Of a stretch of 64,000 nt of DNA, positions 1 to 64,000 are shown piece by piece. The position numbers and the translations under genes were made by a program. Position 1 is the stretch's first letter, and the number at the start of each line of letters is the position of its first letter. The notes below the pieces were generated by a model. It was not told the origin of the DNA and made no database searches. It was given only the letters and a program-made list of their open reading frames with translations. Source of the stretch: Antedon mediterranea. Lineage: Eukaryota; Animalia; Echinodermata. Location: NCBI RefSeq assembly GCF_964355755.1, contig NC_092676.1, forward strand, positions 26,554,871 to 26,618,870, given 5' to 3'.

Positions 1-2058
1 ATAGCAATTTAGCACCATGTTTTACTATAACCAATTTGGTTATGGTAAAGCACAATGATATAGAATAGGAAACATTTAATAATATGATAAATGTCATTAC
101 ATAGCAATTTAGCACTGTGTTTTACAATAACCAATTTGGTTAGAGTAAAACACAATGACAAAGAATAGGAAACATTTAATAATAATGATTATTTACATAG
201 CTAGCAATTTAGCACAATGTTTTACTATAACCAATTTGGTTATGGTAAAGCACAATGATATAGAATAGGAAACATTTAATAATATGATAAATGACATTTA
301 CATAGCAATTTATCACTGTGTTTTACTATAACCAATTTGGCTATGGTAAAGCACAATGATATAGAATAGGAAACATTTAATAATATGATAAATGACATTT
401 ACATAGCAATTTAGCACTGTGTTTTACTATAACCAATTTGGTTAAAGTAAAACATAATGATAAAGAATAGGAAACATTTAATAATTTGATAAATGACATT
501 CACATAGCAATTTAGCACTGTGTTTTACTATAACCAATTTGGTTATAGTAAAGCACAATGATATAGAATAGGAAACATTTAATAATATGATAAATGTCAT
601 TACATAGCAATTTAGCACTGTGTTTTACAATAACCAATTTGGTTAGAGTAAAACACAATGACAAAGAATAGGAAACATTTAATAATAATGATTATTTACA
701 TAGCTAGCAATTTAGCACAATGTTTTACTATAACCAATTTGGTTATGGTAAAGCACAATGATATAGAATAGGAAACATTTAATAATATGATAAATGACAT
801 TTACATAGCAATTTATCACTGTGTTTTACTATAACCAATTTGGCTATGGTAAAGCACAATGATATAGAATAGGAAACATTTAATAATATGATAAATGACA
901 TTTACATAGCAATTTAGCACTGTGTTTTACTATAACCAATTTGGTTAAAGTAAAACATAATGATAAAGAATAGGAAACATTTAATAATTTGATAAATGAC
1001 ATTCACATAGCAATTTAGCACTGTGTTTTACTATAACCAATTTGGTTATAGTAAAGCACAATGATATAGAATAGGAAACATTTAATAATATGATAAATGA
1101 CATTTACATAGCAATTTATCACTGTGTTTTACTATATCCAATTTGGTTATGGTAAAGCACAATGATATAGAATAGGAAACATTTAATAATAATGATTATT
1201 TACATAGCAATTTAGCACCATGTTTTACTATAACCAATTTGGTTATGGTAAAGCACAATGATATAGAATAGGAAACATTTAATATTATGATAAATGTCAT
1301 TACATAGCAATTTAGCACTGTGTTTTACTATAACCAATTTGTTAATAATAATGATTATTTACATAGCTAGCAATTTAGCACAATGTTTTACTATAACCAA
1401 TTTGGTTATGGTAAAGCACAATGATATAGAATAGGAAACATTTAATAATATGATAAATGTCATTACATAGCAATTTAGCACTGTGTTTTACTATAACCAA
1501 TTTGGTTAGAGTAAAACACAATGATAAAGAATAGGAAACATTTAATAACATGATAAATGACATTCACATAGAAATTTAGCACTGTGTTTTACTATAACCA
1601 ATTTGATTAGAGTAAAGCACAATGATAAAGAATAGGAAACATTTAATAATATGATAAATGACATTTACATAGTAATTTATCACTGTGTTTTACTATAACC
1701 AATTTGGTTAGAGTAAAACATTTTAACTATGATAAATGATATTTAGCACTGTGCTGGATACAGTAAAACACAAATAAAGAATAGGAAACATATAATAATA
1801 TGATACATTTACATACAAATTTAGTATTGTGTTTTACTATAGCCAATTTGGTTACAGTAAAACACAATGATAATGAAACATTTATTATATGATATTATTT
1901 ACATAGCAAAATATTATATTAAACATATCTTATTATCTAAACGTTATGAAAAGAATAGGATACATAGTAATAATATAATAAATACAAGTTACATAGTTTA
2001 TCATCTTGTTTTACAGAACCAATTTGGTGACACAGTTAAACACAGTGATAAAGAATAG
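1..2058 (+). repeat. ~101-bp satellite array, left arm of a foldback structure (continues past window start)
   Basis: Tandem unit ATAGCAATTTAGCACTGTGTTTTACTATAACCAATTTGGTTA...GAATAGGAAACATTTAATAATATGATAAATGACATTTAC; variants recur at ~503 bp (5-mer higher-order repeat); degenerates after ~1700. Confidence 0.95.
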
Positions 2059-3790
2059 ATACTGTTTTAGGTTATATAACCCTAACCCTAGTTTGAAGCG
2101 ACATAATAAATTCATCGCGAAAAAGTACGTATCGTATTTAGAAACTTTTGAAATTTGTTAGATATGTTTAATAGGTTCTTACGTCTATAAAACAAACAAA
2201 AAATATAAATTTCACAAAAAATTCGTGATTTTAATAATTTGCATTTCTAAAAATGTACACTTATGAAATACCATACATTTTCCAACACATTTTTACTTCA
2301 TTGATGATTCCCAGAAATCAAAATAAAACAAATTATGATATTTCTTTTACATTATAGATGTAAGAACCTATATTGAACATGTACCAAATTTCAAACGTTT
2401 TTTAAGACGATACGTATTTTTATCGATGAATTAAGTATGTGATCGCTTCAAACTAGGGTTAGGGTTAAATAACCTAACAGTTCCATTCTTTAACACTGTG
2501 TTTAACTTTCAACCAAATTGGTTTTAGTACAACACAATGATAAACTATGTACATTTTATTTTTCATATTACATTATAGGATACATATAATGTAATATAAT
2601 AAATACAAGTTACATAGTTTATCATCTTGCTTTTACAGAACCAATTTGGTTACACAGTTAAACACAGTGATAAAGAATAGACACTGTTTTAGGTTATATA
2701 ACTCTAACCCTAGTTTGAAGCGATCACATACTTAATTCATCGCGAAAAAATACGTATCGTATTCAGAAACATTTGAAATTTGGTAAATATGTTCAATAGG
2801 TTCTTACGTCTATAAAACAAACAAAAAATAAAAGTTTCAAGCCAATTTCTTGATTTTAATAATTTGCATTTCTAAACATTTACACTTATGAAAGACAATA
2901 CATTTCCAACACATTTTTACTTCATTGATGATTCTCAGAAATCAAAATAAAACTATTAGGATATTTCTTTTGCATTATAGATGTAAGAACCTATATTGAA
3001 CATATCTACCAAATATCAAACGTTTTTCAAGACGATACGTATTTTTAGCGATGAATATTAAATATGTGATCGCTTCAAACTAGGGTTAGGGTTAATAAAA
3101 CTAAAACAGTTCTATTCTTTATCACTCACTGTGTTTAACTTTTAACCAAAATGGTTATAGTAAAACACAATGATAAACTTATATGTAAATTTTATTTTTC
3201 ATAACATAAAATGTTTGATATCTTTATAATATTTAATATTATATTTTAGGCCTACTATTAATGACGTATAAATGCACACTAAATCTGAAATAACTTTCTA
3301 CTTCATTGGCGATTCTTACCAAAAAAAAGAACTAATTTTGTTATGTATATAGAGCAACCTATTATAACATGTCTTGTATGATTTTTATCTCGTTTCAATG
3401 ACATTTTATACTACAATTCAAATGAAAAAGCATCACAAAAAAATACGTCTGGTATTCAAAAAGTTTCTAAACTCGGTACACAGAAAAAAGGAAATGTTGA
3501 AAATGTATGGTCTTTCATAAGTGTGAATTTTTAGAAATGCAAATAATGGAAATCATCAATTTGTCTTGAAATTTATAATTTGTTTTGTCTTATTGAACAT
3601 ATCTATACAAAATGTCAAACGTTTCTGAATACGATACGTTTTTTTCTCGATGAATTTATAATGTCGCTTCAAACTAGAGGGTAGGGTAGTAACCTAACAA
3701 GTATCTATTCTTTATCACTATGTTTAACCGTGTAACCATATTGGTTCTAATAAAAAACAATGATAAACTATGTAAATTGTATGTTTCATA
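1965..3790. repeat. Repeated ~600-bp palindromic modules with TAACCCTAACCC/GGGTTAGGGTTA motifs
   Basis: TAACCCTAACCCTAGTTTGAAGCGA (~2077, variant ~2700) is inverted as TCGCTTCAAACTAGGGTTAGGGTTA (~2443, ~3070, degenerate ~3664); the arms include satellite-like sequence. Confidence 0.8.
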
Positions 3791-4119
3791 TATTACATTT
3801 TTGCCAAAAAAAATTATTGGGAATGTCAAATTTCTTTTTCATGACATATATCTACAAATTTCAGAAGCTTTTGAGTACGAGTATTTTACGCGATGTTTTT
3901 TTATCCTCATTTTAATATTTTGGTAATGTAATTCACATGCATAAAGTTTTGTATCCAAAAATTGTTTATTCTTGGGTAGAAATGAGGAAATAAATAGTAT
4001 TCCTGTATAATATAATAATAAATAATAAAGAATAAAAAAAAGTGTTGTGTAAACGAACGTTTTTTACGCTTCGAATTTTATGTTACATTATGTTTGAATT
4101 GAAGCTACAGATATTGAAT

Positions 4120-4154
4120 CATGGACCTATAAATTAGTAATTTATAGGTCCATG
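4120..4154. mobile_element. 35-bp perfect palindrome with 7-bp target duplication (transposon footprint or mini-element)
   Basis: ATTGAAT|CATGGACCTATAAATTA-G-TAATTTATAGGTCCATG|ATTGAAC. Confidence 0.7.
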
Positions 4155-4402
4155 ATTGAACATATCGTCACTCACCACACATTTTTTGTTTTGTATTTCG
4201 AAAGTATTTATTCTAAAGAACAATTGATGCAAACATCAACTGCGTATCTTATTTCATTAATTAATTATATTAATTATAATTTGGCGATTATTGGTCACAC
4301 GAAGAGTCGAATATCGATTCGTCTCGTCATGGTAAGAAAACGTGCATTGCGCACACTGTTTACGCGCCTCAACAATAAAGGGCGAATATGCGATTCGTCA
4401 CT

Positions 4403-5338
4403 TATGGAACGCCGTTTTACACAAGTTTTTGGCGATGATAAAAATTGCGTCGATGATGAAATTGCGTCGATGAAAATTGCATCGACGCAATGTAGATTGC
4501 GTCGATGCAATGTAGATTGCGTCGACGCAATTTACATTGCGTCGATGAAAATTGCATCGATGAAAATTGCGTCGATGAAAATTGCGTCGATGAAAACTGC
4601 GTCGATGAAAATTGCGTCGATGAAAACTGCATCGATGAAAATTGATGTGATGAATTTAATTGATTATGAAAATTCCAAATGGTTTTAATTCAATCAATGA
4701 TGAAAATGACTACTAGTAAAGTAAATGATGATGTTAATAATGATGTTAATAATGTTATTATGTTGCTAAAAATTGACGGTTTCTGAATATTTTGATATGA
4801 TAAACATGTTTACCGCTTGCGCTAGCGCGCGTTATAGACAAGCGCACAGTGAGCGCGCACTAAAACAATGTTGAAATATATGCACTGATTAACATTTTAG
4901 TGATTTATTGTCAACACATTTTAGCAATGGATCCATTATTGTCCTTTCGGACACATTATATCTTCTAGCTAATTGCTTCCGTTAATCCACCAGTTCAGTA
5001 CATAAAATTCAGATGTCCAGCATCCATGACATCATATATTCAAATCATACCGGCAGGGAGATCGCAATTTTCATCGATGAAAACTGCATCGATGAAAATT
5101 TTTTTTTTTTTCATCGATGCAGTTTTCATTGATGCAGTTTTCATCGACGCAATTTTCATCGACGCAATTTTCATCACATTAACGCAATTTTCATTACATC
5201 GACGCAATTTTCATCGACGCAATGTTCATCACATCATTACATCAATACTATATTCATCGACGCAATTTTCATCACATCGACGCAATTTTCATTGCATCAT
5301 CGACGCGATTTTATCATCGCCTAAACTGGCATTCCATA
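4403..5338. mobile_element. Non-autonomous DNA transposon with inverted 15-bp subterminal repeats
   Basis: (GATGAAAATTGCGTC)n at 4436-4650 mirrored by (GACGCAATTTTCATC)n at 5065-5320; imperfect termini TATGGAACGCC.../...GGCATTCCATA with TA at both ends. Confidence 0.75.
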
Positions 5339-5694
5339 CTAATTGCGTGTGATCTGATTGGTGTATTATAAATAAATTCATCGCGATGAATTTTTCAGTA
5401 GATGTAATGAGACAGTTCAGTAGATGTAATGACAGTTAATTTAATTGTTCTGCTCTTTTTGTACAAATCTATACTACTTTATATTATGGATTTTGTAGTA
5501 CTGTTAAAATTATTAAATCTCTGGAAGTGTGTTTTACGAGTATGTCCGCAAATTTATGCGTTTACGGTTTTAAAATGTGAGTTTTAAATAGCGAACATGA
5601 TCTTGTTAGGTGCACTACGCACGCAGTATTCCAAAATGTCTTACTAATTGGGAGAAAATCATATTGTATCATATCATATTATATCCATTCTTTA

Positions 5695-7146
5695 AATTCA
5701 TATTCTTTATCCAAAACTAAATTGGTATAGTAAAACACAGTGCTAGCAATTTATCATATTATTAAATGTTTCATATTCTTTATCATTGTGTTTTACTCTA
5801 ATCAAATTGGTATAGTAAAACACAGTGCTAAATTGCTATGTGAATGTCATTTATCATATTTTTAAATGTTTCTTATTCTTTATCATTGTGTTTTACTCTA
5901 ACCAAATTGGTTATAGTAAAACACAGTGATAAATTGCTATGTAAATGTAATTTATCATATTATTAAATGTTTCCTATTCTTTATCATTGTGTTTTACTCT
6001 AACCAAATTGGTTATAGTAAAACACAGTGATAAATTGCTATGTAAATGTAATTTATCATGTTATTAAATGTTTCCTATTCTTTATCGTTGAGTTTTACTC
6101 TAATCAAATTGGTTATAGTAAAACACAGTGCTAAATTGCTATGTAAATGTTATATATCATATTATTAAATGTTTCCTATTCTTTATCATTGTGTTTTACT
6201 CTAATCTGATTGGTTATAGTAAAACACAGTGCTAAATTGCTATGTGAATGTCATTTATCATGTTATTAAATGTTTCCTATTCTTTATCATTGTGCTTTAC
6301 TCTAACCAAATTGGTTATAGTAAAACACAGTGCTAAATTGCTATGTAAATGTCATTTATCATGTTATTAAATGTTTCTTATTCTTTATCATTGTGTTTTA
6401 CCATAACCAAATTGGTTATAGTAAAACACAGTGATAAATTGCTATGTAAATGTAATTTATCATATTATTAAATGTTTCCTATTCTTTATCATTGTGTTTT
6501 ACTCTAACCAAATTGGTTATAGTAAAACACAGTGATAAATTGCTATGTAAATGTAATTTATCATGTTATTAAATGTTTCCTATTCTTTATCGTTGTGTTT
6601 TACTCTAATCAAATTGGTTATAGTAAAACACAGTGCTAAATTGCTATGTAAATGTTATATATCATATTATTAAATGTTTCCTATTCTTTATCATTGTGTT
6701 TTACTCTAATTTGATTGGTTATAGTAAAACACAGTGCTAAATTGCTATGTGAATGTCATTTATCATGTTATTAAATGTTTCCTATTCTTTATCATTGTGC
6801 TTTACTCTAACCAAATTGGTTATAGTAAAACACAGTGCTAAATTGCTAAATGTCATTTATCCTGTTATTAAATGTTTCTTATTCTTTATCATTGTGTTTT
6901 ACTCTAACCAAATTGGTTATAGTAAAACACAGTGCTAAATTGCTATGTAAATGTAATTTATCATATTATTAAATGTTTCCTATTCTTTATCATTGTGTTT
7001 AACTCTAACCAAATTGGTTATAATTTATTTAATTTCATTTCAAAAGACATTTACCTAAATTGCTATTTAAATGTCATTTATCAAATTATTAAATGTTTCC
7101 TATTATTTATCTGGTTATATAGTAAAACACTGTGCTAAATTGCTAT
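5695..7146 (-). repeat. ~101-bp satellite array, right (inverted) arm of the foldback
   Basis: Reverse complement of the 1-2058 unit; ~505-bp higher-order period (variant at 6086 and 6591). Confidence 0.95.
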
Positions 7147-7494
7147 TGTATGAAGGACGAGTTCCGAGAAGATGTATTCAAAGCTACAACCAATCAGAAC
7201 AGTGTTAATCAATGTAGTCCATGGCTAAAGCCAATCAGAAACGTCCAAATCGTAATAACCCCTAGGCTAATAGAAATTATTGGTCCGAGTAGCCTTTTCA
7301 ACCAGACGTTGCGAGGTTTAAAAAGTAAAACATGATTTACTCGCCAGTTTGGTATAGTTTATATACCTGATATGTTTGTGAAAACTCACAATACTTTTAT
7401 TATATATATTTAGTAATAATCATGTCAATTTGGTCAAATCCCTTTCTGGTGGTCACGAAATGAAACAAAAATCCACCTCAGCTTCCTCCCTGCC

Positions 7495-7549
7495 TAAAAC
7501 GATTGGTTTTAATTCCTGAAACTATCATTTGAGCTGGGAAATTTTAAAG
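7495..7549 (+). other. Putative non-coding first exon of TRIM-NHL copy 1; intron 7550-7873
   Basis: Block ...TTCCTGAAACTATCATTTGAGCTGGGAAATT..AAG|GTATTT recurs upstream of paralogs; acceptor TTTTGCAG|A lies directly before the ATG; 5' end of exon uncertain. Confidence 0.65.
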
Positions 7550-7874
7550 GTATTTAACATAAAAAATGATATTAGATTTATATAGTTGAATTATTTCAGG
7601 ATAGCTGCGTAGTCTCCTATGCAAACAGCTAGGCCTAGTCACACTAATAGATTCTTGTTGTGTTAACATGGATTGTTGGCTTGGATATTAGTAACTAGAT
7701 TATTTTTCCTACAATTAAATGCCAAGGATCACATGACAAGACGTAACCAGTATAGTAAAACCAAATTGATAATGGGTGGATAAATAAATAAATTGCATTT
7801 TTTTAATTCAATAAATTGAAAATATGCAATTTTCTATTTATGTGTAATTTATTAAAAATAAAATCTTTTGCAGA

Positions 7875-9566
7875 ATGGCTAGCAAGGATTTAAATCTACT
7901 TGGAGATATAAATGATAAACTAGAATGTTCTATCTGTAATGAAAGGCTAGAAGACCCAAAATCACTTGGCTGCCTTCATAGTTTCTGTCTGAAGTGTTTG
8001 GAAAATTGGGTTCAAATCAACAATGGACAGCTAACATGTCCTATTTGTCGCAAAGAGTATCCCATACCAGTAGGAGGGCTTGAAAAGCTTGCCCCAAATA
8101 CAATTCTAAACAACCTCTTGGAAACCATAAAACAACATGAAAAGAAAGATGAGGCTAAAGGCACTACCTTGCTGTGTGCCTCTCATGATCAACCATTGAA
8201 AATGTATTGCACAAAATGCAAATTACCAATATGCGTAGAATGCACTGCAATGGAACATACTGCAGGCGATGGAAAACATGAACTGATTAACATTGTAACA
8301 GCATTTAATACGTTTAAGGAAACCTCAGAAGAATTGAAGAAAGCTGCCAATGAATCCATAAGAAAAACAGAAAATGTACTTAAAGTAGTCACAAAGAATG
8401 CTAAAGAACTAGAAGAAAGTAAAGAGGCAAGTCTCACAGATATTGATAACCAAGTTCAAGAAATGGTACAAGTAATCCAGAAAAAAGGAGATGAAATGAG
8501 AAAAAAAGTTGAAGCAAATTATATGGTGGAAAAGGAAGGTAATGACATACAAATTACAAATTTAACAAAAATCATCTCTGAATTAAACACAAGTGTGAGT
8601 TTCCTAAATCAGTTACTAATGAGTGAGCCAGCAACTGCTATGAAATCAAGTGAGAGTGTATTAAATACACTGATGGATGAAATTAATAAATTTGAAGGAA
8701 TCAAGACAAAGGACAGCAGAAAAATTAACTTTATCAGAAACAAACAGCCAAATGATTTATTGAAAGAAAATTACATTGGAAATGTTGTATTCAAACCACT
8801 TCCTATCAAAGTAGAGGGTCAGCCTAGAGGAGTAGCAAATTGTGATGATTGCTTGCTGGTTTCATTTTGGACCAATGAAATTTACAAATACAACCAATCA
8901 GGAGAAAGTATAAGCAAGATAATACTACCAAAAGGTGTGAGAGTTAACAGAATGTACAGAATGAAGAATGGCAACATAGCATTCACTGATGTTGGTAATA
9001 AATGCATTCAAGTATGTGATATGAATGGTCATGTGATCAAATCCATTGGTAAGGGTGTATTGATTGATCCATGTGGTATTCACATAGATGAGGCAACTAA
9101 TGTTATATATGTAGCAGATTTGATGAATGGATGTGTGTTCATGTTTAACATTAATAGTGGTAAGCAGTTGAAGAAGATAGGACCACAAAATGAAGAACAT
9201 AGATACACTGATGTTACACTTACAAAAACTGGTAAAGTACTTGTAGCAGATGCAGAACAGAATCAAGTGTTATTGTATGATGACAAGAACAAGTCAATGA
9301 AAGTACTCATCAATGGAGGAGATAAAGATGGTAAGGTGATGATGCCATGTGGAGTTGTAGTTGATGAGGATGATAACATCATTACAGCAAGTATTAGCAA
9401 ACTACAACTATTCAGTAGTGATGGACATTTTATCAAAAGAATTGATCAACAAGAAGATGAAATTAGTGTACCACTGCAGTTATGTATTATTTCTCATAAC
9501 CCACATATGGTTGCTGTAGCAAATGAGGGTGACACTGACAGCACAATCAAAATATTTAATTATTAA
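7875..9566 (+). CDS. TRIM-NHL E3 ubiquitin ligase-like protein (RING, B-box2, coiled coil, NHL), 563 aa, single coding exon
   Basis: C3HC4 RING CSIC..CLHSFCLKC..CPIC; B-box CASH..YCTKCKLPICVEC..H..H; heptad region; NHL blades PxG(I/V)..ADxxN. Confidence 0.95.
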   Translation: MASKDLNLLGDINDKLECSICNERLEDPKSLGCLHSFCLKCLENWVQINNGQLTCPICRKEYPIPVGGLEKLAPNTILNNLLETIKQHEKKDEAKGTTLLCASHDQPLKMYCTKCKLPICVECTAMEHTAGDGKHELINIVTAFNTFKETSEELKKAANESIRKTENVLKVVTKNAKELEESKEASLTDIDNQVQEMVQVIQKKGDEMRKKVEANYMVEKEGNDIQITNLTKIISELNTSVSFLNQLLMSEPATAMKSSESVLNTLMDEINKFEGIKTKDSRKINFIRNKQPNDLLKENYIGNVVFKPLPIKVEGQPRGVANCDDCLLVSFWTNEIYKYNQSGESISKIILPKGVRVNRMYRMKNGNIAFTDVGNKCIQVCDMNGHVIKSIGKGVLIDPCGIHIDEATNVIYVADLMNGCVFMFNINSGKQLKKIGPQNEEHRYTDVTLTKTGKVLVADAEQNQVLLYDDKNKSMKVLINGGDKDGKVMMPCGVVVDEDDNIITASISKLQLFSSDGHFIKRIDQQEDEISVPLQLCIISHNPHMVAVANEGDTDSTIKIFNY

Positions 9567-10257
9567 TGTATAAAATATGTCATTACATTAAAGAAAGAAA
9601 GTTAATTGAAAGATCAAGTACATTTATAATCAAAATTATCTATTAATTAGTTTATTCATTTATTATCTTATTTACACTACACACATTATTTTTAAAATTT
9701 CATATCAGGCAAAACTTATGATGGTTGAATGACTTGTATTTTCTAACTTTAATATCATTTAAACTATTGTATATATACTATAATTATAAATAAATGTTTT
9801 TTGAGTTTTGTAAATGTTAACATTGTTGTAGAAATACTGTAAATCTAAGCAAAAACACAGATATGAAGAAATCATCTGAAATAGAAGATAATAAGTCGAC
9901 ACACTGTTTATTTAGGCATTTGAAGGAACAAGACATTGTGTATACAACTTGTTTGAGCAGTTTTAATCTCGTCTTTTATTTGAACGACGTTATAAACAAG
10001 TACATGCACATGTTTCAGGAAGCACTTCCCATAATCAGTGTAAAATTATATTACACGGGCCGTTTATTTGTACTCATTTGCACCGGTATTTAAATAGTAT
10101 TTTTAGAATAAGCATAATTTGAATTACTGTTTATGTTACACTTACAGGCAAAGGTAGTTTTTGTTTTTCTAGTTTTAAATCATTAAATACAACATTATTC
10201 TTATTTCATCAAGTACGCATAGATGTCTATGGTAATGGAAGTAGATTGTACCTTAAT

Positions 10258-12057
10258 AAAGTGATCACATACTGTATATAGTAATCTGTACTACCTACTA
10301 TAATATAAAGTGATCACATACTGTATATAGTAATTTGTACTACCTAGTATAATATAAAGTGATCACATACTGTATATAGTAATCTGTACTGCCTAGTATA
10401 ATATAAAGTGACCACATACTGTATATAGTAATCTGTACTACCTAGTATAATATAAAGTGATCACATACTGTATATAGTAATCTATACTACCTAGTATAAT
10501 ATAAAGTGATCACATACTGTATATAGTAATCTGTACTACCTAGTATAATATAAAGTGATCACATACTGTATATAGTAATCTGTACTACCTAGTATAATAT
10601 AAAGTGATCACATACTGTATATAGTAATCTGTACTACCTAGTATAATATAAAGTGACCACATACTGTATATAGTAATCTGTACTACCTAGTATAATATAA
10701 AGTGATCACATACTGTATATAGTAATCTGTACTACCTAGTATAATATAAAGTGATCACATACTGTATATAGTAATCTGTACTACCTAGTATAATATAAAG
10801 TGACCACATACTGTATATAGTAATCTATACTACCTAGTATAATATAAAGTGATCACATACTGTATATAGTAATCTGTACTACCTAGTATAATATAAAGTG
10901 ATCACATACTGTATATAGTAATCTGTACTACCTAGTATAATATAAAGTGATCACATACTGTATATAATAATCTGTACTACCTAGTATAATATAAAGTGAT
11001 CACATACTGTATATAATAATCTGTACTACCTAGTATAATATAAAGTGACCACATACTGTATATAATAATCTGTACTACCTAGTATAATATAAAGTGATCA
11101 CATACTGTATATAGTAATCTGTACTGCCTAGTATAATATAAAGTGATCACATACTGTATATAGTAATCTGTACTACCTAGTATAATATAAAGTGATCACA
11201 TACTGTATATAGTAATCTGTACTACCTAGTATAATATAAAGTGACCACATACTGTATATAATAATCTGTACTACCTAGTATAATATAAAGTGATCACATA
11301 CTGTATATAGTAATCTGTACTGCCTAGTATAATATAAAGTGATCACATACTGTATATAGTAATCTGTACTACCTAGTATAATATAAAGTGACCACATACT
11401 GTATATAGTAATCTGTACTACCTAGTATAATATAAAGTGATCACATACTGTATATAGTAATCTGTACTACCTAGTATAATATAAAGTGACCACATACTGT
11501 ATATAGTAATCTGTACTGCCTAGTATAATATAAAGTGACCACATACTGTATATAGTAATCTGTACTACCTAGTATAATATAAAGTGACCACATACTGTAT
11601 ATAGTAATCTGTACTGCCTAGTATAATATAAAGTGACCACATACTGTATATAGTAATCTGTACTACCTAGTATAATATAAAGTGATCACATACTGTATAT
11701 AGTAATCTGTACTACCTAGTATAATATAAAGTGATCACATACTGTATATAGTAATCTGTACTACCTAGTATAATATAAAGTGATCACATACTGTATATAG
11801 TAATTTGTACTACCTAGTATAATATAAAGTGATCATATACTGTGTATAGTAATCTGTACTACCTAGTATAATATAAAGTGATCACATACTGTATATAGTA
11901 ATCTGTACTACCTAGTATAATATAAAGTGACCACATACTGTATATAGTAATCTGTACTACCTAGTATAATATAAAGTGATCACATACTGTATATAGTAAT
12001 CTGTACTACCTAGTATAATATAAAGTGATCACATACTGTATATAGTAATTTGTACTA
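10258..12057 (+). repeat. 49-bp minisatellite, ~37 copies
   Basis: Unit AAAGTGATCACATACTGTATATAGTAATCTGTACTACCTAGTATAATAT, near-identical, no spacers. Confidence 0.97.
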
Positions 12058-12180
12058 AAGTAATAGTAATTGTATGTATAATTAAAGCATTTGAATTGAT
12101 GTTTTTTGCAAACAGTTCTAATTGAATGATTTATTTAACCCTTGTATTTTTAGAGTAATACCCTTTTCACATCTGCAAAA

Positions 12181-12424
12181 TGTAACAACTTGTAACCAGA
12201 TTTGCAGAGTGTGAAGAAAATTTTCTGGAAAAGGGCCTTTCCTTTTCTTCAGAGATGTCTCGAGATTTTACTGCGCATGTGTCGCCCTGGAATTTAACTG
12301 ACCAATCACAGTACACTAATAATTAAATAGCGCTCCGAGCTATGCAATGACAATACTTTCTCTCGAAATTTCTCAGGGTTTGTGTATGAAATTGGGAGAT
12401 CAAACCTGGTTACAACTTGTAACA
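12181..12424. mobile_element. Small MITE-like element
   Basis: Imperfect TIRs TGTAACAACTTGTAACCAGATTT / AAACCTGGTTACAACTTGTAACA. Confidence 0.5.
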
Positions 12425-12447
12425 ATTTATGTAGCTACTTTGCAGAT

Positions 12448-12640
12448 AGACCCGGGTTCAATTCCAGACAACTCCCAGTCCACTCAGCTGTAAATGAGTA
12501 CCTGGTTGAAAATACTAGGGAGAAAAAAGGCGGCGTGGAAAGGAACTGGCCACCCTACCACATAATGCCGAGGCTTAGTACAATGAGCTCCTAACAGCTC
12601 ATTCCCCTACGTTCAGAGAACACGGGACTCACCTTTACTT
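12448..12640 (+). mobile_element. tRNA-derived SINE fragment (Nin-domain-like core)
   Basis: B-box-like GGTTCAATTCC, core CCACTCAGCTGTAAATGAGTACCTG, tail ACCTTTACTTT. Confidence 0.65.
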
Positions 12641-13551
12641 TGCATATATTTTATTGAATGATGTGTTTGAACTTGTTGCCTGTTTAATTTCAATTCACTG
12701 CCTCTGATTGGATAATCACCAGTCTATAGTTATTGCCATGCCCCAAACTACACCCCTCCGAGAAATTTGCACAGCCCTCTCTATAAACTTTGTATAATCT
12801 TTGCAGCTTTTAATGGAGCTATATTTAAATTTGATTGCATGTTGATTGAACTAGTTGTTCAATTAACTAGGTTAATTGAACTTTGACTAGTTTAACCAGG
12901 TTAATTTTAAACTATTCATATTATTTAGTTAAAAGAATTGCACTTACTGACAAAAATGGCAGAGCCTGTTTTATACACTGGGTTAACTTGTCAACACAAT
13001 CTGGATCAGATGGCTAAAAACAGAACATTAAGTTTATTATAATTTATAAATATAAGTTAATTTATATGAACATTTAATTTACACATTATTATCTATATAT
13101 TGGAATACAATTGTTATCACAAAGAAAAGAACTCTGTTCTGTTCAAAATCACAACAGTATTTTGGTAAATTTAACGTTCGGTTTGTGACGTCATTTTGAA
13201 ACTTTTAACAATAAAAAATAGTCAATCAGTAGGCTTAAGTCGTAAAGTTGTAAATCACCTCTTTAAAAATGTAATACATTTTATAAAGCTAACATTTGCT
13301 TATTTGTCTTTGGAATATTGTTTACATACATTTTATCAAATTGAAAATAAAATCAATTGTGACTAAAGAAAGAAGGCTAAACATGATTTTGGATGATAAT
13401 TACTGAGGATAGGTATTGCCTTTAAATAAGACTGGGTATAAAAAACTTAAATTAAACTTCACAGGCTATGTAGGAGTAACTAATTCCTTCATAATAGAAG
13501 AACTGGAGGCTTGGAACTGTATTCCTTTGGATAAAAAATAAAATCTTTTAC

Positions 13552-13929
13552 CACAAAATCTGCTTTAAGATCTGCTTGTTCAATGGCAATGTTCACCAGC
13601 TGTTGACAACCAAGAAGAGTCTGCATCGTTGATAAACTTTATAACAGCTTCATAAAGGCTACAACTCATCACCAGTAACATCATGTAAAATCTATAAAAA
13701 AAAAACAATTAGTGAAGACAGAAACATTAACATTTGAGTAACTACCTTGCACCCCTAGAAGCTAAAACAGGAACTTACTTCTTTTGAATTTTCAATGATC
13801 TGTTCTTGAACATCTTTGTTATTATATCTGGTCCCAAAGATTTGACCTTTGTACTCAAGAACTTGATGGCACGATCACGAACAAGATCTTCTCCTGATTG
13901 AATTTGGGCAGATAATCCTCCTAAAGCAC
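13552..13929 (-). pseudogene. API5: Two decayed mid-gene exons of apoptosis inhibitor 5 (13929-13779, 13691-13552)
   Basis: GALGGLSAQIQSGEDLVRDRAIKFLSTKVK and ILHDVTGDE..FMKLL*..QQLVNIAIEQADL resemble API5 as I recall it (GTLGGLFSQILQGEDIVRERAIKFLSTK, VLEDVTGEEF..QQLVELVAEQADL); AG/GT borders; two 1-bp frameshifts and a stop. Confidence 0.9.
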
Positions 13930-16900
13930 CTGCTCAAAATCATAAAATTTTTTATAAAATATGAATATTTAAACCAATAGATGCACACATCATCTAATTT
14001 CACACAACACCACCATGTGCATTTGTTTGTGTTGATTTCAAGTCCGTAAGCAGATGTAGTTTATTATACTAATGAAGACACGTTAAACGTATAAAAAATT
14101 CAAGGTATGTGCTGTAAATTTGTAAAAAAAACAGTTCATGTTTGGAATAATGTTGTTATTTCAGCCATCAACGTTTGTCGATTTTTACTGCAGAAACCAG
14201 GAATAATTATTTTCTGGATCATGTACAGAAATTTATTTAGATATTAAACCTTAATCAATTTTATTACATAATATTGTAGTGAGGGTCATCTCATATTTTT
14301 AAAATTACTTTAAATTAGAGTGAGGAACAAGCCAGTCACAAGTTTCACAGAAATTATGTTATTTCAGTTACTAATTTAAAATCTTTTAAGCACAATGGTA
14401 TTCTTAGAATAGAAATTAAATTAAAAATGAACCATGAAAAATATTGAATGTTCTGATTATAATGCTGAACCAACTTAATAAAAATGATACATTCATAAAC
14501 CAATAAAAATAAACTATGTTATCGACTTTATTTTCAAAACACCAAAACATAAAAAGGAATTATCACAAATAATTAAGAAAAATTACTACATTATCGAGCA
14601 TTACTTTAAGTGTTTACTCATTGCAAAAAACATGAAAACAAAAAAACTATGTTGCTTGCGTGTACAGTACTTACTATTATCATACAGACTTGAATATAAG
14701 CCCACCCCCTGAATAAGGTTTCGCATGGGCTTATATGGGTAACACTTCTGTAATGGGTAACACTTCTGTAGAAGCTACCTCCAAACTTACCTTTCAACAA
14801 AATAGAATTCCATCACCTCCTAAAGCTAAAACTCAGGATAAATAAAATAATATGTTTCTCATTCTGCTGTTTTCAAAAACAAAGTTCTAAGGTTAAAAAA
14901 AACTAAAGCTACTAACGCAAACAATACACTTACCGCCAAACTTGTTTTCTTCAGTGTATCTTCATGTACAATATAAACAATGACAAATAATCTTACACAA
15001 TTCGAGTTATATCTCGCTCTTCGAAGAGAAAGGCTATTGTCAGTTTATCCAGGTAAGCTATAGAGGCACGAAATAAAACACTATACTTTAGTATCAGGTG
15101 CTGGGATTCTTTGCATCACTTACTAGAATCAGCAACGATGACAATGATTTTGATATACTTACCATGCCTTGCAACAGTACAGTATAATTGGTCAACAATA
15201 TGCAAATGAGACTTACTCCATGAAAATTTAGCTAACTGTATGCTTGCTTACAAACAAATCAGTTGTTTGACTGAAAAAAAATGATTTCCAGGTGCAGATG
15301 TCTGTCCACTAAAGATAGTAGTTTTATCGATAATAATAACCAGCTTTAAAGCAAGTCTACCTTTAAAATTATTACATAATAGTTGAGGTCACCTAAATAG
15401 AAAAATTACTAACAAAAAACATAACTAATATTTTCCTTCCCATTTACAATATTCCTGGTTGCTCACCTGGTGTAAAGACTTCTATAGTCTGTCTCTATTA
15501 ACTCCATGACATATACCTGCTATGTTGTTCAGCATAATACTTCAATGTACAGTGTATTTCACACACGTACAACCAACATATAAAGTGTAGCTACTTACCA
15601 TTGTATGGCAAAGATGCAATCTGTTGTTACAATAATACATGAAGTCATCATATTACATGTTAAGTCTATTACTTCTGGTTATCTAAACATGGTACATTTC
15701 ATACAATATAAATATCTCAAATATGTTGTTAAATATTTATGAACAACTTGACACAAAGAAATATTATTTGCACACAATGTAATTTTTTCCTGTGATCTTG
15801 TAGGGTAAAAGCCAAGTCAATTAATGATTCACATTTTGAATATAATATCCACTGTGTATCAAATATGTATTTTGTTAAATGTTTGACCATTGTCTGTGCA
15901 ATTAGTTTACTTTGTGTCTAGTTGATCCAATTCGAGTCTTACAACCAACATCGTACTCACAATTACGAGTCAGAATGGAATATTATGATCACCGAGTCGA
16001 CGCTGGATCCAATCACGTCCAAAACACTTGGCTGGATCTAAAGTGGTATTGTAATTTTACACAGGAGTTGATGTTGATAGGAGAACAGCCCATCTTTTAT
16101 ACATTCTATCATTTGTGTTGTTTGTTTACAGTATGTGATGTGTTTCAAAACTAGCATGCTTTTCAAACATGTCTAAGCTAGCGTAAGGATACATAAATCT
16201 ATAAATTGAGTTCAACAATAGTATGTATACATGTGTGTCTGCAACACAGTCTAGTAAAAGTATTATCAGTACTAAAGTAGTTCCTTAAAAAGTGACTAAA
16301 TTCTCAACAATCTACCAGTAACATAGGTGAACATTTTAACACTTTGTACATACAAATAAAAAATTAATTGAAATACTGAAATGTTTTGGTAAATTGATTC
16401 AGTATAAAAACATCAGCTTATAAATGATATAGCAAAATCAAAGCAACAATGCAAACTCATGTGGAAACATGGTTTGTTAAAAATGTCAGCTGATTGTCAA
16501 CATTTTAATTACAAAACCATAACAATTCAAATAATTTTTATTACCTTTTTTACAATTGGTTAAGTAAAGAGAATCGATTTATTTTTACATTATTTTCTGG
16601 GTAATAACACTATTAACAATAATCAAGGATACTGTATTCAATTTTAGAAAAGGCAATAAAAAAAGTATTATTACTTTACATAAAAATAAGACAACTAACA
16701 ACTGAATATCGTTACTTATCAGGAGAACCAGATAACAATCATTTTTTACTGGAAATACCAAAATCTATTTTAGGTTTTTAAGAAGTTACCAATCTGAAGG
16801 TTGACTTTATAAAAATCTGTCAATTGTATTACTGTGAACTTTGACCTACAGAGTGACTGGCAATAGTAGGATCTGGAAATATTCTCATAACACTGATTGT

Positions 16901-17040
16901 TGCGACATTCAAAAACGATTTCCACGGCCACGTCCTTTTGACCATCCACGACCCCGGAATCCACCTCGACGTTGCTGTCCTGTAAAACAATGTAAAATAA
17001 GTTAAATAGATGTTAACAGGAAACATAGATTAATCTATAA

Positions 17041-17177
17041 AGCTCTGTCTACACAATCAAATTTGCCCATATATGGACTTGATGATGCCATATCACTACC
17101 ATATTTGGGCATATCACCACCATATTTGGGCACGTCACACTTTTTTTGTCAAATAGTATGATAGTGTGCACAGAGCT
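17041..17177. mobile_element. ~140-150-bp PIF/Harbinger-like MITE (family copy 1)
   Basis: TIR AGCTCTGTCTACAC.../...GTGTGCACAGAGCT, TAA/TTA flanks. Confidence 0.75.
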
Positions 17178-17480
17178 TTAGAGTAAACCAATTTTAGAAA
17201 AGATTTATTTACCACCTCCAGTGAAATTATTTCCGTAATTTGCATCTCCTCCGCTCGGGGCATTACCAGCTTTTGCGCTATAGCGCCCTCCAGGTGGATG
17301 GTACACTCCACGAGCTCCTCGCTGTTTATTACCACCGCCTACTGTTGCTTTTTTAGCAGGTCCTGACTCAGAAAATGTGATTGGGGTGATGTTACCTCTC
17401 TTTACACTAGAGTAAAGAAAACACAAAATAAAATTGAATTTAAATATATATAAAAAAGTCTTTCAATTATGTGTGACCAA

Positions 17481-17631
17481 ATCTTTGTCTACACTATCAA
17501 ACTTTATGTGACAAAACAAAAATGTGATGTGCATATGTCCATATATAGATATGATGATGTCATATCAGTACCATATTTATGGGCACATCACATATTTTCG
17601 TCACATAAAGTTTTATAATGTAGACAGAGCT
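17481..17631. mobile_element. Harbinger-like MITE (family copy 2)
   Basis: TGTCTACACTATCAAACTTTATGTGAC.../...GTCACATAAAGTTTTATAATGTAGACAGAGCT. Confidence 0.75.
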
Positions 17632-18711
17632 TAAACAATGAGATACAATTTGTTCACATATTGTCATGCAAATGTTTCCTTATAACACATGTGAAAGCAC
17701 CAAAAAAGTTAATATATTATTATTCCATATTAGGCAATATTCATATACCTTTGTTGTTGTTGTGTTTGTTCTGTTGTAGCTTTCTGGATTGGTTTCCATG
17801 ACAATGTAATGATGCATCCGTAGCCTGGTGGGTTACGGAACAAGTCCTAGTGTAAACAAAATAATGAATATTTAGTATTTTATCCTTTATTTAACAAAAA
17901 AACATGGAGAGGCTGTATCTGCCCCTGTTATTTATAAAGAAAACCCCTTAAAACAATATGATAGAGTCAAGAATCACAATGGTTGGATGCTTCAATATGT
18001 CCGAGTATCATACGTGACAATGCTGTTGGTAATGCAAAGATAACAAAATGCACAATGAGCGTGCCATACCTTAATTAAAGCATTGATATTGGTTGTTATC
18101 TTAAGAGCGACAACTTTGATCTTATTCTCGTCAGATTTCAATACATCTCCTGTTTTATCTCGCAGGTCTGCCCTCAGTTGTTTCATGTAAACTTGGTTAC
18201 CACGTGCAAAATACTGTAATCTGTAAAAACAATAAAAAACATAATTTAATGATTTATTAATTTTTTTTTTTAAATTTTTAAATTAGGCAATTTCAATGTC
18301 CCATAATTGGAAGGGAAAAACAAATTTTGTTACTGTAATCCTATTAAAAAATAAATTGTTTTTTTGTTTTATTCAATCAATAATTAGAAAAATAAAACCC
18401 TTTTGGATCAATATGCAAACAAATAATATGCATTCATTCTGAAGTACTGCAAAATTTAATTCTGTCCACGTACCTTAGACGGAAGTCTTTCAAACGATCA
18501 AGATTTTCTTCAGCAGTGAAGAAGTCTGGACACTTCTTAATTAAACATTCTACGATTGAAAATTGTAATTTAGGTTCATCGCTATCTTTTCCGTTCTCTC
18601 CTTCCTCAACTTCAGCTGGTGGAAGCGGCATATACTCCTAGAAAATATATTATTTAATATGTGATTGAAGTAGAAGTTACAAAGTTTCTGTGACCAGAAA
18701 AAAATCCTATA

Positions 18712-19215
18712 CAGTAGAACCTGTGTTTTACGTACCCTGATTTTACGTTCCCTCGATTTTACGTACGCTTAAAATAACCGATGACGTCATCATTTTCTTA
18801 CATTGAGGGCGCAATTTAACAACAAAGCACACAACAAAGCCACAATCATGGCTGTGTGAGGAATTCTGCTGTGTGTGGGACAAGCTACGCACGTGCATTC
18901 CCCCTAAAGCAGCGACTGTTTTTATTGATAGAAAACAATTATATTTTACACTTTATTTAAACATCGCACAGCCTGTATATACTGTACTTTTCTAGTTAGG
19001 CCTCACATCTTGCTAGGCCTGCTAGCCTAGCCTGAATAGCCTAGGCCTAGCTAAGCTAGTGACGCATACTGTACACAGTACAGAAGTAGGCAAATACGGC
19101 TAGCTACGATCTCTACGTATTTGGGGTCAATTTAAGGTCAACCTTGATTTTACGAATCCCTTGTTTTACGTACGCCTTTCGGTCCCGTACCGTACGTAAA
19201 ATGGAGGTTCTACTG
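18712..19215. mobile_element. pogo/Tigger-like (Tc1-mariner) MITE
   Basis: TA|CAGTAGAACC...GGTTCTACTG|TA with repeated subterminal TTTTACGT. Confidence 0.85.
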
Positions 19216-19278
19216 TATCTCCTCTTAAGACTCTTCCCTGATAAAAACTTTTGTATGGGAAACAGACTGCTACTCTTA

Positions 19279-19429
19279 AGCTCTGTTTAAACTAACAACT
19301 TTATGTGATAAAAAATGTGATTATATGGACATGATGATGTCATATCACTAGCATATTTGGGCATATCACTAGCATATTTGGGCACATCACACTTTTTTGT
19401 CACATAAACTTTGATAGTGTAGGGAGGCT
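19279..19429. mobile_element. Harbinger-like MITE (family copy 3, degenerate)
   Basis: Same internal ATATGGACATGATGATGTCATATCACTA(G/C)CATATTTGGGCA and TIR remnants. Confidence 0.7.
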
Positions 19430-20980
19430 TGACAGGGAGGCTTGTTTTTCCACAGAGGGTTTTGCCTATTAAAATACTTTCAAGCTCTTTGAAAAAGAAC
19501 CTCTAACCCCCTCTGGCTAAAGGCTTGGTATGCTATGAAAATGAACAACATACTACAGAACTACCTACACTACACTTTTTTTTTTTGGCATTACCCATTA
19601 TTTTTAAGTGAAAATGTCAAGATATTTTGTTCAGTTTTAAAAGATGACCATTTTTCTTTCTTACCAGCAATGCATTGTGAACCTTCTCTAAGCACCCTCT
19701 GTCTTCGTAATCTCCACAGTGTGTAGACATCTCAGCTAATAACTTTAATACTTCCAACTTTACATTTGTACCTTCTGGTCCCGCCAGCTCACTGAGGAAC
19801 GGGACGACATGGTTGGAAATGTGTTATTTGTTAGAAAAGAATTTTTAGCATTAAATGGTAAAAGAGATAATTTGTGAATAGGCCACTCTTGTAGGTAGAT
19901 CCACTTTCGTATGCACTTTCAGGTCCAGAGAATTTGACTTTAAGGTTGACTTGGTTTAGGGGTCAAACAATCATTATGAAAATGTGACACAAGGTCAGTG
20001 TCAATTGGTATATGGTTTTTATATTTAATTATTCAGAATGCATACATTCATGTACAGTCTAATGGGACATTTTGCGCTATATAAATTTAAATCCATTACC
20101 ATTACCATTTAGTAAAAAATGACCAGAAATTGCATTTCTGACCTTTGACTCGCACCAAAGGCATGTTTGTATATCCATATATGAGTACGTACACACGTAC
20201 GGCCTAAGTATAGGATGGTTTACGTAATCGTTAAGGTATAAAATATACAGTGTTTGTGCATATTTGTATCTCCATGTATGGGTATGTTCACATAGCGTAA
20301 GTACTGCATGGCGTGGCTTACGCAAGCGTTAAGGTAATCCATGGATTAAAATGCCAATGTGTTTACATATACAGCATTTGTTATGGTGTTAAATACAGAA
20401 GTCCAAGTATCATTTTAAAAAGTAATAACCCAGGGGCCCTCTTTAGATTTGCGTGAATAAAGCTAGTTCACATGTAAAGGCAAGGTGTAAGCCAGCCTTA
20501 CACTGTACGTATGAACACTCCCTATGTAGTTTATCAAAAAATTTGTGTTAAAAGATTTGTGATATATTATGTACTCATATAGTATAAGGCCTGAGTATTT
20601 GCTTCAATGAACAATTATAATCACATTTAACTTTGAAAAACCATTGATAAACAAACTACTGTACATTGTTTCTTTGTTATTCGGTTCACTGACTCAGTTC
20701 AGTGATTCCTGATTTTGCAATATTCACATCTAGTTTAGAAGAAAATTAACTCGATATTTTAAGGTGGAAAAACCAACTTTATCTAATTACTGGAATAAGA
20801 TTTTGTTTTAAAATTTTAGCTGCACAAGTACAGAACAAGGTATTTAACATATAAATTGCTTTTTAAAGTGAATTTAATCTATAATCTATACAAACAGCCA
20901 ATGATATTATTGATAGATTTAGGCGAGGCTGGAGTAAATAATTGTTAATATATATATACAATTATAACTACTATTGCAGG

Positions 20981-22687
20981 ATGGCTAGCAAGAATGTAAG
21001 TCTACTTGGAGATATAGATGAGAAAGTACTAGAATGTTCTATCTGTAATGAAAGACTAGAAGACCCAAAATCACTTAGCTGTCAACATACTTTCTGTCTA
21101 AAGTGTTTGGAGAATTGGGTTCAAACCAATCGTGGCAAGCTAACATGCCCTAGTTGTCGGAAAAAGTATCCCATACCAAAAGGAGGGCTTCAAAAACTTG
21201 CCCCAAATTCAATTCTTAACAACCTCTTGGAAACCATCAAACAACACGAAAATAAAGGTGAGGTTAAAGGCACTGCCGCTCTGTGCGCCTCTCATATTCA
21301 ACCATTGAAAATGTATTGTACAAAATGTAAAGTACCAATATGCATAGAATGCACTGAAATGGAACATGCTGCAGGAGATGGAAAACATGAACTAATTAAC
21401 ATTGTAACAGCATTTAATACGTTTAAAGAAACATCAGAAGACTTAAAGAAAGCTGCCAATGAATCCATAAAAAAAACAGAAAATTTACTCAAAATAGTCA
21501 CAAAGAATGCTAAAGAACTAGAAGAAAGTAAAGAGGCAAGTCTCACAGATATTGATAACCAAGTTCAAGAAATGGTAAAAGTAATCCAGAAAAAAGGAGA
21601 AGAAATGAGAAAAAAAGTTAAAGCAAATTATATGGAGGAAAAGAAAGTCAATGATGTACAAATTACAAATTTAACAAAAATCATCTCTGAATTAAACACA
21701 AGTGTGAGTTTCCTAAATCAGTTACTAATGAGTGAGAAAGCAACTGCTATGAAATCGAGTGAGATTATATTAAATAAAATGATGGATGAAATTAACAAAT
21801 CTGAAGAAATCAAGCAAAAGGACAGCAGACAAATAACCTTCATCAGAAACAAACAACCAATTGATTTATTGAAAGAAATTGACATTGGTGATGTTGCATT
21901 CAAACCACTTTCTATTAAAGTAGAGGGTAAGCCTACAGGAGTAGCAAAGTATGATGATGATTGCTTGCTTGTTTCATTTCACACAAATGAAATTCACAAG
22001 TACAACCAATCAGGAGAATGTATAAGCAAGATTACACTACCAGCAGGTGTGAGACCTAAAAGAATATACAAAATGAAAAATGGCAACATAGCATTCAGTG
22101 ATAACGATAATAAATGCATTAAAGTATGTGATATGAATGGTCATGTGATCAAATCCATTGGTAAGGGTGTATTGATGAATCCACAGGGTATTGACATAAA
22201 TGGGGCAACTAATGTTATATATGTAGCAGATGGAGAAAATGGATGTGTGGTGTTTGACATTAATAGTGGTAAGCAGTTGAAGAAAATAGAAAAACAAGGG
22301 GGTTACTTATGGGCATTCTTAGGGGGAAACTACTCAGATGTTGCACTTACAAAAACTGGTAAATTACTTGTAGTAGATGCAGTAGACAACCAAATATTAT
22401 TGTATGATGACAAGGACAAGTCAATGAAAGTACTTATCAATAAAGGGGTTAAAGGTAAGGTGATGATGCCACGTGATGTTGTAGTTGATCAGGATGATAA
22501 CATCATCATAGCAAGTATTGACAGACTACAACTATTCTGTAGAAATGGATATTTTATCAAAAGAATTGATCAACAAGAAGATGGAATTAGTGTACCAGTA
22601 CATCAGTTATGTATCATTTCTCATAACCCACGTATGGTTGCTGTAGCAAATTACTTGGCTGATACAATTAAAATATTGAATTATTAA
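20981..22687 (+). CDS. TRIM-NHL protein, 568 aa, full length
   Basis: Paralog of 7875; ATG follows acceptor TACTATTGCAG|G; upstream donor AAG|GTATTT at 20839/20840; insertion GGYLWAFLGG in an NHL loop. Confidence 0.95.
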   Translation: MASKNVSLLGDIDEKVLECSICNERLEDPKSLSCQHTFCLKCLENWVQTNRGKLTCPSCRKKYPIPKGGLQKLAPNSILNNLLETIKQHENKGEVKGTAALCASHIQPLKMYCTKCKVPICIECTEMEHAAGDGKHELINIVTAFNTFKETSEDLKKAANESIKKTENLLKIVTKNAKELEESKEASLTDIDNQVQEMVKVIQKKGEEMRKKVKANYMEEKKVNDVQITNLTKIISELNTSVSFLNQLLMSEKATAMKSSEIILNKMMDEINKSEEIKQKDSRQITFIRNKQPIDLLKEIDIGDVAFKPLSIKVEGKPTGVAKYDDDCLLVSFHTNEIHKYNQSGECISKITLPAGVRPKRIYKMKNGNIAFSDNDNKCIKVCDMNGHVIKSIGKGVLMNPQGIDINGATNVIYVADGENGCVVFDINSGKQLKKIEKQGGYLWAFLGGNYSDVALTKTGKLLVVDAVDNQILLYDDKDKSMKVLINKGVKGKVMMPRDVVVDQDDNIIIASIDRLQLFCRNGYFIKRIDQQEDGISVPVHQLCIISHNPRMVAVANYLADTIKILNY

Positions 22688-23674
22688 AGTTAAACCAAAC
22701 ATGAATCTTTCTTTGTACAGTATATCGTTACCGTACAAAGTTAAAGGAACAAACAAAAAATCTTTTGTTTCCATATATCTGAAATGTATGTCTAGTTTTT
22801 AAAGAATGTATTTCCTTTCCACACTAAGAAAGTCATTAGAGCCTTGACTGTCTTTTGCTAAAACTGTCTGCATAAAAATATAATATCAATCACTGTGTAA
22901 AAGTGATAAATCAGTTGGATAGATCTTCGACTGTACTGTATGTTGCCGTCAGGTTTTGGCAAATGTCACAAATACCTATAAATTATTTAACTTATCACTT
23001 ATTACTGATTTGTAGATTTTATGCTTGTTTCTATTTATGTATGTTCTTCAACCCTGTTAATGGTTAAATAAAATGTAAAAAAAAAAAAAAAAAAATCTTT
23101 TAAAAACTAATTGTTGATTTCAAATGGATTGTATCCAAAAATTTTAATCTTACGATGGGTCATTTTTTTGTTTTAATTTTTATATCTTGTGACATTTGAA
23201 ATTTTGATTAATTAAATATAAACAATTGTGTCATATTTGAAGGATCTCGGCTAGGCCAAGCACTTAGCCTGGCCTAAGCCTGTTTACTTCCACTGACCCC
23301 AGCGAGGTGGAATAGCACCACGATGAGTGCTACTATAGAGATTACAAGGTCAGATCACAGCGTCATTACTTCATACATTCATAGGTAGTCTGGGTTCCAG
23401 ACGGAGTTTTGACTTAAAAAGATAAATATTTTTGTGCATGGCGTTTCTTACGTATACTACTCAAGCTGGATTACAAAAATAAAAACGTCGACTGCTGGAC
23501 TAACATATAAAAAGACAATAAATAAGTCTAGTTCACTGGCAAAAGTTCTTATCTGTTTACGGGAACAGTCAACTATGACCCATGTGGATATGATCGTTGT
23601 GTGCACTGTTCACTCAATCTAATAATATACAGTAGATTGCCTATTAAAGATGTATTGTCCCCCAAAAAACATGG

Positions 23675-23983
23675 AAAAAGAAAGATGAGATGAAGAGGAA
23701 AGTTGAAGCAAACTATATACCGGTAAAGGAAAAGAAAGTTAATGGTGTACAAAATTACAAATTTAACAAAAATCAACTCTGAATTAAACACAATTGTGAG
23801 TTCTCTAAATCAGTTGAGTGAGCCAGCAACTGCTATGAAATCAAGTGAGATTGTATTAAATAAAATGATGGATGAAATGAATAAATTATTAATTCAAGTC
23901 AGTTATGTATTATTTCAGATAACCCACATATGATTGTTGTAGCATATTACTTGGATAAGACAATTAAAGTATTACATTATTAA
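23675..23983 (+). pseudogene. TRIM-NHL remnant: coiled-coil piece fused to the last NHL blade
   Basis: KITNLTKINSELNT..EPATAMKSSEIVLNKMMDE then CAAGTCAGTTATGTATTATTTCAGATAACCCA..CATTATTAA; frameshifted, no start. Confidence 0.85.
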
Positions 23984-24142
23984 AGTTAAACAAAATTATA
24001 TATTATAAAGGAACGAAATTTTCAGAAATATAATTCATTTGTCTAGTTTGTACAATATGCAATTTTGGAATGCTTTTTCTTACCCTAATTATTAGAAAAA
24101 TCCATAAGAACCTAGACTGTTTATTAACCAAAATTAGATTTA

Positions 24143-25461
24143 CTAGATGGTACGCTCGCTTCGCTCGCGTACCATCTAGGTCGTGCCCACAGATGGTTCT
24201 CGAATACATAATAATTTCAGCGTTAAAAAACTGGCGATTTCAAATGTACGTACCGCAGGACAATAATATTACATGTCGTGTACAGGAACGAATAAATAGA
24301 CAGGGTTGAGGGATGGGGAAGAGGATGGGTGCAAAGAGGAACAATGTTAAAATATATTCTTTATCCATTTAGTAACGAAATATTAATTGCTTTCATGTTT
24401 TACAAATAATATACCACTAAACACAGTAAAACATTGCGATGTAATACTTTGTTGAAACTATCACCGTCCTAGTCGATTGAAATAGTACAGCACATGTAAC
24501 GATACATCACTACGACGTGTATATGTTTATAATATAATGTAAAACAATTTGTGAAAACCACCTCTATTCGGGGAAAATCATAAATTCGATTTAATCGTCA
24601 ATAAATATTAAATTATCTAACTCAACTTAATTAGTAGGCCTAATGGTTTTCAATTGTTTCTTAGAGCCAATTCATACTTAAGTTGGTTCCTACCCTACCC
24701 ACCAAAGTTGTTCTGCGTTTAGGGCATGTGATGTACCGTAGGCCTATTCTCTACTGGTTTTACAACGCTACTCATGCCAGTGAGGGAAAGGTGATGATGT
24801 GGGTGGTTTAACTGCAATAATAAAGATTTGTACATAATATACGGCGAGTGAAAACGCTAGCTCATTATCCGTTTAAAAAAAAATTATATCCAACCTCTGC
24901 AGCACAGATTGAAAACAAAAATGGATCGAATTTCGAGTATACAGTACTGTACTTGCCTTTACGACGCCTGAGGGAATAGACACTTGTGAAACAGAGATTG
25001 GAATGTTCCATTCATCGCAAATCAATACATTTGTATAATCGTATATTAAATCTATCAAAATAGTATTTTTTTAAGAAAATCGGCCTGTCTTCAACATTAT
25101 GATGCTGTACTCTAGCTGTTCAACCAGTTTTCAGCTATTAAAAACAATTATCGTAGGAGGAGATAGGAAAATGCGAAGCCTCCTCGTATTTTTGTGGCGG
25201 GTATTTTTCAAGATGGACATCCATTAGACAGTGTATACCACGATCGGAAAACACCCCTATTTGGGGCAAATCGTTGAACCTAAATTCGTTTTAATCGTCA
25301 ATAACTAATTACCTAACTCAATTTAATTAGTAAACAGGGTTACATCAGATGGTTAAAGTCAGTACCGAAAGTATGAACCAACTTTATATACCATCGAGTA
25401 GAAATTCTAGAAATAAACCGAGATTTACCGAATTTTGCATTTACGTAAATTTATATATAGA
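24143..25461 (-). mobile_element. Non-autonomous Helitron (copy 1)
   Basis: On the minus strand A|TCTATATATAAATTTACG...hairpin CTAGATGGTACGCGAGCGAAGCGAGCGTACCATCTAG|T; AT target, no TSD; homologous to 37806-39080. Confidence 0.85.
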
Positions 25462-26802
25462 TATCATCTTCCCAAGTTATAATAATAATTCACTGTGTAA
25501 AGTTGATGGACAAGTTAATATTTTCTTTGATTCACTTACTACTATTTCTGTTAGAAATTGTTTTATTTGTAATCACCTTACTACTGATTTGTATATTTTT
25601 GCTTGTTTTATTATATTGTATAATTTTTTTTTTTAAACTTATTATGATTTCTAATTCTAACATAATATTTTATCCCATACTTCATTCATTTATTGATAAT
25701 AACTTTTTTCCACAACGTAGTATTTTCTTTACACAAAGAATAAAATTGAAAAATGATCTTTAAATAAATTATACAGCTTTAAGAATTGTTTTTATTTTGT
25801 TTAAATAGTTTTACCAATTAATTTTGTTATGAGGTGAAACTTTTTGTTTTTATAATTTAAATATTATGTGAATTTTGTCAACACTATACTATGTTCATTG
25901 GAGTATAAATGAAATTTAATAGTTTAATAATAATTAATATCAAAATAAAAATGATAGCATAGCCTACTAAGAGCAGTTATATATGATATATAGAGATATA
26001 CAGTTAATGTATACTACTACTGTTGTACACTGTTCTAAGACATTAGTGTAGAAAAAAATATAACAGACATGAAGAAATCATCTGAATTGCAGTAGAAGAT
26101 GTGGTAATAGGCCTATTTCATAAGAGTTTAAAGACAATATATGCAGTTCTCTAGTTTTAAATTATACATATATACTGTTATGTAGGCCTATTATAAAACA
26201 CATTTATTTTAATGATGAACGTTATTCGCATTCTATCAATTTATAATATAATTATTAATTAATTTTCCTTCAAATGTAAAATTAATTAAAGCATGAAACA
26301 ACTTCGTTTATAACGAACATTTCAGCTACAAGCATAAGGTATTTTAAAACATTTTTATAAAATAAACCTTTTAAAAGTATAATAAAGTCTTTATCTGAAT
26401 ATTAATAAAGATTAAAAACCATTGATGTCACAAAAAAATCAGTTATAGTACTAATTGCAAATGTTGGCTACCATGTTGAATGACTTGCGTTTGCTATTAC
26501 ATCAACAGCTACAATAACACTATGTGGACCTATAAAATGATATGGCTAACTATACAGTACTATATTCCAACAACAAATTACAAATACACTACATATTTAA
26601 GAGACTGTGTTCAAAAGTTAATCTTTCAAATCAAAATATACAGTACTCTCCATCCAACTTTTTTGTATAAATTACAAATTACTATTGCAGGATGGCTAGC
26701 AACAGCCTAGTTTTACTTGGAGATAGAGATGAGAAATACTTTGATATTGCACTTACAAACACTGGGAACGTACTGTAGCAGATAGAAATAATCACCAAGT
26801 AG

Positions 26803-26870
26803 TAGAGACTTTTACCAACCCATGTGGATGTGAACGTTGTTTGTACGTTCACTCAATCTAAAAGTCCCTA
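26803..26870. mobile_element. 68-bp mini-MITE inside the pseudogene
   Basis: TIR TAGAGACTTTTA / TAAAAGTCCCTA; internal part also at ~23578-23622; absent from paralogs. Confidence 0.6.
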
Positions 26871-26937
26871 TTATTTTATGACAACAGGGACCAGTCATTG
26901 AAAGTATTTATCAATGAAAGAGTTGAAGATGGTAAGG

Positions 26938-28990
26938 GAGTGTTGACAAAGTGCGAGGCAGCGAGGCAAGCGAGGCATGCGAGGCATGCCAAATATTTGT
27001 GCGAGGCATCATTTTATCATTTCCAAAAGTGCGAGGCATGCGAGGCATATAGTTTACAATTTCAAAAAGGTGCGAGGCATATCTTAACGTGCTATTATGC
27101 TATATTATAGGCCTAATAATCAATCGATACAAGCGTATCTAAATAGATTCGTGTATACACTCATCATGTTGTTTATTTTTATGTAACGATTGTTTTTTCA
27201 TTCAAGTCATATCGTGTCAAATTTTACTTTTACAAAAGTGCCCAAACTACGGTTCAAAAATCTGAACGACAGTCTTCAACTTTCGATAAACAATAATTGT
27301 TATAGCGACACACTCATCAAATGACTGCAATGTTTGTTGGCATTTCGAGCGTGTTCACTCACATCATGGATTAAAGAATAGATTCTTTAATCCATGCTCA
27401 CATCATGTCTCTCGAACATAGCAGAGTGAAAATAATATTTTGTCACACCCCTGCGCCTAGATCCGGTAGACCCGAGAGATGGAAAATCCCTCTTTACTAT
27501 TTAGCAGGTAGCGGAATGATTCAGCCCTCAGCTCAGAGGATTGTGGTGCATTCCCCTCCTATAGCACGTGGTTTCAGCAGCAACGCACAGACTTCTCTCT
27601 GAGCGGCGTGCCAAAGACATTTTTGACATTCCATTCTCTAGGAACAACACGTGTACCTCTCTCGCAAATAAGGTGAACAGCGATTGCCAGGACAAGTTCA
27701 ATAACTGGCGGTGAATAAAAGGTAACTGATATGCCGATCCAATAACATGCCGCAAAGAAAAAAATTGCGACAGAATTCTGGAGCGCGTGTGAAAAAAGAC
27801 TTACGTCCGACAATTGTAATACTAGGCCTAAAATTAAACTTTAGCTAATATGCTTAGCCCTAACCTAGATAAAAGGCCTATGTAGAAAATAATTTAATCA
27901 ATTTTGATAAAATAATAATTGGTGTAATATTTAATAATGATACACTATTCCTGTTTTAGTAAGCTAGGTATATTACGCTAGTTTCCTTCGCTTGTATTTT
28001 TACTCCAAATTTGATAACTAACTTTATCGTGTGAATACCACACCTTAGAAGTATACCTCATGAGTACTTTAATGAAAGAATCACATAAAAAGTAACAATT
28101 AAATCCTTAAATTAATGATTTTACAGGCGTGTTTCTCGCACACTGTTCGCGAATTTCACTTATTCAATGTTCAATATTTTTGTTTCTATGGAGCGCCAAA
28201 AGAGCAACGATAATAGAGAACTAAAACTCAGTGGAATGCGTCAATTTCTCATGCATTTATTGGTGAAAAACACGTTTTATTTCAATATATTTGTTAATTT
28301 GTCAATAAAAATGTTGTAATATGTTACTGCAGATACTGTTCTGTTTTCAAAGAATAATAATCGATCCTAAATCAACATCACTACCTAGTCTAGACCTAGG
28401 ACATCCTACTAAGGATATTATGATGAATTTTTCTATTTTATTCTTTAAAAGGTTAACGAAACCGTGTACATTATCAACAGTAACATTTTTCCTTACTGAC
28501 AGTGACAAAATCTATTGAAATTGTACTTGATTTTCACCAAATAATGCGTTAAATATAAATGGATTCCACAGAGTTTTTAGCCCTCTAATTAATTTTGCTC
28601 TTTTGGCGTTCCATAGAAACCAAAATATTGAACATTAAGTGTGCGAAATGCGAGAAAAACAACGTCTGTAAAATCACCAATTTAATGGATTTATTGTTAC
28701 TTTTATGTGATTTTTCTTCATTAAAGTAGGCCTACTAATTCTAAGCTGTGGTATTCAGGATAAAGCCTTGGTTAAATTACAAGGCAGGTGCAAAAGGAAA
28801 CTAGCCTAGCGGGCCTAGGCCTAGGCTACTTCAATTTCGGTGATTTCCTGCCTTGCAATTTTGAGAAATGATAAAATGATGCCTCGCATTTTTTGATGAT
28901 GGTAAAACGATGCCTCGCATAAATTTCTGACTTGCCTCGCATGCCTTCCCTGCCTCGCGTGCCTCGCTGCCTCGCACTTTGTTACTACCC
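26938..28990. mobile_element. Non-autonomous Mutator-like (MULE) element, ~2.05 kb
   Basis: 9-bp TSD ATGGTAAGG (26929-26937, 28991-28999; single in intact paralogs); TIRs G(A/G)GT..ACAAAGTGCGAGGCAGCGAGGCA with GCGAGGCA repeats. Confidence 0.88.
27365..27396. mobile_element. 32-bp palindrome with perfect 7-bp target duplication
   Basis: CTCACAT|CATGGATTAAAGAAT-AG-ATTCTTTAATCCATG|CTCACAT. Confidence 0.75.
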
Positions 28991-29659
28991 ATGGTAAGGT
29001 GAAGTTGCCACAGATACGGTAGTTGTAGTTGATGAGGATGATAACATCATCATAGCACGACAATCTAAAACTACAGTATTCAGTAGTGATGGGCATTTTA
29101 TCAAAAGAATTGATAAACAATTATCAGTTATGTATCATTTTTTCATAACCCACGAATGGTGACTAGCAAATGGTGATGACACAATTAAAATATTTAATTA
29201 TTAAAGTATTATAAAATAATATTAAAGGGACGTTGAATGAAAGATTACAATTAAACAAACAGTGGTGTTGGTAGACTGAGAATTTTGTTGTATTTAATAA
29301 TAGTCTATTCATGCAAATCATGATTAATAAATAATATCATTAATACTGTATGTATCAATCAAGTATTATTATATAAGGATAATAACATTTCATTTAGCAA
29401 AAAAGAAGCTGAATGAGGCAATGTGGAGGTAAAAATGTTTGATCAACCAAATAAACCAGTAATTAAAAAAATAATAACTATTATCTTTTAGTCTATTTAT
29501 TTTAAGGTACTGATCCATTTGTATATTTAATGATTTTAAACTGTTAATAATAACAACCTAATATTGCAATTTTCTATTTTAGTGGTATTTTAATTTTATT
29601 AAAACACAATTTATTTATAAAATAAAATGATATATGATATATTGATATATGATATAAAT

Positions 29660-30715
29660 GATATTTATTGATAAAATGCCTGATAATTTAAGTTGTGACA
29701 CAAATATTGCTCTTTATGTTGATGATGCCAAATGTTCAATTTACAGTGTCCAGGATTGCCATTCACTTCAGATTGATATTGATACTTAGAGCACCTGGTC
29801 TAAAAAATGGGATTTGAATTTAAATACTTCTAAATGTAAAATTATTTCTATTACCCATCTCAAAATTCTTTTCTTTTTGATTATATAATTAATACCGATA
29901 TTCTTGAACGAGTTAGTGAAATTAATGATCTTGGTATCATAATTGATTCTCATTTATCTTGGAAGGCTCATTATAATTATATTATTTCCAAAGCAAATCG
30001 TATGTTAGGCCTGGTTAAACATGTTAGTTTCCATTGTAATTCACATGTAAAACGGTCTCTTTATTTAAGTATTGTTCGTAGTTACCTTGAATACTGCTCT
30101 ACTGTCTGGTCTCCCAATTACAAAACTTATATAAGACAACTTGAGAGAGTTCAGCGTAAAGCAACTAAATTTATTTTAAATAATTTTAAAGCTGATTACA
30201 AATGCAGACTTCAAATATGCAATTTATTACCATATGTTATAGGCGTCACTTTACTGATATCGTTTTTCTTTTTAAGATATTTAATTCTAACATAATTAAT
30301 ACTGACAATTTATTTAATATTCATAATCCACAACGTGTTACTCGTAGCTCTTCTTCTGTTGGTACTCTTTTTGATATTCGTCGCTGCAGAACTGAATCTT
30401 CTTTTCAATCATATATCCCATGTGTTACCAGAATTTGGAATAACTTACCTGGTGAAATTCGCAACTTAAATATTCTTTTAAAATTATATTTATTTTTTAA
30501 ATAATTTTGATATTGAAAATGTGTGTAGTTGGTCGCTTTCTTGTAGAGGCCTTAATTGTAGAACGTAATTTATTTATTTATTTTTTTTCTGTGCTCTGTT
30601 CTGGGTTGACCAACTAGTATAGGTGTTTATAATTGTTTTGTCTTCTTGGTAATGTATACGGCAGAAATAATTAAACAAACAAACAAACAAACAAACAAAC
30701 AAACAAATAAATAAA
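29660..30715 (+). mobile_element. 5'-truncated, decayed CR1/L2-group LINE (reverse transcriptase C-terminus)
   Basis: ALYVDDAK, DLGIIIDSHLSWKAH, KANRMLG, LYLSIVRSYLEYCSTVWSP, LERVQRKATK; stops and frameshifts; (AAAC)n tail at ~30672-30715. Confidence 0.9.
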
Positions 30716-32173
30716 ACTGGGGTATTAATGGTCAGTATTTAAATAATAAAATAAATAAATAAATAAATTATTATTAAATAAATTAAATAAATTTTAAAAA
30801 AATTTATGACTGGTTATTATTTTTAAAATAAAATTAGATTGTACATAAAGTAATATTTAAATCAATAGTAAAATGTTATGCTGTACTGTTTATTTTTAAA
30901 TCAATTTTCAGAAAAATATGTTTTTCTTTATATATAAAAGTAAAACACTTCAGTAAAGAACTATCTATGGAAAATGATATATTCAGGTAAAATAAATCGT
31001 GATGGTTGTCTGTTTATGGGCGTGGAATTGTCAACAAAACATAAAACCTTTGATATAATGGAGGTGCACTGCCATCCTGTTTTTAACATGCCATGAACTA
31101 ATGTGTACAGTAGTACAATGTAAATCACTGATGTAAAAATGTAAACATGTTACTAACCACAGAAAAGAAGAATTTATAATATAACCCTAATACAATATAA
31201 AATACTTCATTTCCAAGGCATTGTGAATAGTAGTATCATTTTTTAATTTTATTTTTTAGAGTAGGCTTATTGCATTACAATTCTGTCCTTTGTCTGAAAA
31301 GACAGTGTGTAGCAACACTAACTGCTGATCCTATCGTCGTGGCTCTATTTGATTGGTAGGCCCACCAATGAATCAAAACCATTACAGCTGTTTAAATCTT
31401 GGTCAATACATAATACAATACAATCCATCAATATCAATACAATGTAATATGTTAATGCTATTGTTTTTCTATTGATCTTGAAATATGTAGTTCCACACCA
31501 CTAATTTTAATATCGTCATAACTACTGTAGTTTTCAAATACAGACAGCATAACGCTTGGTGTAAATTTATATAATTGTGGAAAAAAATTATTTTTTATTT
31601 ATAAAAGTATTGTTTAAGCTCAGAATTTTAAGGTTAGTTATTTGATTTTATTAATTATTAATCTTTTATTTAGTTAATAAATTAGGCTTGCGCTTATGAG
31701 AGTTGGATAAGTACTTAGTTGAGTGTGTACAGCAATAAATGATATATTTCATACGCTATTCTTTTAAAACAGCCAGAAAATGACCATGTTTAACATCCTA
31801 TCAGATAGTAAAATTTACATCTAAATCTATATGTATGTATGTAAACATGTTGCACCCTAACGAGACAACAAAATATTAATGATTAATCTGATTAATTTAT
31901 ATTCATGGGTTACGTTCTTTGGACTAGCAAATACGCCAGGAGTTAAAACATCCTGGGAAAAAAAATGGCATTTAGACCCCATTTTGGCCGCTATCATGTA
32001 CATTGGATTCAAGATGGCGGATAATATTGAAACATTTCCAGTATAATTGCGGTCATTTTGAAAAATTGTTTATCGAACAAACATACTATACAAACTCTCT
32101 CTTATTTTATAATAAAGATTTTATAATATTATGTCAAATATGTGATAGGTTTATATATTTTTACTATTGCAGG

Positions 32174-33415
32174 ATGGCAAGTAATATAGATGGAACAATT
32201 CCAGAATGTGCTGAACGTCAACTTGATGAAGCATTCAAAGAGTATAAGGAAAAATTAAAAAATAACTCTATCAATAACAATGATCAACGAATACAACAAA
32301 TAGAAAATGTAATCAGAGAAGCTTCAAGTAATGCTAAAAAACTAGAAGAAAATAAAGAGGCAAGTCTCAAAGATATTGATAACCAAGTTAAAGAAATGGT
32401 ACAACTAATCAAGAAAAAAGGAGACGAAAAGAAGAAAGAAGTTAACAAAATTTATGAAAAGCAAAAGGAAGTTAATGATAAACAAATGAAACATTTTAAA
32501 GAAACCATTTCCCAATCAAATTTGAAACTAAATCAGTGTTTTGATTTGTTTTGTACTTCTGAAGAATTCAAGCAATATGACAGAAAAATTAACTTTGTTA
32601 GAAGTAAATATGTAAGAAATTTTTTGGAAGGAGAAAATTCCTTCGGAAATGTTACATGGACATTTACTACTTTAAGATTAAATCAACAGGCTTATGGAGT
32701 AGCAAAGTGTGATGATGATTACTTGCTGGTTTCATTTCACACAAATGAAATTTACAAGTACAACCATTCAGGAAATCATGTAGACACGATACTAACCAAG
32801 CAGGAAACACAAGTTGACAAAATGCAACAAATGACGAATGGACGGATTGCATTCATTGATGTTGGTTATACATGCATTCATGTATGTAATGCTACTGGTG
32901 CAGTGATCAAAACCATTGGTGAGGGTGTATTGCAAGAGCCACATGGTTTTCACATAGATGAGTCAAATAATGTTATATATGTAGCAGATGGAGGAAATGG
33001 ATGTGTGATGTTTGACCTCGATAGTGGCAAAGATTTGAAGTTTATAAGTTACAATGAAAAACATGCATACTCTGATGTTGCACTTACAAAAACTGGAAAA
33101 TTACTTGTAGCAGATACACTACAGAATGAAGTATCATTGTATGAAGACAAGGACAAGTCACTGAAAGTACTCATCAATAAAGGAGATGAAGATGGTAAGG
33201 TGTGGCACCCACATAAGATTGTAGTTGATGAAGAGGGTAACATCATCATAGCAAGTGTTGGCAAATTACAACTATTCAGTAGTGATGGAGGATTTCTCAA
33301 AAGAATTAATAAACAAGAAGATGAAATAAGTGTCAGTCAGTTATGTATCATAAAGCCATATATGATTGTTGTAGTAAACGAATTGAGCTGCAAAAGATTT
33401 ATTTATGAAATTTGA
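32174..33415 (+). CDS. Divergent RING-less, B-box-less paralog: shortened coiled coil plus complete NHL propeller, 413 aa
   Basis: ATG follows the family acceptor TACTATTGCAG|G; open frame with LEENKEASLKDIDNQV and all NHL blades; candidate donor AAG|GTTAGT at 31632/31633. Confidence 0.8.
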   Translation: MASNIDGTIPECAERQLDEAFKEYKEKLKNNSINNNDQRIQQIENVIREASSNAKKLEENKEASLKDIDNQVKEMVQLIKKKGDEKKKEVNKIYEKQKEVNDKQMKHFKETISQSNLKLNQCFDLFCTSEEFKQYDRKINFVRSKYVRNFLEGENSFGNVTWTFTTLRLNQQAYGVAKCDDDYLLVSFHTNEIYKYNHSGNHVDTILTKQETQVDKMQQMTNGRIAFIDVGYTCIHVCNATGAVIKTIGEGVLQEPHGFHIDESNNVIYVADGGNGCVMFDLDSGKDLKFISYNEKHAYSDVALTKTGKLLVADTLQNEVSLYEDKDKSLKVLINKGDEDGKVWHPHKIVVDEEGNIIIASVGKLQLFSSDGGFLKRINKQEDEISVSQLCIIKPYMIVVVNELSCKRFIYEI

Positions 33416-33459
33416 ACAAGCAAGCAAAATTTAAAAAAAATATTATTAAAGTGAAAATT

Positions 33460-33558
33460 CACATTTTGATAAATTGCTACCAGAGCAATTTACTATAGTA
33501 ACCATACATGGGTTATGAATAATACATAACTGATGTGGATCACTAATTTCATCTACTG
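33460..33558 (-). pseudogene. Inverted fragment of a TRIM-NHL last blade
   Basis: Reverse complement reads GATGAAATTAGTGATCCACATCAGTTATGTATTATTCATAACCCATGTATGGTT, as at paralog 3' ends. Confidence 0.8.
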
Positions 33559-33715
33559 TACTCGCATGCCAACACTCCCGTTTTGGGAGACTCCGGTATT
33601 TTAGACTTAATTGTCTCCCGGCCTAAAATTTGCAGTCATAATTTTAAATTTTGTTATGAACAGAAAGGAGATTCCTCTCACATAGCCACCACACGATACC
33701 ACTTATGATGTATAT

Positions 33716-34075
33716 GGATACTCTGATGTTGCACTTACAAAAAGTGGTAAAGTACTTGTAGCAGATGCAGGACACAGCCAAGTATTATTGTATGATGACA
33801 AGCATAAGTCAATGAAAGTACTCATCAATAGAGGAGATGAAGATGGTAAGGTGATGATGCCATGGGATGTTGTAGTTGATGAGGATGATAACATCATCAT
33901 AGCAAGCAAAGACAAACTACAACTATTGAGTAGTGATGGGCAATTCATTAAAAGAATTGATGAACAAAAAGATGGAATTAGTAATCCAAGTCAGTTATGT
34001 ATCATTTCAGATAACCCACAAAGGATTGCTATTGGAAATTATGATGGCGACACAATTAAAATATTCAATTATTAA
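33716..34075 (+). pseudogene. Orphan C-terminal half of an NHL domain (last three blades), frame open
   Basis: YSDVALTKSGKVLVADAGHSQ..VMMPWDV..GNYDGDTIKIFNY*; no upstream domains. Confidence 0.85.
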
Positions 34076-34460
34076 TGTTAAACAAGCAACACATCTTAAA
34101 TTCTATCCTATCAGTCCAATTTATTCATAACAGAATTAATATCATAATTTAATTATTTTGAATCCAATTTAATATGTATATACAGTTAATATTGTAATTA
34201 TTTTAAACACAATACTTAATTTAGTCTAATTTTGTAAATTTCATAATTTTTTTAAGTACTGTATTATCTAAATAATTTGCAAAGCTTTTAAAATATTTAA
34301 TTACAAAATATTTTTATTTCATATGTTACACCTGCAATTTCTATGATTTATATAAATAAATACATAAACAAGTTTAAATGTTTTAACATTATTATTATGA
34401 TGACCTCAGTATTTGTAATTTCTCATTTTGGCCATGCTGGAAAAAATGATGGAAAAATCA

Positions 34461-34650
34461 TTGACATGACATAATGCTATATGACACTGTATTATCATGG
34501 ACCTATACATTAGAATAGGTCCATGATATAATATACCATGCTGCTTCTATTGTGTTGACATGACATAATGCTATATGATATGATCATGGACCTATACATT
34601 AGAATAGGTGCATGATATAATATACCATGCTGCTTCTATTGGGTTGACAT
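34461..34650 (+). repeat. ~90-95-bp tandem duplication, each unit with a 30-bp CATGG..CCATG hairpin
   Basis: CATGGACCTATACATTAGAATAGGTCCATG at 34496-34525 and variant at 34585-34614. Confidence 0.8.
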
Positions 34651-35417
34651 GTCATTGATTATACTATGAGTGACAATAAAGTATACATACATGCTTTAGT
34701 AGTGTTTGCATCACTGATTTTGAAATCGTAACGCTTTGTTTAAATAGATGAATGCTTTGATCACATGATAAGGAAGTTTCAAAGTGGAAAAACCAACTTT
34801 ATTGATTACTGTAAACAATCAGTTTTAATTCCTAAAACTATCATTTGTTCTGGGAAATTATAAGGTATTTAACATTAAACAACTATATTAATTTATTTAG
34901 TTTAGTTGAATTAGTGTAACTGTACGTATTAATAGTCCCCTATTCAAACAATTCAAGATAGCTTATATGTTTAATGACAGGACACAATAATCACACAAAA
35001 ATTATATAAAATTACTCAGTTACTATCATCGTACTCGAGGACATATAAGATTTACGATTCTTGCAGCAGTAGTCATGTGATGCAGTTTCAACCAATTACG
35101 TTCATGTATTTACATAGGCTATGTAATATAATGTCATACTATATGATGCTATACTATATAATACTACTTCTATTGTGTTGAAATATCATTGATTGTATTA
35201 TGAGCGACAATAAAGTGCTTAAATAAATACTTCAGTTGTGGTTTGAAGCTGTAACACTTTGTTAAAATAGACAAATGCTTTGATAACATAAAAAAAAAAA
35301 ACTTTAATCGCTTACTGTAAACGATTGGTTTTAGTTCCTGAAACTATCATTTGAGCTGGAAAATTATAAGGTATTTAACGTAAAAAATTCTATTACATTT
35401 ATTTAGTTGAATTAGTA

Positions 35418-36347
35418 TTTCACAAAATGTAAAGTACCAATATGCATAGAATGTACACTGAAATGGAACATGCTGCAGGAGATGGAAAACATGAACTGAT
35501 TAAAATTGCTACAGCATTTATTACTAAACAGCCAATTGATTTATTGAAAGAAAATGACATCGGTAATGTTGTATTCAAACCACTTCCTATTAAAGTAGAG
35601 GATCATCCTTTGGGAGTAGCAAAGTGTGATGATGATTGCTTGCTGGTTTCATTTCTCACAAATCAAATTCACAAGTACAACCAATCAGGAGAATACACAA
35701 GCAAGATTACACTACCAAAAGGTGTGATGGTTTACAGAATGTACAGAATGAAGAATGGCAACATAGCATTCAGTGATCTGGGTAATAAATGCATTCAAGT
35801 ATGTGATATGAATGGTCATGTGATCAAATCCATTGGTAAGGGTGTATTGAAGACTCCACGTGGTATTCACATAGATGAGGCAAGTAATGTTATATATGTA
35901 GCAGATGAAGAAAATGGATGTGTGTTCATGTTTAACATTAATAGTGGTAAGCAGTTAAAGAAGATAGGGTCAGAAAATGAAGAACATGAATACACTGATG
36001 TTGCACTTACACAAACTGGTAAAGTACTTGTAGCAGATGAAGGAAATGATCAAGTATTATTGTATGATTACAAGGACCAGTCACTGAAAGTATTTATCAA
36101 TGATGGATATGAAGATGGTAAGGTGATGTGGCCAAGTGGAGTTGTAGTTGATGAGGATGACAACATCATCATAGCAAGTATTGACAAACTACAACTATTC
36201 ACTAGTGATGGACATTTTATCAAAAGAATTGATGAACAAGAAGATGGAATTAGTGTACCACTTCAGTTGTGTATCGTTTCTAATAACCCATGTATGGTTG
36301 CTGTAGCAAATGAGAGTGACAACACAATCAAAATATTTAATTATTAA
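35418..36347 (+). pseudogene. Internally deleted TRIM-NHL copy: partial B-box fused in frame to an intact NHL propeller (301-aa ORF from 35442)
   Basis: First exon (donor 35370/35371) runs into B-box sequence with acceptor and RING deleted; IATAF|ITKQPID junction removes the coiled coil; NHL uninterrupted. Confidence 0.8.
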
Positions 36348-37805
36348 TGTATAAAATATATCATTACCTTAAAGAAGCAAAGTTGAATGAAAAATCCAAA
36401 TTATCTATTAGTTTATTTATTCATTTATTGTCTTAATTCCACAAAGTTTAACATTTAAAAACAATGTTCAAATAAATTGGAAAAATTTGTTTAAAATAAA
36501 ACCTAAAATAACAAATATCTATTTTTTAAATTTTATGATGTGAAACTTATGATGGTTGAATGACTTGTATTTTCTAACTTTCATTTGAACTATTGTATTA
36601 AATACTACAATTGTGTCATCAAAAATAAATCTTTTTTTTTTAGTTTTGTAGAAATACTGTAAAAGCTAAGTAAACACAGACATGAAGAAATCATCTGAAA
36701 TAGAGGATAATAAGTCACACTGTTAGTAGGCGTTTGAAGGGACAAGACATTGTGTATACAACTTGTTTGAGCAGTTTTAATCTCGTCTTTTATTTGAAAG
36801 ACGGTTATAAACTAATACATGCATATGTGTTTTGGAATTCACTTTCCATAATCAGTGTGAAGCTATATATTACATGGTGCATTTATTTGTACTCATTTTC
36901 ACCGGTATTTAAATATTATTTTTAGAATAAGCATAATTTGAATTATTGTATATATTACCAGTTTTAGTCTTCCTAATTTTAAAACATTAAATACAACATT
37001 CTTATTTTAACAAGTAAGCATAGATGTCTATGGTAATGGAAGTAGATTGTACCTTAATAAAGTGATCACATACTGTATATAGTAATACTGTCTACCTAGT
37101 AATGTAAATCAGTTTTAATTCCTAAAACTATCATTTGTTCTGGGAAATTATAAGGTATTTAACATTAAATAACTATATTAATTTATTTAGTTTAGTTGAA
37201 TTAGTGTAGCTGTATTAATAGTCCCCTATTCTAACAATTCAAGATAGCTTTAGTGAAACTTACTTTTCCTACAACACCAATCATATAGTGATTAATCATC
37301 CCTGGTTACACAGAGTAGTAAATATACACCCATGGCATATGATCACATGACAGGAAATAAAATAAATAGGAAAACCCCACTCTGGTGTGATTGTAAATGT
37401 TCATCTGGGTCTGGTTTAATTTTTGTTCTTGTTTCGTTTTTTCTGAACAAGGCATTTTTCTGTAAAAGCTGTTCATGTACAGAAAAACGAAACTATCAAG
37501 CAACTGTTACTACTAAGTTTTATATTTCGACTCGTGTGTTAAAAAGAAATTTTTAAACTAAAAGTTCAAGAATATATTTTTGTATGAAATTTTGTTATTA
37601 AAATTACTCAATACACATTTTATCTGTTTTAGTAAAAGTGTAATCTGTTTGTAGACACAAAATTGGATATTTAAGAAACCTCAGAGCAGACAAAAATGTT
37701 GATTTACAGTATTCAGTAATCCAATTAACCTACCATATGCAATACTAAATAGCAGACTAAGTATTATTTGATATCTAGCCTAACTATGGGTGAGATTGTA
37801 GTGGA

Positions 37806-39080
37806 TCTATATATAAATTTACGTAAGGGCAAAAATCGGTAAATCGTGCGTTATTTCTAGAATGTTTACTCGATGGTATATAAAGTTGGTTCGTACTTTC
37901 GGTACTAATTTTAACCACCTGATGTAACCCTGTCTACTAATTTAATTGAGTTCGATAATTAGTTATTGACGATTGGAACGAATTTAGGTTCAACGATTTG
38001 CCCCAAATAGGGGTGTTTTCCGATCGTGGTATACACTGTCTAATGGATGTCAATTTGAAAAATACCCGCACACAATAATACGAGGACACTTCGCATTTTC
38101 CTATCTCCTCCTACGATAATTGTTTTTAATAGCTGAAAACCGGTTGAACAGTTCGAGTACAGCATCATAATGTTGAAGACAGGCCGATTTTCTTTAAAAA
38201 ATGCTATTTTGATACATGTAATATACGTTTTTACACATGTATTGATTTGTGATGAATGGAACATTCCAAATTATTTGGTTTAACCATAGAGGTATAGATT
38301 TAGATTTATGGGCCCCCTTGGAGAATAAACATAAATAGTATTGCAATGCACTTTTGATCGCAATTTGAATCGCAAATATCTTACTGTGAGTGTTGGTACT
38401 GTTAGATATAATATAAACAAATATACAAATAAACTTTATTACTGTGAGTGTGGGTAGGCCCTACTGTTAGATTATAAACATATAATATACAAATAAATAA
38501 ACGTTATTACTGACAGTTGCTTCTCAACGTTTGTATTAATTAATAATTTAAAAATATATAAACGTACGTACGTAGTGGTGTATCGTTCGTTACATGTACT
38601 TTACTATTTCAATCGACTATGACAGTGAGAGTTTTAACAAAGTATTAAATCGTAAATGTTTTACTGTATTTAGTGGTATATTATTTATAGGCCTATAAAA
38701 CATTAAAAACAATATTTCGTTACTGAGTGGATAAGAATATATTTTAAAATGTTTCCTCTTTGTACCTATCTTCTTCCCCCATCCCTCAACCCTTAATGTT
38801 ACATACAAAACACAAATTGGGTTTGTTTAAATGAGTCCAAATAAAAAAATTTGACTCATTTTGTTTCTCTCTCTGAAGTAATTCCCAGGGTGCTAATTTT
38901 AGCTGACTACATAAATCATCGTGTATATTTATTCGTTTCTGTAAACGACAATGTATTATAGTCCTGCAGTACGTACATTTGAAATCTCCATTTTTTTCTC
39001 GCTGGAAAATACTGTGTATTCGAGAACCATCTGTGGGCACGACCTAGATGGTACGCGAGCGAAGCGAGCGTGCCATCTAG
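37806..39080 (+). mobile_element. Non-autonomous Helitron (copy 2)
   Basis: A|TCTATATATAAATTTACG...CTAGATGGTACGCGAGCGAAGCGAGCGTGCCATCTAG|T. Confidence 0.85.
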
Positions 39081-39162
39081 TTTGAGTAATTGGATTATAC
39101 CAGGGAAGCACTCTTCCCTAATAATACTAGGTCAAATACAAAATATGTTAGGATAATGCAAA

Positions 39163-42100
39163 TGTAATATAACGTTTGGTTGTTGAGGTACTAATGAAGG
39201 ACTCTGACTCGCTTGACTGTCGTAACACATATATTATTTATTCAGTATAATACTTCAGTACAATATACAACTATAAGTATACATAAGGAACGGACAATCA
39301 ATGATGCTGTCGGTGAGGTGTGAAGTGTGTTAGTCTGCTTCTGGAGAAGTGGCTGTATGGTGTGTCTGGGCCCTTCTGAAACTTGGGAGTATATTGGCTC
39401 AGTTCATTTGCATAATGTCATTACATCATCTGTGAGGGTAACGATTGGTCCTAAGTTGATCCAGGGGTGTTTAAGTGGGAGTGATTAACGGTGTCATAAG
39501 GTATTTCTGTGATGGATGACACTGTCAAATCTGTACTTAAATAGTGTCCATCACTCGATGGGAAAGTCACAAAATTAAGCTAAGTGTTTTCTTTAGGGAT
39601 TCTATTATAAACTAAATGGTCATTAAAACATCTGGACAAACTCTCCTTCGGACTTTCTGGGTCAAGTTTGTGAACCTATCTGAATTCCGATACAAAGGTC
39701 AATTTCTTAAATATAAAGGTATATCAATATATTACATCCCTCTGTTTCCCCTTTTTTTTTTTTTCTAATCTATTTAACATATAAAATGGTTATAATAGTG
39801 GCATGCAAAATTAAAGTTATATAAAAGAAAAAAAACATTATACATATATGCAAAAATTGAGTTAGCCAAAACCATTGACTCTGAAGTGTAACCTTATCAC
39901 TTTCACTCTCTCTCTTCTCTCTCTTAAAAAAAATGAAATTAAAAATGAATTTGGTATAAAAATTCGCGTAAATCAAACATAAATCAGTTAAAAATAAAAT
40001 TACAAAACTTAAAAATAGTATGTTACATTGAACATACGTCAAATTGTGCGACAACTCATCGCGTTCTAATGGTCTTCAAACATAAATCATCAAATCAAAA
40101 CATAAAACTCAAGAAACTGTGGCTGATTAGCCTAGAATCAAAATATCAAACTCAATCACTTAAAACTTTAAAGAAACAAATGTGTGTGTCCCGTTGACAC
40201 AAACTTATCCACAATATATCATTATCGTCACAACTTTATCGATTTAAGCATTTATATTCACAGGTAATTACGATTTCAATCAATCGACAAATTCGACTTT
40301 TGTACTCAATGTCAAAAAAAATTACAATTAAAAGTACTAAGAAAATCTCCTGTTATTGTATATCAATTAATTAATGCTTGAGATTAACGACTCAAAGGTT
40401 AAACAAAATATTTGTTACAAAATGATTGTCGTTCTTTTCAATATCTCAATATATCGATCATCAAAATTCAAAATTAATCTTTATCAAACTCGTTACAAAA
40501 TCAATACTTAAACATAAATTCAATTCTCTTTTAACTGAAATCACATCATTATTAAACAAATCTCATCAAAAATACGTAGACTATGCTATCATTAATTTAG
40601 CAAATGTCGTAATTTATAAATAATCTTGCAAAAAAAATTAAATCAATAATTCGTTGCATTATACAAACGTTTTATGAATCGTTTTGGCGATCCACTTATC
40701 GGTATCTGTTTATCTTTAATGATCTCTTTAATCAATTTATCTGTATCGTTATATCTGTCAATATTCCACCAAAATTTGCGATCATTAGATTCGTGTTTTG
40801 TTTTATCAGTGTTGCGTTTGACTGAAGTCGGTTTAGAATACGAAACTAAAACTTGGAAATGTCCTGCTTTAAATCTACCTCGGTTTAATGTCATACTTAA
40901 ATCATTAGGTGCTGTCATAATTAGATTAGTTTGTTCCTTAATTTGTTCCTCTTTCATTTGGAATGGGGCTGCTAATCCCATGTTATTCTCTACACAGTCA
41001 ATGTAAGGTTGCAAGTTAAGGGGTTCTATCTTAGTTGGATGTGTAAGGGTATCTGATTGCAATTGGGCTGGTGTCCTATCATGTTCGTCGATAAATTAAA
41101 CATTGTTTTCGTCATTTACTACGTTAACGGTGTTCTGAATTTTCTCATTATTATTATCGGCGGCTTTATTCAACAATTATTTTAACAATTTAAAAAACAA
41201 TTTTAGTGTGTATATATGTAAACTCTCACTTTTTCAATCAAGGTTACAAATCAAAAATCAAAATGGTTTTGACTTACCCCAAATGCTTCGGATCCAATTA
41301 AAATGAATTAAAGGAATGCAAAAAGTGTTAAAAAATGTTTAAATGTTCAAACAACGAATTAAAGAAATGTTAAAGGTGCTCATCAATGTTCAACTTTTAA
41401 AACAACGAATTCAAAAAAAATGCGAAAGGTGTTCATCAATGTTCAAAAAAAGTAAATGTTTAAAAAAAAAAACGATAAAAAAAACGGCGTGAAGTTGAAA
41501 GTCTCTAAACGAAACAGTTCTTGTCCGCTTGCTTCTGTTTTGATTCTTCTTGGGTCCAATGGTTATAATTTCATAAAATTTCTGCTTGTCTCGATTTCAT
41601 TCAAATATAATTTCAGCTTGTCTTTTGTGTCTTCTTCGATTATCTTCTTTGTCTTCATCCAATGGTAATAATTTGATCAAATTTCTGCTTGTCTCGATCT
41701 CATTCAAATATAATTTCAGCTTGTCTTTTGAGTCAAAGTAAATTTCTCTCCTTTCAAACAAATATGGTTATTTTTGTCTTCATCTTCGTCTTCGTGTCTT
41801 GTTAAGTGTTTATTTCTTGTTTTCTCACTCCGTTCCTTATGAGATTTGGGTCTTCCACCATGTAATATAATGTTGGGGTTGTTGAGGTACTAATGAAGGA
41901 CTCTGACTCGCTTGACTGTCGTAACACATATATTATTTATTCAGTATAATACTTCAGTACAATATACAACTATAAGTATACATAAGGAACGGACAATCAA
42001 TGATGCTGTCGGTGAGGTGTGAAGTGTGTTAGTCTGCTTCTGGAGAAGTGGCTGTATGGTGTGTCTGGGCCCTTCTGAAACTTGGGAGTATATTGGCTCA

Positions 42101-42435
42101 GTTCATTTGCATAATGTCATTACATCATCTGTGAGGGTAACGATTGGTCCTAAGTTGATCCAGGGGTGTTTAAGTGGGAGTGATTAACGGTGTCATAAGG
42201 TATTTCTGTGATGGATGACACTGTCAAATCTGTACTTAAATAGTGTCCATCACTCGATGGGAAAGTCACAAAATTAAGCTAAGTGTTTTCTTTAGGGATT
42301 CTATTATAAACTAAATGGTCATTAAAACATCTGGACAAACTCTCCTTCGGACTTTCTGGGTCAAGTTTGTGAACCTATCTGAATTCCGATACAAAGGTCA
42401 ATTTCTTAAATATAAAGGTATATCAATATATTACA
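39163..42435 (-). mobile_element. Non-autonomous LTR retrotransposon (Gypsy-like 4-bp TSD); LTRs 39163-39736 and 41861-42435
   Basis: 574/575-bp near-identical direct repeats TGTAATATA...TATATTACA; TSD CAAA; minus-strand PBS-like TGGTGGAAG next to 41861 and polypurine tract next to 39736; 2.1-kb interior with no recognisable gag-pol. Confidence 0.93.
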
Positions 42436-42472
42436 CAAACTAAATAAAGTTAATAAAAATTACTATTGCAGG

Positions 42473-44170
42473 ATGGCTAGCAACGAATTAAGTCTACTTG
42501 GAGATATAGATGAGAAAGTACTAGAATGTTCTATCTGTAATGGAAGGCTAGAAGACCCAAAATCACTTACCTGCCTTCATAGTTTCTGTCTAAAGTGTTT
42601 GGAAAAATGGGTTCAAACCAACAATGGACAGCTAACATGTCCTATTTGTCGCAAGTTGAATCTCATTCCAGTAGGAGGGCTTCAAAATCTTCCGCCAAAT
42701 ACAGTTCTTAACAACCTTTTGGAAACTGTTAAACAACATGAACAGAAAAATGAGATCAAAAGCACCGCATTGTTGTGCCCTTCTCATACTCAACCATTAG
42801 AGATGTATTGCACAAAATGTAAAGTACCAATTTGCATAGAATGCACTGAAATGGAACATGCTGCAGGAGATGGAAAACATGAACCAATTGGCATTATAAC
42901 AGCATTAGAAATGTTTAAAGAAAGCTCATTTGAATTAAAAAAAGCCGCAAATGAATCCATAAGAAAAATAGAAAATGCACTAAAAATTGTCACAAAGAAT
43001 GCTAACGAATTAGAAGAAAGTAAAGAGGCAAGTCTCACAGAAATTGATAACACAGTTAAACAAATAGTAAAAATAATCCAGAAAAAAGGTGACGAAATAA
43101 AGGAAAAAGTTGAAGTAATTTATCAAAATGGCAAGAAATATAATGATGCACAAATTAAGAAATTAAAAACAATCAATTCTGAATTAGATACACATTTGAG
43201 TTTCCTAAATCAGTTATTAAAGAGTAAGCCAGCAACTGCTATGAAATCAAGTGACATTGTATTAAATACACTGATGGATGAAATTAATAATTCTGAAGAA
43301 ATCACACAAAGGGACAGTGGAAAAATTAACTTTATCAGAAACCAAGATCAAATTGATTTATTGAAAGAAAATGACATTGGAAATGTTACAATCACAGAAC
43401 CTACTGTCAAAGTAGAGGGTATACCTAGAGGAGTAGCAACGTGTGATGATGATTGCTTGCTGGTTTCATTTCGCACAAACGAAATTTACAAATACAAACA
43501 ATCAGGAGAATATATAAGTAATATTCTTTTACCAGAAGATGTGAAAGTCAGAAGAATGTACAAAATGAAGAATGGCAACATAGCATTCACTGATGTTGGT
43601 AATAAATGCATTCAAGTATGTGATATGAATGGTCATGTGATCAAATCCATTGGTAAGGATGTATTAACATTTCCACATGGTATTCACATAAATGAGTCAA
43701 CGAATGTCTTATATGTTGCAGATATTGTCCTGCAATGTGTGTTGATGTTTGACTTTAATAGTGGTGAGCAGTTGAAGAAAATAGAAACACCAGATATAGG
43801 ATCTCTTGAGTGTTCTGATGTTGCGCTTACAAAAACTGGTAAAGTACTTATAGCCGATGAAGGAAAACATCAAGTATTATTATATGATAATGATGATGAA
43901 ATGTCACTGAAAGTAATTATCAATAAAGGTGATAAAGATGGTAAGGTAATGATGCCAAGTGAAATTGTAGTTGATGAGGATGATAACATCATCATAGCAA
44001 GTAGCAACAAACTACAACTATTCAGTAGTGATGGACATTTTATCAAAAGAATTGATCAACAAGAAGATGAAATTAGTGATTCAAGTCAGTTATGTATCAT
44101 TTCACATAACCCATGTATGCTAGTTGTAGCAAATTACAGTGACAACACAATCAAACTATTTAATTATTAA
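42473..44170 (+). CDS. TRIM-NHL protein, 565 aa, full length
   Basis: RING, B-box, coiled coil and NHL intact; acceptor TACTATTGCAG|G; likely first-exon donor at 37154/37155. Confidence 0.95.
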   Translation: MASNELSLLGDIDEKVLECSICNGRLEDPKSLTCLHSFCLKCLEKWVQTNNGQLTCPICRKLNLIPVGGLQNLPPNTVLNNLLETVKQHEQKNEIKSTALLCPSHTQPLEMYCTKCKVPICIECTEMEHAAGDGKHEPIGIITALEMFKESSFELKKAANESIRKIENALKIVTKNANELEESKEASLTEIDNTVKQIVKIIQKKGDEIKEKVEVIYQNGKKYNDAQIKKLKTINSELDTHLSFLNQLLKSKPATAMKSSDIVLNTLMDEINNSEEITQRDSGKINFIRNQDQIDLLKENDIGNVTITEPTVKVEGIPRGVATCDDDCLLVSFRTNEIYKYKQSGEYISNILLPEDVKVRRMYKMKNGNIAFTDVGNKCIQVCDMNGHVIKSIGKDVLTFPHGIHINESTNVLYVADIVLQCVLMFDFNSGEQLKKIETPDIGSLECSDVALTKTGKVLIADEGKHQVLLYDNDDEMSLKVIINKGDKDGKVMMPSEIVVDEDDNIIIASSNKLQLFSSDGHFIKRIDQQEDEISDSSQLCIISHNPCMLVVANYSDNTIKLFNY

Positions 44171-44410
44171 ATTTACAAAACTCTGTATACAGAATAAAAT
44201 AATAATACCTTGGACTTTTATTGAAGTACAAAATCAATATAACTAAATGTTCTTCTTTTGTTGTACATAATTGGAGCATGTCTTGTACACTAAAGATAGG
44301 TGTAGGTAGTTGTGTAGTATGTTGTTGATTTTCATAGCATACAAAGCCCTTAACCAGAGGGGGTTTGAGTTGTTATTGTTGTCAATATTACATAAATTGC
44401 ACAAAAGAGT

Positions 44411-45504
44411 GGGGTGTCACGAAAGCTCAGACCACGAAAGCTCAGACCCCCTAAGACCTAAGATCACGAAAGCTAAGACCCAACACCTAAGATTACAAAT
44501 ATTTATCTTTCGCACCTGCCTTGTATTTTAACTCCCAACATTTATTCTGAATACCACAACTTAGAATTGGCACTTTCATGAAAAAGAATCACATAAAAAG
44601 TAACAAATACATTTTTAAATTGATGATTTTGCAGACGTTTTTCTCGCACACAAAATGACTAGCCTACAGTACAGTAGGCCTACCCCACATGGGCCATGTT
44701 CAATGTTTTTGTTTCTATGGAACGTCAAAAGAGCAAAAATTATATAGAGGGCTGAAAACTCTGTGGAGTCCATCTCTACAGTGTGGATGGAACAATGTAA
44801 AATTAAAATTGTAATGATAATAGTATAATCATGCAAGTACGAAGAAATAAATACTGGCAAATAAATTTTAATTTAAAAATCATGATAAGTTTTTTTGTTT
44901 CGTTTTCTTTCTGTTTTTATACTTGTACTATTATTGTTGCTCTTTTGGCGCTCCATAGAAACAAAAACATTGAGCATGGGTAGCTCTCGAGGAGTTACAT
45001 TGTCATTACAGTATACAAAGAAACACATCTGTAAAATCATCAATTTAAAGGATTTATTTATTTGTTATTATGTGTTTCTCCTTCTGAAAGTACTTATAAG
45101 TCCTAATTTTAAAGTGTGGTGTTCAGGATAAAGTTAGTCAACAAATTTGGAGTCAAAATACAAGAAAGGCAGGTGCGTAAGAAAAACATCCTCTGAAGCA
45201 ACACAATGGAGTAAATATATACCAACAAACAACCCGTCAAGTTTGTTTGTTGTAAAGAAAAAATATACATTTACTCAACGGGCGAAAATAATGTGAGTTT
45301 ATCTATGTTTTGCGGTAGTATTAAATTATATTTATGGTAATAAATGAAACCTACTGTGTTTAAAATTATGTATGGATAAACAAGTATTGTTTTTAAGCTG
45401 TAGTATATCTTAGTATTTGTAATCTTAGGTGTTGGGTCTTAGCTTTCGTGATCTTAGGTCTTAGGGGGTCTGAGCTTTCGTGGTCTGAGCTTTCGTGACA
45501 CCCC
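44411..45504. mobile_element. Non-autonomous DNA transposon (MULE-like) with ~91-bp TIRs
   Basis: GGGGTGTCACGAAAGCTCAGACC.../...GGTCTGAGCTTTCGTGACACCCC; flanking duplication (C)AAAAGAGT(G), 8-10 bp. Confidence 0.9.
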
Positions 45505-45544
45505 AAAAGAGTGACATAATGATATATTGTGTATCATAGTATAA

Positions 45545-45696
45545 AGTTCTGTCTACACCATCAAACTAGTTTGACAAAAAAAGTTTGATGTGCCCAAATA
45601 TGGTAGTGATGTGCCCAAATATGGTAGTGACATGCATCATCATGTCCATATATGGACATATAACATACCATAATGTTTGATAGTGTAGACAGAGCT
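45545..45696. mobile_element. Harbinger-like MITE (family copy 4)
   Basis: TAA|AGTTCTGTCTACACCATCAAAC...GTTTGATAGTGTAGACAGAGCT|TAA. Confidence 0.8.
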
Positions 45697-46226
45697 TAAG
45701 TCTTACATAAAATATTTAATACTTTTGTTCTATTTTGTTTACACATAATAAATTAGTTTTCATGAAAGAAACTTGTTATATACATGGTGTATAAATTAAA
45801 TTCATTCTCTCTCACTGTATGTTGATTTTTCATTGTGTTGAAATTTGTCTGAAAACAAAAGTCTAAATTTTATTAATTCATTTGATTACTTAATATCATT
45901 ATACTGATTTGAAATACTTACAAAAAAATCAGTAATCAGTAAGTAAATATTTTTTTTTTTTATATTTATATTATGAATATGATATGAATGAAATTGTCTA
46001 TTTTGATGACTTTAAAATTGACATGAATAAATGGCATTATTTATTTACAGAGACCTTAGAGTTTCTAAATTAGATTATTAGGTTAAAAAGGAAAAAGGTG
46101 TCTGAATACAAAATGTTTTCAGTGTTAAAAAAACTAGAGCATTAATGATGAAAAGCCCACTATGTATTAAGAGCTATTGAACGTACTGTAACGTTAAGTA
46201 TAGTTTATGTACAATGCTAAAGTAAA

Positions 46227-47789
46227 CTAGACATGTAACTCGTCACTTTGACGAGTTTGGTTATCCGCCGCGCAAGTGGTGCAACATTAACATTAAGGGG
46301 ATAGGTTGAGGACAAAAGGAAGTGTTCACGTTGGCATTATGAACTGAACTGAAGAATATGATCTGTTGTTATTGCTGAATTTTATTATTTAAATTCATAT
46401 ATAGTGTACACAGTATAATCTGTATCCATATCACATACAGTGTAGAATAGGTGAAATTACGGGACCCGCTATTTATTACAATTTTTAACATGTTGACGGT
46501 TTTAAAATGAAACGCGAAGTTAGCAATTCCGAAAGGAAATTATCTCAGCAACAACGTATTAGCGTGTAGAAGAAATTTGAATACGTGAAATATTGATGCG
46601 CGCTCTTTTAAATGTAATGAATTATGACGCAAAAGATGAAAATACGACCTTTTTTATTTAACTGGCCATATGATGACGTCACAACATCCGATTGGCAACA
46701 TTTTTACATAATTTCGTATCTACAATCCAATAGCTTCCAGAAAAAGTTTTAATCGTGATTATCAAGTTTTATTCTTACGAGCTATAACAGATTAAAATTT
46801 ACTGTAAAGATGAAATTGATGCCACACGTGATTAAAATTTTTAGGCATGATGACGTCAAAAAAATTAAAATATTTTTAACTCATGCGAAAGATACTTGAT
46901 TGACCTAGACAAAATCAAAATCGGGGTGAAAATGGAAAACGGATAAGTGGAGATGCGCTCTATTCAATGTGATGAGCTATGACGAAAGATACAAAAATCC
47001 TAAATTTTATATTCGCGTGGCCATACGATGACGTCACAATGTCCGGTTAGCCATATTAATACCTGATCCGATATCTACAACTCATCTACTTCCAGAATAT
47101 GCCATCCACAAAAAGTTGACCGTCTAGTTTAGAAATTACGACTGTTTAAAAAAAGGCATATTTTAAACGAATTTTTAACCCTTTTCATAAAAAACGCGCG
47201 CAAATTGTCCAATTCGACGTGCTCGTATGACGTATCTTTAAGTCGAAATTGTTTAAAATTTGGTAAAATTACTAGAAAAGGCTGGAAAAATATAAATCAC
47301 GTGAAAAAAGTACGTTTTCAATACTACGTGCGCACCGCACACGTAAAAATGTGCGCACGCGTGGGAATTTTGACATGCTTAAAACGACATGAAACGCGTA
47401 GAAAGTTGATTATAAATTAATTTTGCGCATTTTGAAATTTTAAATGCGCGTGCGCGCGTAACTTTGTGTAAAACACGCAATTTTTTTTCAACAGAAAGTT
47501 AGCGCATGATATAAATTAAACTTTTGCAAAGTTTCAAGTTGAAATGTTATTTGGTTGTCGAGCTATGTTAAATACGACAAAATCGTTAAATCGCGCGTAA
47601 GTCACGTTGCGCAATTGTAAACGTCATGAAAAGCTTCGCTTGACGACGTTACGTAAATGTCAATATGTTAAGATAGTTACCGAAATGTTATGTTTGCGAG
47701 TTTTAGAGAAAAGCGTTACACAAAAATCATACAGGTTGATTTCGTACAATCACAAGAGGTTATCCTGCAACTTCGTTGCGGATAACCAA
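46227..47789 (-). mobile_element. Helentron-associated non-autonomous element (HINE/DINE-1-like)
   Basis: Subterminal inverted repeats TTGGTTATCCGC/GCGGATAACCAA, 5' inverted repeat, 3' stem-loop AACTCGTCA-AAG-TGACGAGTT then CTAG, T-rich target; internal repeats with GATGACGTCA. Confidence 0.8.
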
Positions 47790-50181
47790 AAAAAAAATAT
47801 ATTAATATGTAAAGGTACATGTAAAATATTATTTATAATTTTAGAGCCAAGAGGAGCTTGGGAGCTGTTTAGGGCAATACCTGATCGAAAAACAATATTT
47901 GAATGGTTGATTGTCAAAATATTGAATTATTAAAATTGAACAAGCAAGACTTCCACTGTGTATTGTAAAATAATAACATTACATCGTAATTATTAAGTAA
48001 CAAAAAAAAAAACCAATTAAATTATCTTTAGTATCTTGTAGTTAATTTTTACCTATTTGTCTAATATATACACTTACTTTACATGATGTATTATTGTAAA
48101 CTTCTTTATACTTTATAAGTTTGAATTAAAAAATCTTATAGAAAATGAATATGCATGTAATCAGTATAAAGCAGTTATAAAATGGAATGATAATTAAAAT
48201 TAAATTATTAGAATTCATATATATAATATAAACATTCATATAATGGAAAATCAAAACTGTACTAGTATAGTTACTATAAAGTTATGTAAGAATGTAATAA
48301 ATCAATTGAATTGAATTGAAAAAAAAAAAAAAAAAAAAAAAAAAAATGAATTGACTGAATTGAATTGAATTAAGTTTAGGCAGAACCCATAATTGTAACA
48401 CATCTGTTATGATAATATTCTATATATGAAATAATGCTAAACATAAGGTCATACCTATAATAAAGCCATATTATAAAACTAACAAACACCTAGGCCTATA
48501 CTAAAACTAATACATGATAGAAATAAATGTATTAGGGTAAAACATAGACTGAAACACACGGTCAAACATATAAGTAAACAAACAAATGTAAATGGCCAAC
48601 ATAGTAAGAACAGAACTTTAAGGTTTAGAAACAGTGGAATGAAACAAATGTTATACAAGGCCAACACATAAAAAGTAGCATATAATGTGTGTATAATAAC
48701 TATGTTAAACTGATTCATAAATGTAAATAGGTTTATCAATGTGTGTATGTGTGTATATATTTGTAATGGATGTAATATAAGGTCAAAAGAAAAAAAAACA
48801 TACAAATTGTGAGTACTGATTTAAAATATATTAAAAGAAACACCTACTTTTTAATAAATTTCTTAATATAAAGTAAATTTAAATGATAAATAGTCGTACT
48901 TTTACTATAACTTGCAATAACCATAAAATGTACGTTTTTAAAGCATATTTTTACTCCATCGATTTTATGTAGCCTATGCATAGATATAGTGCCTTTTTAA
49001 CTAATATATTGAATTTTATTGTTTTATATTTTTACGAAAATGTATGTATGTTATATAATATATATCTGTAAAAGGAATGAATAAATGTGGGTGACCCCCA
49101 CGAAAGAGAAAAAAATAACTTCTTTATACTGAAATTGTAATTATAAACGATGACTAAATAAATGTGAATTGAATTGAAATTGAATCTGAATAATTATGTA
49201 TCCAGTGATTTTAAATGATAAATCTAATTTAGTAATTTAGTCAAAAGTACTTCAATTAGCTAAAACAATTTTTAGTACCTTTTTCAGTTTGATTTAATTT
49301 TAAGAATGAAGTAAAAATGCATTAAACAATATTTTAGTATTTTTAGTTAAATTAATATAAATGTATGATGCAACTAACCCATGTTTAAGCAGTTTGATGC
49401 AATGCATTTTGAATAGTAGTGGTATTTGTCCAGGGTAGGCACAATGTATTGTGTGAAAAAGAAAATTACAATGTATACTAATGCAGTCTTGGTAACAGCA
49501 TTTCAAGCGCTATAATACAATCAATCAATATGTTAATCTATTGTTTTTTTTATTGATATCTGGAATTGGTTCAGTGTTCAGCACTTTCATATTTCAAAAT
49601 ATTCACTAATTGTTTACAATACAGCAGAATTAACACTTGGAGGAAATTTAACTAATTTCTGGAAAGGTTTCAATTCCTGAAACCATTTTGAGCTGAAACT
49701 ATAAGGTATTTTTATTAAATAATTGTTGTACTGTAATTCATTTTAAAATTGTTTTATCTAACAATATCCTAGGTTTATGGGCGTGGTTAAATAAACATGC
49801 CTACTTTATATAATAAATATTGTAACACACATACTTTAAGTAGATTCTTGTTATTTGATTGGACGATAATCAGTCACACGGTATTAAATAAATTTACAAA
49901 AGCACTCTCTCAGTGCGGTGCATATTTCTGTACAATCAAGTTGTGCAATTTTGATTTGCGCATTATTATTTTTACACAACATTGTTCTACACCGCATTCA
50001 AAATTGAAGAGCTATATTTGTTAATGGCTTAGGCCGTATCTCGTTAAAAGTAATAATACATAATAAATGTTTTATATTCGTACAATGCCAAAAAAGATTT
50101 CATTTGGTAAAAGATTTCATTTGGTGAAAGATGAAAATTATGAAGCTATTTGTACCATTCCACTTCATTATTTGTATAATA

Positions 50182-50948
50182 ATATTACATAGCCTATGTA
50201 AATACGTGAACGTGATTGGTTGAAACTGCATCACATGACTACCGCTGCGAGGATCGTAAATCATATATATCCCGAGTACGATGATATTGACTTAGTAATT
50301 TTCGCGCATTTATCGTGTCCCTATCATTAAACATATAAAATCCAGCAAATTCGAGTACGATGGATGACATTGACTGTGTAATTTTCGTGTGGCAACACTC
50401 GCGTTTGGCGATAAATAAACAAAAGTCATCTACTGAGACTTGAACTCGCAATGATTTGTCCACATAACACCATCACATAACACCAAGACAATTATTCGCT
50501 GTGCCACGCCACTTGCTTGAAGAAATTAATCAACTAAACTATTTAAACTATGAATAAATATTATAGCGCCCTTATTTGTTATTAGTCCTCCCAAAGACCG
50601 TTTGTGATTGGTTAATACTCACGCGGTAGTACTGGTATGCGCGACACGCTGAACATCCGGTGATTCGGCTCCTCAAAGAAGACGAATTATTATCTAATCG
50701 GCCTACCTGATAATAATATTATTATTATTAATGTAGACTTATTGAAGGAAATTCTTCTGTTAATTTATACGACCTAGGCCTAATTGAATATTTTATTGCC
50801 AAGGAATCATTAATTAGTAATTATCTGTATATTATTCTTCGCAAGGTAAGGTGAATACAATGCCTAACTAGGCAGGCTTATTACAAAGGAGGCCTAGCTA
50901 CACCCAACCCAGCAGTAGATATTCAACTTGTTGTTGGCTATGTAATAT
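50182..50948. mobile_element. Non-autonomous TIR element; an inverted partial copy lies at ~34960-35130
   Basis: TIR ATATTACATAGCC/GGCTATGTAATAT; 50182-50340 is the reverse complement of ~34960-35130. Confidence 0.6.
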
Positions 50949-51336
50949 AACAGATATCGCCTTGGATAACACCTTGGGAATGATATATTATACAAGGGAA
51001 TATATTTCTCTCAACGCTTCGGGAAATATATTCCCTCGAACAAAATATCATTCCCTCAGGGATATCAAATCTTAAATATAACCTCTAAACTTTGAAATCT
51101 CCAGTCTTGTTTCTGAAATCTAATCTAAATTATGGTGTGAATTAAATTCAGCACTCAGTAATTGTTAATGCTATTTAACACCCCATATTCTTCTATTTAC
51201 AATAAAAAAGTATTACATTTTATTTGTTTTTTTTATATTTAAAACCATTAAAATATGGTGCTGGACAGGGCTGACCAACGTGGTTAGAACCTGATATACA
51301 GTACAATAGTTTGGAATATTATTTTTATCTTACAGG

Positions 51337-51820
51337 ATGGCTAGCAACAGCTTGATTGTGTCAATAAAAGAGAAAGACCTAGAATGTCCTATTTTAATGA
51401 AAGACTAACAAATCCAAAATCACATCATAATTTCTGTCAAGTGTTTGGAGAATTTGGTTTAAAAAAACAAAGGCAAGTTAACATGTCCAAATTGTCCCAA
51501 CAAAAATCCCATTCCAGAAGGAGGGCTTCAAAATCTTGCACAAAAAACATTTCTAAACAATCTCTTAGAAACTGTCAAACAACAAGAAGAGGTTTGGAAA
51601 AGAATTTAATACGTTTAAGGAAACATCAGAAAAAGCTGCCAATGAATCCATAAAAAACCAGAAAATATACTTAGAGTAGTCACAAAGAATGCTAAAGAAC
51701 TAGAAGAAAGTAAAGAGGCAAGTTTCACGGATATTGATAACCAAGTTCAAGAAATAGTACAAGTAATCCAGAAAAAAGGAGAAGAAATGAAGAGGAAAGT
51801 TGAAGCAAATTATATGGAAA
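51337..51820 (+). pseudogene. Decayed TRIM 5' half (RING remnant, B-box deleted, part of coiled coil)
   Basis: TTACAG|GATGGCTAGC, several frameshifts, then AATGCTAAAGAACTAGAAGAAAGTAAAGAGGCAAGT; ends at the next copy's upstream module; donor at 49705/49706. Confidence 0.88.
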
Positions 51821-52410
51821 GCAGGCTGTTTCTATCTTGTTGAAATTTCATTGATTATGAGTGACAATAAAGTGCTTGAATAGATGCTTCAGTTGTGTTT
51901 TGTAATACTGATTTTGAAGGTGTAACACCTTGTTGAAACAGATGAATGCTTTGATAACATGATCACAAGTTTCAAAGTGCAAAAACCAACTTTATTCGAT
52001 TACTGTAAACGATTGGTTTTAATTCCTGAAACTATCATTTGAGCTGGGAAATTATAAGGCATTTAACATAAAAAATGATATTAGATTTATTTAGTTGAAT
52101 TAGTTCAGTGTAGCTGTAGTCTCCTATGCAAACAGCTAGTCAAGATAAACACTAATAGATTCTTGTTGTGTTAACATGGATTGTTGGCTTGGATATTAGT
52201 AACTAGATTATTTTTCCTACAATTAAATGCCAAGCAGAGATGTATTGTACAGGCATCCGATGATCACATGACAAGACGTAACCAGTATAGTAAAACCAAA
52301 TTGATAATGGGTGGATAAATAAATAAATTGCATTTTTTTAATTCAATAAATTGAAAATATGCAATTTTCTATCTATGTGTAATTTATTTTAAAATAAAAT
52401 CGTTTGCAGA

Positions 52411-54048
52411 ATGGCTAGCAAGGATTTAAATCTACTTGGAGATATAAATGATAAACTAGAATGTTCTATCTGTAATGAAAGGCTAGAAGACCCAAAATCA
52501 CTTAGCTGCCATCATAGTTTCTGTCTGAAGTGTTAACTTGCACCAAATACAATTCTTAACAACCTCTTGGAAACCATCAAACAACATGAAGTAAAAGATG
52601 AGGTTACTGGCACTGCCTCTCTGTGTGCCTCTCATGCTAAACCGTTAGAAATGTATTGTACAAAATGTAAAGTACCAATATGCATAGAATGCACTGAAAT
52701 GGAACATGCCGCAGGAGATGGAAAACATGAACTAATTAACATTGTAACAGCATTTAATACGTTTAAGGAAACATTAGAAGACTTAAAGAAAGCTGCCAAT
52801 GAATCCATGAGAAAAACAGACAATGAACTTAAAGTAGTCACAAAGAATGCTAAAGAACTAGAAGAAAGTAAAGATGCAAGTCTCAGAGATATTGATAACC
52901 AAGTTCAAGAAATGGTACAAGTAACCAAGAAAAAAGGAAAGAAAATGAGAAAAAAAGGAGAAGAAATGAGAAAAAAAGAAGAAGAAATGAGAAAAGAAGT
53001 TGAAGCAAATTATATGAAGGAAAAGAAAGTTAATGATGTAAAAATTACAAATTTAACAAAAATCATCTCTGAATTAAACACAAGTGTGAGTTTCGTAAAT
53101 CAGTTACTAATGAGTGAGCCAGCAACTGCTATGAAATCAAGTGAGAGTGTATTAAATACACTAATGGATGAAATTAATAAATCTCAAGAAATCAAGCAAA
53201 AGGACAGCAGACAAATTAACTTCATCAGAAACAAACAGTCAATTGATTTACTGAAAGTTGGAAATGTTATAATCAAACCACTTCCTATCAAAGTAGAGGC
53301 TAATCCTTGGGGAGTAGCAAAGTGTGATGATGATTACTTGCTGGTTTCATTTCTCTCAAATGAAATTCACAAGTACAACCAATCAGGAGAATGTATAAGC
53401 AAGATTACACTACCAAAAGGTGTGATGGTTAATAGAATGTACAGAATGAAGAATGGCAACATAGCGTTCAGTGATAAAGGTAAAACATGCATTCAAGTAT
53501 GTGATATGAATGGTCATGTGATCAAATCCATTGGTAAGGGTGTATTGATGGATCCACGTGGTATTCACATAGATGAGGCAACTAATGTTATATATGTAGC
53601 AGATGCAGGAAATGGATGTGTGTTCATGTTTGACATTAATTATAGTGGTAAGCAGTTAAAGAAGATAGGATCACAAAATGAAGAACATAGATACTCTGAT
53701 GTTGCACTTACAAAAACTGGTAAAGTACTTGTAGCAGATAAAGGACAGCATCAAGTATTATTGTATGATGACAAGAACCAGTCACTGAAAGTATTTATCA
53801 ATGAAGGAGTTAAAGATGGCAAGGTGAGGTTGCCACATGGAGTTGTAGTTGATGAGGATGATAACATCATCATAGCAAGTACTGACAAACTACAACTATT
53901 CAGTAGTGATGGACATTTTATAAAAAGAATTGATCAACAAGAAGATAGAATTAGTGTACCACTTCAGTTATGTATCATCTCTCATAATCCATGTATGGTT
54001 GCTGTAGCAAATTACAGTGAAAAAACAATCAAAATATTTAATTATTAA
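52411..54048 (+). pseudogene. TRIM-NHL copy with an in-frame RING deletion creating a stop at codon 42; downstream frame intact
   Basis: CTG AAG TGT TAA CTT GCA CCA (TAA at 52534-52536), ~87 bp missing relative to 55797; 493-codon ORF 52567-54048 in the same frame. Confidence 0.85.
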
Positions 54049-54529
54049 TGTATAAAATATATCATTACATTAAAGAAACAAAGTTAAATGAAAGATCAAT
54101 TACATTAAATCAAAATTATTTATTAATTTATTACACAAAGCTTAAATATTTAAAAACAATCTTCAAAATAAATTGGAAATTTTAAAACTCAAAATAACCA
54201 TGCAATATCTATTTTTAAAATTTCATGAGGCGAAACTTATGATGGTTGAATTCCTTGTATTTTATAACTTTAATATCATTTGAACTAATGTTATAATTAT
54301 GTCATCATTGAAAAATAAATGCTTTCTTAGTTGTTTTTTTTTTGTGGGTAATATTTAGTATTTTTAGAATAAGCCCAATTTGAATTATTGTACAGTATAT
54401 TATAATAATATATGTTACACTTGTAGGCAAAGGCAGTTTTTGTTTTAGTTTTCCTAGTTTTAAATCATTAAATACAACATTATTCTTATTTTATCAAGTA
54501 CGCATAGATACCTATGGTAATCACAGTGA

Positions 54530-55157
54530 AGTGATCACAATACTGTATATAGTAATCTGTACTACCTAGTATAATATAAAGTGATCACATACTGTATATA
54601 GTAATCTGTACTACCTAGTATAATATAAAGTGATCACATACTGTATATAGTAATCTGTACTGCCTAGTATAATATAAAGTGATCACATACTGTATATAGT
54701 AATCTGTACTACCTAGTATAATATAAAGTGATCACATACTGTATATAGTAATCTGTACTGCCTAGTATAATATAAAGTGATCACATACTGTGTATAGTAA
54801 TACTGTCTACCTAGTATAATATAAAGTGATCACATACTGTATATAGTAATCTGTACTACCTAGTATAATATAAAGTGATCACATACTGTATATAGTAATC
54901 TGTACTACCTAGTATAATATAAAGTGATCACATACTGTATATAGTAATCTGTACTGCCTAGTATAATATAAAGTGATCACATACTGTATATAGTAATCTG
55001 TACTACCTAGTATAATATAAAGTGATCACATACTGTATATAGTAATCTGTACTGCCTAGTATAATATAAAGTGATCACATACTGTGTATAGTAATACTGT
55101 CTACCTAGTATAATATAAAGTGATCACATACTGTGTATAGTAATCTGTACTACCTAC
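54530..55157 (+). repeat. 49-bp minisatellite, ~13 copies
   Basis: Same unit and same 3'-flank position as 10258-12057. Confidence 0.95.
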
Positions 55158-55796
55158 AGCCATTTTTGACAATTTCAGACTAAAGTTTTCTCCCTGAAAA
55201 GTAGTTTAAAAAAAGGGCTGAACCTAAATTGTATTGATTATTTATGAGTGACAATAAAGTGCTTGAATAAATGCTTCAGTTGTGTTTTGTAATACTGATT
55301 TTGAAGGCATAACATCTTGTTCAAACAGATGAATGCATTAATAACACGATTACAAGTTTCAAAGTGCAAAAACCAACTTTATTCTATTAATGTAAACTAT
55401 TGGTTTTAATTCCTGAAATTATCATTTGAGCTAGGAAATTATAAGGCATTTAACATAAAAAATTATATTAAATTTATTTAGTTGAATTAGTTCAGTGTAG
55501 CTGTAGTCTCCTATGCAAACAGTTACTCAAGATATTCAGTAATAGATTCTTGTTGTGTTAACATGTATTGTTGGCTTGGATATTAGTAACTAGATTATTT
55601 TACCTACAATTAAATGCCAAGCAGAGATGTATTGTACAGGCATCCGATGATCACATGACAAGACGTAACCAGTATAGTAAAATCCAATTGATAATGGGTG
55701 GATAAATAAATAAATTGCATTTTTTTAATTCAATAAATTGAAAATATGCAATTTTCTATTTATGTGTAATTTATTAAAAATAAAATCTTTTGCAGA

Positions 55797-56228
55797 ATGG
55801 CTAGCACGGATTTAAATCTACTTGGAGATATAAATGATAAACTAGAATGTTCTATCTGTAATGGAAGGCTAGAAGACCCAAAATCACTTGGCTGCCTTCA
55901 TAGTTTCTGTCTGAAGTGTTTGGAAAATTGGGTTCAAACCAACAATGGACAGCTAACATGTCCTATTTGTCGCAAAGAGTATCCCATACCAGCAGGAGGG
56001 CTTCAAAAGCTTGCCCCAAATACAATTCTTAACAACCTCTTGGAAACCATCAAACAACATGAAGAGAAAGATGAGGCTAAAAGCACTGCTTCTTTGTGCG
56101 TCTCTCATGCTAAACCATTAGAAATGTATTGTACAAAATGTAAAGTACCAATATGCATAGAATGCACTGCAATGGAACATGCCGCAGGAGATGGAAAACA
56201 TGAACTAATTAACATTGTAACAGCATAG
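55797..56228 (+). pseudogene. 3'-truncated TRIM copy: intact RING plus B-box only (143-aa ORF)
   Basis: Very similar to 7875 up to INIVTA, then TAG from unrelated sequence; no coiled coil or NHL follows. Confidence 0.8.
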
Positions 56229-57114
56229 AGTATTTTAAACTAAAACCATACAACAACAAGACATCCACCGGTTCAGTTCAAAACCATTTTAAGTTAAATT
56301 TTTAATTAATTATTTTCTATCCACTCTACCATTTTCATATAAAGATACCATGGAACCACGTCAGGTCAAGTTCAATATTGAATATCGAAACGTGGCAGGC
56401 TATATGGCGCTTGACCTTTGACAAGATCGCCTAAAATTTATAATTTAAATCTACGATACTTAGTATTGTATATTCAGGAATCTTCAGGAATCTTCTTCCT
56501 TATATCTTGTTCTTATTAACTCAAAATTATTTTTACTAACAAACATTACTATTTGTATGCCTAGTGTGTAAACATTATTGACATAATTTCATAAACATCT
56601 TTATGTCGTACAACTACTCGTAACATTTTTTCTCAACTTTCTATCATCTAAAAGTTGTAGTTAGTCATGCCTCGGGTCACATTCTATGGTCACCGTACAG
56701 GTAGGCTACTACATAATAGTACTTCTATGAATGGATGACTAGCCGGTGACAATAACGTTAGTTGGTCATACCCAGTACCGTTTTTGCTTTTACGATCATT
56801 CGGGAAACCACCTCACGACGCCTGTAGGCCAAGCCTGTGAACCTTGTGTACATTTTTTAAGGGTGTATACACCTACCTACCTTTAGTGTCTTTATTTTTG
56901 GTTCAAATGTTTTATTTACTTAATAATTAATATGATATATTTATAGTTTATACTGTAATAATTTTAAAATTCCTACCATGTCTGTTTACTATAGGATGAA
57001 TGTAGATTATTTAAAAACTTTAATATTATAAATACAAAATGCACAAACAAAGTAGCCCACTATGTAGAACAAAACATTGCTATACAAACAATACAACAAA
57101 CAAATTAAACTAAA

Positions 57115-57336
57115 GAGAAGGTAAAGGTATTTATTTTGGTCTTCAAACTTAACTAGAAACTGAGGAAATCTGGGCCTCTACAAACCCATGGCAACCAGGA
57201 GTGGAGCGTCTACCAAGTTCTTTAACATGCACTATACATACACGGCTTTACGTCTCATCCGAAGGACGAGGCAATGAGAATAAAGCATCTTGCCTAAGGA
57301 TACAATTAGTATGGTACAGAGATTCGATCCCATGCC
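57115..57336 (-). mobile_element. SINE-like element interrupted by the 57337 transposon
   Basis: Minus strand GGGATCGAATC (B-box-like), CCTTAGGCAAGATGCTTT, GTCCTTCGGATGAGACGTAAA, tail TACCTTTACCTT. Confidence 0.6.
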
Positions 57337-59077
57337 CAGGCCCGTATCCAGGGGGGGTGCGTTGGGTGCAGACGCACCCCGCCAAGTCCCAAAAGGTCCA
57401 CTATTTCCTCGGTTGGTATTTTTTCTTGTTTTGTTTAACTAAAGACAATATCATTATATATATACAAAATTTACATTATCAATGGTATACAAACAAAAAT
57501 ATGCTAATATAAAATGAAAAAATACCGGTAATTAAATTACGGAATCTGAACTGACTACAAACTCGATGTAAAACATGCGCAGTCGATCATGTGACGACAA
57601 GCAATAGCTTAGCGCTTCATGTACGCGGTACGCGGTAAAGTGTTTGCTGGAGAAATACAGACAACTTAACGTCAGGGAACACGTGTACTTTTTGTCGGGG
57701 AATATAATATACAGTAAAAAGCGTTCGCGTTCACTTCGTAGCTAGCTTCAGCGCCTAGAAAACCGCGACGTTTCATTGACCGTGAGAGTACGTCAGAGTG
57801 ACATTATGCACTTTATATGCATTCATTATTGCCAGCGATCTAACTTACTACTAAACAATAGCTAGGTACGCACTTGTCTGGCGGTATCCCTTTGTACGAA
57901 TCGTTCAACGTTGGGTCGAGACGCGTGATATCAAGTTTCATCCAGGGACCAAAATGTGTAATGTGTTATTTTCCAGGCGAAGTTTACCGACGGTTACGTC
58001 GTGTACTGCGTCGACGTACGCTACACTACAGCAAAAACGAATTATGTTAATTGTTCGTTTGTTCACCAATTTTTTAATTTACAAGTAACTTTCTGTACCG
58101 TGGGGCACCTAAAATAAATTTTTCATCCATTACTAAACAAAAAAACATGCCATTTTCGCTTAGCCAACATTATAGCTATAGTTATTACATTTTCAATATC
58201 CTGTATGTCATGAATTTCTCACCACTCGGAAGTCCAGATGGTACGCATGCATACACCTGGGAGGAATAAACTTTTTTCCCCGACTGAAAAAGGTCTACGC
58301 TTGCGTTTTTTAAGCCTCTAGGCCTGATGTTTCCAAAGTATAAAATGACCTGCAGCTCTAGTTTTAAACATTTTCTTAGCTCAGCCCCAACAATAAAGCT
58401 GGTCATATTTCGAAGAACAAGAAGTACATTTTCCGGGACCTAACATCTCTATTTTTCAAACATTTCTTAGCTCAGTCACAACCCATGATAGGGACTTATA
58501 TATTTTTTTTCATGTTTTGAAGTATAATAAGTCCGATTTCCGGGACCTCCAACTCTATTTTTCAAAATTTTCTTTGAACTTTTATTTTCTAAATTGAAAA
58601 ATATGGATTGAAACCGTCATCGCGCATCGTTTTTTTGCACGCAGTATTTTATTTATGCATTATAAAAAATGGAAAAAATGGCTACCCTAAATCTGATTAA
58701 AAAGACCTCAAATGACGCTAGAACGCGTTGCTTCCGGGGGCTTCTCCCCCTGGACCCCCACCGGGGGCCCTTAGCCTAGTGATGCTCGCTTCGCTCGCAT
58801 AGCCCCCTCGTCGGAGAATGTAGCCCCCGCGTCGGGAAGATCCTGGCGCCACCCCTGCTGAGTTGGCCTCATCATGAAAGCGTTAAGTTCTGGTGTCCAT
58901 CGTTCAACTAGCCCAAGCCACAACAGAGAGTCTTACATCAGTCTTTAGAACGTCAAATAACGCAAATTTTTCCAGGCCCTTCGGCCCCTGGACCCTGACC
59001 GGGGGCCCTTGGCGGCCCCCTGGCCCCCAGCCATTGTTGCTCGCACCCCCCCATTATAAATGCTGCATACGGGCCTG
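57337..59077. mobile_element. Non-autonomous hAT-like transposon with 5-bp TSD
   Basis: ATGCC|CAGGCCCGTATCCAG...CTGCATACGGGCCTG|ATGCC; GC-rich subtermini. Confidence 0.8.
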
Positions 59078-59787
59078 ATGCCTATCACATACCAGTACGA
59101 TATTATCATTACAGAACTGGTGTTTTAACACGTATTGAATTGTGATACATGTAGATGTATTGATAATTGTTTCATATGGTAAAGTGAACAATTATAATCA
59201 CATTCAACTGTTGAAAATCATCAACAAACAAACTATTGTGATGGATTGATTTAATTAAGTGTTCTGCATCCCAAATTTTGAAATCATCACACTACACCTA
59301 CAGTAGTCTAGAATATTGCTCTGGACATATATGATATTTCAACGCAGAAAAACCAACTTTACAGCATTTCATTATTGGGAAAGTTAGTTTTAATTCTTGT
59401 AACTAACATTTGAATACAGTACAAGGTATTTACATATAAATTGCTTTTTGTGGATTTAATTTGTATACAAGTCTCATATACAAACAACCATGATACTGTA
59501 GATGGACTTAGTTAGATGTACAGTACTTAGGCATGGCTGGAATTGGAGAACTAGGTACATGTGTCCTATTTTATTCTCCAGTCTTGTTTCTGAAATCTAA
59601 TCTAAAATATGGTGTGGATATTCAGTTAATAATTAATTGTTATTTAATGCTCCATATTCATCTAAATTACACACAAAATCCTAAAGTAATAACTTTTATT
59701 GTGTTGGGTAGAAAGGAACATGGTGAGAATAAACAGTTTGTAATATTATTTTTATTAAACAAAATAATTATAAATTACTATTACAGG

Positions 59788-61548
59788 ATGGCTAGCAAGG
59801 ATTTAAGTCTACTTGGAGATATAGATGAGAAAGTACTAGAATGTTCTATCTGTAATGAAAGGCTAGAAAACCCAAAATCACTTAGCTGTCTTCATAGTTT
59901 CTGTCTGAAGTGTTTGAAGAATTGGGTTCGAACCAATGGCAAGCTAACATGCCCTATATGTCGCAAAGAGTATCCTATTCCAGTAGGAGGGCTTCAAAAA
60001 CTTGCACCAAATACCTTTCTTAACAACCTTTTGGAAACTGTAAAACAACACGAACAGAAAAGGAAGGTTAAAGGCACTGCCTTTCTGTGCCCCTCTCATG
60101 CTCAACAATTAAAAATGTATTGTACAAAATGTAAAGTACCAATATGCATAGAATGCACTGAAATGGAGCATATTGCAGGGGATGGAAAACATGAACTAAT
60201 TAACATCGCAACAGCATTTAATACGTTTAAGGAAACATCAGAAGACTTAAAGAAAGCTGCCAATGAATCGATACAAAAAATTGAAAATGTACTCAAAATA
60301 GTCACAAAGAATGCTAAAGAACTAGAAGAAAGTAAAGAGGCAAGTATCACAGATATTGATGACCAAGTTCAAGAAATGGTACAAATAATCAAGAAAAAAG
60401 GAGAAGAAATGAGAAAAAAAGTTGAAGCAAATTATATGGAGGAAAAGGAAGTTAATGACGTACAAATTACAAATTTAACAAAAACCATCTCTGAATTAAA
60501 CACAAGTGTGAGTTTCCTAAATCAGTTACTAAAGAGTGAGCCAGCAACTGCTATGAAATCAAGTGGGATTGTATTAAATAAAATGATGGATGAAATTAGT
60601 AAATCTGAAGAAATCAAGCAAAAGGACAGCAGACAAATTAACTTCATCAGAAACAAACAGCAAATTGATTTATTGAAAGAAAATGACATTGGAAATGTTA
60701 CATTCAAACAAGTTAATATTAAGGAAGAGGATATGCCTAGCAGAGTAGCAAAGTGTGATGATGACATTGGAAATGTTGTATTCAAACCACTTCCTATCAA
60801 AGTAGAGGCTAATCCTTGGGGAGTAGCAAAGTGTGATGATGATTACTTGCTGGTTTCATTTCTCTCAAATGAAATTCACAAATACAACCAATCAGGAGAA
60901 TGTATAAGCAAGATTACACTACCAGAAGGTGTGAGAGTTAACAGAATGTACAGAATGAAGAATGGCAACATAGCATTCAGTGATGTCGGTAAAAAATGCA
61001 TTCAAGTATGTGATATGAATGGTCATGTGATCAAATCTATTGGTAAGGGTGTATTGAAGAATCCACATGGTATTCACATAGATGAGGCAGCTAATGTTAT
61101 ATATGTAGCAGATGCAGGAAATGGATGTGTGTTCATGTTTAACATTAATAGTAAGCAGTTGAAGAAGATAGGAACACAAAATGAAGAACATGATTACTAT
61201 GATGTTACACTTACAAAAATTGGTAAAGTATTTGTAGCAGATGAAGCACAGCATCAAGTATTATTGTATGATGACAAGGACAAGTCAATGAAAGTACTCA
61301 TCAATAGAGGATTTGAAGATGGTAAGGTGAGGTGGCCAAAAGGAGTTGTAGTTGATGAGGATGACAACATCATCATAGCAAGTATTGACAAACTACAACT
61401 ATTCAGTAGTGACGGACATTTTATCAAAAGGATTGATCAACAAGAAGAAATTATTTATCCAGAGCAGTTATGCATCATTTCTTATAACCCATGTATGATT
61501 GCTGTAGCAAATTGGGGTGGCAAAACAATCAAAATATTAAATTATTAA
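59788..61548 (+). CDS. TRIM-NHL protein, 586 aa, full length, with a 26-aa duplication at the NHL start
   Basis: ATG after TACTATTACAG|G; donor at 59425/59426; all domains intact. Confidence 0.95.
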   Translation: MASKDLSLLGDIDEKVLECSICNERLENPKSLSCLHSFCLKCLKNWVRTNGKLTCPICRKEYPIPVGGLQKLAPNTFLNNLLETVKQHEQKRKVKGTAFLCPSHAQQLKMYCTKCKVPICIECTEMEHIAGDGKHELINIATAFNTFKETSEDLKKAANESIQKIENVLKIVTKNAKELEESKEASITDIDDQVQEMVQIIKKKGEEMRKKVEANYMEEKEVNDVQITNLTKTISELNTSVSFLNQLLKSEPATAMKSSGIVLNKMMDEISKSEEIKQKDSRQINFIRNKQQIDLLKENDIGNVTFKQVNIKEEDMPSRVAKCDDDIGNVVFKPLPIKVEANPWGVAKCDDDYLLVSFLSNEIHKYNQSGECISKITLPEGVRVNRMYRMKNGNIAFSDVGKKCIQVCDMNGHVIKSIGKGVLKNPHGIHIDEAANVIYVADAGNGCVFMFNINSKQLKKIGTQNEEHDYYDVTLTKIGKVFVADEAQHQVLLYDDKDKSMKVLINRGFEDGKVRWPKGVVVDEDDNIIIASIDKLQLFSSDGHFIKRIDQQEEIIYPEQLCIISYNPCMIAVANWGGKTIKILNY

Positions 61549-62587
61549 TGTATAAAATATATCATTAAAGAAACAAAAGTTGAATAAAAGATAAATTAAT
61601 CCAAATTATCGATTAATTAGTCTATTAATTTATTATCTTAATTACACAAATCTTACAATTTAAAAATAATCTTCAGATAACTTTAACTATTAATAAAAAT
61701 TTGTTAATTATAAATAAAACCTAAAATATCCAATATTATTTTTTAAATTTCATGAGGCGAAATTTATGATGGTTGAATGACTTGTATTTTTTAATATCAT
61801 TTGAACTATTCATTATATACTATAATTATGTCATAAAAAATAAATGTTTTTTGAGTTTTGTAAATGTTAACATTGTTGTAGAAAAACTGCAAAAGATATT
61901 ACTAAACACAGACATGAATAAATAATCTGAAATAGAAGATAATAAATCACACTGTTATGTAGGTGTTTGAAGGGACAAGACATTGTGTATACAACTTGTT
62001 TGAGCAGTTTTAATCTCATCTTTTATTTGAATGATGTTATAAACAAATACATGCATATATGTTTTTGGAAGCACTTCCCATAATCAGTGTGAAGCTATAT
62101 TACATGGTGCGTTTTTTGTACTCATTTTCATCGGTATTTAAATTGTATTTTTAGACTAAACCTAACTTGAATTATTGTATATATGATACACAAGTTACAG
62201 GAAAAGGCAGTTTTTGTTTTTTTAGTTTTAAATCATTATACAACATTTTTCTTATTTTATCAAATAATCATGATGTCTATGGTAACATAAGTAGATTGTA
62301 CCTTAATAAAGTGATCACTACTGTAACATAGTAATACTGTCTACCTACAGTACGATTATTAATTTTTCCAAAGCAAATTTCAGACTAGATTTCTCCCTGT
62401 AGTCAAATGTATACTGTAATTAATTTGAGTATTTTTAGTTTATGTTATACTATAGTTTGTAGTCAAAAGCATTATTATGGTTTTCCTAGCTTTATATCAT
62501 AATATATTATATTAATTACAAATGTTATGCAATGAACATTATTCTCATTCTATCAAGTAAGCATTAATATGGTAGTGGTGTTTACTG

Positions 62588-62711
62588 GCAATGGCAACAT
62601 AGCATTCAGTGATGTTTGTAATAGATGCATTCAAGTATGTGATAAGAATGGTCATGTGATCAAATCCATTGGTAAGGGTATATTGGAAGACCCATGTGGT
62701 ATTCACATAGA
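62588..62711 (+). pseudogene. Isolated NHL fragment (blade 2-3)
   Basis: NGNIAFSDVCNRCIQVCDKNGHVIKSIGKGILEDPCGIHI. Confidence 0.85.
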
Positions 62712-62959
62712 ACCCTCTCCCTGGCTGTTTCTATCTTGTTGAAATTTATTTATGAGTGAAAATAAATTGCTTGAATAATTGCTTCAGTTGTGTTTTGCAA
62801 TACTGATTTTGAAGACGTAACATCTTGTTCAAATAGATGAATGCTTTGATAACATGATTTCAAGTTTCAAAGTCCAAAAAACAATTTTATACGATTATTA
62901 CTGTAAACGATTGGTTTTATTTCATGAAACTATCATTTGAGCTGGAAAATTATAAGGTA

Positions 62960-63368
62960 AAGCAGGATATTTGTAAAATGTTTTACTCATCAGTGATGTT
63001 ATCTATTTGGGATTATTGTGGGGTTATTGTATGTTGGTGTAATTGGTTCGTCTGTGCAAACGCTTGACTCTTTCTACAGCGAACGTCTTGGCGATGTGTT
63101 CCATGCTATATTGGAAGACACCAACCATCCTCTTCATAACAACAATATCGGCTCCGTTATCGTTAGAAGTGGTAGGATGAGGACGGTGAATGCGCAGACG
63201 GACCGTTACAAATACTCGTTCTACTCAGCTGGGATAAGGCATTATAACAAAACATTTCTTAGATAGTCCCCCTTATATTTATATTTATTTATTTTAGGCA
63301 AGCCAAGGTCATTTATGAGCCCTGTAAATTCCATTTATTTTGAACAATAAATGAATCTGTATCTGTAT
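62960..63368 (+). mobile_element. 3' end of a non-LTR retrotransposon (Rex1/Babar-like)
   Basis: HPLH..RSGR..TDRYKYSFYSAGIRHYN motif, AATAAA and (ATCTGT)n tail; splits the conserved AAGGTA^TTTAACAT site. Confidence 0.75.
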
Positions 63369-63717
63369 TTAACATAAAAAATTAAATTACATTTATTTAG
63401 TTGAATTAGTTCAGTGTAGCTGTATAGTCTCCAATGCAAACAGTATAGTCAAGATACACAGTAATAGATTCTGGTTGAGCTTAACATGGATTGTTGGCTT
63501 GGATATTAGTAACTAGATTATTTTTCCTACGATTAAATGCCAAGCAGAGATTTATTGTACAGACATCCGATGATCACATGAAAAGAAGAAACCAATATAG
63601 TAAAACACAATTGATAATGGGTGGATAACTAAATTGAATTTTTTTTATTCAATAAATTGAAAAAACATGTAATTTTCTATTTATGTGTAATATATTAAAA
63701 ATTACATCTTTTGCAGA

Positions 63718-64000
63718 ATGGCTAGCAAGTATTTAAGTCTACTTGGAGATATAGATGAGAAAGTACTAGAATGTTCTATCTGTAATGGAAGGCTAGAAGA
63801 CCCAAAATCACTTAGCTGCATTCATAGTTTCTGTCTGAAGTGTTTGGAGAAATGGGTTCGTACCAATTGTGGCAAGCTAACATGCCCTATTTGTCGCAAA
63901 GAGTACCCAATACCAAAAGGAGGGCTTGAAAAACTTGCACCAAATACATTTCTTAACAACCTCTTGGAAACCATCAAACAACATGAAGAGAAATATGAGG
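63718..64000 (+). CDS. TRIM-NHL paralog, 5' part (RING), runs off the window
   Basis: TTTTGCAG|AATGGCTAGC; MASKYLSLLGDIDEKVLECSICNGRLEDPKSLSCIHSFCLKC..CPIC, open to the window end. Confidence 0.9.
   Translation, partial: MASKYLSLLGDIDEKVLECSICNGRLEDPKSLSCIHSFCLKCLEKWVRTNCGKLTCPICRKEYPIPKGGLEKLAPNTFLNNLLETIKQHEEKYE

Follow-up and report, generated by a model that had tools for sequence, protein, structure and literature searches.

What kind of gene family occupies this stretch of the Antedon mediterranea genome, and what might its members recognise? The window, that is the whole stretch of DNA analysed, is 64,000 nt long (GCF_964355755.1 NC_092676.1:26554871-26618870), and an array of TRIM-NHL genes spans 56 kb of it (7875-64000).

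A tandem array of complete and broken genes

Using a DNA profile built from the four complete copies, we obtained 25 segments in the window and none in the reversed window. The segments group into 15 plus-strand pieces but represent 14 TRIM-NHL loci: an inverted-repeat insertion separates the pieces at 26.7 kb and 29.0 kb, which belong to a single copy (Table 1). The preliminary description had counted at least 13 copies or fragments, all on the same strand; the number holds, but a single piece of 96 bp is on the minus strand. Four of the 14 loci (A, B, E and H) are complete genes encoding RING, B-box2, coiled coil and NHL in a single coding exon. Among the other loci one (L) continues past the window edge, two are open frames without a RING and the remainder are truncated or broken, a class that takes in at least 7 of the 14. 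The domain search gave zero filamin matches and the coding frame is uninterrupted in the complete copies, in agreement with the filamin-free layout and single coding exon described earlier. The earlier proposal of birth and death is likewise supported, by the four complete loci among 14 and by the lineage-specific clades described below. The locus is a cluster of crinoid TRIM-NHL genes that arose by tandem duplication at the DNA level and evolves by birth and death. Copies outside the window were counted from annotated proteins only and give a lower bound.

Table 1 Features of the array in 5' to 3' order, with positions counted from the first nucleotide of the window
Feature	Position	Strand	Remarks
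Putative 5'-UTR intron of copy A	7550-7873	+	GT..AG, 324 nt; from motifs only; ATG of A one base past the acceptor
Copy A, complete RING-B-box2-CC-NHL gene	7875-9566	+	563 aa, one coding exon
49-bp minisatellite	10256-12057	+	expanded within the 3' flank of A
Copy B, complete gene	20981-22687	+	568 aa; putative intron 20840-20979
Broken fragment	23676-23982	+	coiled-coil piece fused to NHL end
Broken copy	26692-29204	+	start and NHL pieces, split by ~2-kb inverted-repeat insertion
Inverted-repeat insertion	26946-28982		arms 26946-26989 and 28939-28982
Copy D	32174-33415	+	open 413-aa frame, coiled coil and NHL, without RING and B-box
Inverted 96-bp piece from NHL end	33462-33557	-	
NHL C-terminal fragment	33706-34075	+	
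Copy F	35408-36347	+	RING gone, B-box frameshifted, coiled coil deleted; entire NHL in open 301-aa frame, 35442-36344 (protein P0081)
Young LTR retroelement	39163-42435	-	TG..CA ends, 4-bp target duplication; LTRs identical at 572/574 aligned bases
Copy E, complete gene	42473-44170	+	565 aa; donor module probably 37112-37165
Broken copy	51337-51819	+	frameshifted RING and coiled-coil piece
Copy G	52411-54048	+	RING with stop at codon 42 and ~87-bp deletion; 503-codon frame open downstream of the damage; upstream module 51824-52070
Copy T, truncated	55797-56228	+	RING and B-box only, 143 aa
Copy H, complete gene	59788-61548	+	586 aa; putative intron 59426-59786; internal 78-bp duplication where coiled coil meets NHL
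NHL fragment	62590-62711	+	
Copy L	63718-64000	+	RING intact, frame open until window edge; donor site broken by ~400-bp insertion

Copy D matches RefSeq XP_071955261.1 across its first 386 residues. The LTR retroelement lies 37 bp upstream of the ATG of copy E, within the putative intron of this gene. F and H, too, have single monomers of the 49-bp minisatellite in their flanks.

The duplicated unit and its putative intron

A splice-acceptor-like YAG lies one base ahead of the ATG at 10 starts, and AAG/GTATTT donors precede A, B and H by 140-361 nt, with AAG/GCATTT at the donor position in G and T. These motifs point to a non-coding 5' exon. Copies G, T, L and F and an orphan site at 34.6 kb have the full upstream module, and part of it is present at A, B, H, 37.1 kb and 49.7 kb; the common 3' flank was found behind A, F, G and H only. 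The unit proposed in the preliminary description (upstream module, non-coding exon, intron, coding exon and 3' flank) thus stands for the acceptor motif and for the donors at several copies, but the full module and the 3' flank belong to some copies only. Retroposition as the origin of the copies was rejected because the units bring a putative 5' intron and flanks with them.

In several copies run X1, presumed to be RNA, covers coding and 3' sections; it covers repeats as well and has nothing over the putative intron of A. Among the joints listed for this run none was spliced or GT..AG at any predicted intron, and the run contained no long piece identical to copy A; its coverage is taken as evidence neither of expression nor of silence. 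In an exact look-up, none of seven frames (A, B, E, H, the genomic frame of D, T and the downstream frame of G) was present in the protein collection. A search of longer proteins for a fused Antedon model containing E gave five matches, all from Anneissia.

Domains and predicted fold

All zinc ligands of an N-terminal C3HC4 RING are present in A, B, E, H and T, and the RING is absent or broken in D, F and G. In the complete copies both the RING ligands (C3HC4, with Arg after the last Cys) and those of B-box2 are intact. The B-box2 matches Pfam zf-B_box above the cut-off and is followed by the coiled coil, modelled as a helix at residues 140-248 of copy A. From the intact RING we infer that the complete copies would be active E3 ubiquitin ligases. 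The AlphaFold model of copy A (pLDDT 83.6) contains a six-bladed NHL propeller of 24 strands, and the nearest solved folds in Foldseek are the NHL domains of TRIM2, TRIM3, Thin and TRIM71 (TM 0.74-0.80 on the target). The domain search gave no SPRY (B30.2/PRY-SPRY) match in the window copies.

NHL domains bind their ligands on the top face of the propeller, and we defined this face as in PMC4015489. By residue count the top loops are net acidic (D+E > K+R) in 11 of 13 copies, and by this measure the face does not resemble the electropositive RNA-binding top face of Brat and TRIM71.

Origin of the filamin-free layout

Crinoid subfamily-C TRIMs account for 72 of the 75 protein matches and are direct relatives of the array; RefSeq labels those of Antedon mediterranea and Anneissia japonica 'TRIM2-like', 'TRIM71-like', 'TRIM45-like' or 'wech-like'. 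This expanded crinoid family shares RING, B-box2, coil, NHL and top-face variability with the window copies. However, a filamin segment of 94-140 residues lies between coil and NHL in 49 of 52 Anneissia rows, whereas the window copies have a join of 8-12 residues, found in none of the 52. Full-length relatives also carry B-box1, which is deleted in all window copies and kept in paralog P0005. We built an NHL tree of 78 rows (quick search, SH-aLRT support only; 3 of 81 rows were dropped for want of an NHL) and a second tree from a chosen subset of 27 rows. The filamin-less clade (SH-aLRT 100) nests inside filamin-bearing crinoid genes. The expansions are species-specific, with zero one-to-one pairs between Antedon and Anneissia in the tree.

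These sequences indicate that filamin and then B-box1 were lost stepwise in the Antedon line through recent deletions. The TRIM32-like layout is therefore convergent, since both domains were deleted from a two-B-box, filamin-bearing crinoid family, and the trees do not support its inheritance from an ancestor common with TRIM32. A match to both TRIM32 and TRIM56 had been claimed from the sequence; it survives as a likeness of layout, for TRIM32 only, and kinship is not supported. TRIM32 and Drosophila Thin have the RING-B-box2-coiled-coil-NHL arrangement without filamin (PMC2533329, in part) that we see in the complete copies. The Thin NHL is the top profile match, level with TRIM2 (182.6 vs 179.8 bits), but the TRIM32 RING falls far below that of TRIM2 (47 vs 94 bits), and human TRIM32 is listed as a single gene and not an array. 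TRIM56 also has no filamin but keeps B-box1 and thus both B-boxes (PMC2533329, in part). It binds viral RNA, whereas the top faces here are mostly acidic; its antiviral action needs E3 activity and a C-terminal NHL-like region (PMC6623546), which provides a functional precedent. When ranked by score against solved domains, TRIM2 and TRIM3 exceed the RINGs of TRIM56 and TRIM32. By sequence as well as fold they give the best matches among solved structures, but both keep filamin, are conserved genes and have NHL domains only 22-24% identical to those of the array. As two simple deletions can yield the TRIM32 layout, layout says little about orthology.

Selection on the NHL top face

Codon models were fitted with an in-house implementation to 4-7 sequences, with sites assigned by naive empirical Bayes. 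Comparing M2a with M1a for the NHL gave 2Δl of 50.2 for the four complete copies and 78.9 for seven copies, and for RING-B-box-coil 2.3 (p 0.32). The NHL values were 22.1, 52.6 and 73.2 with indel flanks masked and 31.9 once 16 multi-nucleotide cells were masked too. Sites with a posterior >0.8 are concentrated in the top loops (24 of 73 positions), with 4 among the 126 strand positions and none among the 46 positions of the bottom loops (Fisher p 2e-6). Under a single synonymous rate ω was 2.11 for the top, 0.30 for the bottom and 0.64 for the strands (LRT 15.3 against top = 1), and fourfold same-residue codons showed no excess of synonymous change on the top face (0.104 vs 0.099 in strands). 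Given its own rate scale, the top class had ω 0.89-1.12; with a free synonymous multiplier, itself not significant (1.91), top ω was 1.44 and not significantly >1 (LRT 1.47). Taken together the models argue for positive selection in the NHL propeller, concentrated on the predicted top face, with the class-wise variant not significant and with no signal in RING-B-box-coil. Among 48 Anneissia proteins the top is also more variable than the bottom (entropy 1.81 vs 0.82). Paralogous human NHL domains likewise vary most round the top opening, without a known immune repertoire (PMC9634614).

A different reading, which we consider rather unlikely, is that unequal crossing-over left redundant copies drifting under relaxed constraint, so that tolerant loops produced an ω>1 class as an artefact of the model. 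The many truncated or broken loci fit such drift, as do the weakly constrained scaffold (background ω 0.64-0.94), the class-wise ω close to 1 when the scale is free and some mosaicism. Yet the bottom loops are equally exposed and contain no selected site, and pairwise ω of RING/B-box is mostly 0.2-0.6. Null simulations fell far short of the observed statistic of 51.4, reached in 0 of 31 single-tree (maximum 6.0) and 0 of 31 mosaic runs (maximum 9.6), and of 2000 neutral simulations at 10% divergence just 9 kept the frame of copy D open. Own-branch scaffold ω is 1.64 for B and 1.21 for D; weak scaffold constraint is also compatible with decay. PHI tests for recombination gave p of 0.04, 0.32, 0.10 and 0.68, and 5 of 15 pair tracts reached p<0.05, one of them after Bonferroni correction, so gene conversion between the copies is weakly supported.

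A probable set of variable receptors

We favour, at a probability of roughly 55%, the explanation that the array encodes cytoplasmic receptors that vary as a set and would attach ubiquitin to the changing foreign ligands they bind, which probably come from pathogens; an immune role is likely but unproven. By analogy with known TRIM biology, the coiled-coil dimer would bring a pair of NHL propellers to a target, clustering would switch the RING on, and ubiquitin would lead to degradation of the target or begin a signal. The presumed foreign ligands would more likely be proteins than RNA, because the top loops are mostly acidic. The RING-less copies D and F may act as decoys or co-sensors; for D, an open frame by chance is unlikely, yet its scaffold ω exceeds 1.

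The same selection signature is predicted if the conflict is internal, the copies being E3s or RNA-binders of the germline or of stem cells with a top face that chases transposon products or another selfish element. Very young mobile insertions sit in the array, and the TRIM-NHL relatives Mei-P26 and NHL-2 work in germline and small-RNA pathways (according to abstracts). The acidic loops stand against the electropositive RNA-binding face of Brat, and we regard internal conflict as unlikely. Still less probable is a set of developmental or regeneration regulators whose copies have divided endogenous mRNA or protein substrates in arm regeneration or cell fate, as for TRIM71, Brat and TRIM32. Known TRIM-NHL proteins are mostly developmental regulators (according to abstracts), and one member of an expanded TRIM-like family in a brittle star is up during wound healing (PMC11310086, in part). 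Endogenous substrates, however, predict stable orthologs and conserved faces, where we find species-specific clades and a hypervariable face, and in a primate screen TRIM2 had two selected sites only, both outside known domains (PMC3845644). An assembly artefact from uncollapsed haplotypes or mis-joined repeats is very unlikely: the region is repeat-rich and no single public contig crosses the stretch, but the complete copies differ from one another (dS 0.15-0.31, dN 0.10-0.18), contigs of run X5 match unique junctions with 0 differences (e.g. 22624-23410, 30881-31949, 33169-33742) and positions 33227-33802 are bridged, at 96%, by a contig of a different sample.

Comparison with similar gene families

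The receptor reading places the array beside teleost finTRIM and primate TRIM5, which are also clustered and lineage-specific, with conserved RING/B-box, a selected C-terminal binding domain and truncated variants (PMC2657112, in part). Here too we find a clustered lineage-specific expansion with gene death and selection on the ligand-binding surface, one class-wise test variant not being significant. The NHL-based analogue of these clusters proposed at the outset is supported at the level of evolutionary signature, with selection confined to the NHL top face. The C-terminal domain of finTRIM and TRIM5 is B30.2/PRY-SPRY, whereas that of the window copies is a six-bladed NHL propeller, and finTRIMs were discovered as virus-induced transcripts. 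F-box as well as MATH-BTB families of nematodes and plants are birth-death ubiquitin-ligase substrate receptors with a hypothesised defence role, the pathogen link being termed indirect (PMC1866355, in part); they are cullin adaptors with unrelated binding domains, unlike the window copies, which are self-contained RING ligases by their domains.

A more detailed and only tentative version would be a crinoid TRIM5/finTRIM-like intracellular repertoire built on the NHL β-propeller, with dozens of fast-turnover E3 ligases, twelve top-face loops used like antibody CDRs against foreign proteins, reshuffling by gene conversion with broken neighbours, RING-less decoys or co-sensors and a filamin-less form that reinvents the TRIM32 layout. 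If the immune reading is true, TRIM receptors became diversified outside vertebrates as well, independently and on another fold, and invertebrate deuterostomes own a cytoplasmic ubiquitin-based recognition repertoire alongside TLR and NLR expansions.

Large echinoderm TRIM families are already in print, mainly as annotation counts with the driver unexplained: the purple sea urchin has 140 genes annotated 'tripartite motif' (PMC13043383, in part), and there is the expanded brittle-star family (PMC11310086, in part). A TRIM passage is absent from the oyster immunity paper PMC4346834. What is new here is the modelled positive selection in the NHL propeller, which acts on the top face and singles out about 24 codons as predicted sites of specificity. 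TRIM-annotated genes form the main effector class upregulated when sea urchin immune cells are stressed with UVB (PMC13043383, in part). As a lead only, RING/B-box/NHL clusters in the ESM Atlas come mostly from echinoderms, molluscs and chordates.

Structure of the array

A DNA profile built from the four complete copies matched 25 segments of the window; run against the reversed window it gave no match. The segments assemble into 14 plus-strand loci and one inverted piece of 96 bp, so that the same-strand arrangement proposed in the preliminary description holds for the loci and not for this piece. The birth-and-death array itself was confirmed: four of the 14 loci are complete genes, and the rest are cut by the window edge, truncated or broken. 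TRIM-derived coding sequence makes up 23% of 7875-64000. An assembly artefact is very improbable; dS between the complete copies is 0.15-0.31, too high for uncollapsed haplotypes, and public contigs match the unique junctions with 0 differences.

TRIM-NHL copies and neighbouring elements (window coordinates)
Feature	Position	Strand	Remarks
Copy A	from 7875	+	complete, 563 aa
Copy B	from 20981	+	complete, 568 aa
Copy D	from 32174	+	413 aa, RING and B-box absent; P0065 matches 32174-33331
Copy F	from 35408	+	NHL alone left, open 301-aa frame; P0081 equals 35442-36344
Copy E	from 42473	+	complete, 565 aa
Copy G	from 52411	+	stop at codon 42, deletion in RING
Copy T	from 55797	+	ends after B-box
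Copy H	from 59788	+	complete, 586 aa
Copy L	from 63718	+	frame open up to window edge
Five further loci		+	broken fragments
Duplication in H	60683-60842		26 residues, coil-NHL junction
101-bp satellite	1-2058, 5667-7146		two arrays, inverted relative orientation, just upstream of A
49-bp repeat	10256-12057		~37 copies, behind A
49-bp repeat	54529-55156		~13 copies, behind G
Inverted-repeat element	26946-28982		divides broken copy at 26.7/29.0 kb
LINE-like fragment	29676-30295		resembles a reverse transcriptase C-terminal end; no Pfam match
LTR element, 3.3 kb	39163-42435	-	LTRs 572/574 identical, primer-binding-like site, purine tract
Inverted-repeat element	44410-45505		right behind E, arms 92 nt perfect

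An acceptor-like YAG lies one base 5' of the ATG at ten starts. A, B and H have GT donors 140-361 nt upstream, and the donor of L is interrupted. The damaged copies G and T carry GC-variant donors (52059 and 55446) and have upstream regions 94-95% identical; the RING of T is almost identical to that of A, and its B-box to that of G. The longer upstream module and 3' flank are common to the younger copies only. The duplicated unit described earlier is therefore supported in its acceptors and several donors, limited to younger copies in its module and flank, and includes a putative 5' non-coding exon. No spliced joint fell at the predicted introns among the joints listed for X1, the one public sequencing run guessed to be RNA. 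Given the shared upstream module, predicted intron and 3' flank, the copies arose by tandem duplication at the DNA level.

RefSeq XP_071955261.1 (protein record P0065) is identical to D over 386 residues, which places the window in the feather star Antedon mediterranea, and both it and P0081 lie on the 30.56-Mb Antedon contig. The final nine residues of P0065 are encoded at 36644, outside the D frame, the model bypassing D's own stop by splicing to an acceptor at 36643 in the 3' flank of F. A contig of X1, the run guessed to be RNA, is unspliced at this site, which makes the end of the model doubtful.

Ancestry and domain losses

Searching with the copy A protein gave 75 matches. Antedon accounts for 20 and Anneissia japonica for 52, so that 72 come from crinoids, and three are unnamed; a profile search added five Antedon records. 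Relatives also occur on six other Antedon contigs, and seven proteins from the 30.56-Mb contig that are not window copies (P0003-P0006, P0078, P0085 and P0087) are without filamin or without B-box1. The typical crinoid member is ~715 residues long and carries filamin as well as both B-boxes; Pfam Filamin scored above cut-off in 5 of 17 crinoid proteins scanned and weakly in 5 more. In alignment the window copies show two clean deletions, of ~55 residues (B-box1) and ~80-90 residues (filamin). A segment of 94-140 residues is kept at the filamin position in 49 of 52 Anneissia rows, and the short join occurs in none.

In trees of the shared domains (quick searches, SH-aLRT support) the filamin-less genes form a single, exclusively Antedon clade (98 for NHL alone, 100 for all shared domains) inside a clade holding filamin-bearing Antedon genes (99 and 100). 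P0005, which has lost filamin and kept B-box1, is sister to the other filamin-less genes (93). From this position and the nested clade, the Antedon line lost filamin before B-box1, and its TRIM32-like layout is convergent. The likeness to TRIM32 noted previously thus extends to layout and not to ancestry. The proposed match to TRIM56 does not stand, as TRIM56 keeps B-box1 in the available text of PMC2533329, unlike the window copies; it offers a functional precedent only (PMC6623546, available part).

Against solved structures, copy A scored best with TRIM3 and TRIM2. The family profile gave NHL scores of 182.6 bits for Thin, 179.8 for TRIM2, 173.2 for Lin41 and 169.4 for TRIM3, and RING scores of 93.7 for TRIM2, 81.4 for TRIM56 and 47.2 for TRIM32. 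The family falls in subfamily C as outlined in the accessible portion of PMC3503706, without a resolved vertebrate ortholog. In one Anneissia japonica gene model (P0080, XP_033116386.1), filamin-NHL pieces of the family are linked with repeated death-effector-like domains; this could be a genuine fusion with an immune role or a chimera of gene prediction.

Selection on the NHL domain

Pairwise ω between complete copies was 0.18-0.62 for RING, 0.24-0.54 for B-box, 0.45-0.92 for the coil and 0.60-1.15 for NHL. Using our own implementation of codon site models (F3x4, not PAML), M2a was favoured over M1a for NHL with 2Δl of 50.2 in the four complete copies and 78.9 in seven copies, and was no better for RING-B-box-coil (2.3). 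Masking codons near indels (184 left) gave 22.1, 52.6 (six copies) and 73.2, and additionally masking 16 multi-nucleotide cells gave 31.9. Thirds of the domain taken separately gave 8.7, 22.6 and 14.4, and none of 31 neutral or 31 mosaic null simulations exceeded 9.6.

The AlphaFold model is a six-bladed propeller (mean pLDDT 83.6, pTM 0.52), closest in fold to the NHL domains of TRIM2, TRIM3, Thin and TRIM71. On it we placed the b-c and d-a loops, the top face, which in Brat form the ligand-binding surface (PMC4015489, in part). Selected sites (posterior >0.8) in the seven copies fell in 24 of 73 top-loop, 0 of 46 bottom-loop and 4 of 126 strand positions; for the four complete copies the counts were 10, 0 and 0. 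Protein entropy in top versus bottom loops was 1.42 versus 0.61 among 13 Antedon short forms and 1.81 versus 0.82 among 48 Anneissia proteins.

Some other results weigh against selection. The top loops reached ω 2.11 (LRT 15.3) under a shared synonymous rate, 1.44 (not significantly >1) with a free top-face synonymous multiplier, and 0.89-1.12 with one ω per class and a free scale. The multiplier itself was unneeded, and synonymous change in same-residue codons was not raised. The propeller scaffold is weakly constrained (background ω 0.64-0.94), with ω >1 at scaffold sites of B and D. The nearest neighbour of copies switches along the gene, suggesting mosaicism, for which 1 of 4 PHI tests and 1 of 15 pair tracts after correction were significant. 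We consider it unlikely, though the likeliest of the alternatives, that the copies drift under relaxed constraint.

A possible sensor repertoire

We favour a pathogen-sensor repertoire, at a probability of about 0.55. Catalytic and zinc-binding residues are intact, the N-terminal half is conserved, the predicted binding face is hypervariable and gene turnover is fast. TRIM proteins dimerise through the coiled coil; when a target draws them into clusters the RING becomes active, and the target is marked with ubiquitin. Dimers of the window proteins would likewise bring NHL faces onto a target, with clustering turning on the RING and ubiquitin tagging the target. The ligands driving selection would be foreign; that internal conflict drives the copies instead seems rather improbable, and a developmental subfunction more so. 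The top loops are net acidic by residue count in 11 of 13 copies, unlike the basic RNA-binding faces of Brat and TRIM71 (available parts of PMC4015489 and PMC9634614), making proteins likelier ligands than RNA.

The array would work like the finTRIM and TRIM5 clusters, as far as the text of PMC2657112 available to us describes them, and having no B30.2 it is not a member; the NHL-based analogue proposed at the outset holds in this looser sense. Large echinoderm TRIM families (PMC13043383, PMC11310086) and birth-death ubiquitin adaptors (PMC1866355) are already noted in the accessible portions of those papers, and ESM Atlas clusters hint at comparable families in molluscs and in further echinoderms. 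In the part of a primate screen available (PMC3845644), TRIM2 is the sole NHL-bearing gene named as selected, at two sites outside known domains. The papers listed by our full-text search, which covered few subscription papers, included none about arrays of crinoid TRIM genes and none about NHL top faces under positive selection; supplements of echinoderm genome papers may list such families. The array is a real one of a known kind, in a form that appears new.

Mobile elements and repeats

The LTR element is very young and has no Pfam match in its one long frame. It sits in the acceptor region of E, 37 bp before the ATG, probably parts E from a donor at 37155, and may affect splicing of this complete copy. 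The 3.6-kb interior between the satellite arrays contains more palindromic and 15-bp repeats, and 1-7146 looks like one large foldback-type element. F and H each carry a single copy of the 49-bp sequence in the 3' flank; behind A and G it has expanded. The duplication in H is also present in P0010, from a different Antedon contig (40.9 Mb), which suggests movement or conversion between chromosomes.

Follow-up and report, generated by a model that had tools for sequence, protein, structure and literature searches.

The proteins closest in architecture to those described here are the TRIM-NHL proteins (class C-VII, or Marin subfamily C: TRIM2, TRIM3, TRIM32, TRIM71/LIN-41, Brat, Mei-P26 and Thin), in which the same RING/B-box/coiled-coil module is followed by a six-bladed NHL propeller. 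The known members are a handful of conserved regulators of development, and TRIMs engaged in arms races are known as a vertebrate B30.2 feature. The accessible part of PMC2533329 describes the group 1 TRIMs as 1:1 orthologs under purifying selection, and in the available portion of PMC3845644, which concerns primates, TRIM2 alone of class C-VII is listed as selected, weakly and with both sites outside known domains. Clustered, lineage-specific genes with positive selection concentrated on a C-terminal recognition surface, such as are found in the present array, have been reported for teleost finTRIMs and for primate TRIM5 and TRIM22 (class IV, B30.2; PMC2657112, in its available part), and the fungal het-d/het-e WD-repeat receptors likewise combine diversifying selection on a propeller surface with exchange between family members (PMC1805685, as excerpted).

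The stretch of DNA analysed here (the window) comprises 64,000 nucleotides from the crinoid Antedon mediterranea, and carries RING/B-box/coiled-coil/NHL genes, each with a single coding exon, arrayed in tandem on the + strand (Table 1). Four genes (G1, G2, G5 and G7) are intact, the others being RING-less, broken or partial, and eight NHL-bearing copies span positions 8781 to 61548. G3 is identical to A. mediterranea XP_071955261.1 until near the C-terminus, G4 is likely to be a pseudogene, G6 is likely to be either a pseudogene or the source of a RING-less product, and G7 has a 78-bp internal tandem duplication immediately before its NHL domain. Gene conversion is present: in one of 15 pairs, G6/G7, 27 polymorphic sites in a row are shared (p = 0.003, uncorrected). 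Ancestry among the array copies is a patchwork. The xxPx and ADxx motifs and three strand scaffolds listed in the original prediction are all in frame on the + strand of the eight NHL-bearing copies, and its SFx and Nxx slots are visible in the alignment. The scaffolds had been called nearly invariant, but each is exact in four of the eight copies and close in the other four; in the slot lists, WHPH belongs to the divergent G3, MMPW and NYD come from the partial G3b, and the MMPS of G5 had been omitted.

The RING of each intact gene matches Pfam zf-C3HC4 (E = 3e-10 to 6e-10) with all eight ligands present, and zf-B_box exceeds its cut-off in all four; the RING is missing in G3 and broken in G6, and the TRIM_CC match in G7 is weak (E = 4e-4, under the cut-off). 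The C-terminal domain is NHL, the window copies giving no match to SPRY (B30.2). Nor did Pfam match a filamin domain in these copies, and since the relatives P0007 (below cut-off) and P0012 do carry filamin, it has likely been lost in the window's subgroup. The array proteins show no evident signal peptide or membrane segment in their sequences and therefore look cytoplasmic. An AlphaFold model of the G1 NHL domain has six blades and 24 strands (pLDDT 95.5), for which the best Foldseek matches are the NHL domains of TRIM2, TRIM3 and Thin (TM 0.84–0.86 to TRIM2/TRIM3).

Table 1. Gene copies and fragments of the array, and selected top-face codons of G1 (first base of each codon; M8 posterior >0.9; span 8820..9536), in window coordinates.
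Feature	Position	Strand	Description
G1	7875..9566	+	intact, single coding exon, RING/B-box2/coiled-coil/NHL, 563 aa; NHL 8781-9563
G1 selected codons, blade 1	8820, 8868	+	
G1 selected codons, blade 2	8940, 8991	+	
G1 selected codons, blade 3	9063, 9066, 9072, 9120, 9123	+	
G1 selected codons, blade 4	9183, 9195, 9201, 9258	+	
G1 selected codons, blade 5	9315, 9321, 9348	+	
G1 selected codons, blade 6	9468, 9474, 9525, 9534	+	
G2	20981..22687	+	intact, 568 aa; NHL 21890-22684; 6-residue insertion in da4 top loop
Broken fragment	23663..23980	+	coiled coil fused to blade 6; tblastn
Broken fragment	28991..29201	+	blades 5-6, frameshifted
G3	32174..33415	+	divergent open copy, 413 aa, without RING or B-box
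G3b	33713..34075	+	partial, blades 4-6 only
G4	35416..36347	+	internal deletion, frameshifted B-box remnant; NHL whole (35565-36344)
G5	42473..44170	+	intact, 565 aa; NHL 43382-44167
Decayed fragment	51337..51816	+	N-terminal
G6	52411..54048	+	RING with deletion and in-frame stop; NHL whole (53263-54045)
Fragment	55797..56228	+	RING/B-box only, ends at stop
G7	59788..61548	+	intact, 586 aa; NHL 60772-61545
Fragment	62590..62718	+	blades 2-3
Further copy	63718..64000	+	RING region, continues past window end

Hypervariability had been predicted to lie on the top face of the propeller, i.e. the bc and da loops (as defined in the legend to Fig. 5, within the accessible part of PMC4015489), and it is there that the selected codons were found. 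With strands and loops taken from DSSP of the AlphaFold model, so that the top-face classes reflect DSSP and topology rather than atom coordinates, an M8 posterior >0.9 was reached by 16 of the 72 codons in top loops and by none of the 46 in bottom loops (Fisher p = 2e-4), and one >0.95 by 15 of 135 in the top half and 0 of 109 in the bottom half (p = 2e-4); one extra >0.9 site, model residue 173, is on the bottom half. Such >0.9 sites occur in all six blades; slots had been listed for blades 1, 3, 5 and 6 only. Of the 30 blade slots 14 exceed this posterior, compared with 7 of the 231 remaining sites, and a fixed-class model gives the top loops an omega of 1.66 and the bottom loops one of 0.30 (LRT 72.7). 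Relatives, which were compared as proteins only, show the same positions varying, again clustered on one face of the fold rather than dispersed: among 48 paralogs from a second crinoid genus (Anneissia japonica) all of the 25 most variable columns lie on the top half, as do 24 of 25 among 17 A. mediterranea paralogs from outside the window. The set used for entropy contains 72 of 82 rows, P0040 and P0072 having been dropped for length together with eight distant unnamed TRIMs, and among these 72 domains 27 of the 30 slots tolerate 9–17 different residues. In a quick tree the paralogs group by genus (6 label changes, versus 22 in shuffles).

The codon tests were restricted to the window's own 4–8 copies; two likely pseudogenes are among the six copies tested. 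For the NHL domain the site models gave LRTs of 69.8 (M2a versus M1a) and 69.5 (M8 versus M8a), with omega ~6.8 at 15% of codons. The LRT was 68 with F61 frequencies, 38.7 with a multi-nucleotide model, 60.9 for the four intact genes alone, and 68 and 61 with segment-wise trees (3 and 6 segments respectively), and the N-terminal half of the four intact genes gave p = 0.35. Allowing for both site-rate variation and multi-nucleotide changes, p was 0.03 for the NHL domain of six copies, 0.019 for the four intact genes and 0.13 for the whole gene. Neither of the two refuting tests named beforehand in the original prediction went against it: omega is above 1 at these sites under most models, and the sites lie on one face. 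The diversifying selection proposed there retains p = 0.02–0.03 for the NHL domain under the most conservative model.

It might nevertheless be that, the duplicates being redundant, their top loops merely lack constraint, with omega apparently raised above 1 by multi-base changes, uneven rates, conversion or misalignment. Neutral-plus-purifying simulations with 0–10 conversion tracts per lineage gave a maximum LRT of 13.3 in 56 runs; a null with site-rate variation, multi-nucleotide changes and conversion gave plain LRTs of 14–97 in 14 of 14 runs, so that the plain LRT alone is no proof of selection. Similarly favourable to this explanation are the presence of gene conversion (G6/G7), the many broken copies, and the result for whole top loops with a free synonymous rate, where omega is not significantly above 1 (p = 0.22 and 0.85); the selection signal is confined to about 15–30 slots rather than entire top loops. 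At independently chosen positions omega is 3–6 when the synonymous rate of the whole domain is the reference: for the 20 columns that vary most in Anneissia, the window copies give 5.6 (or 4.6, LRT 49, if multi-nucleotide changes are allowed), and for the 14 LIN-41 RNA-contact equivalents 3.2–4.8. A hypervariable class with its own synonymous rate gives omega 0.8–2.5, no fit being significant (best p = 0.053). Synonymous differences were seen in 8 of 75 same-residue pairs at the Anneissia-variable columns: selection models predict a fraction of 0.12–0.13, whereas fast-neutral models predict 0.26–0.32 (p = 0.0025 and 0.017), 2.5–3 times more than seen. Likelihood alone cannot separate the two readings, but these simulations (p = 0.003–0.017) lead to rejection of the neutral one. 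Also against relaxed constraint are the variation of these same isolated codons in a second genus, the greater variability in Anneissia of window-selected sites relative to the rest of the top-loop sites (p = 0.003), and the persistence of the Anneissia-defined result (omega 6.05) when the two loops with indels are left out. It is accordingly disfavoured, and we regard it as very unlikely; diversifying selection on the predicted ligand-binding face is supported. Targeted hypermutation was also considered and rejected, as the synonymous rate is raised neither at the variable codons nor at those neighbouring them.

If selection is real, the nature of the ligand has still to be considered. The original prediction looked to RNA, on which reading the copies would be RNA binders like Brat, LIN-41 or TRIM56, with selection diversifying the sequence or shape of (viral or transposon) RNA that they read. 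The array's variable positions do match the top-face slots with which LIN-41 touches RNA, NHL faces reach different RNA-binding solutions (PMC5908797, in its accessible part), and the top half is positive in some Anneissia copies, up to +8. However, with LIN-41 numbering counted by hand on an alignment against that same part of PMC5908797, Lys or Arg occupies 8 of the 14 contact positions in LIN-41 but 1–3 of their equivalents in the six window copies and 0–5 in the 72 crinoid domains, so that the conserved basic pocket of LIN-41/TRIM71 type is missing from the window copies; top-half net charge in six copies is -10, -5, -3, 0, +2 and +4; and the closest solved folds, TRIM2/3, have a mixed-charge groove and are held unlikely to bind RNA in the manner of Brat (PMC9634614, available text). 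RNA binding is thus unlikely to be what is selected, and a foreign ligand is more likely to be protein than RNA. A partner might instead be the animal's own rather than microbial: the copies could serve to tell self from non-self, be engaged in conflict between gametes or in the germ line, or bind proteins encoded by transposons. The germ-line activity of many TRIM-NHL proteins counts towards this possibility, as does the same signature of concerted evolution with few selected propeller-surface residues in het-d/het-e (PMC1805685, excerpts). Nonetheless, the cytoplasmic appearance of the proteins speaks against an own partner, and the many paralogs in both genera and the DED-like fusions described below would better suit a pathogen-sensing repertoire, so that this too seems improbable.

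The reading preferred here, with a probability of roughly 0.6, is of a birth-and-death crinoid TRIM-NHL array in which the copies would be intracellular immune sensors of foreign ligands, and in which the NHL propeller diversifies fastest at a fixed set of predicted top-face contact slots, likely positively selected because each copy would sense a different ligand. The propeller would bind that ligand in the cell and the RING ligase would ubiquitinate it. From TRIM biology one would expect the coiled coil to dimerise the protein and keep two propellers apart, the B-box to assemble higher-order structures where a target is multivalent, and an E2 to be recruited by the RING, the target then being tagged for degradation or signalling started. 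Duplication, changes of one or several bases, and conversion of one copy by another would supply new specificities, selection retaining new residues at the P-2, P-1, P+1, D+1 and D+2 slots of every blade.

An N-terminal module common to four Anneissia relatives is scored by Pfam as DED (E = 7e-9 for P0126); in searches with a low-confidence model of this module (pLDDT 59) caspase-8/cFLIP tandem DEDs ranked first, as a weak fold match (E = 0.26). These fusions are predicted gene models outside the window, which contains no DED-like exon. A profile of the Anneissia module did not match the similar-looking N-termini of Antedon P0199 and P0226, and the match between P0226 and P0126 was weak (E = 2e-6). 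An Atlas search returned generic NHL clusters only, while a profile search of 50% representatives was crowded by giant multi-NHL proteins, the single-domain matches looked up (10 of 10) being crinoid. No expanded, positively selected TRIM-NHL family was found in the literature searched, a body that excludes most subscription papers. A tentative possibility is that this propeller has given crinoids, and perhaps further invertebrates of the sea, a large repertoire of intracellular receptors encoded in the germline, with a fixed six-bladed frame and about 30 freely varying contact slots that are shuffled between copies by gene conversion. The propeller would be coupled either to a RING, by which the target is destroyed, or to death-effector domains in tandem, by which the cell is killed. 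Such a repertoire would be an invertebrate counterpart, absent from the literature searched, of TRIM5/finTRIM and NLR-type sensors.

Known invertebrate immune expansions are those of TLRs, NLRs and scavenger receptors, with little on direct ubiquitin-based restriction, and to these an echinoderm expansion of TRIM-NHL genes under positive selection would add a class of sensors in the cytoplasm. The array, drawn from a propeller class usually regarded as conserved, likely represents a set of candidate intracellular immune sensors; it marks propeller positions that tolerate any residue, and its short, single-exon domains, being easily expressed, would be useful for ligand discovery.

Whereas known TRIM-NHL proteins are few and conserved, the lineage-specific paralogs here number in the dozens and have selected contact slots, and the window's subgroup differs further in being without the LIN-41 basic pocket, without filamin, and only 19–23% identical to solved NHL domains. 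Thomas in 2006 reportedly described expanded families of ubiquitin-ligase adaptors in nematodes and plants, of the F-box and MATH-BTB kinds, with selected substrate-binding domains, and proposed that they target foreign proteins; those are adaptors of cullin ligases, whereas the array proteins are single-chain RING ligases. In het-d/het-e the repeats are homogenised within a gene and the output is HET/NACHT, whereas in the array the blades differ, exchange is between genes, and the output would be through the RING. As for finTRIMs, a lineage-specific cluster and a selected recognition surface are both found here, the latter more weakly under the strictest model; finTRIM, TRIM5 and TRIM22 carry B30.2, with virus induction and restriction shown, whereas the array carries NHL. 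The best reading of the family, by analogy, is as a finTRIM/TRIM5-like immune E3-ligase repertoire in which NHL would take the place of B30.2.

The NHL domain of the array genes is predicted to fold as a six-bladed propeller (AlphaFold model built with 82 aligned sequences; pLDDT 95.5, pTM 0.92), and the solved structures that match it best are those of the TRIM2, TRIM3, Thin and TRIM71 NHL domains (TM 0.81–0.86, identity 19–23%). The top face of an NHL domain is defined by the bc and da loops (PMC4015489, legend to Fig. 5), and each residue was assigned, blind to variability, to a top loop, top strand half, bottom strand half or bottom loop using DSSP on the model, an assignment that is topological rather than derived from atom coordinates. 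Among the six close copies in the window, 16 of 72 top-loop codons but none of 46 bottom-loop codons had an M8 posterior above 0.9. A posterior above 0.95 was reached by 15 of 135 codons on the top half and by none of 109 on the bottom half, and each of the six blades contains selected sites. This confirms the original observation that hypervariability is concentrated on the predicted top-face loops. As judged from protein sequences, the one-face pattern is replicated outside the window: the top half carries all of the 25 most variable columns in 48 Anneissia domains and 24 of the 25 in a set of 17 further Antedon domains, and column entropy correlates at the protein level with the window posteriors (rho 0.43 and 0.49, respectively). 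In the bc3 loop of intact gene G5, four adjacent codons are unlike those of the other copies and resemble the loop type of the relatives P0003, P0005 and P0121; gene conversion over a short stretch, with a more distantly related paralog as donor, may account for this.

Using codon models custom-written for this analysis, 15% of codons were placed at ω ~6.8 (LRT 69.8 for M2a vs M1a, 69.5 for M8 vs M8a). The signal persisted: the LRT was 68 under F61 frequencies and 38.7 when codons could change at two or three positions at once, and the four intact genes by themselves gave 60.9 (19.0 with multiple changes). In the N-terminal half the test was not significant for the intact genes (p=0.35) and weakly significant when the broken copy G6 was added (p=0.03). 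Gene conversion is present (G6 and G7 are 98% identical across blade 1), but separate trees for each segment still gave LRTs of 61–68, and the highest value in 56 null simulations with conversion was 13.3. A null combining conversion with uneven site rates and multi-base changes yielded plain LRTs of 14–97 in 14 of 14 runs; the strictest fit, which allows uneven site rates and multi-base changes, gave p=0.03 for the six copies, 0.019 for the four intact genes and 0.13 for the whole gene.

There is also the possibility that the hypervariable codons simply change fast and neutrally. Neither the complete set of top loops nor the hypervariable class had ω significantly above 1 when it was given its own synonymous rate. 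A set chosen independently of the window, namely the 20 most variable Anneissia columns, gave ω of 5.6 in the window relative to the domain synonymous rate (4.6 with multiple changes), a separate synonymous rate being unnecessary once multiple changes were allowed (p=0.22). Where pairs of copies share the same residue at these codons, silent differences number 8 in 75 (0.107, against 0.074 at other sites); simulations (2000 runs each) gave fractions of 0.12–0.13 under selection and 0.26–0.32 under fast neutral change, which is thereby rejected (p=0.017 and 0.0025). All in all, diversifying selection on the NHL propeller, as originally proposed for its ligand face, is supported within the limits set by the stricter models, and we would put its probability at roughly 85%.

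As to the ligand, equivalents of the LIN-41 RNA contacts named in PMC5908797 were counted along an alignment; all 14 of those named fall in five slots per blade, which are the two residues preceding the blade proline, the one that follows it, and the pair next to the strand-b aspartate on its C-terminal side. Posteriors above 0.9 were found in the crinoid copies at 7 of 14 contact equivalents, 14 of 30 slots and 7 of 231 other sites, with ω of 3.2–4.8 at the contact equivalents and 4.1–5.1 at the slots, although the slot definition overlaps the slots originally picked out, making the LIN-41 and Anneissia sets the fairer tests. On this alignment, it is the predicted binding site itself that varies. 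The suggestion that the ligand is RNA gained no support: LIN-41 has eight Lys or Arg at the 14 contact positions, the window copies have 1–3 and the 72 crinoid domains 0–5, while the top-half net charge (a residue count, not electrostatics) ranges from -10 to +4 across the six copies, so that a conserved RNA-binding mode is not supported. Individual copies could bind RNA, but a varied protein ligand would fit better.

The window (GC ~31%) holds a tandem array in which all genes lie on the + strand. Every one has a single coding exon, with a splice acceptor directly upstream of its ATG. G1, G2, G5 and G7 are complete RING/B-box/coiled-coil/NHL genes, none having an exact sequence match in the protein collection searched; G3 is an open reading frame lacking RING and B-box, identical to A. 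mediterranea XP_071955261.1 until near the C-terminus, which makes that species the very likely source of the window; the remaining copies (G3b, G4, G6 and six fragments) are incomplete or disrupted. The family reaches beyond the window, additional paralogs being P0002–P0005 and P0121. The model for P0121 (A. mediterranea XP_071955621.1, 989 aa) fuses two adjacent family copies and that for P0064 has a spliced end, which suggests that annotation of the array is poor. Among the repeats in the table, the 576-bp pair is a very recent duplication or insertion, the 49-bp unit was co-duplicated with the gene unit, as its position downstream of G1, G6 and G4 indicates, and the sequence directly upstream of G7 is a high-copy repeat.

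Positions of repeats and other local features in the window
Feature	Position(s)	Remarks
101-bp satellite	1-2058; 5667-7146	two arrays in opposite orientation, just upstream of first gene
49-bp tandem repeat	10256-12057; 54529-55156; ~37057-37101	37 copies; 13 copies; single unit
Repeat element within array	24142-25462; 37805-39081	two copies in opposite orientation, 80-92% identity
Non-LTR retrotransposon reverse-transcriptase C-terminal region	~29700-30500	decayed, frameshifted; recognised by eye, no Pfam match
576-bp direct repeat	39162-39736; 41860-42435	99.5% identity; brackets ~2.1 kb immediately upstream of G5, taking in its upstream region
G5 bc3 loop	43718-43735	
High-copy repeat	56300-56920; 57128-59197	very high summed contig depth relative to gene in 4/4 runs

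Of the 120 matches listed, 72 are proteins of Antedon mediterranea or Anneissia japonica (identity ≤81%), after which the next drops to E 2.5e-28; the closest relatives among the matches listed are thus crinoid without exception. In a quick tree, paralogs cluster by genus (6 label changes vs 22 when shuffled), and the seven window domains join six other filamin-less Antedon proteins with support 98. Most Anneissia members are ~720 aa long, filamin being retained in those scanned. Four of them (P0126, P0202, P0134 and P0063) share an N-terminal helical module, of which P0126 has two, standing where the RING would be. The P0126 module scores barely over the Pfam DED cut-off (E 7e-9), and in searches with a low-confidence model of the module the caspase-8/cFLIP tandem DEDs took the first 11 ranks, with weak E-values. 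Antedon P0199 and P0226 have a related-looking N-terminal module, by weak match only. These fusions, which are predicted gene models, hint that the same variable propeller may be wired to cell-death signalling via a DED-like module.

No report of such a TRIM-NHL expansion was found in the open literature searched, nor is one described in the available portions of two TRIM surveys (PMC3503706, PMC3137616). A putative role for the array genes as immune E3 sensors seems rather more probable than otherwise. In domain content these are TRIM-NHL genes. Their evolution resembles that of the finTRIMs and TRIM5 (PMC2657112) and of the fungal het-d/e propellers (PMC1805685), and differs from that of group 1 TRIMs, which are conserved (PMC2533329, PMC3845644).
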